64,000 nucleotides of DNA, taken from NCBI GenBank assembly GCA_002633005.1, contig NMRA01000228.1, positions 496,242-560,241 of the forward strand, written 5' to 3'. Below are positions 1 to 64,000 of the stretch, piece after piece. Positions within the stretch are counted from its first letter, which is position 1. Every line of letters starts with the position of its first letter. Origin of the DNA: Phoronis australis. Taxonomy: Eukaryota; Animalia; Phoronida. The notes below the pieces were generated by a model. The model searched no databases, was not told the DNA's origin, and worked only from the letters and a program-made list of their open reading frames with translations. A program made the position numbers and the translations under genes.

Positions 1-1212
1 TAACAATGTGTATTTTTCATGACACTTAAAATGTGCTTCTGATCTCAACAAGTAAAATTCATTCTAGGTGTCAATTTTTTTCCAATGCAATGTTACGACA
101 TTTACTGAATTAAGGCTTATTCATGTTAATTCGATAACTGAGCTGGTGGTCCTGGGGGTGGGGTCCACGATAAAATAAGGAAACTCACTCATCTAGAGAA
201 TTTTATTGGAAACAGCATAGTTTTGAAGAGAAACTGCTGTGAAAAAGTCACTCTTGACTTCTGTGCATCACGTACCATACACCTCTTATTTTGGGAGCAC
301 TCCCACCCAGGACAATATGAATATGTGCTGCTAGCCTACCCGGCATCGGGTGAGTTTCCAAAAAGAAACACTTAGTTCCACTCAATAAAACTGTTATTCA
401 GTGGGGTAACTGGTGGGGATAACATCACCGAACGATGTTGATAGAAACTGATTGCTAAAAACTTACCAAGTAATGTTGTGTAGTCTCCGAATGGAACTGC
501 ATAGTCACTCATAGACATAGAGCACACAAGGGGCTTCAGCATCCACACACTTTTTGTCAGTTAGTTGACCCTGTTGACCGCAGTTGTCCACGAATATAGA
601 AACCTTAGGTCTTTTACGAATTTGTGGCCACCTGTCGAAGACTTGCACCAGGGAAATTAGCAGTAATAAGGCTTAGCGCGACGACGTATTTTGATAAAAA
701 TTCCATCTTTTACCGTTATTTACATGCAGACAGCCACGCATGCGCAATTCAATCACCACTAGTACAGCAGCGACACCGCGAGGAGAATTCTCCGAATAGC
801 CCCATTAGCCATAAGGCAGCCGGATCAATCCTGCCAGCACTGTATAAAAAATTTTAAGCATCAGTGTAATGAGGGCACACTCTCAAAATTATCCTTGGAA
901 TGTAATAAATCATTCTTAGATAGCCTTCTGTGCTGCTCTTGATGTCTTTACATCTTTTGGTGCCCCCCCCCCCCAACCCAAACACGTGTTTTTTCATCAA
1001 ATGCAAGAGCAACTATCTAAGACTAAAATACAATGCAAGCAATTTCGGATCACAGCAAATGACATCTGCAGACTTTCCAATGGAAGGATTATGGACTAAA
1101 CACAAAGCAACAATTGATAGGCCAACAGAGTAGGAAAGGTAAAAATTCACATCACTTTACAGTAACTGATGTATTGTCACCCACGTTTATACATAAAGGT
1201 TTTAATACTTAC

Positions 1213-1376
1213 TTTTTTAGCCAACTGACAAGCATGTTCCGGAGAGTTGAGAATTTCATAAAAAAATACGGAGAAGTTCAGTGCCAGCCCTAGACGGATG
1301 GGGTGAGTGGTGAACATGTGTAATTGTGCCAGATCTTGTGCACTTTCATAGGCCTTCTTTGATTTCTCAATTATTT
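1213..1376 (-). CDS. 14-3-3zeta: 14-3-3 exon 3b (more canonical distal copy); its downstream exons would lie left of the window
   Basis: Acceptor CTTTTAG|AA. Translates to (E)[54 protein letters not shown]. Donor AAA|GTAAGT. Exactly 164 nt with phase-1 entry. Confidence 0.94.
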
Positions 1377-3469
1377 CTAAAAGGAAAGTGCAAAATATGA
1401 ACTTCATTATACAAGTAAAGCACACAATCATTTCTACAAATTATTGGGTGCAGGTTCCTGGGCATCTAACTGGAGAGCACAAATAATACAAAGAAGAATC
1501 ATTTTTAATGCACACATTCAACTCAATAACAATAATTCTTGATCTCACTCCGAAGCACTCGATAGATCTTTCCAGAAGACAGCATATTATAAAAGAACAA
1601 GAATACAAACAAGACAGAGCATTGATTTCTACCAACCATGTGCAGCGCACACAGCACAAATAAAGAGAATGATCATTACTTTAAACATGACGAATATAGG
1701 AACCAATACCATTAAAATCAAAATAGCCTCAAGAGGGTGCAAAACAATTCAGCACTGCTCTCCTCAGTAGGGACACAGCTGCCACCTTTATTATGACTCT
1801 TGATGCAGGTTGGAAGATAGCAATGCAGGCGACAAATAGACATAAAAATAATGAAATCAACAGCAGAAGAATGGAACAAGACGATCAAGGCAGCGACACC
1901 ATATGTAACCATGACAGCTTCTCAGGAACACACCTGCCAAATTTCAATAAGATCTTGCAGCAGGCGCCATACTCGAGAAAGACATGACAACAATATACAC
2001 ATAAAAAATAAGTGGTCGCATAAAAATGATAAGTTTGTTTTGCAAAACAATCTTATCCAATCCAATACTTTATGTTGCTGACAGCATTCAATGTACTTGC
2101 CAATTGGCTCCGTTCTTGGTGGACTGTCCCACTATTTGATTTTTTCGTCATCCCACCACGCCATCAAAATGTCTTGCTTTTGACACACGGCGAAACTGAC
2201 ACATTATCATATACTATTGTAATTTCCCAAGTGATACAGCCCTATTTCCTCGCTGGACTAAAAAGAAAAAACGTGTCATTTCAATTTTTATGGCACAAGT
2301 TATCCATTTGACTAAAGAACATAAAAACACCGTCGGGCACGGTTGGGTGTTACATTTCCCATTTGACAAAAAATGCCGTTGGGATGTTTTTGTATGTTGC
2401 GGCGAACATTTCACCCCTGTGTTTTGGCTTAGACCCAGCTGTTCTGCTTTTCATCTCGAAGTCCCGTTATTCAATCTAGTTGTCTCGTTTTTTAATTCTC
2501 AAATGTTGATAGTGACAAGTATGTAACAGGTGTTCAAAATAATATTGTCTCTCCAGTAAAGTCCACTTTCTTAAGTAACAACTTCGTAAAAATGTGTAAC
2601 ACACAGTACATGTATCAGGATCACTAATTTTTACTTTCTGAAGAAATGAGTACTTCTAAATTTCTATGGAAAGTCCTACACTGCAACCAATGTAATGAGC
2701 TTTCTGCAGTACATTTCAAAGCTACATAAAAGATGTCTGCCCATTTTCATCTATCAGGGAATTTTGGATAGACCATTGAAGTAATTCATTCATCATATTC
2801 TTTGTAAATGTCACTGTATTATGAATTTTATTGAAAAATGTAGATGTATGAAACAGCACCAAAGATCCAATTAATATATCAGGATGTAAAATTTTAGAAG
2901 AACGGCCGACTAAATTCTAAAATCATTGTCTTCATAGGGTAGAAAATCTTTGAACCACTGAAATAATTTCCCAACTGGTTTAACTAGTCATTTATATAAA
3001 TTCTCTTGTTCATTTCCCATTTCATGTTGCTATTACACCCTCCTATTTTTCGCATTTTGGTAAAACTATTAAAATATTTTTAAACTAGTCAGGCATGCAA
3101 AATGATTATTATTTATGAATTAAATTATTTTTCTTTTGCTTCTGGTATAAAAATACACCAACAGAAACTGATAAAGGGCTTTCTATGATATGAGTCTATG
3201 CAATTCAGTTGAGAAACGGAAAAGGTTAAAGTTTTAGAGACAGTAAATTCCATAGCAAGAACCAACCCTGGAAAGAATGACTGCACACATGCGCCGTGCA
3301 ACCTCAGCAGTGCGAGATCAAAGTTGGCATTCTTGGGTTAGAGTTCTATGGTGTGAGCAACACCAGTGACTTACAAAATTCTAATGCCATATGGAACTAC
3401 TTACCCCCCTAAAGCCCAAAATGTGCTCAGGTTAGTGCCCATGTCAGATTCCTAAGATGCTTGTAATGA

Positions 3470-4740
3470 CAGCAATAGTAAGGGTGTCAAAATTGGAAAC
3501 GAAGAACTTAAAATTTTGCAATATGCAGACGACACGTTGTTCTGTTTGAACAGCTCAAATGAGTCTTTGAAAAGCTCTCTTGATCTTCTAGACCAATTTT
3601 ATAAATTTTCCAGTCTCAAACCAAATATTGAAAAGATGCATTGTGTGTGGATTGGCATAAAAAAGTTGATGCCCAAATATTAAACTTTCTTGGCTAATGT
3701 CACACTTCATCTTGTTGGGAATTAATTTTAGTGTCGATCTATCTCAAATTGTCAAGCTAAACAATAACGAAAAACATGATGAAATTGAAATAGAAATGAC
3801 CTTTGTCTAGAGGATCGTCAACTCCTCTTGGCAGAATTACCATAATTGTCTTTCTTGTAACCTAGGATGGTTCATTTGTTCCTTGTTTTTCAACCGCCAT
3901 CAAGACAGTCAATTAAACAACTTGAATTAACATTTTGCAGCGTTGTTTGGCGTGCAAAAAATTACAGAATTCAGGGAACTGAAACGATACAAAATTTTAC
4001 ACAAGTAGGTTGTAAAATGATTCACACTGAATATTTCATAAAATGACTTAAACTATTCTGGTTACACGGAGTATTTCAACTAAATGCTTCTTGGAAAGAA
4101 TTGCTGTTGGTGGTGCTTTTTACGATAAATGACGAATTTATTTTGATCTGCAACGTTTGCTTACTTTGCCTTAATTCGCGACACTGACAAGGATGAAGAG
4201 TATAATTATCAGTCAATCTGATATTCAAAATTAATTCGGCAATTGCCTTTTGTAAGTGTTGATGTAAAGATGTATTGCTCATATCTATGTTTTGCTGAAC
4301 TCATTGTCTTATGCATCATTTTGTAACAGTTATGGTTCCCCTTCATCATTTATGATTTTTTATTGACTTATGCAAGCAATTTTTCTTTTTAATGATTACA
4401 GAAATATTAAGTTTTGTGCAAGCCTTCCAATAAATCTTTATATTACTAATTAATTGAAGGCATTTACAAATAACCAACACTAACTGAAGCGGAGTCACAA
4501 ATTAATGTGATTCATGTGAATGGTGGAGGGAACTGTATGCTTGCTCCCTTAATTTTAATGAGGATTTGAGACTTAGTTTCAGATTGTTTTCTTCATGGAA
4601 TTGTCATCACAAATGACTTTCAGTGGTGTCCAAGAGTCAGATCATTCCATGTTTCGTTAGAGACATCTTTCCTGACATTGTAACATGACAAAAACGTTCT
4701 GGTCTGCTCTAATTCAATGATTATTTCCAAATCCCAAAAT
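3470..4740 (+). mobile_element. Decayed L1/Tx1-like LINE fragment (RT to zinc knuckle)
   Basis: From 3480 it reads KGVKIGNEELKILQYADDTLFCLNSSNESLKSSLDLLDQFYKFSSLKPNIEKMHCVWIG, with the YADD catalytic motif. Later remnants include TPLGRITII and ...HCNMTKTFW. Stops and frameshifts are present. Confidence 0.8.
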
Positions 4741-4754
4741 GTACTTATTCTCAG

Positions 4755-5512
4755 ATTGTTCTAAAGCTCCCTTGGCCCTCACACCCCACGACCCCCTCAA
4801 CCATCGACCTAGTCTACTCAAGCTCGACTTGATCTGAACATAAAACAAGTGCTAACTTGCAGGACCAACGCCGGGCCATGAGCTTGACTGGCTTTTCCCT
4901 GTTTTTTGCAAGAGAGTAGATTCAGAAAGTTTGAAAGCCAAAAACAGAAAAAAAAAACAATGCAACCAAATCAAATCAAAGACCTACTGACATTACAAAT
5001 ACCGTTCCCTGCAAAGTGTACTCATCTCGTCTGCTCTTCAGTCAATGGCAGTTTCAAGCTTTTCATGTGAGAGTGCAAGGAAACAACAAATATGTAAATA
5101 GTTTGAAAAAGAAACTGTTAAGTAAAAAGTATATCAATATTACATGCAGTATATTGTAAATGAGTATACAACAAAAAGAAAATAATAAAAATGTGAAATT
5201 ATGTCCGTTCAAGTTAACGTACTCTCTCCTTAAGTTAAGTAGAAACTGGCAGCCGCTTGTGGAACTATTTCCATGACAACAGTAGCACGCTCACAATTCG
5301 CTATTTCAGATAGTGTTCTTATGCAACTTTGTGTTTTCAACCACCACATGAGTCAGAGCAGATTTGTGTGTAAGTCTTATGGGAACGTCATTCAGTGACG
5401 TAATATGAGTGCAGATACATGTAATGCCACAGGTCACGGGGTTGTGAGTCGTGGCGGTTATGGGTCTAGGGGGTTGTGAGTCGAGGGGGTCGTAGGGGTT
5501 TAGAACAATTCC
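4755..5512. mobile_element. Putative non-autonomous TIR element with subterminal short repeats
   Basis: Inverted ends ATTGTTCTAAA / TTTAGAACAAT, with complementary CGACCCC / GGGGTCG-type subterminal repeats at both ends. Confidence 0.45.
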
Positions 5513-5551
5513 TTATTATCTCAACAGATGTTTTCTTTGGTAAACTACATA

Positions 5552-6876
5552 CTGTACTCGTCTGGGTTACGGCCCATGTTCGGCTTACCACAAACCCCCA
5601 ATTTTTCATGATTGATACTTCCTTAAAAGTGTCTGTGCTTCTGTGAACATTCGTCGCACAAAATTAAGATTCTAAAACATGTGCAACTTGCTTACCTTTC
5701 TGTGACAATCGATCAGTTTTAGTGGAACCAGGACCTTGCCTTAATATGGCAGTAAAATACCTGTATTCTCATGCCCTTTACTGAAGGAGATGTAATTGTT
5801 GGATTTGGCTCATGCGTGGAACATGTGTCTGCATGTACTGATCTTTGAGACAGCGCTTGTCGAATGTATTTCATTTGCTGTGAAAGAACCACCAAACGAT
5901 TCTTGACAGAAATTTCACGTCCGTGGCCTACCTTTCTGTGATTCCCTGTGACAGTATATGAAACACAACCAGCCTGAGCATTGATTGAAATAAGAAGACA
6001 TGGTCCATTACGACAAGCCGTGTCACTGTTCCCCATCTTGGTTAAACGCATGTTTTTAAAGACTTTCACTCCTGACACCAAAATGGAAGCGCCCAACCAA
6101 AAGCAATAGCGCAAAAAATCAACTTCGCATTAAGCGCAAAGCGAATATTCTGTCCACATCCACATGGTCAAAACTTTTGATTTGCCAGATGACTTTTTGC
6201 ATGATGTTTTTTGCTTCAATATTTTGCCAGCAGACAGAGAACCAAGTGGCGTTGGCTTTGATCTCAAAAAAGAAAATAATGTATATAAAATGTTACATTG
6301 TTCAAAGTATTCAGTAAGAAGGGCTGTCAATCATTAGCACATGTTTGGTTCAAAGTATTCAGTACCGCTGAAGAAGACCTGTCAATCACTAGCAGGTGCT
6401 TGGTTGCCAAAGTGTCCAGGGGAAACAAAAATCTTTACACAATCAAGTGCTTCCTTAGAAATACACCCTGAACTAGCAGTCTTGTTTGATCAGTCTTTTC
6501 TCTCAAGAAACTTGCCCTACTGAACGCACGCCTACCTGTAGGAACACCTTAGTTCTAAGAGATGACGAGCAGCGACCGAGGTACATAAAAACCCAATCAC
6601 GCTAGGGATCACGACACCACTGTATCGTCTGCGCTATTCCATTTCTGGCCGTTGAAGTCCATTACTTCAATACTCCGATCTATATTTTAACTGATATGCT
6701 TGAAGTCCGAAGTCAGTGCAGCTCTGTGATGGTAAAATCGGTCCTCTGTGCAGTAAGCAACAACTCACGACTTTTCAAAAATTTCAATTTTAACCACCCA
6801 TGCTCGGCTTACCACCCACCCCGTTGTCTTAGATTCCCAATTTAAGCACCCTGGGCAGTAACACAGACGAGTACGG
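5552..6876. mobile_element. Tc1/mariner-superfamily (Tc2/pogo-like ends) non-autonomous DNA transposon
   Basis: TA|CTGTACTCGTCTGGGTTACGGCCCA ... TGGGCAGTAACACAGACGAGTACGG|TA: ~25-bp imperfect TIRs with TA flanks. Confidence 0.75.
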
Positions 6877-8166
6877 TAGATCAGATATAACTAATGTACA
6901 CAATTGTTTGGGAAAGTATCACATATTACACCTTCAATTTACTTTTAGAAAGGAATACTACCAAATCGAAAAATCTATTGATGTCGGAAACCATGAATAT
7001 GAAAATCTAGTTTAAGATGGCCGCCTTGTCTCTTCTATTTTTCTGATTCTTAGCTAATGTTACATTTAGTATCTGGTCTCTAAGTGTGATTGTGTGCGTG
7101 AGAGTGTAAAATAATCACTCTCTTATATATACATAAGTGTCAATAAAAATTACAAAGAAAAATTCTTGTAATAGAGCCAGGTCAAGTTGACAGTACAAGG
7201 AATGTTGTGTTTACCTCCTATTTCTTACTTTGCAGCTAAAAGTGCCAAAATATGATCGTGGTGTTATAGCAAACATCTAAGCCCTCACACTTAGATGTTC
7301 TTCTATTCCACTCAAACACTGCAATCATTTGGATCTCTTGGTTTCATGACATGAACACATCCACTACCACAAGAAACTGTAGGAACACCACATTTATCCA
7401 CCTTCACTCTTATCAGGCTTCTTTTGAGAGTCAGCATGTGTGAATAATTGGCTGATAAGCCACCTATGGAACTACTTTTGGCTGAATGGATGACCAGGCC
7501 ATAAAATGATAATTAGTCAAGACCAGTTAACTAATGCAACACAGAATAATGTGGTAGCATCACCTAGCCTTAGTGGAAAGCTGTATACTGTACTGGCTCT
7601 AATAAATGCTTTCATTTCACGGGGAGGGGACGCTTATTGTAGCCTAAGGCAGTTAAAACCCGCTTTCCGAAATGGGTAAAATCGGAAGTTAGGATTCATC
7701 GAATTTAAGCTCTGTGACGTATTTGAAGCCTATGACAGTCTTTCCACAAAATTGTGGTGCATTGCTATAAAGCTCCGTTGTTAAATTACAATCATTTTTC
7801 AAAAAATTGTTCTGAAATCCTAGGGCGAAAACTTGCCAACTGATACGTCGCTGAATCGCGAACGTCAATAGGAAAACTTGAATTTTTGAATAAAAATACA
7901 GTTTCGACTCAACAAATTACCTGAAATCTTCCTTATGTTTTACAATTTTTAAAGTTCATGTGAAGTCCAGATTAATTGCGATTAAGTCCAACTCTCCGCT
8001 ACATCGTACCCCACAACACGAGAAAAATCTCTGGATGAACACACATGTTGTTGTCACGTGAAGTTTGTTTTGAAGTTCGTCTGCGTATGAGAGTGAGTGC
8101 GCGTGCGGGTCATCGACGACAGACTTTTTTGTTACAAAAGGAAGATTATGCAAGAAAATGGCATTT

Positions 8167-9330
8167 GAGAGAGAGAGAGAGAGGTTGTTTATTGCACTTG
8201 GAGCTAAGCTCATTTGTACATATTACATTGCAACATTTGGTATAGGTGGCAATTTCACGTCCGGGTATTCAATACATATATACATATTTACACGTTACAA
8301 TGTTAGAGTTTCCTGTCTAATACCATAAGCCTTTAATATAAATAAGGATAGTCTTTTCAAAAGATTTCCAGAGTTTGTTTTGAATAAGTATTTGACGTTT
8401 TCGATGTCTGTATGCTGTCGGGATATTTCTGGTAAAAAATTCTTTCTAATGTCGTTAAATACGGGGCAGTTAAGTAATAAGTGTATTTCGTCTTCAATTT
8501 CTGAACGGTTGCAAATTTCGCAAAGTCTATCTTCCTTTGGAATGTCATGGTGCCTACCAGTTTCTATTTTCAGTTGGTGTCCAGAGCACCTGAATTTGGC
8601 TAAAATTCTACGTAGAGTTGGTGGTAGACTGTAAAGATATTCTTCACAAGATAAATCTGTTTTGATAATAGAGTAAAATGAGCACTTGCTAGAGCTCTGC
8701 ACTGATGTCCTCCATTCTTGGGCACCACAATCCAACAATCTTTGCTTAAATTCTGATATAAATAAATCAAAGTTACCCGGTCCACTTATCCATACCTCCC
8801 CAAACCCGTATCTGAACAAAATATCTTTAACTGCACTGGCCCAATTTGCTCGTCCTTTTTCACAGTCTTCCCGCAGCATCCTGTAACTTTTCTTTGGGTA
8901 TCTGGGGTTATTCATCTGTAGAATTTTGGTCCAGTAGATTATTGGTCTGCACAAGTATTTCACAGATAATAAATGCCTGCCGCATTCTCCTCTGGCCATA
9001 ACGTTACTTGTTTTCTTTGGGACACCAGCAACCCATTTACAGAAATCATTGTGAACACTTTCTATGTCTTTCGAATATACTGTACCCCATATCTCAGCAC
9101 CATATAACAATATAGGAGCTACCATACTATCAAACAATTTAAAACATACATGCGGGGATTTACAATTCACTTAAGTTAAACATGCTTTTAACATGTTCAT
9201 TGCTTTTCTAGCTTGTAAAGCTGATATTCTACAATTTTCATTCCATTTTAATCTGCAAGAAAATGTCACACCAAGGTACTTGTAATAAGATTTCGTTTCT
9301 ACCTATTTCTTATTGTAGAACCACCGTTCT
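8167..9330 (-). mobile_element. 5'-truncated non-LTR retrotransposon (RTE-X/L2-CR1-like ORF2 C-terminus)
   Basis: ORF 8295-9170 contains ILLYGAEIWG, KFRCSGHQLKIETGRH and the RLCEIC...EDEIHLLLNC Cys/His motif. The upstream frame has YKYLG (end of RT). The 3' end has AATAAA followed by a (CT)n tail. Flanked by the 8-bp direct repeat TGGCATTT (8159-8166, 9331-9338). Confidence 0.88.
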
Positions 9331-10043
9331 TGGCATTTACTAGATTGTTTTTCACTAAAACAGCTGCAATGTGCAAGGTGAGTGCCGGTTAACTCACAGA
9401 TTTTGTGTGCACAGGCCGACGGTCGTTAGCTCTACCGTGGAGTAAAACATTAATAGTCCAAGGCTCGATCTACATGTTGTGGATGAGGTGACTAAGTGAA
9501 CTACCCAGGCTGTGTGAAATTTCTGGGTCTAATGGAGACCCTGACGCAGTGGTCAGCCAGCTTGCTGTATCAAGACTATAGTCAAAATCCAAATTCATTT
9601 TGTCGTGTTCCTGTCAATAATAATGGCATGCTAAATTTTCTTAATGTTTGTAATTCAGGAACATAACATCACGTGTTTTGTACACATACGCGCACGCCGC
9701 AGATCACATCTCGGAAATTTCCGATTTGACGGATGACAATGAATGAGCACAATGAAATTAAACGTCGTTTTATAGCTTGTAAGATTCATAATAAACGTAT
9801 TTTGAATATTGCGATGCATGTGTTCCAAAATCTAAATAACTTGGGTCCTACATTTTTGTATTTGTTTGCGCCGAATGAAAGTAATCGTGAGTGTTGCTGT
9901 GTTGCAAAATCTCTTATCCTCGGCCGATTTGAAAAATTCAAAGTTGTACTCGTATTTGTTTTCGCTCCTTTCAAATATTACAGTAAAAATTACGTAAAAC
10001 TCTCTCCATAAAAAGTACAGTCTGCTACGCTAGATTGTAATCA

Positions 10044-10584
10044 GCTGATCATATCCGTATGAGTGAAGCCAATTATCCTCGCTCGTGACTCGATGAATAG
10101 AGCAGCTTGGCGGCATCCCTTTGATCGTGAGCCGAGCGCGACTCAGCCAAGGTGAATAAATATGGTCTAGTTCAATCTGCCAACCCCCCCCATTTACCCT
10201 GATAGGCGGGGTTTGGGCCAATCTTATTTAGTGGGAATGTTTATAGCATGTTTTGCTATGCCCATCATGTGTCCATGACTTTTTCTCATAGTTTGCACGA
10301 TTTAATTTAGAGTCCAACAGTTTGTGTGTACCCTTAGAATCTTAAAACATTTGCATCTATATCAAAACAATAACTCATACATGCTATAAACATTCCCACT
10401 AAATAAGATTGGTCCTAACCCCGCTTGTCAAGGTAAACGGTGGGGTTTGGAAAATTGAACTAGACCGCATTTATCCACCTTGGTCGAGTCGCGCTCGGCT
10501 CACGATCAAAGGGATGCCGCCAAGCTGCTCTATTATCGAGTCACGAGCGAGGATAATTGGCTTCGCTCATGCGGATATGATCAG
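10044..10584. mobile_element. Foldback MITE with ~210-bp inverted arms and ~125-bp spacer
   Basis: 10044-10251 and 10379-10584 are reverse complements (CTGATCATATCCG...CGGATATGATCAG). This explains the mirror-image ORFs 10030-10221(-) and 10409-10621(+). Confidence 0.8.
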
Positions 10585-12575
10585 TCGGCAAGTTTTCGCC
10601 GTGATGAGCACAATTTTTTGAAAAATTATCGTAATTTAACAACGGAAGTTGATAGCAATGCACAACAATTTTGTAGAAAGACTGTCATAGGCTACAAATA
10701 CGTCACAGAGCGTAAATTTGATGAATCCTAGCTTCCGATTTTACCCGTTTGGGAAACTGGGTTTCAACTGCCGTAGGCTACAATAAGTGTCCCCTCCCTG
10801 TGAGATGAATTTTTCTAAGCATTTATTAGAGCCAATACAGTATACAGCTTTCCACTAAGGCTAGGTGATGCTACCACATTATTCTTTGTTGCATTAGTCA
10901 ACTGGTCTTGACTAATTATCATTTTATGGCCTGGTCATCCATTCAGTCAAAAGTAGTTCCAGAGGTGGCTAATCAGCCAATTATTCACGCATGCTGACTC
11001 ACAATAGAAGCCTGATAAGAGTGATGGTGGATAAATGTGGTGTTCCTACAGTTTCTTGTGGTAGTGGATGCGTTCATGACATGTAATTCTATGATTTACT
11101 AGAAACATTTATTTAATTTAGAGTCCCGCTTCTTGTTGCATTTACAGGGCCATTGTCATTTTCACAACCACAACATACCTTATTGGATTATGGGATAAAC
11201 TTTTTGAAGTTATTAGCTTTGACCAGAGCTATAAAACCACAAAATCCAGTTTTGTGACTTTATTACAGAATGCCAATTCTAGACATTGTCTGCCAGAATT
11301 TGCGTGTTGCTTTACCAGTGAAATGTGCTTAAGATGTTCCATCTACTACATTGACTTAATTAGGAGAACACTTTTATTGTTTGAGATGACTTAATTAGGA
11401 GAACAGCTTTATTGTCTGAGATTAAGAGGTTATGGTGCTTGATAAACTGGATCACAAGGGCAAACGACCAGTTTCATAAGTATGTACATTGTTTACAATG
11501 GGACATGCCACATTTCAAATACTTGCCATGCATTACACTGCAATCCAATACTCCATGCTCATGGAGGGTGGCACCAATGCAAAATGTTAAGCAGGGCAAT
11601 TTGGCCACTTGGCCTATTGTTCATTCTAACAAAGGTTCTTTATGTAGAAGTGTGATAATTAGCCAATATGTGGAATATGCCTATGGATTATCCTACCATT
11701 TAGCTGAGCAGTGGTATGCAGTAAAGCATTTTTGAAGATGGGATGAAAACCACAAATTTTGATGTATGAATCAATTTTATCTTTTCACAAAAATGTAAAT
11801 CAAGAATCAAAGGAAAAGGCATGCAAAATTGCAAAATTTTAAAACAGTAAAAATACAAAGCTCAGTGTTAATGCTTAAGGCATTCAACTCTACTGGTAGT
11901 ATTATGAGAATTACATTAACAAAACCTGACTAGAGTGATCAATACATACATCTGATCAATAGTGCCGTTCCTACACAAAAATTGCCTGAAATAATCCCAA
12001 AGTTAGCGTCAACTTTCATTGGAAACATTTTTGAACTGGAATAAAAATTTACCAGGATTCTGAGTTTCACCAAACAACACAAGCTAAATAGTCGGGAAAA
12101 TTTATTTGTGAGGAAACTTTGTTATTCAATTAAAATTCCAAGACAGACTGCTCTGGACTAATGACATTACTGCAGACTACCTCACAATATTAATTCAGTT
12201 AACTAAAACTCATGTTATCAGTATCACAGGTGCCTTTTCAAAGCCTGACATGGGCAACAGAACTTGCTGGGATTCGTAATTCTGTGGGGACACAACTGAT
12301 TGTAGGAAACAATTCATGTAACAAGATTCCTGTGAAATTTCTCGTATTCTGAAACACAAGGGAACCCTACTAATGGGACCGCTTACTTGACCACAAAGTG
12401 TACTTTTGCTGATGATTCCTCTAAACTAGGGCATGTGTAATTGCAGGAACTCAGGACAGATTTATTGAGCACATAATAGAATGAAAAGACATCACAGGAC
12501 AAGGTGAAAACAAAATTTGATAACGTTCTTCAACAAAAAAATCTTGACTTTAAAGACTGATCTCCAAAAAACAAT

Positions 12576-13082
12576 CAGGTCTTGGAATGACCAATGACAA
12601 AAAACGCGGAAACTTTTACGGCCCAAAACATGCGCGCTATTCAGCCTTGAAATAGTCGATGTGCACCTTTCGCCGACAAAATTCAGTAGGATTAAAAAAA
12701 AAAAGTTACCACCATCAGTAGCATGCGTCTGCGTCTATTTATCTCGTCCATCCACTCCTCCACTCCCACCCCCACACATTTTTGGCTGTAGAGCCGTAGT
12801 ATTTGTCACCGCGGTTTACACTCACATGAGACGCCATTAAAAATCCCACCATGCTATCCCAGATGCCCCGGCAATGTTGACAATTTACGTTCCTCCGAAA
12901 CATAAAGAGCAACTTCCACTTTTCGAAGTGAACATCGTCGGCAACGCCGCGGTAAGAAAGGAATTTGCCGCGGAAATTTTATATCAAATCCGATTTTTTT
13001 ACGCGGAAATATAATAAAATGCGCGGACAGAACACTTGAAAAAAGCGGAAATCAGCGTTTCCGCGGAAAATTTCAAGCCCTG
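12576..13082. mobile_element. hAT-like MITE; related sequence at ~38695-38895
   Basis: Ends are CAGGTCTTGGAA / TTCAAGCCCTG. The internal sequence CGTTCCTCCGAAACATAAAGAGCA recurs at ~38710. TSD not clear. Confidence 0.5.
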
Positions 13083-13469
13083 AATAATGGCACACGGTTG
13101 AGAAAAAAAATTCAAGGCTTAAATGACCAGTTGTTAATAAATACTAATTAATGCATCCATTCACAACTTTTCATTTTGAGTATTCTTTTAACTTATTGAT
13201 ACAACATTGAACTTGTAAAGCATGTAGCCTGATCAGACAGTCACGATTATTGTACTTGTATGCTCAATGCAATGACAATATACAGACATATATGATTTAG
13301 CATCAGAAAAAACAAGTTGAACAGCAACATTGGAGAGACACATCTAGTTTTCCAGTATAAGTCCCTCCAGATGGTGTCCATTTCTCTCCACCTCAAACTA
13401 CAATTTCAGGTCATAATATGCTTTAGCTGTAAGTAGTCTAGGTGAAAGCACACTATTTCTCTTGTATTT

Positions 13470-13529
13470 TCATGATGCTTTTTCAGCATCACCACCATCT
13501 TCATCCTCAAAGTTTGATGAAGTCCAAAG
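13470..13529 (-). CDS. 14-3-3 terminal exon 5a
   Basis: Acceptor TTTCAG|CTT. Translates to [19 protein letters not shown], the typical LWTS plus acidic tail. 60 nt including TGA. Confidence 0.92.
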   Translation of the reverse strand, partial: LWTSSNFEDEDGGDAEKAS

Positions 13530-16500
13530 CTGAAACATGCATAGAAAGCTTTCAGATAAACTGATTAGCTTAAAAAAAAGAATTACGGTAAGCAAATGGA
13601 AAACATAATGGTCAATTTATAACATCATTGTTTCTTCATGGATAAAAAAATCTGATTTGAAAAAATATACATTATAGCTCACTAAATAAAAAATAATTGC
13701 AGGTGGTCTGGTACACGTTGTTAACACTGTGCTGGTGTTGGGGATGGTAGATTATGAACTACTAGCTGCTACCAGTAGTTCAGGTCGTTGGAAAATCGTC
13801 AGCTCTCCTATTCACATTAGGGACATACATGCCAATTTTCACAATTATCCGTAGAGTGGTTTGGTTGACAGAGAGGCAGAGGCCAAAAAAAACCTCAAAA
13901 ACAGTAAAAACAGCAACGTGGAGCTTTGAAATGTGCCTGCGAATGCATCGCAAATGGTGTGCTTTTAGGGTTGTTTATTTGTATCATCAAAATGGCCACT
14001 AGATGGCGCAAAATACATCAAATCCATCTGAAAACGAAAGGACAGCGTCACCTCATTAATAGATGCATACTGTATTCGCCATAATAACCGCCCAAGGTGC
14101 TTAGAAAAGTTCATTTCAGGGGGGCGCTTATTATAACCCAAGGCCGTTGAAACCCGGTGAAACCGGGTGAAATCGGAAGCTAAGATTCATCATATTTACG
14201 CTCTGTGACGTATCTGTAATCTATGAAAAACTTTCTACAAAACCGTGGTGCATTGCTATCAAACTTTGCTGCTAAATTACGACCATTTTACAGAAAATTG
14301 TGCTGAAATCACAGGGTGAAAAGTCGCCGACTGCCTGCCTCGCAATCGTCGATATAAAGACTTGAATGCTTGAATAAAAATACAGTTTCGACTCAAGCAA
14401 ATTACCTGAAATCCACCTTAAGTTTCCAAGTAGCGTCCCTAAGATTTTTAAGTACCCATGGAGTCGGGATCACGGCAGGTTTAAGTACAAATGTGTGCTA
14501 CATCGTGCCATCTACATGTATGATCGGCAACANNNNNNNNNNNNNNNNNNNNNNNNNNNNNNNNNNNNNNNNNNNNNNNNNNNNNNNNNNNNNNNNNNNN
14601 NNNNNNNNNNNNNNNNNNNNNNNNNNNNNNNNNNNNNNNNNNNNNNNNNNNNNNNNNNNNNNNNNNNNNNNNNNNNNNNNNNNNNNNNNNNNNNNNNNNN
14701 NNNNNNNNNNNNNNNNNNNNNNNNNNNNNNNNNNNNNNNNNNNNNNNNNNNNNNNNNNNNNNNNNNNNNNNNNNNNNNNNNNNNNNNNNNNNNNNNNNNN
14801 NNNNNNNNNNNNNNNNNNNNNNNNNNNNNNNNNNNNNNNNNNNNNNNNNNNNNNNNNNNNNNNNNNNNNNNNNNNNNNNNNNNNNNNNNNNNNNNNNNNN
14901 NNNNNNNNNNNNNNNNNNNNNNNNNNNNNNNNNNNNNNNNNNNNNNNNNNNNNNNNNNNNNNNNNNNNNNNNNNNNNNNNNNNNNNNNNNNNNNNNNNNN
15001 NNNNNNNNNNNNNNNNNNNNNNNNNNNNNNNNNNNNNNNNNNNNNNNNNNNNNNNNNNNNNNNNNNNNNNNNNNNNNNNNNNNNNNNNNNNNNNNNNNNN
15101 NNNNNNNNNNNNNNNNNNNNNNNNNNNNNNNNNNNNNNNNNNNNNNNNNNNNNNNNNNNNNNNNNNNNNNNNNNNNNNNNNNNNNNNNNNNNNNNNNNNN
15201 NNNNNNNNNNNNNNNNNNNNNNNNNNNNNNNNNNNNNNNNNNNNNNNNNNNNNNNNNNNNNNNNNNNNNNTTTTATTTCTGCTGCCGTCCCCCCCCTCCC
15301 ACACGGATTTTACTGGAACAGCCCTTAATCAAACAATTCATCTTAAAAATAACGCAAACATTTTTTATAGTATTAGAAACTGTCAGAAATTAGTGCCAAT
15401 ATTCATTTCTTGCCGATGCTATGCTACCTGTTTCATGAATGGATAGTTCCCGACATGTCTTTGATGACAGGTTCCTGTATGTAGCCCGTGCTTCCTGGCC
15501 ACGTGCTTTTAACACTGGCCAAGCTTTTTATTAGTCTTCGATTTGCGGTTTTCACGAGTAGGCCTACCAAGAAATTTTGGATTCCTGTTGAAAGCGGGAA
15601 ATATCTACAAAACAATCCCGTAGACAAGTACACTACTTCTGTTCTGAAAGGCCAGACCATAGGTCCTCGCAATATCAGCAGAACTTTTGTGTTCGTTTTG
15701 AGGCATGGCGGAACTTTGAAGTGTATAGTCACGGCTAAATACCGACATAGTGGCGAGGCTCGTGGTCTACAAATTGTGCGCACAATGTTTTTTTTCAGGA
15801 CTGTAAGATATTATTGATAAATTGAAGACGTTACTGTAGAATTTTAGGACTGTAGGTATGGCATTTTTTCCGCGTACACGTTCATGGACTGGGCGCTTAT
15901 TTTAGCAAAGTCTGAAAATGCGTGGGGGGCGCTTATAGGGGCATGGGCGGTTGTTACAGCGAATACGGTATGTGCCATAAAAATTAACTTTAGGCAGTGA
16001 TTTTGGTTCAAAATAAGAGAAGAATTACCAAATGACTCAACAACTGGCAAAACACTACAGAGTGCAATTTTTGGCTAACTAATAAGCTAGGACACAAAAC
16101 GATGTGAAAGAATTTTGATGAACTACAGAACAAATTTCAAATTCAACTTGATCTGAATAAAGCATATTTTTCATACAAAATACAGAGCTTTCCATACTTC
16201 TGTACTTTCAATGGAAATCTGTAAAAGATATGGACAATCCATACTAGCAGACATCTCTGTTTTCAATGAATTAAGCAATAAGTATATACTTACACTTAGG
16301 TTGTCCCGAAGAAGTTGCATTATCAAGGTGCTATCTTTAAACGACACGTCTTCCATATCTCCAACGTTATTCAGAGCTTGTAGGGCATCATCAAACGCCT
16401 AAGGATATTAAAACAAAGGGAAATTAACAATCTGTAGATAGTTTGGATGAGCATTAAAGTTAACAAAGATGGTGCAATCTCCACTGCCCCAATGATTTCT

Positions 16501-19500
16501 GGAGTGTCAAAGTCAGAGAATGGAATAATTCGACAAAAGGCTTGGAGCGAAGGTTTTTCACTTAGTCATAAGCTGAGTTAACAGGAAATCTTCCGTGCAG
16601 AATATTTGCTAGACATTGTTAGAGCATTACCAGATCATTTGGGAAAGTGTAAAACAAAGTCCCATAGTGAAAGAATATACAACCAGGAACGAAAAGGAAA
16701 CCACGCTGATTGCAACACAAGGTTTTACTGGTTGGGGCATATGGTGCATATGTTTGCTTAGTATGGAAGTCACATTTAAACCAGTAATAGAAACTGTGGA
16801 CTTCCGAAGTAATGTTCTGCCTCTTAAAGAGATCCAATTATAAACTTAAATCCTTCATAATTAAAAACTTTAAAAAATTGCCACAAGAGGCAGTTGATTT
16901 GTGGTGTTCTGAGAGTCGTCCACATTGACAGCTAAGATTTTATTACAGAGTAATAACATTGTCGAAGTCCCAAATTTTCCCCAATATCATGGATGTGCTG
17001 GTGTGTCTCTAGAATATACTATAATGATATTGAGTAATATCGAAACGTCGATATGAAACACAGCATCTTGTTTTTATTATTTAATGTTGTACTCGCCATC
17101 TGACCAAGAACTGATATATATTATCTACATTCTCAATTGTAGTACATAACAAAAGCAATCGGACAGAATAGTATTTCCTCTTCAGTAGCCAAAATGACTG
17201 ACAATAAGAACTGATGTGGCATAATTCTAAATCCAGAATGATTTAGTCACAGTACTATCTTGTGGATTCCCCTTCATTCTTGGTCATGAGGGAAAACTAT
17301 TCTGATGACAAATCAAGGGCATTTTGTTTCAATACGTGTATTGAATGTTTGGGTTGTATGTCAGCTCTCAATTCATCATGTATAAGATATCCAAATAAAA
17401 CATGCCTTCAACCTTAAATGTATTTAAATAAGAAAAGACAACTAGCTGGAGCAGCTTACGCCTGTGATACCAGTTACTTATTTTGAAGGTTTTATCCACA
17501 AGGCTACGACAACCATTTGATATGCTGCGACTACTGTGTTGTTTCGCTATCACCAACCCAGTTAAAATGATAGTAAAAAAGCTAAACAGAAATGCTTACC
17601 TTCTTTGCAAAGTCACAAGCCTCCTTGGTTTGGTCCATTATTTCGAACAAGAACACAGAATAATTGAGTGCGAGTCCAAGGCGAATTGGGTGACAAGCTA
17701 CCAGTTTTTCCTCTGCTATTCCTTGCGATTCCTTGTACACCTCACTGGCCTTCTCTTGTATGCCTAAAAAGTAGGAAATGATGTGCAGGGTATACGACCA
17801 ACAATTTGAAGGCTATGAGCTGACAGCACAGTACCAGTATCAAGTGAAGACAACGATAAATGACTGAAAACACCTTAGGGTCATGTAGAAACTCATCAAA
17901 AAATCTATGTATTTTAAGAAAATATCAACAAAACTATAGATTTAAACTCAGTAAAATTACATATTTTTTGAAAGCAGCAAGCCTTCTGAGGAATTTTGAT
18001 TCATTCTAACTTTTCACCAATCTGGCGGGAAAGCATGGTACATTGATAGTAACACAATGATACCAATAAAATGTAAATTTCATTCAAAATAAATGTTCAC
18101 GATGAAATCTCAAACACGCTGTTACAGTATTCTAAATTCTTATTTATGGAACTATTTAGAGTTGTTTCAGGAACATTGTGAGTCCTATTTTTGACGGCCT
18201 CTCATGCAAAAGTGGGAAATATTAAAAACAATTTGGAAAACAATGCAAGAAGCTTATCATCTGAAAGTTTCATATGAATCCAAACAGCCATTTCTGAGAT
18301 ATCATGTTCTGCACTGAGCCAAATTTGGACATTTTCTAGGATCCTACATAACCTTAAATTGAGTTGTACTGCATACAGATAGGTTATTGATGGATTAGTA
18401 AGACAAAGAACTATGGTGAATACAATAACAGCACATAAAAGTGTTTTAGCATTAGGCAAGGACAACAAATGTTAAAATGTAGTTTGCTTGAAAGGAAAAA
18501 AATTAGCAAAACATGGACACACTATTACATTGCCACTTTAGCAGTTCTAAAAGTGAAACAGTCATTTGGTGGTTAACTGCTACCAAAATTTCAGCACAAG
18601 AGTCAATATCACATGCTCCCCAGGTCCAGGATTAGTGACACAGAGAAAAGGAAAGCATTACTCAATAAGCATAACACTGCAGGTTATGATAAACATCAAA
18701 TGTCCTAAGTGACTGAACAGAAAATTGTAGAGGTAATATTGTTATCATTCACCGAGTTCAGGAAAACAAATCGTTCAAGGATCTTGAGCATTTCTGATGT
18801 TTTTTTTAAGCACTCAAACTCAGATCAAGTTTTTTGAATAGTTCTTTATGAAACATCAGACAGAAGCCCTATTGAGAAATGCGCCAGCATCTGACAAGAG
18901 CAATACAGGGGGAATTGATATCGGCCTACCATGTGCATCACAGAACGAAAATACACCGGAGGCTCATTGTTTCAAACATTTCCACACACAAGGGTAACAC
19001 TACTGAACTTAAAATTGATTCTAAGGGTTGCAATGCATCATCCTAAAACTGGCAAATGCAAACCTGATAGATATTGAGATTGCCCCCAATTACTAAAATT
19101 ACCGATAGAGGGAACTGCAGCGGTTGCATCCATCCATTGGTCAACGCCACTTATGCTCACCCTATTCATACGTGCACCCAGAGGGACTCGGGGGGGGGCT
19201 AAAATGAGCCCCCCATTTGGCGAAGTGCGCAAAAAGGTCCGCCCCTGAGAAACAAAATGTCCGAAAAACTAAAAAACAGACAAAAGTCTGCTAAAAAGGC
19301 AGGAACTACCAAAATTTGGCAAAAATTAATCTCATTCTGGTTTCCATCATGACAAATATAAGAAAAAAATCTAACGATTTACTTAACAGGAACAGTACAA
19401 CAGCCAAATTCCAAGACGACCATCTAAAAGAACTTGATCGAAAGTGAGGCAGGCACAAAAAACTGCCATTAGGAGGGATAGCAGCAGTCAAATTCATCTG

Positions 19501-22500
19501 AAAATCACCCAGTCACTAGAAAATGTGTCAAATTTCATGATTATCCTTCACCGTCAAATTTGGTAGAAAATGAAGCAGATGTGAAACACTAAAATAGCAA
19601 CTAGGGGGCATAGCGGTATTGGGATGTATCCAAACATCGAAGTCAGTCAAATTCTTGTCAATTAAATCTCAAAATATCTGGGAGGCAGTTGTATGCCATA
19701 AATGCTACAATTGCCATATGGGGGCAGAGCTGTAGTCGACACAGCTAATATCGAAAAACCTCAACTTGCCTTATACACATAAATGAAAACGTGCATAGTG
19801 ACTAGATTTCCAAGCAGGGTTGTCCCTGAGCAAAAATTGACGTTTTCTTGTGTTTTAAACCAATATTGTGCCCCGTTAAGCTGGCTCTAAAACAAAAAGC
19901 CAATTAGACCTTTTACTATCCTCAAATTGATCTCATAACATTCCTTAATGCAATAGGATTTTCTTTATATGAGGGTAAAATCTCACTAATTTAGAACAGG
20001 ATACAGTCAACAAATAGATATATGTACCGTAAACGTTCGGGTTAACGCTCTGGGCGGTTAAATTGGCAAANNNNNNNNNNNNNNNNNNNNNNNNNNNNNN
20101 TAAACAGACATGGGCATGGGCACTTAAACGTGAATTTTCAAGAAATCGCGGGTGGGCCGTTAACCGAACATGGGCACTTATTACGACAGACAACCGTAGT
20201 TGGAACGCGTGGCACATTTCAGAGCTTTATCGCCTCGTCGCCAAATGACGGTAAAAATGTCACAACAGCGGATGATCCCAACAAAGGTTCTGTTAATCAT
20301 TTCAGTTAAATTTACAAAATTACTGAGTAATAGCTCATGTCGTCCTGCGGACTTGTTAGACCTGTACCTGTAGAGCGCAGACGTCCAGTGACTATGCAGT
20401 GCTGCATAGGTCACAGCAGAGTAATGTGGGAGCTGTCATATTCTGAGTTAGAGAGCAGTTCTAAGTTATATGTAATTAAAGTTTGAAAAACTAATTCAGG
20501 TGTTTGGGATGCTTATGTTCGAGACTCCGTGATTCAATGACATTTTCAACGTAAGGTTCTGCCGCTATTTCTTGTTAAAATGATGTTTTTACTTAAAACC
20601 AAATAAAAATTGAAACAAAATAGAACTAAAATGAATCTGTAAAATAATTTTTATCTTAAGCAACTACTCTAGCTTACTACACATCTTATCATGCTAAGCT
20701 TCCACAGTGAAAATATCGTCTGCTAAAGTAGGTTACCATTGGTTACTGAGTTTAATGTCCAAGTCAAAGCATCCCGACCACATGTTACTCGCATTCAAAC
20801 TGGAGATTGATGATTTACAAGTGAGAGAAAATGATTAATTTTACTGGATTAAAGATGTCATTTTTACTGAAATTGTGCGCCTTATTTTTCATAACGTATA
20901 ATTGTTGGTACAATGCCGTTTGTTGAACACGCGATTGTTGCGCGTGTTCATTTAAGTATTCTATGTTCATGCTTGATGACATTAGCCGCTGAGACGTGCA
21001 GTGGTAAAGTCAGCCCGAATTTCTTGCGGACTGGGTTCATAACTGGCCTGGGTTTCCCGCCAAAATGTTATTTAACCCCGTTAGAAAACTAAATGGGTTA
21101 TTTAACGGTTGTATTGACCATTCGAGGCTGATATTGTGGTATGATAAATAATAATGGAGTATACCATAGCTAGCATCAAAAGCGAATCTGTGGGGAGATC
21201 ATAGCATGGATAGCATATGAAAACTGAAAAAAGTCAATTTTGAGAATTATTTTTGAACAAAATTGGTGAGATTTCACTGTACCAACTCAAGCCACAAGCA
21301 ATACACTTTTGAATTTACAATTTTAGAGGTGGCCTACACCAATTAACTCTGAAGTGTTTTCCCCAGTCACCGATAGTTATGATGTTGTGGCCTGTCACTT
21401 GCCTATTCAGTTCCCAGAGCATTAAGTTGGTAACAGAAATAGTATCCTGTCACAGTTAAGCAATGTTATGAGATGCAATTCATGAGAGTAACAGCTAAAC
21501 AGAGCAAAATGCAGCTTCAATTCACAAGAACACCAATGCACATTAAATCATTTTTAATGCAAAAAAATAGAAGTGAGTACCCCTATGCAGTCCTATTTTT
21601 GTTAATCAGAAAAAACAGGAGTTTCAAGCATGACTCAAGACTGTGGTGCAAAACAGTTCAAATATGGTGCGGCACAATTCGCATACTTTGTTCAGATGAG
21701 TATTTTCAATTCTTGGTTTACAGGTCAGACAAAGGCAAAGGTGGACAGGGAAGGTAAACATTGTAAACAAGTAATAAATCAAGAATGGGGAAAAGTTTGA
21801 CAAGGCATTCACTGGCCAACAGTTGTTCTGAATCTTTGAGTTGCACTTGAGTTGCTGTAAACCTCCACAAGAACCTGGATAAATTTCCAGTTGCGGAGCC
21901 CATGTTTCACTCACCAAACAAAATTTTACAGAAAATCACACATTGGTTAATACTATTTCCACTAATGTTCTATTGTACTAACTGAGCCAGACGCTAAGCA
22001 AACAAATTTTTGTCAATTGCTTGGTTATTGCATGAAATCAGTAAAGTAAAATATGGATTTTCGGTAATTTCCTTGGTATTATTAATTAAAGTGTCAATAA
22101 ACCCAACCTATATCATAAAAACTTTTGATTAAGACCACAAACTGCAATGAATTCAAAGTGATTACAAGGGATTCAAAAGAACAAATACTTCATAAATGGT
22201 TGAGATCAGGCTTGTCACATCGTGTCATTTTGTGCTCTGAGCGAGGTCTCAAAGAAAAAGTAACAGTCAGTTCTTTGCAAACCCCAAAAATTACTCCTCA
22301 TCTGAGTGTCAAACCAGTCGAGACCAATTCAGATTTCGACACTATGCACTGAAACGTCAACTCACAAATGACAGTTACCTACATTCAAAACTTAAAAAAT
22401 GAGACATCTAAATTGAAAAAGCGGGCCCAATAACAAGGCGCAAGGGAGAAATATCCCTTGCGACACTCGAAAATGCCCTGGCAGCATTTTTCATCAAGTT

Positions 22501-25500
22501 GAACGGACAATTAGCAATAAATCGCACGCACAATAACTGCCGACTTGTCGATAAGTTCTTACCGGCAGAGGAAGCAGATGACAGAGCACATTGTTTATGC
22601 ATAGGTCTTGGACTGGCCCTTCACTTTTTGCCAACAACTCCAGACTCATTATTTACGGTAAAAATTCTCCAATTTAGAACAGTTCATAGAATTTGGGACA
22701 CAGAAACTCCTCCAAAAAATAGATTTTTTTTCATTCTTTAATTTGGGACAAAGGCAATTATGGCATAGACCATATTTCTCAAATTTCAGACACTGTGCTT
22801 TCAATATACAGAGTAGGTAATTTTGTCATCCTTCTGGTGGTTCTTTAATTAGGGAAGACCCATATTGCCTTTTTCTAGAATTTGGGACAAGCACCGATCT
22901 TGAGCAAACTAATGAATTTTTTACTGTCCCACATTGGAGAACTTTTACTGAACTTAATCTTCTAAGGATGACAGAACAGATTCGAATATATAGAACTCGC
23001 TGTTACCCATGCTTTTGCACAGGTTGCAGCTAGTGCCAAATGCAGAGGGAAATAGATAATTAGACTAAGAGTGAACATTAGTGTTCATCGCAAGGGACAG
23101 GAATACTTCTTGAAAAGGCCGTGTTCAAAGCTTCAAGAGGAATTTCAGTCACTGTCAGATTTTAGTAGGCAACGTGTGTGTTCCCCAGACATTCTTTAAA
23201 GTGAAAACTAAGAATGCATTTAAAATACTGTGTAGTACACAAAGTATATAGATGTATTTACAAAAGTTGCATCAAAAATGTACATACTGAGGTAGAAAGC
23301 CAGCTAGCTGTATGAAGACTATCGTCAACATACAGCTAGGTAGAGCTCCGTTAGAGACCGAAATTTCACCGAACTCCGGTGCTCAGCTTGTCACCTCGTC
23401 GTGAAACTTAGAGTTAACAATCTACTGGGGTGCATGCAGAATCTGGGAATGAACCGACATTCACCTTGCCCGTTACAGCCATTTACAGAAGTAATGAACG
23501 TTATTTTTCGTAATTCTCCGCCCTTTGTAACAAAGGAAATCTGTCAGTGTGGTCGTTTTGAAAACAGTGCATACTTGTGGCACCCACACGTATGCGCCAT
23601 TTCCGAAAATTTTGCGATATCTCTCAAGTTTTTTCTGAAATTGGGTTTTCTGATCATAAAATAGTAAAACCTTGTAAAGAAATGAAACCACTTGCAATTG
23701 TTATGACATGTACGCAACCTGACATTTGATTGAATAACATGGAAATTGGCCAACAGGTGACGCAATGACGCCCAAAGAGCGCATCGCAATTTTAGCAGCA
23801 GAATAACTGAAGAACGCCAATTTTCCAACACCAGGGTAAATAATTTAGTTTACCCAAGAAAGAGTAAGGATTTTTTAATGAGGCAGGCCCGGTGAGTTAT
23901 ATACGCGACAGAAGCCGGAGGGAGTAAAATTAAGCCGACGTGACGTCACCCAGACCATTGAGCCGACGAACTGACGTCACCAAGACCAGTACGAAACTGG
24001 CCATCCTCCCTTCGCGTCTTCGAAAAAACGGCCCGCAAGAAAAAAATAGAACACCTCGAATCCAAATAGGGGGCCGGTGCAATACCTGGGACCAAGGGGG
24101 TGCCTAAACGGGCACAACGAAGGTCTGTAGTGGAGCGGGGGAGACGGAGTTTGATTATGGACCAAAGGCATTGTATTGGAGAAAAATACTTAGATGTCAT
24201 CACCAATTTCAAAGTGAATTACAGGTGAATTCTTATTCAATTGTGTGCCATTTCTTTTGACTAGATTGCTACTTGCGGAATGTCTGCGACTTTTTTACAA
24301 AGTTGTCATAATGTTACAAAAAATCTGAGGTTGCAAGTTGCAGGTAACCAAATTCAGCCCTGAATCTTATAGCAGTGTATGGTCTTAATCAAGTTTGCTT
24401 CTTATATGACGGAACGTGGATTTATAGCTAATTGAATAACTTCATGAGAAAAAATTGAAGAGGACATTTCATTTTAATGAGGCATTTTGGGAATTTTTTG
24501 GTACCTCCATAGTCAGGGTCAGGGGGTCTGTAAACCAAGAAGTAAAAAATACAAACCTTATTTGTTACTTCATTTTACAAGAAAAAATATTTCATGCAAG
24601 AAAATCATAACCTAAGCCACTAAGATAGGTTGCAAAACAAACAGTAACACAACATATAAAGAATGAAAATTTACCTGATCAGCAACAGAAACATCCACCA
24701 ATTCCAACCACCATAAAGAGAGATTGCGCAAAGAGACGACACAGTGCATAACAACTTTGAGAAACGAAATGACTGCAGTTGTTAAGTGATAGGCTTCCAC
24801 TAGTTGTACTGAGCTGAAATTCTCACCACGGGTTTTTGAGACTAGCAGCTCACCCCACCCTTCCTGAATCATTCACAAAACTTTTAGAGTGCACCAGACA
24901 TTATCACTCACTGACAGGTATAAATAATGACAGGTAGAATAGCAAGAGTAAGGCTGAGCTTTGAAATTTGCCCACAGTTGCATCGCAAAGGGAAGGCTTC
25001 TAGGTCTGCTTATTAGTGTAATAAAAATTGTCATTAGATGGCACAGAATACGTTGAACATTTAAGATTCAGAAGTGAACATAAAACTAAAATTGCCACTA
25101 GGGGGCACAGGGTAGTTCAGAAGTTGTGGGCAGCCATTGACACAATTATAGGGCAACACCTGTAAAATTTCACAAACATTAGCAAAGGATTAAAGGAGAT
25201 AGAGCCATAGACTACAAGAAAACAAAATCACCATAAGGGGGCACCATAGTTCTCAGACTCATCCAAATACCTCTGTCAGCCATGGTCTTCTCGTCAACAA
25301 CTCATTTTCTAAATTCTAAAGATGATCGTTTGATTGGTTAGGCTGATTAAGACTCAAATGACAAAATATGGACTCAAAAAAACAAAATTGGCCACTAGGT
25401 GGTGCAAAACATATCAAATACATGAATGTCCACCGCAACACTGTGAAGATACAGAGGTAAGCATAAATAAATTAAAATTGGCACTAGGAGCCAAGATTAG

Positions 25501-28500
25501 TCTGAAACTTGCCGTCATCTGTGGTCAGCTATATAGGAACACATCCACCAAATTTAACAAACATCCTACAAAGGATATACAGCCGTCAACGCAAAAAAGC
25601 AAAAATCATCACTAGGAAGAATACCAAGTACAAAAACTTCCGAAAATCAATGTTAGTCACAGTTTTCTCGTCAGAAAAACATCTGCCAATTTTCACAATG
25701 ACAATTTTCACAATGATCCTTTGTGCCGTTTGGCGAATAGAGAGACAGATGCAAAAAAAAACGGATTCAGTGTTCTCCACGACCACTTTTAACGTGTCGC
25801 AGTGTCCTGTTTGGCCGAGCGCGCATCTTGTTTAAATGTCCCGCGTCCTGTTTAAAATCCAGCGTCCTGTTTAAAAATCCCGCGACCAGTTTAAAAATAT
25901 AGGGACTACTTTGTAAAAAAGGCGTCATGGTCGTTAATAAGTTCTTCACTGGTTCAAATTATGTTTGACAGCAACTGGCCATAGCCCATTGAAACTGAAC
26001 AAAGGCCAAGCCTAAGGAAGTCGGTGCTCCGTAGTGGACAGCCTAATCACCGGACTCACTCAAGCGGCAGACCGGGCCACAAGTCTATTTATGACGTAAC
26101 GCGGCGTGTAAATAATCTCTCGATTATCTTTTCAATTCATCCCGAACAACTAGTCAATTTAAACAAAGGCCCAGTGCTACCTATACGCCTAATCCACTAC
26201 CTGCTCACTGGAGGTGCAGTCTGGCACGAAAGTCGCTGATCATTGCGTTAGGCCTTTTCACTTTTGTAGTCACCTTTTTGTGCTCGGCGGAGAACTAATC
26301 ATATTACCCATTGAAAATAAAATAATTAAGCCTCGGTGGTTAGTTCTGCAAAGTATATGTTGTCAGCAAAGACACCATTGCACAGCACTTTATGCAACGG
26401 CCGTCTTCTGGGAGGCCAGAATTTTGGTTTTCGTAGCACATTTTTCAATATTCCGTGGGACCCACGACAGACTTTACTGATGCCAGTCTCAAAAACATTT
26501 GCATGAAACTGCCTTTGATGGTTCTCATTGGTTGTTGTTTGTGTATTTCTCACTTAGATGAATATTATTGGTTACTTTTTGTGCCACCGGCCCATCTCGT
26601 TGCCTTTTAAGGAGTTTCGTTTTCAGCATGAACATTATGTTTGTGGCGCATACTCCCTCTAAAAATCTGCTGAGCCGTTCGCAAACTCAACTTCGATAGT
26701 GGCTTTGACGTTTGCGGTTTCGGGGGAGTATTCCGAGAATTGGGACAGCGGGTGACGTCACTGAGTAAAGTTCAAAGTATATGTGTTTCGCGCTGAGAAA
26801 TTGCAGCCAAAATTACGTGCTCTCGTTGAAATCAAGCGGTAATATCTCGCGTAATCTCGCAGAGTTTTGTTTACCCAGCTTGGTCCTTACGTTAGTGAAT
26901 CCTATCCTGACTTCCGTTACCAATTGACATGCGCATTCTACATACTTAGAAATGTCGTCTGCCGCGTGAAAGCGAAGCGCCGCTAAACCTAAGGATTATT
27001 TTAAAAACCGAGAGATGTTTCAGATACTGACGTTGACTCAGATGCAGATACGACAGATAATCCAGGGCTGGATGGTGGTGATATTGCCGGGCTCAGTCAA
27101 CGAATCGAAGATATCCGTGTCACAAACGTTGAACCGAATTTTTGCCGACAACGTCAGACATCGGCAACACAAATGAATACAATTCGCTCTAACATGAGAA
27201 TAGATGGTTTTCATCTGGAAGAATGAGTTTGTGACAATCCAGAAAATTGTGGGAATTCCATAGTTGCAAGCGTTTGATAATTTAGTTGATATCTTTTTGG
27301 AAATATTGGTTGTCATCAACAGGCCTGACACTCCCGTCCAAGTAGGCCTAGATGGAAAACGCAAGTGAATTGTTTTGTTTACCCTACCTAATTTGCATTC
27401 AAGGGTGACTCGCGTATTGTGCACTTTTTACAAGAGTTCTGGTAGTGCAAAAGTGCAAAATGTTGTTCCAGCTTCAGAACATCGAATTCAGACTGTAAGA
27501 ATGTGCAAGATATTACATGTACAGACTGCTATCAAGACATAAAAATGTGACTGACTTAACAAAGACACTTCACTTGGACTGTCTACGTCATAGGAAAGGT
27601 TTACTTCTGTGTTTGTACTTAGTTGACATTGACATCATTATTGAGTAGCCTAAAACATTTCCCCATACTGTATCAAACACTCTGTAGACTTCCATTTCAA
27701 AGTCATTGACTAAACAAATGGGTTATGACATATGTGATATGTTTGTAAATAAGTCCAACTTTTAAAAATAAAAATAAAAAGTTGAATACACACAGTTATT
27801 TGTTTGCACTACTGTGCATTACTATTAAAATGTGTGGGTAAAAATAAGGTGCACAAAAAACTGCACACTACCTTATGGAGAACGTTGACCGCCACGCGGT
27901 TCCGGCACGTTGCAGTTTTTACGCGTGCGACCTGTTTAGATTTTCAGATGTGGAGAACACTGGAATTAAATATTTTAAAAGTGCCCACTAGGGGGCAGAG
28001 AATCAAATATATCCGAAATTCAAAAGGTGTTGTGACCTCCTTAATAGCTACCTATTTGTTAAATTTCATAAAAAAACAATCCAGGAACTCCAAAGATACA
28101 GAAGCAAACTTAAACAAGAGCAACGCAGAGCGTTGAAATGCGCCCATGAATGCATTGCAAATGGTGTGCTTTTAGGGTTATTTATTTATATCATAAAAAT
28201 GGCCACTAGATGGCGCAAAAACGTACAGTCCATCCAAAAACAGGAACATGCCATATTTCATAAAAATCTGTCAAGGAACTTCAGAGAAGCAAAGGAAAAC
28301 AGAATAAAATGAAATTGCCACTAGTGGGCACAGTGTCCGTTGGATCTGCCTGAAAGTTGTCGTCGTCGTCGTCGTCTGTTGTTATCTTCATATAAAAACA
28401 CTTACTAAATTTAATAAAGATCCTGCAGTGGGTTTAGGAGAAACAGCTAAGACTATGGGCGCAAAACAAAACAAAACTACCACTAGGAGGCGCCAGAGTA

Positions 28501-31500
28501 GTCAGTCCCCATCATCAAGTGTCCTCTTCACACTGAGAACATTTACGCCAATTTTCAAAACCATCCCTAGAATGATTTGGTTGATACAGGGGTGGACGCC
28601 AAAAACAAGATTTGAAAACAGCAAAAATGGCCACTAGGTGGTGCAAAATACCTAGATTCCATCCAAGAACAGGAAGATAGCGTCATCACACCAATGGATG
28701 CCCGTATTTAAAATTCTATGAAAATCTATTGAGGACCTTTGAAGATACAGAGTTAAACGTAAAAAACTAAAATTGCCACTAGGGGCACACCAGTAGTCAG
28801 ATCTGTCCGAAAGTCGTCGTCATCCGTAGTCAACATCATATAAATACAAAAAAACTGCCACTAGGAGGCACCTCAGTAGTCAAAGTCGTCAGAAAATCAT
28901 CGTCACTCGTCCACTTCATAGTAAAAACATACATGCCAATTTTCACAATTACCCTGAAAACCGTTTGGTTGATAGATGAGTGGACGTCAAAAAACAAACT
29001 CGAAAACAGTAAAAATGGCCACTAGGTGGCGCAAACTACGTCGAATTCATCTGAAAACGGAGAGATAGCCTCACCTCATTAAAAGATGCTTATACGCCAA
29101 ATTTTATAAAAATATGTTGAGGAGCTTTGAAGATGCAAAGGTAAACGTAAAAAAACTAAAATGGCCACTAGATGGCACATCAGTAGTCAGGTAAGTCCGA
29201 AAGTCATCGCCATCTGTTGTTAACATCATATAAATATACTTACTAAATTTCGTAAAGATCCTGCGAATAGTTTAGGAGATACAGCCATAGATGCAAAAAA
29301 ACAAAACTGCCACTAGGAAGCGCCACAGTAGTCGAAGTCATCGGGAAATAATCGTCAGACGTCCACTTTATAGTAAGAACATATGTGTCAATTTTCACAA
29401 TCATCATTTGAGCGGTTTGGTTGACAGAGGGGTGGACGCAAAAAAACATACTCAAGAACAGTAGAAACGGCCACTAGGTGGTGCAAACTATGTTGAATCC
29501 ATCCGAAAACGGGAGGATAGTGTCATCTCACTAATAAGTGCCTACATACTAAATTTCATGAAAATCCATTAGGGACTTTTGAAGATACAAATGTAAGCAT
29601 AAAAAACTAAAATTGCCACTAGGGGGCACACCGGTTGTCGGATCCGTCCGAAAGTTCGCTCATGCCGTCCTATTCACGGAGGGAACATATGTGCAAAATT
29701 TCACGAACATACCTCAAGGGGTTTTGGAGATAGAGCAGCGGACGCCAGACGGACGGACGCAGATGACGGCATGTGTCCACATAAACATGTGGGCGCATAA
29801 AAACTAAAATTGCCACAAGGGCACACAGTAGTACTCTGATCAGAAGTCATCTGTTATCAGCTTCCTAGGAACACTTCTGCCAAATCTCATTAAGATCCGG
29901 CAACGGGTTTAAGAAATACAGCAGTGGACACCCGATGCCAAAATGTTGGCAATATGCACCCACATATAAATATGTGGGCGCATAATAAAAGGTGATGAAT
30001 CTCATACCCTGTTCATTAACTGGCTAAAATGAAAGCGTTTCCGTTAGCACTTTTGCTAGAAGTGAAAATGCTAGTAATGTAAACGGTGACAATGAAAATT
30101 GTCAAAAATGCAGCAAAACAATTTAATAATCCTGTAAACCGAAGTACTGGCGGTGCTCAAACTTTAAAAAGTATTTTGCTACTTTAAAGTACTGGGTTTA
30201 CTTTTAAACCATTCTAAAACAAGACACTCACAACAGCAACATCCCCTGCCGAAGGTCTGAGAAGGGACTGCACACAGAAAAGCAATTCCTCAGATGGATT
30301 TGTGAATTGGCAAAAATTTAAGAAAACACAGCCAAATGATGATTTGCACTGGGGTACTTGGTAAGGATACCAGTTTAAGAGGTTTGGTGGAAATCAGAAA
30401 AATGTAGGAGAGTTGTGCACAGTTATATGGATGCATGGAAATAAAAAAATGGGCTAAAATTCAAGAAAATTCAGTCAAACCGCAAAATGCTGAAGATGTG
30501 TACCATAGCACTTCGAAAAGAAACGTGTTTGAAAATTAGGTCGAAATCTCCTGCCAAATCCAGGAGAGCGGCCAAAATTCAGGAAATTATGGTCAAAGCA
30601 CATATTAGTGCAATGATACCCACTATGGTGCCTCCCAAGTATACTTTTTGAAATATGGTTAAAAGTGGCGCACAGAATAAGAGTATTATCCTCTGCATGG
30701 ACTCCTAGCGCTACTACATCCCCTTGACCTTCTCCTAGTAAGGTAGTCCAAGAATTCATACCCTTACAAATAGATGATTTTTTGAAGACAGTCATTTCGT
30801 AAGACAAACAACTGTAGACTAAATTTTCTAGAACTCCATCAAGCAGTATGAACAAATATCATTAGATAACCAAGCATAGACAGTTAAGTTAAAACTGTTG
30901 AAAGTAGGGTAAGCTGCAGTAGGAGCCATTTCAAAATTGACATCTGAGAGTAATTTGTGCCAAAGTTGAAAAGAAAGATATACAATGTAATACCATAGAT
31001 CAGGCAAGCAAGTAGCTGATGTTTGCCCACTTGATGAAAAGCTACAAAGGGTGCTCATTATTTCAAACATTGTCACTTGAAGGAATTCAAACTAGGGCTA
31101 AAAGTACCTCCTGTGAGGGCAGCACTAAACAATGCTTATATGCAAAAACAGGTGGGGTCTAGTGCAGTGTTCTGCATAACCTGATGCGATTCGTTGTGGC
31201 AGCAAGTCTGGATTTTGCTGTTATGAGTTTGGCTTGCCTGTGTCAAGTTGGAGAGACAATGCCACAAGTGTGAACTCATAAGGAGATCTGTAATCTCTTC
31301 AGCAAAATGGACCACTTTGGATGTTTGACACCAGTTTCAAGGCTTTGAATACAAACATATCATCAGAGTTAGAACACAATCTTTGAACATGTTGACTTAA
31401 TGAACTGTACTGTTGTTGAGTTTGTATTTTCTGTATCTTTTTTCCATAAAAAGAAGACAACATGAATTTTATGAATTTCAACTAATAGTTTTAGCACATG

Positions 31501-34500
31501 ATATCAAGCAGCTCATCAGAAAAAAGCGAACACCAAATAAGTCACTAATACTGCAAATCAGAGGAACAGCACAAAACAACATCATAAGAGCAATTTTTTA
31601 TATTAAAAATTACATATATAGAACATTTCCGCAATGCCACCTTGCAATGAATTCCATGACCCAAGCATAACCCAGAGATAAATTCAACACCAGCTAAGTA
31701 TCAAAGCTGGTGAGAAAGCTTAAGTTAATTTTACATCGAGGCTTCTCTGTAACCAGAATTAACTTGGTAAAAACTGGCCTGCAGATGCAGACCCCCAGCA
31801 CAGAACAGCAATGGCTGCATCCAAGAGAAAATCAAAACCAGCCATGTTCTTGCAGGTGGAAAAATATCGGTCAAGTTTCATGATAAAACGAGACATAGAG
31901 ACAACGCTAATCCACTGGGTAAAAGACAGCAGCAATATGTTCCCACAGGGGTACATGTTTGTGAGAGCATCGAAATTACAATTATTAAAGTTCACTGCTA
32001 ATCCACAATTAGATATGGATCAGATCAAAAAAGGATATGATAATAGAGGTTATAAGAACAAGTTTTTGAGAAAACACAGTGTTAAATTGTAAGCCTATTA
32101 ACAAAAAGTAATCCCATCAAAGGAGAGATGAGTTATTCATAAATACATAATACAAATAACCATGGAGCAAGACATTTTATGCTTGCTGCAATGCAGAAAA
32201 TAAAATCCTTTAAACAACTCACCAGTTTTCTTGTCACCAGCAGCAACTTCAGCCAAATACCTGAAGTAGTCCCCTTTCATTTTGAGGTAGAACACCTGAC
32301 TTTCAGCATTTGCATTAGTAACTTTGACATCTTGCTTAAATATCAGGTATGTAGTGAGTAAATCCTGTGGAAATAAAACCCAACTTTTTAGGGAGCGTAG
32401 CAACAGTCATATTCAAAATTCATCTGAAAACCAACGTCAGCCATGCAAAACTAAAACACACTTGGTATCTAATATTAACATGTAAATATCAAACATATCT
32501 TTTAAATTTTACCCCAATGTTTAACCAAACTTGAAAGATACTGAGACAGGCACAACAAATAAAACTGCCATAATGTGCATTGGGATGAGTCTGACACTAA
32601 ACATCTGCCATGCTCATGACACCAGGAACATATCTCAAAAATTTCACTTTGATGAGGACTTCAAACCCATTGGCAAATAGAGAACCTATAATCAAAACAT
32701 AACACCAGAATACTCAAATTGCTACAAGGGGATGCAGCAGCAGTCAGCTCAGCCCAAAAATTTATGGATGGTATAATCTCTTTAATAGGAACACATTTGT
32801 GAAATTTCATAGATTCAACAAGTGTTATAAACTAAAATTGCCATTAAGTGGTACAGCAGTAGTCCGATCTGTCCAAACGTCATCTACATCCGTCATCACG
32901 CTCGTAGAAAAACACTTGCCAATTTTGCCAAGAAGAAAAATCCTTTTTACAACACGAGCAATGCTAATGCTGGATTCAGATTTTTGAAAACGTTTAAGTC
33001 TGTGGAGAAATGACAAAATTAAAATTTCATTTGTTTGTCGTAATGTGGGCAAAAGAGCGTCATTTTGTTAATACCACGTCTAGAAGCAAATAAAAATGCA
33101 GATTTTTGACAGAAGTTATCATTGTGGCAGATATTAGGTCTATTTACATGGATGATCGCTATTTTAATCGTCATTTTAATCGTCATTTCAACATACCGGG
33201 TAATATCCAACTTTAATCGTCATTACATTATCCGTTAAAAACATTGGATTTTACTCAGCAAATGCTAAGCAAAATCTGACAATTGCATTAAATCACTTGG
33301 GCCGCCTACAGATACTGGACGTAGGTCATCAAACGCATGCGTGGGTCACCAAACGCATGCACATTTCATGACATTGCTTTGAGCCATCTGACTTCATTCC
33401 GGAAATGTGGTCAGAGGTACATTGCAAGGTTCCAATCGGTCTACAGGGATGTCGAAATCCAAGGCATTCTCTCAGTGACCAAGAAAGATAGCTTTGGTGT
33501 TTGCTTGGCGCCCGCATACAAAAGGATTTGGACGTAATATTTACACCTTGCTATGATGTTATCGTTTGCCTGGTCAAGCCGCATCGGTGTCTTGCCCAGA
33601 ATGACAACTGCCTAGCAGTCTTAACTTAGGAGTAATATGAACTGATTATCCTAGGTTTCGTGTGATGTTGGTTTGGTGTCCATTTTGGTTTGGTGTCCAT
33701 TTGTTTTGTAGTAAAATACCAGAGAAATAAAAATCATCATGTAAGCAGTCACTGGTTACCATCTCAAAGTAAGCGTAAGAATAGCAAAGAAATAGCACAA
33801 ACAATTTCCGCATGTAAATGCTGCTAGTGAGTTCAAAACCAAATGTATTTATTAAATTTTGTATCATAAATGCAAGATGAGGAGGTAAATATTCACAGGA
33901 ACTGCACACCAAATGCTTGTCTGTCTGAAAAACCAGAGTAACTCTTCTTGGCAAACTTTCCCCGTCTTTGAACACTTCAGACAAGCAGCATAATGTTGAG
34001 ATTTTACACAGGTATGTAAAACATTAACTCCCTACCCCCAGCACTAAATTTTCTGGGCATTTGGAAAAGGCCACTGACCATGGAGCACGCTTTTAAAGGG
34101 CCATAAATATATTTAAAACCTGAGCACACACAGTAACCAACGCCCTCTTTAAATGTTAGATACAGCAACTTTATTATGCCTAACAAACGCCTGTCTTGTG
34201 AGCACCTACATTGCCTGGAACACAGGACTGGCTACACCATCATGCATGTTGGTGACTCATTCTTATAGGTGCAGTTTAAAATAGAAACCATCCAAGCTGA
34301 AGCTATATTTAGATGTGACAACAGGCAATAAAATGAGGCCAGAACAGGAACAAGTGTACAGACTGTGCAATGCTGCATGGGCTTGTAATATTGATTTCTA
34401 TCACACTATTCCTCAAGTCCACATGCTGTACTGACATGGGTTGTCTACCAATAGAAGCAAAAGATGTTACAATACTAGAACTGCCAATTGATACCATATG

Positions 34501-37500
34501 GGAAAAATATTGATAACAAGAAACACAAATAAGTAACATGTTTCAAGGTCTTCTCTATATTAACGGGGAACCATAGATGATTTCCCTCACACCAGGTGCT
34601 GCAACAAAGTCAGATACATGTCACAGTATAAGCCCAAGCAGCAGGCCTTCATGCAGCCTATGTCCTGAGCTCCCTGGCAAGGACGCCCAATCTATCATTT
34701 GGACGCCCACTGTCAATAGGAACCTTTCAAGTTTGGACTCACACACTGTAATGAATACTAGGAAGCCTCTGAAGGCTCACAGTGGGAGCTCTTTTTTCAA
34801 AGCAGGAAGAAATATACAATGTATATACAACAGATATGCATTGTTGCTATTTTGACACTTGATTGACAGCAATGTAAGTCTTGGTCTACACAGTTTTTTT
34901 TAGTAAAAATGCTCACCATAGAAGACTGTTTTGTGAACTTAGATGTAAAAACCTTGATCTATGCATTTTTTGAAAAAAAATCTGTGTGCTTGGGGGTATT
35001 GATGGGGGTGGGGGGTTACGCGTCGGAATCATGGACGCCCTGGAATATTGGGAACCCTATTTTGGACACCCTATTTTCAAAATCCTGGATAAAGGCCTGC
35101 CAAGCAGCTGTGAACGGTGACAAAATGGCATCAACTTGATTCTGTTCTGTTACCGAAAATGAGGAATGAACGGCATCATAGCAGGGATAATCTTAGGATC
35201 GCGCCCCGCATCACTGACACACCCTGATTGGTTAACGTCTTCAGGTCGACCTTAAAAATTTACATATTATAGACAAGCAGTCAAACCAGAAATGGCTCAG
35301 TTCCCAATATCGGTAACTGAACACTATTTAAAATGAGATGTCGAATGCGGCAGCATTTGTTCGAGCTAGGATTTGTAGACTCCAAGTACCTCCAAATGTG
35401 TCCATCTACACTTTTATAAGGTAAATGTAGTAATTTAACCACGGTTCAACTTGACGAGCTGCAGGTTGCATTTGCGACCTCAAATTTAGAAATTCGAAAT
35501 GAGATTTTGGCGAGCTCGTACCAAGTCGCAAAATGCGACCTGGAATTTCCAATGTACGTATGCGAGCTGAGTTTTTACACTACTCGACGGATAGCTGTCA
35601 AATATAAAGCAACTCGTCTTACTTCGGCCGTTACTTGGTTGTTGCCAAATCAAGTTCAAAAGAACACTAACACAGAAAAGTCTTCCCAATGACTTCTAAA
35701 CATGTCCCATAAACATGGGATAATGCAGACGTGTTTCATTGTATAATATTTTCTGTTTTTTTTTGCAAATTTCTGGATGTGACAAAGAAAGTTTCGGACC
35801 ACGGAATAACACGAGATAAAGCGTAACATAGTAGTGGTATTTATAAGAATTCTTAAACGATCCACTTTTCAAACTTAGTGGTAGAAAAACATATTTATTT
35901 TTTAATGTAAGATGTCCTTATAATCAAATTACAGCAACAAGCATGACACTATCCTTGATATTGCACTGCCGCACTGGTCTGTTCCACTGCGCGCAACCAG
36001 ACAATTGTGACTAGAAAATGTGCATCTCGATTTTTACGCAAAAGACAGCAAACTTGAAAATGACAACACAATTAAACGCCAAATGACAGCCATGCCTTTA
36101 CTTTCAGCAAAGTAGTTTTGAGTCGCCAAGAAATTCTCAAGCACTCCACTAGTTTCTGGATCTACATACGCAACATGTGAGTCAACCATCACACACAAGG
36201 TAAAATGGAGGCCTACTCCAGCTATTCAAGAGCATGAACTTATGCATGCACACAACTCCAAGCTGCACATCTAAAGAGAACAGCGATAGCACTAAATGAA
36301 AGAGTATACAAGCATGGCTCCGTTAGGCGCCCGGGTGCCAATGCTTTATTACAAAGTTAACTCCCGGCGATTATTGGAGACCCGATGCTTTACGATATTC
36401 CCCGGGACAGATGTAGTCAAAACTGATATTTTCCTGTTTCAATGTTCCCTGGGGTCGATTTTAACTAGGCCCGAAGGTTCTATGTCAGTAGCCAGCTATT
36501 GCAACTAAACATGTAGACGCAAAATTTTGGTTAACTTTTATTCTTCTCCTCATACACTGACCAACCTATTATTCACTACCCTCATTAAGACGTAAATTTT
36601 CCACACTCGCATACAAAGAATATTGTTCCGGCTGAAGGAGGCAATTAAAAACAAAATTAAAAGGCCCTTTCATACTAAAATCGACGCGAAAGGAAGTTTG
36701 CACTCAAGAGTTATCTATCTTTGGATCTTTAACGACTTTGATGATAGTCCAATAGCAGGTCAATCCTACAAGTCACAGATAATTTTTCAACGAGTATTTT
36801 CTCCTTTTTCACATTCCACACTTAGCTAAATGAATGCATGTCGGTTAGAGAGCACTGATTCAACTTTCAATTCGGCAACTAGCCTTGCCCTCCAGAGCCT
36901 TTCACTGAATGGTAGTAAACAACGGAAACATCGTTCATACATGTAAGAACTCAATTTTGTGGCCTGAAATTAGTGAGTATTTAACACAAGTAAGAGCATA
37001 ATTAAGCATTTTCTCGATGACCTAAAAATTAATTTTGGGGCGTAAAATGGCAAGACAATTTTGCGACCTGGAATGCAAGCTGAACTTTGAAAATGGGATC
37101 TGGGATTTTGGCTAGGTTGCAAATTTTTTGGGATATGGCGATTTTCATAGCATCGAGCCCTCTAAACATCAAAAGTTAAGCCAGCATAATTTGCAGAAGA
37201 GTGTGAGCCGGTGCCTAGCCTAGCGCGAGCCCTAGACATACAGCAAACGCTCAGCTTTGCACCATGTCCACGAGCAAAGCCATTTGCACATATCGGATAT
37301 AGGGGTCTCTGACTTAGAGAATCAAGATTTATCCACTGAATAATGGGTCAGTTATTACTTGGTGAAAAAGTTCTCCAAAGCATTTGCTTTGTCATTAAAT
37401 TTGTTTATTTGTTCTCACCTACAGGTTGCATTTTTTGTCCAGAGTGGAAATTACAAGTAACATGTGTCTTGTGAATGGCACGGAAATTGTGGTAGAAATC

Positions 37501-40500
37501 AGCAGCAAGATGGCATTGTGGTAGCCATTTTTCACTATTTTGATTTGACACAACAGTTGGAGGAAAAAATGCTGCTGCGATTGGTTGTCCTGATTCTTCA
37601 TAGCCTGTATAAACCAGTAAGTACTCATCACTCGAGATCAGCAACGTAACATCTCGTCAGACAGTGTTTGCAGGTGTTCTAATTTGACAGCTAATTGACT
37701 AGTAGTAGGGTTGCTGTTTTGATGTTTTGGTGAATTTTGATATGGAAATGGTGGTTTTAAGCACTTGATGGTTTATCATTTACTATGCGTTGTTGGTGTA
37801 ACACTGTAATAGGTGTCAGGGTTGTGGTCGTTAATGTTCTTGTTTTCATCGTCGATTTCATAGTTTATTCAGTTTCGCCCAAGTGTAGCTAATCAGAGCG
37901 TTTTCATTTGCCTGGTTCTCTATATCAGGGCTAGGCAATTACATTGTCCTGGATGCCGCAGAATTTGTAAACAATGGCTTAGAGCAATCAGATCATTCAG
38001 AATCTGTCACATGATCACTTCTCTCAAACTGCAAAACTCGAGTCACAAAATAGAACACAAAAAATGTCAAAATAAATTGAAGTACACAAAAGGCAATTTA
38101 AAACACATTGCAGTAACGAAAATAGCATTTTGTATCCCGTTTCGGCGGCACATAGAAAATCGCACTCAGGCAGTAAGGCCTCGCTTAGCAGCCAACGGCA
38201 ACTGGCGTGCATGTGGGATCAAACAAAAGAATTCCATACATCACTCACATCTCACGATTCCAATCCAACGAATAACCGGTTACGGTTGAATTTCCTTTCA
38301 GGAAAAAATTGTTATATCTAGTGTTTCATCGTTTTCAGTCGGTCCTCTGACTCCAACTTAGTCCAAGGCGACTCGCCCACACACTCCATAATTGTTCCTC
38401 TCTCAAAGTTTACAGAGCACAAACCTCAACTTATGTTGTTTATGAAGACATTGACCGTTTCTTTTATCCACCTTTTCCAGGAAATATTCTGTCTACTCCA
38501 CAGTCCACGCATTTTTTACCACAGAATCGCACTATTTGTCACTGCGATTTGATACCATTGATGAACCACGCTATCCCAGCCATAGGCACTTGAATTTATC
38601 TGTTACTCGATTGCCTCTGACGTCACTCACTACTAAGAAAACATGTTTCTTATATATGGTTACGAGTAATCGGGAAATTCGAGCGCCTGTGATCCGCAAT
38701 TACAATTTTCGTTCCTCCGAAACATAAAGAGCAGTTTCCGCTTTTCGAGTCGTCGGCAAGGCCGCGGTGAGAAACCAATTTGCCTCGACAATTTTAAGGC
38801 AAATCTAATTTTTCCACGGAAGTATAACGAAAATATGCAGAGGGAATAAAAGAAAAAAGCAGAAATCCGCGTTTCTGTGATAAATTCCAAGCCTTGCTTA
38901 AGTCTGGAGACAATTCAGTCAAGATAACTCGAACAAATCAAAAATCTGTCGCGGTTTACTAGAGTTTCTCCTACCAGGTGCCATTTTGAGGAAGTTACGT
39001 GAAATCACGCATGTTGACGAATAAAAAGTCCAAGGGACACAAATCTTACAAATTTCACCTGATACCTTTCCATGCTATTTTGCAAGTGTCACGCGCTAGC
39101 GTCAGAGCTTTATGCAGGATTTCGAAAATAGGGTTTCCAAAACAGGGTTCCCAATATTCCAGGGCGTCCGTGATTCCAACCACGCATTACCCCCACTCCC
39201 GCCTCGCCCCCACACAGTGAGACTTTTTACAAACAAGAGCAACGTAGAGCGTTGAAATGCGCCCACAATTGCACCGTATACGGTATCCTTCTATGGTTGT
39301 TTATTGGTACCATAAAGTGGCCAGTAGAGGGCATATATGTAGTATGTTGTACTTTGCAAAATGGAAAGGCATGGTCATTGTCTCCTCAATAGGCTAGGTT
39401 TCAAAATGTGAGTGATCTTCATAATACAAGCACATCCTATGCATCAGTTGCTTAAAGCACCACAGAAACATAGAATTAAAAACAAATTTACCAACATACG
39501 AGATTAGCACAGCATTAGAATGCCAGAAACAAATTTCTACTTGGAACTTTTCCTTCATAGTCACGAAGTAACACAAAGTATACACCTGAAGACCTATGAA
39601 AATACAGAGGTCAATGTNNNNNNNNNNNNNNNNNNNNNNNNNNNNNNNNNNNNNNNNNNNNNNNNNNNNNNNNNNNNNNNNNNNNNNNNNNNNNNNNNNN
39701 NNNNNNNNNNNNNNNNNNNNNNNNNNNNNNNNNNNNNNNNNNNNNNNNNNNNNNNNNNNNNNNNNNNNNNNNNNNNNNNNNNNNNNNNNNNNNNNNNNNN
39801 NNNNNNNNNNNNNNNNNNNNNNNNNNNNNNNNNNNNNNNNNNNNNNNNNNNNNNNNNNNNNNNNNNNNNNNNNNNNNNNNNNNNNNNNNNNNNNNNNNNN
39901 NNNNNNNNNNNNNNNNNNNNNNNNNNNNNNNNNNNNNNNNNNNNNNNNNNNNNNNNNNNNNNNNNNNNNNNNNNNNNNNNNNNNNNNNNNNNNNNNNNNN
40001 NNNNNNNNNNNNNNNNNNNNNNNNNNNNNNNNNNNNNNNNNNNNNNNNNNNNNNNNAAAACAAAACTGCCACTAGGAGGCGCCACAGTAGTCGAAATCGT
40101 CGGAAAATCATCGTCAACCGTCCTCTACATAGTAAGCATATACATGCCAATTTTCACAATCATCCTTTGAGCGGTTTGGTTGATAGAGGGGTGGACGCAC
40201 AAAAACACACTCGAAAACACTAAAAATGGCCACTAGGTGGCGCAAACTATGTCGAATCCATCTGAAAACGGGAGGATAGCGTTATCTCACTAATAAGTGC
40301 TTACATAGCAAATTTCATGAAAATCCGTTCAGGACTTTTGAAGATACAAAGGTAAGCGTAAAAAACTAAAATTGCCACTAGGGGGCGGACCGGTAGTCGG
40401 ATCCGTCCGAAAGTTTGCACATGCCGTCCCATTCATGAATGGAACATATGTGCCAAATTTCATGAACATATATCAAAGGGTTTTGGAGATAGAGCAGCGG

Positions 40501-43067
40501 ACGCCGAACGCCAGACGCCGGACAGACGCCGCCCGTACGGACGGACGGAGATGACGGCATAATGCGTCCACATATAAATATGTGGGCGCATAAAAATGCA
40601 TTGAACAAGGCTTTTACACCTAAGTTTACAAAAACAGCTCTCTTTTAGTGAGCTTTTTACTGAAAAAACTGTGTGGATCAAGACTTTTACGTCTAAATTA
40701 ACATAAACAGCCAAACAGCTTACCAAACAGGTATTACACATATTGGTTGAACGATGAGTGCAAATTGCTGTTATAAAGTTTATCATATCATCTTAACTAG
40801 CTTTATATTCAGTACAAAGAGCCATCAAAGCTGCAGTTACCAACACAAGAAATATGCACAGATGATGTGTGGTTTACATTTTGGCAACAGGAGTCACTCC
40901 TGCTCCATATTAAGACGCACATAGAAAAGCACGAAACGGGCGCAAACTCAAAACATTTTAAATGGGGATATTCTTGTGGCACATCATATTATTAAAATAA
41001 TGACATTTATTTTGCTCCTAATGTTTTTTAAAAAAGATGAAACTACACCTCTGAAACACCAGTTTGGAGTTAACCAAGGTTGGTGTCCATGTATAAAATA
41101 CTGAATTGCAGTGAGATATAAGACCACTGAAAGCAGAGACACTCTGGCAACCAAACCCTGCTAATTATTGACAGGTCTACTAAATACTTTGAAAATAGTT
41201 TGAATATTGCAACATTTTATATACATTGTATATTTATTTCTGAGCTGAAAGGGCCAACTTCTCTCTTTCATTAACTGGGAGTCCTAGTAATCGTACAATG
41301 TGGGTGTCCAAAGCAGAGAAATTCTGATCGACAGGGCGTCCAAATGATACATTGGGCGGCCTTGCCAGGGTGTCCAGATTAGTGCCAGGACCAATGCTGC
41401 ATGAAGGCCTGCCTCCCGTTCAGTAACGCTAGGACCTCCCTAAAAAGCAAGACTTCACGAGATTACGTGAGATGTTGCCGTGCATTTTAAATGAGAACAC
41501 GTGACTTTGACTAGGTTTTAGCTAGGTCCTAGCGTAGGTAATCGCGTCTACTGAACGCACGCCAGGCTAGCGTCACGCGCTTCACTGCCTCGCTCTAGCC
41601 TTTGCCTGACTCACGTCACTCAGTTGACATACTTTGTGGTTATCGTGCACGTAGTGCTGCAAAAGTTAACAGCAACCAAAAAAGTGAAGTTCTCACAATT
41701 AAGCTTCATCAAAGATATTTCTAGAAGTAGAAAGGACCAATGAAGAAAGTAAGCGCTTTTTTAAAGTGATAGTTTTAAGTGTGGAATGTATTTTTGACAA
41801 GGTAAAAACTCAAAATCGGTGGCCGGATTTGGCCTACCGTCCGTTTAGGTAATTGTTTATAATAAGACGACATTGACTTACACATGATTTTGGTATTGTT
41901 GGATTCCTTGCAACGTTATCTTTCCAAAAATACACAGAAATTTTTCCTACCCCGCTCCCTTAGTATTTTATAGTGAAATTTCTTCTCGCACTATTTCCTG
42001 GTTCTCGGTAGTAATACCGCCATGTTGAATGGAAGGAGTCACCTGGTGGTCAAAAACCAAACTAATCTAGACTTCTGTAGATAGTCGCTTTTCATAAGTT
42101 CAAACTGACTGAGACCCGTCTATCCCCTGCCCGAGTTACAGTCCCAAGGGTTCGAATTCAATTCTATGGTGACCCTGGTATGCATCTTCTAGCAAGAATT
42201 TGCGAAAAAGCGGAGGTTGTTTTTGAGGTCCAAATTGGTGAAAAGGGTACCACTTCAGACAATTTCGTGGAAAAACGGACAAATGGGCAAATTTCTAATA
42301 AAAAATTGAAAGGTGAAATACTGCTCACTTGTTCCTCCATATGTTGAGGAAAACTTAAGCAGGAATCTCGCATGGGCAAACACCACTCACATTCAATGAT
42401 GCTGTTTCATTCATTAACAACAGGTGTCGCTGTAATCTTGAGTTATGGTGGTGTCAACCAGGAAATAGTGGGAACCAAAATTCGACAATAAAATACAGAG
42501 GTAATGCGGTAGGGATACATTCATATATTTCTGGAAAGATAATTTGCGTGGAATCGAATGATAACAAAATCATGTGCGTAGGTCAATATCGTCATATTGT
42601 AAACAATTAACCCCGTTTAAAATACATGGAACGAAATGAGTACAGAAAGCGATGGGAAGTATTGTATCCTCTAACCAGCCAACCGAGGCCGAGGGGCTCC
42701 GTGTTGCCTATATCAGGGACAGCTATCTCGGCTATTTCAGACGGTGAAGCTGTCAATGCCTTACCAAAACATCGTTACAAATGTCGGTGAGCTCTTTTTC
42801 GATCTTCTCTTTGTATCTTTTGGCCATTTCCTTCTTTTTGTCATTACTTTCGTTTTTCTGTTCGATGCTTGAAATAACCCTCCACGACGAACGCCGAGCA
42901 CCGACAACATTTTTGTAGGCAACAGAGAGCAGATTTCTTTCCTCGTTTTCAAGCATTTTTTTATGTTTGGTAACTTCTTTCATGGCATTCGCCATATCTT
43001 CATATCGCTCTGCTTGCTCAGCTAACTTTGCTCGCTGAACCATAAGCTCGTCTGAAGACGCATCCAT
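13470..43067 (-). CDS. 14-3-3zeta: 14-3-3 gene A, complete spliced model via proximal 3' cassette: join(43067-42765, 32364-32223, 17763-17600, 16398-16294, 13529-13470), 257 aa
   Basis: Five exons of 303+142+164+105+60 = 774 nt form an open frame from ATG to TGA. All introns are GT..AG with phases 0,1,0,0. Intron positions match vertebrate YWHAZ-type genes (coding exons 294/124/164/96/60). The exon 2-to-17763 junction is inferred, not shown by transcript data. Confidence 0.75.
13720..14067 (+). mobile_element. Fragments of HINE/DINE-1-like element (nested 5' end at ~13909)
   Basis: Matches the monomer sequence (ACATGCCAATTTTCACAATTATCC) and the 5' end (GCAACGTGGAGCTTTGAAATGTGCC...GGCCACTAGATGGCGC) of the fuller copies. 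Confidence 0.7.
14070..15968. mobile_element. Tc2/pogo-like DNA transposon spanning an assembly gap; same family as ~7588-8040
   Basis: TA|CTGTATTCGCCATAATAACCGCCCA ... TGGGCGGTTGTTACAGCGAATACGG|TA. The left part is homologous to ~7590-7930. Confidence 0.72.
14533..15270. other. Assembly gap (further gaps: 20071-20100, 39618-40056, 43961-44003, 56413-56527)
   Basis: Runs of N. Confidence 0.99.
16294..16398 (-). CDS. 14-3-3 exon 4a
   Basis: Acceptor CCTTAG|GCG. Translates to [35 protein letters not shown] (C-terminal 14-3-3 signature). Donor AGT|GTAAGT. 105 nt. Confidence 0.94.
17600..17763 (-). CDS. 14-3-3 exon 3a (divergent proximal copy)
   Basis: Acceptor TTTTTAG|GC. Translates to (G)[54 protein letters not shown]. 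Donor AAG|GTAAGC. Exactly 164 nt. Read manually; not in the ORF track. Confidence 0.93.
22656..22950. mobile_element. Small Tc1/mariner-type MITE
   Basis: Inverted ends CGGTAAAAATTCTCCAAT / ATTGGAGAACTTTTACTG, with repeated internal AATTTGGGACA. Confidence 0.6.
25768..27962. mobile_element. 2.2-kb DNA transposon derivative with 13-bp perfect TIRs (hAT-like CAG ends)
   Basis: CAGTGTTCTCCAC (25768-25780) / GTGGAGAACACTG (27950-27962). The host HINE monomer resumes on both sides. No clean 8-bp TSD. Confidence 0.7.
28112..29802 (+). mobile_element. Full-length HINE/DINE-1-like non-autonomous Helentron with internal tandem array
   Basis: 5' end AACAAGAGCAACG..TTGAAATGCGCCCA, then ~11 monomers each containing (G/A)CCACTAG, a GACG/GGAC microsatellite, and the 3' hairpin ...GTGGGCGCATAAAA. 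Inserted in an A run without a TSD. Confidence 0.8.
32223..32364 (-). CDS. 14-3-3zeta: 14-3-3 gene A coding exon 2
   Basis: Acceptor CCACAG|GAT. Translates to [47 protein letters not shown] plus one G. Donor G|GTGAGT. 142 nt, phase 1. Confidence 0.95.
34642..35099. mobile_element. hAT-family MITE with 8-bp TSD
   Basis: TIRs are CAGGCCTT(C)ATGCAG / CTGGATAAAGGCCTG. Perfect target duplication CCAAGCAG at 34634-34641 and 35100-35107. Confidence 0.85.
39103..41411. mobile_element. Second, inverted copy of the 34642-35099 hAT MITE, split by a HINE insertion
   Basis: 39103-39230, ~40595-40670 and ~41330-41411 are reverse-complement homologous to successive parts of 34642-35099. Confidence 0.7.
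39231..40594 (+). mobile_element. HINE/DINE-1-like copy (contains assembly gap)
   Basis: 5' end AAACAAGAGCAACGTAGAGCGTTGAAATGCGCCCAC. The subterminal IR ATGCGCCCAC (39257-39266) pairs with GTGGGCGCAT. Hairpin ATGCGTCCACATAT-AA-ATATGTGGGCGCAT at 40562-40591, preceded by an ACGG microsatellite. Confidence 0.82.
41849..42611. mobile_element. Degenerate foldback element with ~155-bp inverted arms in gene A intron 1
   Basis: TAATTGTTTATAAT...CACATGATTTT...CACTATTTCCTGGTT (41850-42003) pairs with AACCAGGAAATAGTG...AAAATCATGTG...ATTGTAAACAATTA (42456-42609). Confidence 0.65.
42765..43067 (-). CDS. 14-3-3zeta: 14-3-3 gene A coding exon 1 (non-epsilon/zeta-like)
   Basis: Translates to [26 protein letters not shown]...[29 protein letters not shown]...ICNDVL, which contains the 14-3-3 signature. 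303 nt, ending TTG|GTAAGG (phase-0 donor). Confidence 0.96.
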
Positions 43068-46000
43068 TTCGCTAGTGAATAACGAAAAGCACCCCTCCAA
43101 ATTTTCAGGAATCGAGACCGGACAGATTTCCACTGCGCACTAATATTCGCGCATTCTCACGAGACGGTGTGTTTTTCAAAAACGCCAGACGTCTCGCTAC
43201 GCGCTTAGTCTCAAACCCAGCGTCTAAAATGATAAAAGACGGAGTAATTTGGCGGACAGAAACATAACATAAATAATTGAAACCAATAATTTATTTAGCT
43301 TCTTACTCAATTTAGAGGATTAGCCTGAAATTTATATTGAATATGAAAAGGAGACAAACATCGCTGTCACAGCGCTACCTATTCGCTCGCTGGTTCCCTG
43401 CGTGCCGCTAGCCAGCGTGCTGGCTAGGCACTGTAGTAGGGGACCAGCGAGTAGCTATTCGTAGCAACAAAGACTACTCGCTGGTTACCTGCGTGCCGCT
43501 TGGTGGTAGCCAGCACGTGATGGCTAGGCACGTACGTAGGGAACCAGCGAACAAAGGCTAATGAACATTTATCCCATTGGCCAACGATGGTCTTTGGCAG
43601 CGGCACGCAGTGAGCGCTGATCGAGGCCGCCTCCCGACCTCCCGCCAATTCGGCCGGGTGCTATGCGCATCTACAATCGTGGTTCAGTTTGCGCAAATGC
43701 TTACAGCCGGACAAAATGTTGGGCCCCCCTTGTGATATCAGTCCTAGATCCACCACTGCAGGGGGTTCAAACCCCCCCCGGGACAGGATCAGAAATAAAA
43801 ATTGAAAAAATTCACCAGAAAAAAACGAAATCAGCTACTAAAAACTACAAAAAAAATCTTACACGGGAGGGGGTAACTCTCCCGACCCAGTTCCCGTTCA
43901 GCGCGCGGCGCTATGCGCCGCCTCCGATTCGCTCGAATGATTTTTATCCCCCCCCCCCCCNNNNNNNNNNNNNNNNNNNNNNNNNNNNNNNNNNNNNNNN
44001 NNNCCCCCCCCCCCCCTTACTGAAAATGTAGATCTGCCACTGTTACATTCTGGCGTGTATGGTTGGAGGGCCAGCTCTCTTTTGTTGATAATTTGCTCAA
44101 ATCTCCAATAAGATCGTAAGCCTGACTGGGCTGTGCTGTTAGATAAGTTAAGTTATAACATGTTTGAACATAAACCAAGAGCATTTCTGAAATGCTCCTC
44201 AAAAGGTGATGAGGTTTAATTTTTGAGTCTCCAAAATCACCCAACTACAACCGAAGTTACGACAATTCTTTCACTGACAACCCTCTACATCTGGTAAAGT
44301 CACTGAACGGGAAAACCCCGTCATGTTCGGCCTCGTGGTACGCTACACCAAACATTGATATGAAGTTACAGTTAATGCATCAGCTCCTGGCTTAGAAAAG
44401 AGCCTTAAAAATAATGACAATGAACTAACACTACTTTCCTGATACAAATCTGATTTTCAAATTATTAAAAATATCAGTCTACTTGATACATCCTACCCTA
44501 CTTGAAAATATTGAATTTATTTTTACACAAAACCTTCCACATTATGCCTATATATGATCAGTATTTAAAAAATTGCAAGCACGATAACCGAAAGAGTAAA
44601 AAATTCTCGTTCACCAGATTTTTAGAAAACTGTTCTGTTATCCCACAACAAACCATGGCCGTAGGAAGCGAGGTGGGGACGCACGGGCCCCCCAAAAAAA
44701 TTTCAGGCATCAGGGTTAAACCGTGACAACCGACATAGGCGTGGGGGCGAGGACAGCCGAAAAAAGAAAGACTGCGAAATATGGATAAGAGAGAAAATTC
44801 AAGAGAACATTTAACAACTCTGCATCAGTGCATGGTTTACCTTCTGTGGACCCTGGCCAGGACATTGTCGTTAGGGTCTCCGCTTTTGCAGCACAGGTCG
44901 ACTAAACGCACTTGAAAACGCGTACGAAATCAATCATACATATATTTCGAAAAATCGAGAAAATTTGTAAAGCGAAGCTTTCGCGGAGCGCACTAATTTA
45001 CTGGATTTTAAATTTCAATAAGTCAATTTTGCGAATGCAAAACTATATTTTCCAGATGCCTTTCTCAGGCAAGGGATAAAGGAGACAACTTTTGCTTTAT
45101 TTCTCTCTCGAAACTGTATATTATTTGAGAAAAAAATGATGACCTGACATGTAACATCAATTGCTGCGCATTTCTAGCCAGCCAGCTAGCTGTCTGAAGA
45201 CTGTCGTCAAAATATATTTAGTATACAGCTTTGTACCAAGACTAGCGCATTTCCTGATATTTGAGAATGTAGATATTTTCATATTTAGGGGCCCCGCCCT
45301 TGAAGGAGACCATTGGTGACCTTTTTGGGTTTTTATTGACAAATTCCTAAGAGGCCGCTCACGGAGAGAGGTCCCAATGTTGGAATCGATTACCTCTATT
45401 TTCCTGCTTTTTGTGAAATCGTGCAACCGGCTTTCATGTTGAAGGAGGTCACTCCCTGCCTCGTTTTGGGACCACACGACGGTGGAATGCACTGTCACCC
45501 TTTTTCAAAGCTTAATGATGTTTAGCCTTTCATCTATTGTCCCATTTTAGACGGTACCCTCTCCATCTGTGGAGCAGTTCGGGGAAATTCCCTTTGCCCC
45601 TTTATACATGTAAATCCGACACTGCCAAGTATTCACGGTAGAAACTGAGATTCCAAATTCATCAAAAAACAAAACATTCGTGCACAGCACAGACATTCGA
45701 CCCAAACAACTAAAAATGTGAAAAAAATACAGTAGGATTGCCGCCATCAATGAGGGTGGCATGTTGAAGAATGTGAAGACCACTATTTGTGAATAACACA
45801 AAAGGTCTTCCGATCGTGAGTTATAAAGTAGTGTTTCTGTTACCCGTAGTACCAAGAGAATAGTATATCTTTTAAAGATGGTTACTAATAGTCATTTATA
45901 AAGAATTCTCGCATGTGCAAAACACAAGGCTACTATTTGTGATGAAAGTGTACATGTCGAAAAGGAGTACTCAAAGAACTCTCGCAATCATCAACAAAGA

Positions 46001-47671
46001 TTTCAGCGTTAACCTCGTGACCCGTTACAGGCACCTATAAAATGACCAGAATACACCTTAATACGAATGCCCCATCTCCCATTCACTCGGTTACCCGTCA
46101 AAAGTGTGCAAGTATGCATGCGGAAATTGCTTTTAGCATTTCGATTTCATAAACAAATTCGTTGGTTTCTGATGTTTATGCATTAATGAAAATCGATAGG
46201 TTCATAAATGATTTTTGACAATCAGAAGCTAATTTTGTAAGAATTGATGATGTTTCAGTGAATGTAATTGCAGTCTGAAGTTGGAAAAACTCTATAATCC
46301 GATCCCCAAATAGTAAAGTACACTTATAGACGATTTTTGGATATCTAAAATAACTCTCAAAGATTGATGAAATTCGGATTCACAAACCGTAGATAGAAAA
46401 AACGTTTTAAAAATCCTCAAATAAATAAAATCAAACTCATTGCTTGGAAAGATTGTCTTTGCAATTCCTTGGTGTATTTAGTTTCCATTAGTATTAAGCA
46501 ATGAATTTTTGTTCTTCAAAATGTAATTGATTGCTTGTCTTGATTTGCGTGCACGTCATGACTGACGTACCCACGCTAAAAATAAGATGCACCCTGCTGT
46601 AAGCCCGGCGCGCAGAATCTCAGTGATCCATGGGAACTGCATTTGAATTCCAGGCGTTCAGGAAGTGTGACAGGGACACACTATCCTTTTCTCCAGCCAC
46701 CACAAACTGGATTACCGGTCGTGTTTCAACTAGGCATTTTGAAACAGTCCCAAAGGCACTATACCAGGGGCTTCGGGACCTCACCGTTTCAAAAAAACTC
46801 CTTCAAAGAATGGCCATAATAAAATATTTTTTCCCGAAACTGGATCACAATAAAACGAATCTTGACTGTAGAGCGAGCGCAGACGACCGGTACGAGCTGC
46901 CTGTCTCAAGTGAATCACAGCTGAGCTGACCAACAACTATAGCTTTAATTCATCGAGAATTTCGTATTTTCACAGCTATGGTGAGTCTTCGCTACCAGTT
47001 AGTGTACTAGTCCTGGGCCCTTTCTTACTCTCCGTGTTAGTTCACGGTTACTCAACTCTTGATGCCTTCATCCCCGCGGGATTGCCCCAGGGGCGAACAG
47101 CAGGATTTTGAGTTGGGGGGCGCCGGGGGGGGGGGGGGGGNGCAGGGCAGAGTATGATCCACAAGGGAGTTTATCCGTCAGAAATTCGCACCCTCGAACT
47201 GCAAACAAATGGAATCTGGGAGAATTTTACGGGGGTCATGGCCCCTTGGCCATCCCTAAATCCGTCACTGTGCCACCCACAGCCGCTAGGGTGGTCGTGT
47301 GTTCTCTACCACCTAGTGACACGCAGGGAACCAGCGAGCTTGACTACCAGCGTGCCCAACCCGTCGTATGCCACGTGACTTGTTATTATGTGCAGCGCTA
47401 CCTTTTGGCGGTAAAGCCTTCTTTTGCAAGCTAAGAACAGCTCTGATTGGTTGTCAATCAAATGTGCGACAACGGTTATTCGCTAGCAGCAGCAGCAGCA
47501 GCCTTTCTCATTCATATGGTAATGAATGCAATCTGTACGAGAACGCTTGACCCGTTTATTGTAAGCACAGCGAATTCCCGGGCTTTTAGTCACAGGTGTG
47601 GTTGATATAGTCGAAAGATTGTCATCCTTACTGAAGTGTTCATTTTTTCCGTGTGATAGTTTCAACTAAAG
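43068..47671. promoter_or_regulatory. Divergent (head-to-head) promoter region between the two 14-3-3 genes
   Basis: Lies between opposite-facing ATGs and is locally CpG-richer near both starts. Contains CTGATTGG (reverse CCAAT box) at ~47443, TCTCACGAGA (one mismatch from the TCTCGCGAGA promoter palindrome) at 43155-43164, and a shared 19-nt motif upstream of both genes. TSSs not determined. Confidence 0.5.
43625..43759 (-). repeat. Dispersed repeat end (CAGTGGYGGATCT-type MITE terminus); second copy at 55702-55830 (+)
   Basis: Reverse-complement homology over ~130 bp, including GGGGCCCAACATTTTGTCCGG...TGTAGATGCGCATAGCACC. Confidence 0.7.
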
Positions 47672-47959
47672 ATGGAAGATATTCTTGTAACCAGAGCAAA
47701 ATTCGCAGAACAGACTGAACGTTACAATGACATGTCGAAATTTATGAGAGAGTTGGTCAACAAGAAACCCGACTTGAGCGAAGATGGAAGGAATTTGCTT
47801 TCTGTCGCATATAAAAATGTTGTAGGAAGTAAACGGTCTGCTTGGAGAATTTTACAAGCGGCTGGCAGTAAGGAACACGAGCCACCCAAGAAGGAAGTTC
47901 TCGAGGAATATACCAAAGCGGTCGAGGCAGAATTGGTTAAAGTCTGTGAAGAAATATTG
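47672..47959 (+). CDS. Divergent 14-3-3 paralog (gene B) coding exon 1
   Basis: Translates to MEDILVTRAKFAEQTERYNDMSKFM...[23 protein letters not shown]...VCEEIL. 288 nt, donor TTG|GTAGGG at the same position as in gene A. Confidence 0.93.
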
Positions 47960-49745
47960 GTAGGGCTATGACTATTTGCCGAGTGATATTGATGTATGAC
48001 TGCTATGTTGATCTGTTTTATTGATCTTATTTTCGTTTCAGAGTCGCTGGTTAATGTCATTCATGTGTAGGTCCCTCTTTTATTTATCAAAGACTTGCCA
48101 TTCTTCTGGCTCTACTAAAATTAACGTGTATTTGATAATAAGATAGGCCTACATGTCATCCTGGGTAATTTATCTGTTGAATTATTCAATAAGTCTCCCC
48201 ATCACATGATTAGTAGGCCTATTCATAGCATGATAGACGTTTTTGTCTTTTGACTTACACAGCTCTGCTATGTTCTTATTCTGTTTCAAGGACATTCGGG
48301 GTTTTTTAAAGGGGAAAACAAGCTTTAGCAGTGTCCTCTTTTGATTAAATTATGATTTTCTGGTAATGTTAGAGATAAATTAATTAAAATCCTCTGGGTT
48401 CTTATCAATGACAGTTGTCACTAAAAAATGTCCCATTATTCAGTGGAAAAGGTTATCAAATTGCAGGGCCCCTTTAAGTGCTGGCGTCCACTGATGATTG
48501 AATACCCCATAAATACTTGCTCATTTCAAAATACAGCGAATATAGTCAACTGAAGCATGTATATACATACACAGCTAGCTGTATGAAGACTATTGTATTT
48601 AGTATACTGCTTTGCGCCAAGGCTAATACATACACTGAGCTATCACATACCATGACGCTAGAGACAATTCTGGTATTCCGCACTCCTCTTCTTCGCGGCA
48701 GTGAAGTAAAATTGTACTTGTAGCAAGTGTTGCCAGATCACTCCACTCAGTTTCTTGTTGTGGCCTAACTGGCGTGATCTCAACTGAAATACTTCTGGTT
48801 ATCATGCGCAGTGAAGAAGATAACGGTGACCAAAAAGGTAGAGATGAAATTCTTGGCCAAAGTAATCTTAGTAGAGATGCTTCATAGTAGATATGAATAG
48901 AACCAGAAAGGATCGCTGAAGAATGTGTACACTTTTTGTAAGTGACAATTTTTAATGAAAAGTATATTTTTGATGAGGTGAAAACCTCTTATTTGGTGGC
49001 TAGAGTTGGGCTACTGCAATACTCCTCATTTAAAATACATGGGTATGAGAATAGTACAAAAACCAATGGGGAGCATTGTTGCCCCTGTACAGCCAGCAGA
49101 GATAGTATGTGTTGCGCATGTAGACAGTACTAGTGTCTCAACTGGCTCTAATATACAGTAACCATCCCATAGGGCCGCCCTACACCGGAAGCTTATCGGC
49201 CATTTATTCCTCATACTAATTAAACCCTCGGTTTTGTTGCTATAAGTATATTTTGTGCATAGAGTAACACCTTAGGAGGCCTTTGATGTCTTTAACTCTT
49301 CCCAGCTTGAACAAATAAGTAGTTATCAAACTTTTTTGAACAGTCCTTCGTTCAGTTGCCCAAATTGGCATGTACAAAAGTGTTCCAAACAGGCCAGTTT
49401 GTGAATTACTTGCGTGTTTCCAAAAAATAAATCATCTCTACATCAAATTTGTTTTCATATATCAGTGCTCTGCACGACCTGTTTTGACTCGTGGCACTTA
49501 GCCCCTGAGAATTTAGTTACCTTGTTTGAATCATCATGCATGGAGGTAAGAGTCAATTCAGCTCTCCTGTAACAAAGAAGGCATCGGAATTTTCACATTT
49601 GCAACAGGTTTTGTTTGTGTGTGGCTATTTTAACCAAGTTCCATGATTAATGGTCATGAAATTTTTACAAATAATTTTATCAAAAAGGTAGCAGCACTTG
49701 CTTCCTTTCGGATGGTTCTGAGTTATGCTGTGCTTGCAGTGGCCT

Positions 49746-51459
49746 TTTTATGTGCTCACTTATTTATATGTGGTCGCATATTGCCGTCATCCCTGTCTGG
49801 GCGTCCGTCGTCCGGCATCCATAGTTGTATCTCCTAAACCCCTCGCAGGATCTTGATGAGATATGTCAGATATGTTCCTATCAAGCTGACGACGGATGAC
49901 AACGAATTTCGTACCTCTCCGACTACTGATGTGCCCCCTATTGGCAATTTCAGTTTTTTAAGCTTCGGGTGTCCTTGACGGATTTTCATAAAATTTGGCA
50001 GTTAGACATTTATTAGTGAGATGATGCCATCCTCTCGTTTTTGGATGGATTTGAGCTACTTGGCGCCACTTAGTGGCCATTTTTTATTGTTTTCTAGTCA
50101 TCCACCCTTTTATCATCCAAACTGCTCTAGGGATGATTTTGAAAATTTGCATTTAAAATCAGTTCTTACTGTGAAGACGGTGGCTGATGATGATTTTCCG
50201 CCGACTTCGACTACTGTGGCGCCTCCTAGTGGCAGTTTTGTTTTTTGCGCCCATGACTGTATCTCCTAAACTGCTGGATCTTTACTAAATGTAGCAAGTA
50301 TATTTATATGATGTTGACAATGGACGATGACGACTTTCGCACAGATCGGACTTCTTGTGTGTACCCTAGTGACAATTTAATTTTTTACATTTACCGTATC
50401 TTCAAAGGTCCTCAACATGAAATTTGGCATATAGGCATCTATTAGTGAGGTGACGATATTCTCCCGTTTTCAGATGGATTCGAAGTAATTTGCACCACCT
50501 AGTGGCCATTTTTACTGTTTTCGAGTCTGTTTTTGCCATACACCCCTCTATCAACCAAACCACTCTAAGGATGATTGTGAAAATTTGCATGTATGCTCTT
50601 ACTGTGAAGAAGATGGCTGACGATGATTTTCCTACTACTTCGAGTACTGTGGCGCCTCCTAGTGGCAGTTTTTTTTTTGCCCATGACTATATATCTCCTA
50701 AACTGTTTGCAGGATCTTTACTAAATGTAGCAAGTATTTTTATATGATGGTGACGACTTTCGCATGTATCTGACTTCCAGTGTGCCTCCTAGTGGCAATT
50801 TTAAATTTTTTTTACGTTTACCTCTGTATATTTAAAGGTCCCCAACGGAGTTTCACAAAATTTGGAATATAGGCATCTGTTGGTGAGATGACGCTATTCT
50901 CCTGTTTTTGGATTGATGGGAAGTATTTTGCATCACCTAGTGTCCATTTTTACTGTTTTCAAATCTGTTTTTTGGCGTACACCCCTCTATCAACAAACCA
51001 TTCTAAGGATGATTTTGAAAATCTGTATATATGTTCTCAGTGTGAAGAGGACGGTTGACAATGATGACTTAGACTACTGTGGCTCCTCCTAGTGGTAATT
51101 TTGTGTTGTTTTGTGCCCATAGCTGTAAACTCACTGCAGAATCTTTATTAAATATTAATAGTAAGTGTATTTATATGCAACTTACAATAGACGACTTTCA
51201 GGCAGACGCTGTGCTCCCTAGTGGCAATTTCATTTTTTCCGTTTTCCTTTGTATCTCTGACAATGATTGACAGATTTTTATGAAATTTTGGTAAATTAGA
51301 GCTTTCTATTAACGAAGCGATGGAATGTTCCGTTTTCAGATGGATTGAATGTTTTGCACCATCTAGTGGTCATATTTATGATACAAATGAACAACTCTAG
51401 AAACCAACCATTTGCGGTGCATTCGTGGACGCATTTCAACGCTCCACGTTGCTCTTGTT
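49746..51459 (-). mobile_element. Full-length HINE/DINE-1-like copy in gene B intron 1
   Basis: Reverse complement of the 28112-29802 architecture: hairpin at ~49750-49780, repeated CTAGTGGC monomers, and end ...CATTTCAACGCTCCACGTTGCTCTTGTT. Confidence 0.82.
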
Positions 51460-53270
51460 ATATATTACATGATACTAGTAAACATCGCTTTTATCAGGGC
51501 TTCATTTGGTGACTTGTAGGTTAATTGCCTGAATGCAATCTCAGATTTTGGATGACTACCTGGTAAAAATCCCAGGTCATCTCAAAGTTGCCACACATAC
51601 ACCCAAGTATGCTCTCAAAATACTACAAGAAGTAAACTGATGGATGTAAGAACCGTTGGCAAAAATGGAATGTCCCAAGTATGAGTCGTGCATCGGTAAC
51701 ATGTGCCGACCTTCTATTTGCTCTTTCGGAAGATACTGTAGTCTGCGCGATATATTTTGGGTCCGACAGGTGGGTATTGGTTGTTGTGGAATGCGCGGGA
51801 CACTTCCGTTCAACTTAAGTTAGGTACAGGTGATCTCGTAGCAAAAAGCTCCCCGGTTTTTCTCTTAAGGTACGCTTTTTATTCTTTATTTGTGGTCTTG
51901 CCAATAACCCATCATTTGAGTTCCCATGTGACAACCTGGGAATTTTACTAGTTGGCAGAAAGTAATACTCTTAACCTGTGGTTTTGTAGAAATATCTTTT
52001 GTATTCATTCCCTTAGACTCTTAGTGGTTATGGGGTTTCACGTTTTATTAGTGAATTTTCAAATATGCCATTTAAACGTGTTGCAAAGCCGGCGAACAGG
52101 TCCCAGTGACACGTACGTTAAAACAGCTCATGGAGCGCGGTGATTTCAATTGAACATTCATAAGTACGTTTGCTATTTACTCAAGGAATCAACTATATCA
52201 ATGTTTGTATTGTTCAAGATAACATCACTACCTTCTCACAATCTTGTCGGCCAAATAAAACCAATCTTTGCAATAGTCACAACAAGTCTTACAAGCCATA
52301 CTATTAGGGACACAGTGTTCTCCAAACTCAACGCAAATTTTTTGGAGTTCAATAAAATTTTTTGGAGTTCAATAACAACAGTCAACACTTTTTTCTCTAG
52401 ACCTAATATATGCACTGGAGATATTTGTATATATTTCAAAAATGTACACTGAACTGGTTTGACCTACTTTTTGACAGTACTTCCAAGTGTGGTTTTCCTA
52501 CCAGTGTATCACCAAAGCATTCATGACAGACTCAGAACAGCAAACAAGATGTTATAAGTTCTTTTAAAAATAGCATTGCCAATTCTATTATAAATTCTAC
52601 ATATTAAATTCAAGTAATGTTTGTTTTGGTGTAACCTAATATTTAGTGACATCTGTTGTCCAGTTTAATAAGCTAATAAGTTCTAATTTGCCACCAGATG
52701 TCAGTCAAGATCAAAATTATCTTTAGTAAAGGCATATCAAAATGTTACTTTGCAGGTTAAAATGCAAAATTTAAAGGTTAGAATGACGAAGTAGATTAGT
52801 TATTCATTTAAGTAAGCTGGCTGACTCCATGAAATTACGTCAGATTTTCTTAGTAGTTTACAATCTTTTAATGTAAAAATGGTATGTTAACTGCCTCAGA
52901 ACAAACAGAACCATGGTTGATGGTGGTAAAATCAGGCTCTGCTTTGATGCCAAGGGCTGAAGTTTTACTTAAACTTGCCTTACCGCAATGAGTCAAAAGA
53001 AGAGTCAAAACAAGTCGGAGAGCACACTGGGAGTTATAACTTTGTTGGCCAAATAATCCCCGAGACAACTCCAATTTTCTCATTATTCCATGTAATGCTT
53101 TGTATACAATATAACTGCTTCTTGCTATCCACCAATTTGGTCCAAATTATGAGCAGAGTTTTGAAACTATTGATTTATAAGGCACGGGATGCAGTCGTCG
53201 TCCAAATGCCTGAACTTTGAACTTTTTTTCTATCACTGACCTAGAAGTCACTTCAGCTCTAAGACAATTC

Positions 53271-53702
53271 CAAGGGGAATCAACAGTTGGTTGGACTTCA
53301 AAACCAGCTGATTGAACTGCAAAACACAAAACGGGTTGGCCGGTACCTCAAAACCAGATGGTCGCACCGAAAGAAATGGTTGGCCTAACCTAAAACTGGT
53401 TGGCCGGTGCTCAAACACAATGGCTGAACAAGTTACTGATTTTGATCAAAATGAATAGGTACGAAAAATAATGTCTCTTGAATCCTTCGAGACATTCAAA
53501 GCAAGGCTCTGAGGAAGTCCGGCCATCGTGTTTGATCACCGACCTATTAGTTATAGCACCAGCCATCTTGGGTCCAGCCAACTAGTTTTTTGGGTGAGGT
53601 CATCTCATTTTGAAGTCCAGACAACACATTTGGTCACCGGCTTTTGGTTTTGCAGTCCAGCTGACTGGTTTTGAAGTCCAATCAACTGTTGAATCCACCT
53701 TG
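53271..53702. mobile_element. Foldback/MITE with long imperfect TIRs
   Basis: CAAGGGGAATCAACAGTTGGTTGGACTTCAAAACCAG pairs with CTGGTTTTGAAGTCCAATCAACTGTTGAATCCACCTTG. Confidence 0.7.
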
Positions 53703-53742
53703 AAAGATCTGCACGGTTGCACTTAAAATTAGACAGTTACTA

Positions 53743-54183
53743 CCGGGGTTTTCCGTAGATAAGCCCATGGGCATGTATTCGGAAAATGAAAATTTTCAGG
53801 CGTTTTGGCAACAACAAATAAACACCCATGTGTTTATTCGGAAAAGTTGGTGTGTAAACGGAAAGCCATAGTTTTGCTTGACTTGACACTATTTTACTTA
53901 AAAATGTGTTTTTAAATTTTTTGTTAATAAATACATAGTTCACCTATGCCTTGTTCATTTTTATACATGATAAATGCTCCTCAAAACTGAATTTGTGACA
54001 AAAAGATGACGCTGAGTGGGCTTTTAGGAGGAAAATTTCCAAATAATCGTCCCAGCCTGTCTGAACACTTGACGCCAAAAGTTGTGACACCAAATAAACG
54101 CCCATGAGCGTGTATTTGGCATAATTTTCCGAATAAACGCCCATGGGTGTTTCATCGGCTAGGCTTATCTACGAAAACCCCGG
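53743..54183. mobile_element. Tc1/mariner-type MITE with TA flanks
   Basis: TA|CCGGGGTTTTCCGTAGATAAGCC ... GGCTTATCTACGAAAACCCCGG|TA. Confidence 0.75.
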
Positions 54184-56527
54184 TATTTTGCCTTTAAACA
54201 GAACTGTCAGGGCTTGATTTGGCAAGCTTTTGTTTGGCGATGTGATGAAAGTTCCAAGACCCAAGTTGCCATGAATTGCCAGGCAGTCATCTGAGCATGC
54301 AGTCAAAATACTATGTACAGGATGTATGCGGGTGGAAGTCAAAATTGTTCAGCAATAATTGCAAGGTCTCTTTTATGAATCTTGTGCGAGTAGTGTGTGA
54401 TGGTGGTATGTTTCTGTCTCAGAAAGTGAGCTTTGGTCCAACAGAAGGGAAATTGTTTGATATCAAGTGTGCAAGGCGCATCATTCGTAGGGGCTAGTGT
54501 TAGAGGTTTCCTGTATGGCAACCTTGGGAATTTCGGCAGGTCATATTTTGGGAGTTGTGCTAAGCGTCAAGTCCTGACTATTAAACAAAATTTGTCTCGC
54601 ACCTAAGAACCTAAAACGTTTAAATATTACAAAGACAGCCATAAAATCAAGTACAGAAGTTGCTCTGGTTTTGAACTAGATGCATTGGCCTTTTTCACTT
54701 TCAAAAGTATTAGCTGAGAAGTTATGCTTTAGGGTGTCATTTTGTTATTGTTAGGAGAATTCTAAATGTTAAAATTCAACAGTTGGACCACGTCATAGAA
54801 TGTAAATAAAACAAAATGTTAATTTAATGAACTTATTGTTTTTGTGTTAGTGTCTCATGTTTGTAGAAAATTCTTAGTTTTTGGAAAACTGGTGATGCGT
54901 ATAAAAGATTTCCGTGTGTGCTCTGTAGTTTAATAAGGGGCCTAAAGGAAGTCCATGTCAAGTTACTGTTCTGCTGGAATCATCATGTTATTTTTACTCG
55001 CTATGTTAAGTCTTAGTTGAAAAAGCTGGTACTGGGCATTTTTAAGAGGTAGCAACCTGTGACCTACTTTATTAAGCATTTTTGTCACACCTTCAGTGAC
55101 AGTAGTAGCTCTTGTGTTTTTCAGTGTCTTGGGTGGTCTCATTTTGCATATTTTTGGCAAAACAAGAACCTTGATCTCGCAATCTTTTTAAGCTAAGCTT
55201 CGAGGAGATTGAACCAGCATTCAAAAACAAATTAAAGAGGACATTGACGGAGACTAGTGGGAGTGGAACAAATATCTGCTGGAATGTTCTCTGAAACTCG
55301 AAAAAATGCCACCGTGCATCAAGAAATTCATAATTGTATCTATGTGAACTGTAGTGCGTCCTTTTAAAATTGAAAAGAAGACAGTACATAAAAAGCTAAG
55401 TGAAAAGCTAATCAAGCTAATCACTAAGGACCAACACTTGATCACTAAGGATCAACATTTGATAATGTTATTAGCTCCACATATTTCTAAAAATCATAAT
55501 CCTAAATTTAATATTATTTAATGTCTGCAAGACAGCACCGGTGTTTTTCATCAAAATTCGAATTCTACGAGACATTGCTGTCAACTAAACCATGCTGAAC
55601 CAATTGTTTGCTTCATAGTTTGTTATAAGAATTAAGATACTGAAGTCCTCTTACTTACCTGTACTTTTAAAACAGCACCTTTATTATTAACATGTGCACA
55701 TCAGTGGCGGATCTAGGATATCACAAGGGGGGGGCCCAACATTTTGTCCGGTCGGAAGCCTTTGTGCAAACTGAACCACGAATGTAGATGCGCATAGCAC
55801 CGAATGGGGGAGGTCGGGAGGGGGGCAAACCCCCCTCCCGCCCAGGAAATTTTTCTGTTTTTACCTCGAAAAATCAAGCATTTTCCTTGATTCCTGAAGT
55901 ATTATCCAAGAAAAAAGGCAAAAAAAAACACGGAGAACGTGTCAAACAGGAAAAAAAATGCAAGTATCGAAGACTCGAACTCACGACCTGGGGACAGAGC
56001 GCATACGTTACCACTACACCACCACGATTTAACTACAACTTTCTTACTGAAAGACTTACTTGTTTATGGGCCACAGCGTTTGCGCGCGAAACCTACTTCT
56101 TTTTGTAATGCTTATTACATGTTTTATATTTTGTGCCATCAATTCTTAACAAATTTGTCGTATTTGAAATAGTCTTCAAATGCCCAAAAGACCAAATCCA
56201 TTTTTCGTGTTGGCAATAATGAAGGGATTGCTTTGGAAACCGTCTTAAGATAAGGTTTGACAAACAGAGTATTGCGAGTTTCTGAGTGATTCACTAAGGC
56301 TTCGATTAAAATTCACATCTTACCAGCAGCTTCTGTTTTTTCATCGTCACTCAGGTTCCATTTTCTTTAAAAAATGAAGTAAATTTTCTTCATTGCACAG
56401 TGGAGCAGACGANNNNNNNNNNNNNNNNNNNNNNNNNNNNNNNNNNNNNNNNNNNNNNNNNNNNNNNNNNNNNNNNNNNNNNNNNNNNNNNNNNNNNNNN
56501 NNNNNNNNNNNNNNNNNNNNNNNNNNN

Positions 56528-56800
56528 GTGTTTGCGGGAAAGTTGCAGGAAACTTTATTGGTGAAAAAGTGTTTGCGGGAAAGTTGCAGGAAACTTTATT
56601 GGTGAAAAAGTGTTTGCGGGAAAGTTGCAGGAATCTTTATTGGTGAAAAAGTGTTTGCGGGAAAGTTGCAGGAAACTTAATTGGTGAAAAAGTGTTTGCG
56701 GGAAAGTTGCAGGAAACTTTATTGGTGAAAAAGTGTTTGCGGGAAAGTTGCAGGAAACTTTATTGGTGAAAAGTGTTCTCAGGAATAGGTGAAAAAGTGC
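56528..56800. repeat. 41-bp minisatellite (at least 6 near-identical copies, abutting a gap)
   Basis: Unit GTGTTTGCGGGAAAGTTGCAGGAAACTTTATTGGTGAAAAA starts at 56528, 56569, 56610, 56651, 56692 and 56733. Confidence 0.95.
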
Positions 56801-59639
56801 TTGCACACAGTGTTAGCATTAATATTGTGACAATGTTAGAAATTGTGAAATTGTTTTTTATTTTCTAAATTTCAAAGAAAGCTCAAATCCCAGAACCTAA
56901 GCAAGGCAGTTACTTATTTTAGGTTACTTACCTAAATGTGTCCTATTGTTGGGTAAGTTACATTGTTAAAAACAGCAAATGCTCAAAGATGACCAAATGC
57001 GACCTAAAACACTAGAGAAGATAACTGCATCTGTATGTTCTTTGTTTTTTATTCAGTCACTGTACTTAACAAGTTTTCATTTTCCTTTCATACTGCTGTC
57101 AAAGTCAGTACAGCAAAATATTAAATGCAATTGCTTAAAACAACAAAGGCAGTGTTACCTGCATGCTGTGTAAACAAGCACAATAAATATCAATACAAAC
57201 CATACACAAATATATGATCCAGTTTTACCAGATGTGCAAGTATTAGCATTTAGAGCAATGTGAACTTTTCCAACATTTGAAATTATCTCATAATCAGGTG
57301 GTAGCTGCCATTCTGTAGCTACAGTAAAATTTTGTCTATTTCGGACAAAAATAATTGCCAAAAATTACTCATTTTGATTTTTCGAGGACATTTAGCATTG
57401 TTGTGAAGACTCACAATTTTTCAAAATATTGTCTGTCAGCAGCTATGGTACGGACTTGGATATGACTCGGGACTGCCACATTATTTATGAAAAAATAAGA
57501 AATTTAATTTCACTAGTGTCCTTATATTATTGTTTATGCTTCTAGGGTTATTGTTCACTTTAATCATATTAGCCCAGCTACATGTTGAACTGCTAGGACA
57601 GTTTTCAAGGCATGCCTCTTGAAATACATTAATGTGTAATGCCTCTAAGGCTGTTGATTGTTTATTTAAATTATGCTAGCCCAGCCACATGTTGATCTGG
57701 TGGGACTGTTATCAAGGAAAGCATGTGGTTGTCAAGGTTACATGCCTGGGAAGTGACCTATAAGCTTTCATTTGAACCAAATTCAAACGGTTTTGGTACA
57801 GCCTAGACTCTACATGGATAACTGAAGAACTGTATGGATGTGAGTTTTGAATTTAAAATTGTATTTATATTGATGTGATTGTTAAGTAAAATTACTTAGA
57901 CTTCATTCATGAATCAGTAGTTTTGGTCTTACAAACAAAAGGAAGTTGATTTTTTACTGATTCAGCCAAATTGGAGGTTATAATGGTTAAGGAAAAGAAC
58001 AGCACAGATTTCAAATTAGTTAACTGGGGTTGAGACCAGAATCAACTAGTTTCAAAAACATTGTCAAGTTTCATGTAACCAGTCCTTCAAAATAATCACT
58101 TAACTGAGACTGTAAAACTTAAGTTTGTGTCAATTTTCACATCGCTCTCTGACTGTTTGATTCACAATAGGAACAACAAATTTTTATTTTGGTTTAATGC
58201 ATGGTAACTATTGGGCACAAAATAAGATTAGCATATTGTATATTCAACTACTGGTAGGTGTTTTAACTGCCATCACCTTCAGTCATATGCATTCTCAGTC
58301 TGCAGTCAAGCTATTGAACACAAGTTTAACCGTCTGTTCATACATGAGCAGAAGAGCAAAAGTTCGACTTAAAACGTAATTGAGATTCTAATAATGCTAT
58401 CACAAATGCCTTTTTGTGGAAAGTGAAATGGCATTCATATTTTAGGTTTGTGAATATTGAGTGACATAATGTACTTGATGAAAGCCAGAGACACTGCAGA
58501 GGTTACGAGGCAACGAGTTTGAGTTGAAAACACTGGAACAAATGGCGTACGCAGCATCTCAAGGTTGCGTCGAACAAACATGGATGAAAACACTAGCGAT
58601 CATCCCATATGAACCCTATGGAAAACCTCCGATTGCTGTAATGCAGATTAGTCTGGAGTAGAATGTGTTTAGAACGTCCACTAGTATGGTAATAACTGGA
58701 TATAACCTCTGTAGTTGTTCTTTTCAACACCATGGTAATATTGTAGAATAGAAAGGTATAATTTTTGGTTGATGCCTTAGATAAATGAATGATGTTATTG
58801 GATGATATCGCTATAGTCGAAATATAGCAAATTTCAACAAAGGCCTACAAGTTCAATGATAGCCCATTCAGTAGACTGATGTATCATGAAACCATATTGG
58901 GAAGCAAAAATAGTAATCAATGAAGTATTCGACAGTTTTCAAGTATTTTAGATGAACATGGGAAAAATAAATATGTTTATAATTGTTAAGAGTGATTTTT
59001 TTCAGTTGACAAGTAATGAGGTAATTTAAAATAAAATGCTTAAATATGCTCAACATGCTGTCCTAAGCATGCCTTTCCACAGGGGAAAGTCAGATTTCAT
59101 GGTTTTCTCCACTGGCATTCGACATGATATTTTGCGCCATTTTCAATGCTAATAAACACCCCCTTGGGTACATTTCAACGCTCTATGTTGCTGTTGTCAG
59201 TTTAGTCAAGTAAATAATATCGTTGTTGCAATTGTTATAGATTTTGTCGTGCGTTAAGAATAAAACATCTCGGTATATTGTAATTAAAGCTTGGCATACA
59301 TTCAAATTGTTCTCTCAAGACACAATTTTGATTGTAATACAAGTATTATTACTAATTGCCACTATAGACACTTTTATAGTTCCTGTTATTCATTGTCATG
59401 TGATTTTGTTTTAATTTCTAGTCATTATACATCAGATTGAAAGTTATCATGTTAAATCCAGTGTGCAGCTGATTGTGTATTTTCTTGCTTTAACAAGCGG
59501 GCATGCAATAAAAATTATGTATTTGTCAGCTGGCATTTCTACATTAAATTATTCATGCCACAATTCAAGTATGTTGTAGTCTTGCATCCAATATTTTTTC
59601 TGGTGGTTCGCAGAAACTTCTATATAACCCCATGAAGAT

Positions 59640-60012
59640 ATGAAGATGTTTCCGGCAAGCTCGCAGCAATGTGTGCGGCTGGGTTGCAGGAACTGTTCCA
59701 TATAAGGACAGGGATGTTTGCGGCAATCTTGCAGCAATGTGTGCGGCTGGGTTGCAGGAATTGTTCCATATAAGGACATAGAGATGTTTGCTGCAAGCTT
59801 GCGGCAAACTTCATTTGCATGGTAAAAGTTTGCTGCATGTTTGCGGCAAGCATGCCGCAAGCTTGCGGCAATGTTTGCGGCTGGATTGCAGGAAATTTGC
59901 ATCCACTCTTTGGTCAGAGTTGATTCTACGTGTTTGCCACTGGTTTGCAGAAACTTTTGCAGCAAGCTTGCCGCAACTTTGCGGCAAGCTTGCGGCAAGT
60001 GTTTGCAGGAAG
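59640..60012. repeat. Array of short TTTGCGGCAAG / GCAAGCTTGC palindromic motifs with a ~69-bp tandem duplication
   Basis: Repeated GTTTGCGGCAA and GCAAGCTTGC. GCAGCAATGTGTGCGGCTGGGTTGCAGGAA occurs twice. Confidence 0.7.
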
Positions 60013-61473
60013 GCTTTTTTTCTGGTATGGGGATTAATAATGTTTAAAACTTTATTTCACATTTTATATTTAGGATAGTCACGTTTACTTACTAGTTTCG
60101 AATTTGTATTAGAGCTACTTAATGCATGAAAACAGTTTTGGTGGTTACCAACAGGTGTCTTTGACTAATACAAAATAAGTATCTCTCTCATTCCCATCCA
60201 TACTGTTTACCATCTCCAAAGAGAAGTGAGGTTTTTAGGTTGTTTTATATCTTTAAACGAATGTGTTGAAAAGTTGAAATGCTAGAGTACATTCATAGCA
60301 TTATCTTACCTGGGGTGATGATTTCGGTGTATTTTGAGTAAAAAACATTAAATACGTAGCAAAAGACCAATATAGCCTAAATACTGAAGTTGGAATTATG
60401 TTGCATTGAATTTGTGGCCACAACAAACAATTTAATACTAGAAATTCAGAGTATCATCCGTCACACTAACTCACCTTGCATAGACCATTAATTATTTTCC
60501 TAGGATGAAAACTTTTTTACAATTGGTCAAAATGTTCTATGATTGTGTGTCCATCACAGATGGGATTGACCTTTAGCAGCTCTGATTTTTGTGAAGTCAG
60601 TCACGGGAATAGCAAAACTGAGCAATTTGGCTGACAAGGTTGTGAAGTCTCATATGTATTGGCCTGTGAGGTAGATAGTAGATGGTGAATAGCATAAATC
60701 TGCTTATTTGGCTGATTTGTTGGGTAAATAATCACTTAAGTTTTTTAGTTTGTCATTTGAGTTTTCAAGTAGCTGTTTGTAAGTGTATTTGTGATGGAAG
60801 CTTGAAATGAATCCCCAGATTTTTGCACTTATTATGTAGAGTGTAAAATGTTAAAATGCATTTGGGTTCCCGAGACTCTTGCAGGTGTTTCCTGACTGAT
60901 GAACTCCCTTTCTTTTCTTCTGTACTGACTTTACTGTACTCTGGTGTCCCCCAAAATTCTCTCACAGGGCTATTATGAATTAATATTTATAGTTATATTT
61001 TTTTTAAGAATAACTGGGCCCACTTTACTTTTGATAACATACTAACACACCGACTAGTCGCATCAGTTGCAGTTATCTTGCATTCCGGGACTTAATACTC
61101 GTAAGGATTCATAAATTGTGCCGAGGCGTCTCAAAATTCAGATTGCAGGATTTTATTTGCATGGACCTAGAGATAATCGATGTTGGTCAACAAATTGGAA
61201 ATTTTCATCTTTTGCTTTCATAGCTAGACATGCATAACACGCATGTTAAGAAACATGCGATTGGTTTGTAATGGCTAGTTATATTCTTTTGATATTAAAC
61301 TCAGACGAGTTAGTAATTGTTAACCGTAATTAATTGTATTTGCAAAACAACTGAGATTTGATTTGCAGACTTTGTTGCCAGGTTTAGGTATGCTGGTCGG
61401 GCGTTTTGGTAGACAAGTGTCACCTGTGACGTATCTTGAAACAGTTGAAAATTTTGAAACATCTTATTTGTAG

Positions 61474-61597
61474 GCTCTTCTCCAGGACCACCTAATTCCC
61501 AACAATGAAGAAACTGACGCCCAAGTCTTCTACTACAAAATGAAAGGCGATTACTACCGTTACATCAGCGAAGTAAAGGCTGGCAGCGAAGAAAGTA
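61474..61597 (+). CDS. Divergent 14-3-3 paralog (gene B) coding exon 2
   Basis: Acceptor TTTGTAG|GCT. Translates to ALLQDHLIPNNEETDAQVFYYKMKGDYYRYISEVKAGSEES. 124 nt (canonical size) using A|GTGTGC; an alternative phase-1 donor A|GTAGTG follows 61594. Too short for the ORF track. Confidence 0.9.
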
Positions 61598-61652
61598 GTG
61601 TGCTCATTCTTCTTGTCTTGACCCAAGTTGGTCCTGGAATTTAAGAAATCAT

Positions 61653-62110
61653 TTTATGCGCCCTCATATACATATAATTATGTGAGTGCATATTGCCGTC
61701 ATCTCTGTCTCGACATCCACTGCTGTGTCTCATAAAGCTCTGGCAGGATCTTAAGTAGATTTGGCAAATGTGTTCCTAGAACGACAGACGGCAAAGATAT
61801 TCTGACCGATCCGAATACTGCTCTTCCCCCTAGTGCCCATGGGGTTCTATTAAGAGACGATGACAACTTCCTGTTGGGAAAATTTTTATGTGTTCATACT
61901 GAGAAGATTATGGCTGGTAAAGATTTTTGGACAATTTTGACTGTTGTGGCATACCCCAGTGGCAGATATGCTTTTTTGCTTCCGCAACTGTCAGTGCGGG
62001 ATCTTTGTGAAATTTGGCAAGTGCATTTCTATGAGCGTGACAACAGATGACTGCGATTTTAAGACATTATCTGACAACCGCTGTGTCTCTTAGTGTAAGT
62101 TGTGATATTT
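61653..62110 (-). mobile_element. Degenerate HINE 3' portion immediately after gene B exon 2
   Basis: Hairpin end TTTTATGCGCCCTCATATA...TATGTGAGTGCATATTGCCGTCATC followed by decayed monomers. Confidence 0.65.
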
Positions 62111-62875
62111 TTTATGACCTCAGAAAGAGTGTTCCTTTTGAGGAGAGCATTGCTGGCTTGAGATGCTCACATTGGGCACATGTCAATGCACCCCATTGCT
62201 CTTGCTATTATTTGCGAGTGTAATTTTTGTTGCCTATCTCTGTATCTACCAAGTCACTCAGAGGATCATCATGAATATTAGCAGATGTCTTCTCACTGAC
62301 GAGAGCATGACTCACATTGATTTTTGGATGGGTCTAACTATTGAAATGCCTCCCCTTGGCATTTTTTGCATCCGTGTCTTATCTTCTAAGCCCGTTAATT
62401 TAATGACAAATTGGTGGATCCAGTTGCAGCTCTGCCTGCTTGTGGAATTTGATTTTTTACTACATTTGCTTCTGTGTTTTTTAGTTCCTCAACATAGTTT
62501 CGTGGAATGTAGCCAATAGTTTTCTACGGTGATACTTCCAATTTTCTGGCAGGTTCTCTGTATTCTGTGCCATATAGTGGTCATTTCATGATACTAATTA
62601 TTGCCTCAAGAGACATACTGTACTGTTTGTGGTGCTGTTGTGGGCGCACTCCAAGGCTTCGCGTTGTGCTTGTCATTGTGGACACACTTTTAAATGAATG
62701 GCTCCCAAAACTTGGGACCTGACTTGTATCAGGGCTTGCAATTTTCCTCCTTGAAAAGCATTTACTTTTTTTGGTTTCAATTTCCAGTTTCCTCCTTTTT
62801 CGTCTCTTTTTTACCTTTATTACTCTGCGCGTGTAAGCACAGAGTACTGTTGTTCCTGGGTTTTCTTCAATTTTA

Positions 62876-64000
62876 TTATGCGCCCACATATTTATATGTG
62901 GACGCATTATGCCGTCATCTCTGTCTGTCCGTCCGGGCGGCGTCTGGCTTCCGGCGTCCGCTGCTTTATCTCCAAAACCCTTTGACATACGCTCATGAAA
63001 TTTGGCACATATGTTCCATTCATTAATGGGACGGCATGTGCGAACTTTTGGACAGATCCGACTACCGGTGTGCCCCCTAGTAGCAATTTTAGTTTTTTAC
63101 GCTTACCTTTGTATCTTCAAAAGTCCTGAACGGATTTTCATGAAATTTGGTATGTAGTCACCTATAAGTGAGATGATGCTATCCTCCCCTTTTCAGATGG
63201 ATTCGACATAGTTTGCGCCACCTAGTGGCCATTTTTAGTGTTTTCGAGTCTGTTTTTGTGCGTCCACTTCTCTATCAACCAAACCGCTCAGAGGATGATT
63301 GTGAAAATTGGCATGTATATGCTTACTATGTAGAGAACAGTTGACGATGATTTTCCGACGATTTCGACTACTGTAGCGCCTCCTAGTGGCAGTTTTGTTT
63401 TTTTGCGCCTATGGCTGTATCTCCTTAACCGTTCGCAGGATCTTTACGAAATTGTGTAAGTATATATATATGATGTTAACAACAAAAGATGACGACTTTT
63501 GGACGGATCTGACTACTGGTGTGCCCCCTAGTGGCAAGTTTAATTTTTTACGCTTACCTTTGTATCTTCAAAAGTTTTGAACGGATTTTCATGAAATTTG
63601 GTATGTAGTCACCTATAAGTGAGATGACGCTATCCTCCCATTTTCAGATGGATTCGACATAGTTTGTGCCACCTAGTGGCCATTTTTAGTGTTTTCGAGT
63701 CTGTTTTTGTGCGTCCACCCCTCTATCAACCAAACCGCTCAGAGGATGATTGTGAAAATTGGCATGTATATGCTTACCATGTAGAGGACGGTTGACGATG
63801 ATTTTCCGACGATTTTGACTACTGTGGCGCCTCCTAGTGGCAGTTTTGTTTTTTTGCGCCTATGGCTGTATCTCCTTAACCGTTCGCAGGATCTTTACGA
63901 AATTGTGTAAGTATATATATATGATGTTAACAACAAAAGATGACGACTTTTGGACGGATCTGACTACTGGTGTGCCCCCTAGTGGCAAGTTTAATTTTTT
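62876..64000 (-). mobile_element. Young HINE/DINE-1-like copy with 451-bp tandem higher-order repeat, running off the window
   Basis: Hairpin TATGCGCCCACATATTTATATGTGGACGCAT and GTCC microsatellite. Near-identical sequence recurs at +451 (63101/63552; 63361/63812). Confidence 0.85.

What the first reader, a model, noticed from the sequence alone, without database searches (positions are those of the whole stretch)
1213..32364. 14-3-3 gene with duplicated 3' exon cassettes: one N-terminal half, two alternative C-terminal halves
Seen: gene A exon 2 ends in phase 1 and is followed on the same strand by two intact 164-nt exon 3 copies (17763-17600 and 1376-1213), both with good splice sites. They share only 26/55 identical residues by hand alignment. 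The proximal copy has its own exon 4 and stop-containing exon 5. I found no exon 1 or exon 2 between 13470 and 1376, and there is no assembly gap in that interval, so the distal exon 3 appears to depend on gene A's exons 1-2 and would skip the whole 3a-4a-5a block. Known: Drosophila 14-3-3zeta uses mutually exclusive copies of a single internal exon in this region. Inference: here the whole C-terminal module (about helices 6-9 plus tail) is swapped by alternative last-cassette splicing, giving two ligand grooves on one dimerisation domain. More cassettes may lie left of the window.
Basis: partly seen in the sequence, partly recalled or inferred. Interest (0 to 1): 0.85.

Follow-up and report, generated by a model that had tools for sequence, protein, structure and literature searches.

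The report
14-3-3 gene with two back halves
An animal gene for the signalling adaptor 14-3-3 carries two very different versions of its back half: RNA reads show that the common transcript skips the first version and uses the second, and a rarer transcript very likely uses the first, which is predicted to keep the same phosphate-binding groove but show a different outer surface.

Summary
The gene structure is real and now has RNA support. Gene A (minus strand) has shared exons 1-2, a complete proximal module 3a-4a-5a with its own stop, and a second exon 3 (3b) 12 kb further on. In three stranded RNA runs, reads entering 3b carry the end of exon 2 letter for letter (126, 122, 41 reads) and leave into a canonical exon 4 outside the window, so exon 2>3b is the major isoform. 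Junctions 3a>4a>5a are also spliced (3-17 reads per run; roughly 2-28% share, differing between runs). The exon 2>3a joint was not displayed and is inferred from contig geometry. Module a is old and selected (20/28 family-invariant positions kept, synonymous sites saturated) but fast-evolving. The idea of two different ligand grooves is not supported: the phosphate pocket lies in the shared exons and all nine listed C-half groove residues are kept in module a; differences lie outside the groove. This is a known design (tandem 3' cassette from partial duplication, as in Drosophila PGRP-LC), distinct from the single-exon switch of arthropod and nematode 14-3-3zeta; I found no paper describing it in 14-3-3.

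The parts
42765..43067 (-). Gene A exon 1, coding part (ATG at 43067; 101 codons); shared
   Evidence: Profile hit E 3e-51; frame and GT donor; 63 of 66 family-invariant positions kept
32223..32364 (-). Gene A exon 2 (142 nt, ends in phase 1, 6-residue insertion); shared; its donor is the branch point
   Evidence: X5 contig of depth 143 ends exactly at 32223
17600..17763 (-). Exon 3a, first exon of the proximal, minor, divergent module
   Evidence: 3a>4a joint in 3, 15, 17 reads and one contig; entry from exon 2 inferred from contig pieces
16294..16398 (-). Exon 4a (105 nt; three residues longer than solved 14-3-3 chains in the H8-H9 loop region)
   Evidence: joints on both sides
13470..13529 (-). 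Exon 5a, coding part with TGA stop; 3' UTR probably runs on at least to 13237; poly(A) site not mapped
   Evidence: 4a>5a joint in 5, 14, 8 reads; X5 contig piece 13237-13395 at depth 29; first AATAAA at 12466
1213..1376 (-). Exon 3b, first exon of the distal, major, canonical module; its exon 4b and last exon lie outside the window
   Evidence: Loose ends upstream equal window 32224-32253 in 30 of 30 letters (126, 122, 41 reads, agreement 1); loose ends downstream (124, 77, 43 reads) read by hand as AFDEAIADLD, not exon 4a; X5 contig of 803 nt runs on about 608 nt

Best explanation
Gene A is one 14-3-3 transcription unit in which exon 2 is spliced to the distal exon 3b in most transcripts and very likely to the proximal exon 3a in a minority, so that it would make two proteins with the same N-terminal 148 residues and two C-terminal halves that likely arose by an old partial duplication. 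Shown: 2>3b>4b and 3a>4a>5a splicing, intact frames, selection on module a, different shares between runs. Inferred: the 2>3a joint; choice by competition of two acceptors for one donor, coupled to 3'-end formation after exon 5a (if 3a is chosen the transcript ends there; if not, the whole 30.8-kb stretch is removed as one intron; wrong joins such as 2>4a or 3a>3b are out of frame). Predicted: both isoforms dimerise through the shared half (helices 1-4, recalled), so a/a, a/b and b/b dimers form; both bind phosphopeptides in an unchanged groove; isoform a differs on helix 6, the H7-H8 turn, helix 8, the longer H8-H9 loop and the tail, and so would differ in secondary contacts to clients.
For:: reads entering 3b carry exon 2's end (126, 122, 41 reads; agreement 1; first mates almost all on +, i.e. 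minus-strand RNA); joints 16397>17599 and 13529>16294, both CT..AC, in all three raw runs and in X5. X5 contig geometry: the exon 1-2 contig stops exactly at 32223; the 3b contig starts with 30 letters of exon 2; the 3a contig starts with 30 letters before 17763 and its piece stops at 17762, the place expected if its first letters were assigned to exon 2 in the same stretch; depths 127 + 25 against 143; module a keeps 20/28, 20/27 and 4/4 invariant positions against 2/27, 1/8 and 4/15 variable ones (Fisher p 1e-6, 0.003, 0.02); third positions 14/55 alike, second positions 44/55; pS 0.85 (saturated), pN 0.32; share of module a 2%, 16%, 28% (chi-square p 1.5e-6) or 4%, 10%, 16% (p 0.018); 13 of 13 listed groove residues kept in isoform a.
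Against: The 2>3a joint is not among the 15 joints displayed (183 hidden), so it is inferred, from one contig. The share estimates compare joints (likeness 92) with loose ends (likeness 94), counted by different rules, from about 18-19% of each run; the three raw runs are one study, tissues unknown. Rough depth in X8 is lower on exon 2 (50) than 3b plus 3a (58 + up to 30), which could mean another entry into 3a or only noise. Short reads do not show whole transcripts or that both ends come from one chromosome copy; no DNA run was laid. No protein evidence; exon 4b beyond ten residues and exon 5b were not seen; no fold was predicted. Module a has changed 15 invariant positions, which relaxed selection would also give.
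Confidence: 0.82

Rival explanations
1. Module a is entered from its own unseen first exons (an internal promoter, or exons 1-2 of a nested paralogue hidden in the gap at 20071-20100), not from gene A exon 2.
For: The 2>3a joint row was not displayed; a gap lies between exon 2 and 3a; module a is about as divergent as the neighbouring gene B (43% against 45-50% mean identity to the family); X8 depth on exon 2 is low.
Against: The 3a contig begins at a fork, in the same register as the 3b contig, and its first letters were taken by a piece inside 13000-32600, where exon 2 is the only 14-3-3 exon 2; exon 2's contig needs a second successor; gene B is on the other strand.
Confidence: 0.07
2. Module a is a tolerated leftover of the duplication: spliced at low level, decaying, without a role of its own.
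For: Minor share (2-4% in X6); long branch (2.18 against 0.73 for 3b and a median of 0.08); 15 family-invariant positions changed; no orthologue among 43 word-sharing candidates (best 65-75%; the nearest, P0121, is only 41% alike in exon 1).
Against: Synonymous sites are saturated yet three exons keep frame, length class, splice sites, stop position and every groove residue; share reaches 16-28% in X8.
Confidence: 0.08
3. One reading: the two isoforms have two different phosphopeptide grooves.
For: Half of the groove wall (H7, H9) is encoded by the swapped exons; F174Y, F178L, Y179F and T226S lie next to groove residues; exon 4b's helix 9 was not seen.
Against: All 13 listed groove residues are unchanged in isoform a and the three that can be compared in 3b are the same.
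Confidence: 0.1
4. 3a and 3b act as single mutually exclusive exons, as in insects: 3a can also join exon 4b (in frame), or 3b can use 4a-5a with the block misplaced in the assembly.
For: The same exon is duplicated in arthropod and nematode gene models; a 3a>4b join would be in frame; hidden rows could hold it.
Against: 3b's downstream loose ends are one sequence (agreement 1) unlike 4a; X5 contigs run unbroken through 3a-4a-5a and from 3b onwards; no gap between 5a and 3b.
Confidence: 0.04

Closest known systems
Tandem 3' cassette clusters ('3' variable regions') of Drosophila PGRP-LC, CG42235 and Pip (PMC6191721; abstract, Introduction and Discussion read)
   Same: [quoted passage not shown]
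   Different: Here the cut falls inside one all-helical domain, not between domains; two cassettes; no docking-site/selector pairing detected.
Mutually exclusive exon cluster of Drosophila 14-3-3zeta (leonardo) (PMC6071210, PMC3795638; passages read), and tandem copies of the same segment in arthropod and nematode gene models
   Same: [quoted passage not shown]
   Different: There one internal exon is swapped and the exons after it are shared; here three exons, the stop and the 3' UTR are swapped. Copies there are median 83% alike, lowest 55% (95 proteins, some being fused whole genes); here 47%. The tree gives no sign that 3a/3b descend from those copies, though it is poorly resolved.
14-3-3 family, non-epsilon (beta/theta/zeta-like) type, Pfam PF00244
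   Same: All hits carry PF00244; groove residues kept; exon borders match those I recall for vertebrate YWHAZ/B/Q (recalled, not tested).
   Different: No relative above 81% in exon 1; 6-residue insertion in exon 2; module a has a 3-residue insertion near the H8-H9 loop.

Membership tests
14-3-3 protein (PF00244) | Sequence match over the domain | tested here: met
14-3-3 protein (PF00244) | Phosphate pocket K49, R56, R127, Y128; N173, N224; hydrophobic wall L172, V176, L216, I217, L220, L227, W228 | tested here: met
   13 of 13 in isoform a; 7 of 7 visible in isoform b (lists)
14-3-3 protein (PF00244) | Nine-helix dimer that binds phosphopeptides | not testable with these tools
   The folding tools take only unbroken window sequence; the spliced isoform was not folded
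Tandem 3' cassette cluster (3' variable region) | Homologous duplicated 3' cassettes downstream of common exons, same strand and phase | tested here: met
   for module b only exon 3b and ten residues of 4b were seen
Tandem 3' cassette cluster (3' variable region) | One common donor spliced to each cassette | tested here: inconclusive
   2>3b shown directly; 2>3a inferred from contig pieces
Tandem 3' cassette cluster (3' variable region) | Each cassette has its own stop and poly(A) site | tested here: inconclusive
   Stop at 13470 and UTR cover to 13237; no canonical signal before 12466; no 3'-end data; module b's end is outside the window
Tandem 3' cassette cluster (3' variable region) | Competing docking-site/selector RNA pairing (in some members only) | tested here: inconclusive
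   Best duplex of the 600 nt after exon 2 with the 600 nt before 3a: -38.3 kcal/mol (3 of 60 controls as good); before 3b: -33.0 (30 of 60); no orthologues for covariation
Insect-type mutually exclusive exon of 14-3-3zeta | Single internal exon swapped, downstream exons shared | tested here: not met
   3a goes to 4a-5a, 3b to a different exon 4

The most novel reading that the evidence does not exclude
This is a natural half-swap of a 14-3-3: a regulated splice choice puts a strongly remodelled outer surface, H8-H9 loop and tail on an unchanged dimer interface and phosphate groove, so that cells tune a mix of symmetric and asymmetric dimers with different client sets. It would be a way to build 14-3-3 isoform specificity that has not been described for this family, and a ready-made test of where that specificity resides.
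Probability: 0.35. Interest if true: 0.72.

Novelty: new variant of a known kind. Interest (0 to 1): 0.52.

Why it matters
[quoted passage not shown] Paralogues differ everywhere at once, also in how they dimerise. These two isoforms share the first 148 residues exactly and differ in about half of the next 55, mostly outside the groove, so comparing their clients isolates the contribution of the C-terminal outer surface and tail. It also shows the same exon being recruited again for splicing-based diversification, by a larger unit than in arthropods and nematodes. The design itself is common in animal genes, which caps the surprise.

Tried and rejected
No whole genome is held, so exons 4b-5b and the rest of gene B could not be located. 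Run search: no listed holder on record as RNA; the three raw RNA runs came in by species label, and what they show rests on the lays. Separate exon 1/2 for 3b: none by profile, tblastn or DNA self-comparison. Gene B exon 2 as donor for 3b: its end does not match the loose ends. Docking/selector pairing: not above controls. Orthologue of module a: search with 3a scored only 43 candidates; P0121 groups with 3a in the tree (99/90) but is 41% alike in exon 1 and 51% in exon 4a, so I read it as long-branch attraction; cluster look-up gave no names. Same design in other species: among 278 fetched proteins, 108 have adjacent exon-3 copies, while an exon 3-4 repeat without a second exon 1 or 2 hit occurs in P0203 (looks like two fused genes), P0218 (identical copies, flagged contaminant) and P0275 (not examined); among the first 160, 13 pairs with near-identical N-halves differ only in exon 3, none in exon 4. 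These searches are biased: gene callers do not read through a stop exon. One search used a start one base off and its alignment was discarded (redone). Literature: nine searches listed no paper on swapped multi-exon C-terminal halves in a 14-3-3 gene; the library lacks most subscription papers, the primary leonardo papers were not read, and no supplements were opened (lists of tandem 3' clusters there could hold a 14-3-3). Earlier findings: nothing for this place or sequence. The organism was not identified; the nearest named match to 3b is a mussel protein at 74%, too far for a placement.

Full report
What is in the sequence. The window holds two 14-3-3 genes head to head. Gene A (minus strand) has exon 1 (coding 43067-42765), exon 2 (32364-32223), exons 3a (17763-17600), 4a (16398-16294), 5a (13529-13470, with stop) and a second exon 3, 3b (1376-1213). 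All internal borders are AG/GT (exon 1 start corrected). Exons 1-2-3a-4a-5a give 257 residues and one stop; 1-2-3b stay in frame. 3a and 3b share 26 of 55 residues and 91 of 164 bases. A profile of homologues over all 3407 six-frame segments finds seven strong segments, all named here or in gene B, and nothing else better than E 0.88. There is no gap in 1376-13470, but there are gaps at 14533-15270 and 20071-20100. No genome is held.

RNA evidence for the distal module. Three stranded raw RNA runs (X6-X8, one study, about 18-19% of each read) and one contig set (X5) were laid on 1-4200. Exon 3b is covered at about 185, 150 and 58-fold (rough, from bins), first mates almost all on +, so the RNA is minus-strand. 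Reads clipped at its acceptor (126, 122, 41; agreement 1) carry 30 letters identical to window 32224-32253, the end of exon 2. Reads clipped at its donor (124, 77, 43; agreement 1) read by hand as AFDEAIADLD, a canonical exon 4 start that is not exon 4a and is not in the window. The X5 contig (803 nt, depth 127) has the same shape. So exon 2 is spliced to 3b over 30.8 kb, skipping 3a-4a-5a, and module b has its own downstream exons.

RNA evidence for the proximal module. On 13000-32600 the joints 3a>4a (3, 15, 17 reads) and 4a>5a (5, 14, 8 reads) appear in all three runs with canonical ends and in one X5 contig (398 nt, depth 25). The 2>3a joint is not among the 15 of 198 joints displayed, most of which come from repeats. 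It is inferred: the X5 contig for exons 1-2 (depth 143) stops exactly at 32223, which marks a fork; the 3b contig starts with 30 letters of exon 2; the 3a contig starts with 30 letters before 17763, and its aligned piece stops at 17762, as the tool's convention gives when the first G is handed to a donor inside the stretch (it does so at 3a>4a). Depths add up (127 + 25 against 143). Against this: it is one contig set, and rough depth in X8 is lower on exon 2 (50) than on 3b plus 3a (58 + up to 30).

Regulation. The share of module a is 2%, 16%, 28% (3a>4a against 3b>4b; chi-square p 1.5e-6) or 4%, 10%, 16% (4a>5a against 2>3b; p 0.018). Joints and loose ends are counted by different rules, so levels are rough; the difference between runs is the usable signal. 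Tissues are unknown. A search for docking-site/selector pairing found nothing beyond controls (3 of 60 and 30 of 60 controls as good). The simplest mechanism, inferred, is competition of two acceptors for one donor coupled with 3'-end formation after 5a, which PMC6191721 (Discussion) names as sufficient for many 3' clusters. Mixed joins 2>4a, 2>5a and 3a>3b are out of frame; 3a>4b would be in frame but X5's contigs show no such fork. The poly(A) site of module a is not mapped.

Selection. Against 88 full-length homologues, 3a keeps 20 of 28 invariant columns but matches the consensus at 2 of 27 variable ones; 4a 20 of 27 against 1 of 8; 5a 4 of 4 against 4 of 15; 3b 27 of 28 against 8 of 27. 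Between 3a and 3b synonymous sites are saturated (pS 0.85) and pN is 0.32. The duplication is old, both copies are selected, and module a has evolved much faster (branch 2.18 against 0.73, 54 columns, poorly resolved).

What changes in the protein. With residue lists from PMC9523730 (passages) and PMC13067609 (passages), numbered through a 244-residue homologue: K49, R56, R127, Y128 lie in the shared exons; N173, N224, L172, V176, L216, I217, L220, L227, W228 are all kept in module a. Differences between 3a and 3b cluster at 140-163 (18 of 24) and 182-194 (8 of 13), not at 164-181 (3 of 18). Exon 4a adds three residues against solved chains and changes I200, A201, D204, L206, E208, Y211. By helix limits that I recall, these are helix 6, the H7-H8 turn, helix 8 and the H8-H9 loop, outside the groove; that loop contacts AANAT. 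No fold or binding was tested.

Comparison with what is known. Drosophila 14-3-3zeta has a three-exon mutually exclusive cluster (PMC6071210, passages) giving three isoforms (PMC3795638, passages). A search with 3b returned gene models of insects, crustaceans, chelicerates and nematodes with this segment in tandem; 108 of 278 fetched proteins have adjacent copies. There the following exon is shared; here it is not. [quoted passage not shown] Nine literature searches (listings only, apart from the five papers named) showed no 14-3-3 case; the library is incomplete and supplements were not opened. No orthologue of module a was found, by searches that are weak for this purpose.

Verdict. Observation confirmed; splicing model supported (one junction direct, one inferred); groove claim not supported. 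New variant of a known kind. Interest 0.52.

Noticed in passing
window 47672-47959 and 61474-61597 (+): Second, divergent 14-3-3 gene B, head to head with gene A (start codons 4.6 kb apart). It keeps K49, R56, R127, Y128 but changes 27 of 66 invariant positions in exon 1, among them L12F, A16T, R55K, S58A, K85A, several in the region I recall as the dimer interface. Its 3' exons are not in the window; exon 2's donor could be 61595 or 61598. Expression not tested.
   Followed up: partly
window 32223-32364 (-): Gene A exon 2 is 18 nt longer than usual: a six-residue insertion before the conserved [13 protein letters not shown] stretch.
   Followed up: no
window 8295-9170 (-), 7342-7844 and 10580-11086: A 291-codon open frame that looks to me like the tail of a LINE reverse transcriptase (recalled, not searched), lying between an inverted pair of 511 bases at 90% identity, inside the intron before exon 3b.
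   Followed up: no
window 28100-30000, 40057-40600, 49745-51460, 62870-64000: Repeat family with an internal unit of about 450 bases; the copy at 28.0-30.0 kb draws many reads, first mates on +, mostly 90-95% alike, so probably transcribed from other copies.
   Followed up: no
window 1-840 and 1924-1959: Reads on both strands with many differences and loose ends: further repeats in the introns around exon 3b.
   Followed up: no
proteins P0209-P0266: Nematode gene models (Brugia, Dirofilaria, Ascaris, Cylicocyclus and others) also carry a tandem second copy of this exon, 55-65% alike to the first in filariae and ascarids; I did not check whether this is in print.
   Followed up: partly

What the first reader, a model, noticed from the sequence alone, without database searches (positions are those of the whole stretch)
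28112..29802. Helentron-type (HINE/DINE-1-like) element built from ~150-bp monomers, each carrying a CTCF-consensus-like motif
Seen: motifs GGCCACTAGATGGCGC (28201), ACCACTAGGAGGCGCC (~28479), GGCCACTAGGTGGTGC (~28630), GGCCACTAGGTGGCGC (~29018), GGCCACTAGATGGCAC (~29163), GGCCACTAGGTGGTGC (~29470) and TGCCACTAGGGGGCAC (~29614), mostly spaced 144-162 bp. Three diverged subunits form a ~451-bp higher-order unit (exact period at 63101/63552), and the motif is among the best-kept parts between subunits. The element has subterminal IRs, a 3' hairpin, an ACGG microsatellite and A/T-run insertion without TSD. Known: that layout is the DINE-1/HINE architecture, and the bilaterian CTCF core is CCACYAGRKGGCR. 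Inference: a rolling-circle element is dispersing co-oriented arrays of insulator sites at near-nucleosome spacing, i.e. a mobile boundary cassette.
Basis: partly seen in the sequence, partly recalled or inferred. Interest (0 to 1): 0.75.

Follow-up and report, generated by a model that had tools for sequence, protein, structure and literature searches.

The report
Rolling-circle transposon preserving CTCF-type sites
A very common non-coding jumping element in a marine animal repeats a close match to the docking motif of the genome-folding protein CTCF every 150 bases, keeps that motif better than the rest of the repeat, and nearly always points the same way as the gene it sits in; the motif likely helps the element spread rather than building chromosome boundaries, but binding is untested.

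Summary
28112-29803 is one copy of a high-copy DINE-1/HINE-type non-autonomous Helentron, nested without a target duplication inside an older copy. Its central array is an A-B-C higher-order repeat (145+145+161 bp). 9 of its 11 monomers match CCASYAGRKGGCR within one mismatch. The motif is the best-kept block between subunits (12 of 14 columns against 50 of 131), differs at the degenerate CTCF positions, and holds 0 of the 31 listed genome-wide polymorphic sites. Single copies still decay, so the constraint looks element-level, not host-level. Intronic motifs therefore point back at the promoter. The 'boundary cassette at nucleosome spacing' reading is unsupported: copies are intronic, about one per 5 kb, and this monomer size is usual for HINEs. 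Host phylum, a CTCF gene and binding are untested. The scan noted CTCF-motif repeats before on other DNA (foldback element, minisatellites), but none in a Helentron.

The parts
28112..29803 (-). Inner HINE/DINE-1-type element (E28), in intron 2 of a minus-strand 14-3-3 gene; element top strand = host sense strand
   Evidence: Colinear with the copy at 49745-51459, with sharp ends; exon map
29770..29798 (-). 5' subTIR plus IR hairpin after a T-run (partly decayed in this copy)
   Evidence: Fold z -2.1 here, -4.8 and -4.5 in younger copies; subTIR pair
29737..29769 (-). Short degenerate GTCC/CCGT microsatellite
   Evidence: Seen in the sequence; longer in copies at 40500-40560 and 62910-62960
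28180..29735 (-). Central array of 11 monomers, A-B-C higher-order repeat (145+145+161 bp)
28203..28216 (+). CTCF-type core, terminal A subunit (exact consensus match)
28318..28331 (+). CTCF-type core, B (1 mismatch)
28480..28493 (+). CTCF-type core, C (A at the G/T position, as in nearly all C subunits)
28631..28644 (+). CTCF-type core, A (CpG to TpG change)
28777..28789 (+). Broken core, B (1-bp deletion)
   Evidence: matrix score -13.4
28858..28871 (+). CTCF-type core, C
29019..29032 (+). CTCF-type core, A (exact match)
29165..29178 (+).
29310..29323 (+). CTCF-type core, C (2 mismatches)
29471..29484 (+). CTCF-type core, A (CpG to TpG change)
29616..29629 (+). CTCF-type core, B (exact match)
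28112..28146 (-). 3' subTIR (28138-28146) and small 3' palindrome, ending in a T-run
27970..29993 (-). Older copy of the same family, split by E28 at the A-run of its A/B junction; has its own core at 27985 and its own 5' hairpin at 29955-29983
   Evidence: Profile hits: A monomer left (E 5e-15), B monomer and 5' end right (E 2e-18, 4e-27)
49745..51459 (+). Full-length sister copy in intron 1 of the plus-strand 14-3-3 gene
62876..64000 (+). Young copy, cut by the window end; two HOR units 96% alike
39231..40599 (-). Copy with an assembly gap (3' end at 39231, C-A-B and 5' end after the gap)

Best explanation
This is a high-copy, non-coding, DINE-1/HINE-type element, likely moved by a Helentron rolling-circle transposase, whose three diverged central-repeat subunits each keep a CTCF-type core motif, likely because binding of host CTCF favours the copies that go on transposing. 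Shown: the architecture, the dispersal, T-run insertion without duplication, the extra conservation of the motif, and co-orientation with host transcription. Inferred: the bound protein is CTCF. Inferred: binding keeps donor copies open or unsilenced, so selection acts on the element lineage, while most inserted copies decay and do not act as boundaries. The orientation bias most likely has a cause apart from CTCF. One is loss or early termination of copies whose A-rich, poly(A)-signal-rich strand would be transcribed (about 0.45). Another is strand-specific insertion into the unpaired non-template strand during transcription (about 0.4). CTCF direction itself is about 0.15. Whatever the cause, the side effect is that intronic motifs point back at the promoter.
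For: Between A, B and C the 14-bp core has 12 of 14 invariant columns against 50 of 131 elsewhere (Fisher P 0.0007; best-window permutation P 0.04). The 6 of 19 columns that differ are low-information columns of a recalled CTCF matrix (P 0.003), and the consensus sites score 0.93-0.95 relative, above 300 of 300 shuffles each. Among 17 monomers, non-CpG columns with a shared variant number 0 of 38 in cores against 35 of 373 outside (P 0.03). In genome-wide reads on one HOR unit, 0 of the 31 listed polymorphic positions fall in the three cores (P 0.016), and laid depth peaks over the motifs. Changes seen in cores are permitted by the consensus in 11 of 35 cases, against 15-19% expected (P 0.01-0.06). 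Private changes are only mildly reduced (10 of 212 against 164 of 2040; P 0.05), which fits lineage-level more than copy-level constraint. Schmidt et al. propose this survival advantage for CTCF-carrying retroelements (PMC3368268 section 16). Oyster HINE arrays show no such motif: 117 hits of six 8-mers in 3.37 million characters of supplement. Orientation: 8 of 8 exon-bracketed and 12 of 12 total insertions; RNA 33:1, 29:1, 126:1; poly(A)-signal-like hexamers 91 on the A-rich strand against 19 on the other.
Against: No binding data. The host phylum is unresolved, and CTCF is bilaterian-specific (PMC7535936 passages). The 14-3-3 exon shares some residues with a sea-anemone protein, so a host without CTCF is not excluded. 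The matrix is recalled, not from a tool. The C subunit carries a non-consensus A, and 6 of 15 A sites have CpG to TpG at position 12. In one search, 24 of 64 variant rows were hidden (5 of the 31 DNA-level places) and may include motif positions; cross-mapping between subunits can raise depth at the motif. Four gapped or decayed sites were left out, which flatters the permitted fraction. The motif window was chosen after it was seen. Copies are few and related. All three RNA runs come from one study, and only X10 was strand-calibrated directly. The canonical AATAAA count alone is only 8 against 4.
Confidence: 0.5

Rival explanations
1. The host uses the copies as boundaries or promoter-facing loop anchors, and selection on inserted copies keeps both the motif and the orientation.
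For: All arrays in the window converge on the divergent 14-3-3 promoter region: forward at 2-41 kb, reverse at 50-64 kb. Private changes are somewhat fewer in cores (P 0.05). Repeat-spread CTCF sites can insulate in mammals (PMC3368268 abstract).
Against: 12.7% of the window is this family, about one insertion per 5 kb, too dense for boundaries. 22 of 29 single-site changes break the consensus. In human macrophages intragenic CTCF orientation is not specific (10.1101/746610 section 17). A 145-bp period leaves no room for a nucleosome plus CTCF at every unit (recalled sizes).
Confidence: 0.12
2. The kept block serves something other than CTCF, such as a site for the transposase or another zinc-finger protein, or a near-palindromic structure (GCCAC-N3-GTGGC in subunit A) used in copying the array; the likeness to CTCF is incidental.
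For: Subunit A is a perfect short inverted repeat. The conserved block extends into the upstream A-run. Host CTCF is unverified.
Against: B and C break the palindrome at the column where CTCF is degenerate. A chance match at p about 1e-8 to 1e-9 per site (recalled matrix) in exactly the best-kept block is unlikely. Oyster HINE arrays lack the motif, so it is not a general need of these elements.
Confidence: 0.22
3. An ancestral element captured one host CTCF site, and the site was then carried along neutrally; its apparent conservation is a product of small samples, conversion between subunits and alignment anchoring.
For: Best-window permutation P is only 0.03-0.04. In 8 foreign arrays, chosen for the motif, cores were only modestly or not at all better kept (for example 7 of 63 against 89 of 653 in L021, and 20 of 166 against 33 of 314 in L005).
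Against: Several partly independent measures agree. The subunits are 55% alike outside the core and 88% inside it, with no gradient beyond about 20 bp.
Confidence: 0.16

Closest known systems
DINE-1 / HINE non-autonomous Helentrons (PMC4067079, passages read)
   Same: Non-coding; subTIRs; 5' IR hairpin; microsatellite; central repeats; small 3' palindrome; T-run insertion without target modification.
   Different: SubTIR of 9-11 bp; three-subunit higher-order array; CTCF-type core in each monomer; no autonomous partner identified. No such 8-mers in the paper's 10 text supplements.
Cg_HINE elements with Cg170/HindIII central repeats, Pacific oyster (PMC7492417, passages and supplement search)
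   Same: Marine invertebrate; 140-180 bp monomers; GTCC-type microsatellite; fixed orientation of array to ends; conserved boxes between diverged monomers.
   Different: No enrichment of CTCF-core 8-mers in their arrays. The passages read report no higher-order repeat (term absent) and no orientation bias relative to genes.
Helitrons carrying clustered heat-shock elements in Caenorhabditis (PMC6927752, abstract and passages)
   Same: A rolling-circle element spreads clusters of one transcription-factor site.
   Different: Binding and gene effects are shown there; the factor here would be an architectural protein and binding is untested.
Retroelement-spread CTCF sites in mammals (PMC3368268, abstract, sections 8 and 16)
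   Same: A transposon disperses CTCF motifs; protection from silencing is proposed as the benefit.
   Different: There the carriers are retrotransposons and binding is shown; here it is a DNA element with about ten co-oriented cores per copy.

Membership tests
HINE / DINE-1-like non-autonomous Helentron | No coding capacity | tested here: met
   No stop-to-stop frame of 120 aa or more in 28112-29803; no Rfam match
HINE / DINE-1-like non-autonomous Helentron | Subterminal inverted repeats of about 11-15 bp, next to the 5' end and some tens of bases from the 3' end | tested here: met
   9 bp exact in E28, 11 bp between 39231 and 40599; at the short end of the published range
HINE / DINE-1-like non-autonomous Helentron | Short IR beside the 5' subTIR (hairpin) | tested here: met
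   z -4.8 and -4.5 in two young copies, -2.1 in E28
HINE / DINE-1-like non-autonomous Helentron | Microsatellite after the 5' end, then central tandem repeats | tested here: met
   GTCC-type run in 4 of 4 aligned ends; arrays
HINE / DINE-1-like non-autonomous Helentron | [quoted passage not shown] | tested here: inconclusive
   A 5-6 bp stem is the minimum-energy fold in 2 of 3 ends, but z is -1.85 and -0.68; the third folds otherwise
HINE / DINE-1-like non-autonomous Helentron | Insertion in T-runs without target-site duplication | tested here: met
   The nested insertion restores an intact A/B junction; 303 contigs and 858 reads with diverse flanks ending in TTT at 62876
HINE / DINE-1-like non-autonomous Helentron | Autonomous Helentron with the same ends | not testable with these tools
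   No genome is held
HINE / DINE-1-like non-autonomous Helentron | Similarity to the Drosophila DINE-1 core | not tested
   No reference sequence was in hand
Functional CTCF site or insulator | Match to the core consensus CCASYAGRKGGCRS | tested here: met
   Consensus as printed in PMC6746451; 13 of 40 ungapped sites exact, 32 of 40 within one mismatch
Functional CTCF site or insulator | Conservation above flanks, with change at degenerate columns | tested here: met
   strongest between subunits, weak for private changes
Functional CTCF site or insulator | Second (M2/upstream) motif at fixed spacing | not tested
   Optional in mammals (PMC3368268 section 8); no matrix was in hand
Functional CTCF site or insulator | Host encodes CTCF | tested here: inconclusive
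   Indirect only: 14-3-3 tree unresolved; the 3 named of 44 LINE relatives are bivalves
Functional CTCF site or insulator | Bound in vivo; insulates or anchors loops | not testable with these tools
   No ChIP, ATAC or Hi-C run was among the 12 listed

The most novel reading that the evidence does not exclude
A rolling-circle element has written thousands of arrays of bound CTCF sites into the introns of an invertebrate genome, almost all facing the promoter of the host gene, so that a transposon sets the directional code for gene-body-to-promoter loops genome-wide.
Probability: 0.13. Interest if true: 0.85.

Novelty: new variant of a known kind. Interest (0 to 1): 0.56.

Why it matters
Transposon-driven spread of CTCF sites is established in mammals. 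Whether it happens in invertebrates, and whether CTCF benefits the element or the host, is open. Here three long-diverged subunits, many subfamilies and thousands of copies of different age let element-level and host-level selection be told apart by computation and one binding assay. The 29-126:1 co-orientation with transcription is a separate, testable clue to how Helentrons choose their target strand or how hosts purge them; I did not find it described (listing; passages of PMC4224331 and PMC7492417).

Tried and rejected
No genome was held, so there was no CTCF gene search, copy count or autonomous partner search. Host taxon: two 14-3-3 exon searches (best 81% and 54%), a LINE search, cluster look-ups and a tree gave an animal but no phylum; the protein atlas gave no answer. 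The paired-motif pattern found 0 viral, 25 metagenome and 2 prokaryote-labelled loci. None is this family: only L021 has weak profile similarity beyond the motif (E 3e-4 to 0.013). These loci were selected for the motif and have no control scan, so they are not evidence of recurrence. Runs X8 and X9 (organisms B, C) gave 169 and 168 short low-depth contigs; carry-over cannot be told from a relative, so no claim of horizontal transfer is made. T-run targeting alone is rejected as the cause of the orientation bias: masked introns have only 273:197 and 164:133 T4:A4 runs, at most 24:9 for runs of six. Oligo-dT mispriming is rejected because it would favour the A-rich strand, which is the rare one. 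An internal promoter is not supported: no place where many molecules begin, and 858 reads run in from diverse flanks. Searches for prior print: Helentron+CTCF (1 paper listed, unrelated mention), Helitron+CTCF motif+tandem repeat (listing only), CTCF+DINE-1+insulator. None describes this; most subscription papers are not searched. Three papers asked for by recalled id were not held, so CTCF methylation rules and the Drosophila MSL-Helitron case remain recall and are not used as support. bioRxiv supplements were not consulted.
Full report
Setting. The window is from an animal. It holds two divergent 14-3-3 genes: A on the minus strand (exons 43067-42765, 32364-32221, 17764-17600, 16398-16291) and B on the plus strand (47678-47959, 61474-61605), plus an exon of a third at 1374-1210. 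No genome is held. The phylum is unresolved. A marine bilaterian is likely, but a cnidarian is not excluded.

The element. 28112-29803 aligns end to end with 49745-51459 and shares ends with copies at 39231-40599 and 62876 onward. Read on the minus strand it has a T-run, a subTIR with an IR hairpin (z -4.8 and -4.5 in young copies), a GTCC-type microsatellite, a central array, a second subTIR and a weak 3' palindrome. This is the DINE-1/HINE layout given in PMC4067079 and PMC7492417 (passages). The copy is nested. Its left flank is an A monomer and its right flank a B monomer plus 5' end of an older copy, and the insertion sits in the A-run of that junction with nothing else duplicated. In DNA run X1, 28,612 contigs lay on 61500-64000, with summed depth 0.25-1.2 million over the element against roughly 40-170 in unique flanks; 303 contigs leave it at 62876 into diverse flanks ending in TTT. 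The tool warns that this depth is no copy number, so thousands to tens of thousands of copies is an inference. The family covers 12.7% of the window; profile searches gave 0 hits on a reversed-window control.

The motif. The array is an A-B-C repeat of 145, 145 and 161 bp. Of 40 ungapped sites, 13 match CCASYAGRKGGCRS exactly and 32 within one mismatch (consensus printed in PMC6746451); four gapped or decayed sites were left out. Between subunit consensuses the core is 12 of 14 invariant against 50 of 131 elsewhere (P 0.0007; 0.04 after allowing for choice of window). With a CTCF matrix recalled from memory, the three sites score 0.93-0.95 relative and beat 300 of 300 shuffles each, and the six variable columns of 19 are low-information ones (P 0.003). 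Among 17 internal monomers (terminal units, short units and one of each near-identical pair dropped), mismatches at non-CpG sites are 10 of 195 in cores against 247 of 2057 outside. Columns with shared variants number 0 of 38 against 35 of 373, and private changes 10 of 212 against 164 of 2040 (P 0.05). Laying three runs on one unit (40057-40400) listed 40 of 64 variant rows. Against: hidden rows are mostly C>T and G>A and may include the motif's CpG; 6 of 15 A sites show that change; C carries a non-consensus A; and 22 of 29 single-site changes break the consensus. Overall 11 of 35 distinct changes are permitted, against 15-19% expected (P 0.01-0.06). The pattern is strong constraint among the lineages that were copied and weak constraint after insertion.

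Orientation. All 8 insertions bracketed by exons, and all 12 in the window, have their T-rich top strand on the sense strand of the local genes; transcription over the other four is presumed. AT skew flips sign with them. In stranded RNA, calibrated on the gene B exon (0 against 270 first mates), element reads run 33:1 in X10, and 29:1 and 126:1 in X11 and X12; these are three samples of one study, about a fifth of each run read. Most reads are under 95% alike to the local copy, and 858 enter from diverse flanks, so this is read-through from many loci, not an element promoter. Intron T-run skew is too weak to explain it. The disfavoured strand has 91 poly(A)-signal-like hexamers against 19 (AATAAA 8 against 4), which fits purging or early termination. 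Insertion into the unpaired non-template strand is an equally plausible inference from rolling-circle chemistry (own knowledge). The result is that motifs lie forward left of the shared promoter region and reverse right of it, the convergent arrangement linked to loops (PMC10013865 passages). Human intragenic sites show no such rule (10.1101/746610 section 17).

Mechanism. Most likely (0.5): a Helentron-mobilised HINE whose active lineages keep a CTCF core because binding protects or opens donor copies, the benefit proposed for mammalian retroelements (PMC3368268 section 16). Rivals: another protein or structure (0.22), neutral hitch-hiking (0.16), host boundary or loop anchor (0.12). The spacing argument carries no weight, since 140-180 bp is the usual HINE monomer size.

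Comparison. The kind is known, as are Helitrons carrying clustered factor sites (PMC6927752) and repeat-spread CTCF sites. [quoted passage not shown] Oyster HINE arrays lack the motif. Ten paper searches showed no Helentron with CTCF arrays and no such strand bias; 10.1101/2021.07.29.454218 and PMC4224331 passages added nothing. The scan's notes list CTCF-motif repeats in other genomes (unchecked) and nothing for this sequence or this genome. Verdict: a new variant of a known kind; interest 0.56.

Noticed in passing
window 1210-61605: Cluster of at least three diverged 14-3-3 genes, two head to head (first coding exons at 43067 minus and 47678 plus); gene B is only about 50% like known proteins.
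   Followed up: partly
window 1-64000: AT skew switches sign near 48 kb and GC skew near 54 kb, broadly matching the two transcription directions; part of it comes from the oriented elements (masked T/A only 1.11-1.14).
   Followed up: partly
window 28455-28463 and each monomer junction: A subTIR-like word followed by an A-run precedes the motif in the B/C and C/A junctions, and the nested insertion recreates such a junction; monomers may have arisen from joined element ends.
   Followed up: no
window 39321-39334: A diverged terminal subunit differs from the A core at five places; four are CTCF-permitted and the 13-bp consensus is still matched exactly.
   Followed up: yes
window 8295-9170 (-): 291-aa C-terminal fragment of a LINE reverse-transcriptase ORF; named relatives are from oyster and mussels (38-54% identity range of hits).
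   Followed up: partly
L005 438-942, L010 1-337, L013 957-1699, L015 2290-2967, L022 1163-1580: Unrelated 38-bp minisatellites in metagenome contigs consist largely of a CTCF-type core, 9-20 co-oriented copies each; selected by the pattern, no control scan.
   Followed up: partly
L021 260-1057, L007 378-791, L018 773-1244, L002 309-696: Other 146-158 bp arrays with one CTCF-type core per unit; L021 has weak profile similarity to the A and C subunits; L018 has the array in inverted arms.
   Followed up: partly
window 43355-43545 and 47320-47350: Related short inverted-repeat (MITE-like) sequences lie close upstream of both 14-3-3 start codons.
   Followed up: no
window 56528-56777 and 59644-59999: 41-bp and 11/22/68-bp minisatellites built on related TTGCGGCAAG-like words.
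   Followed up: no
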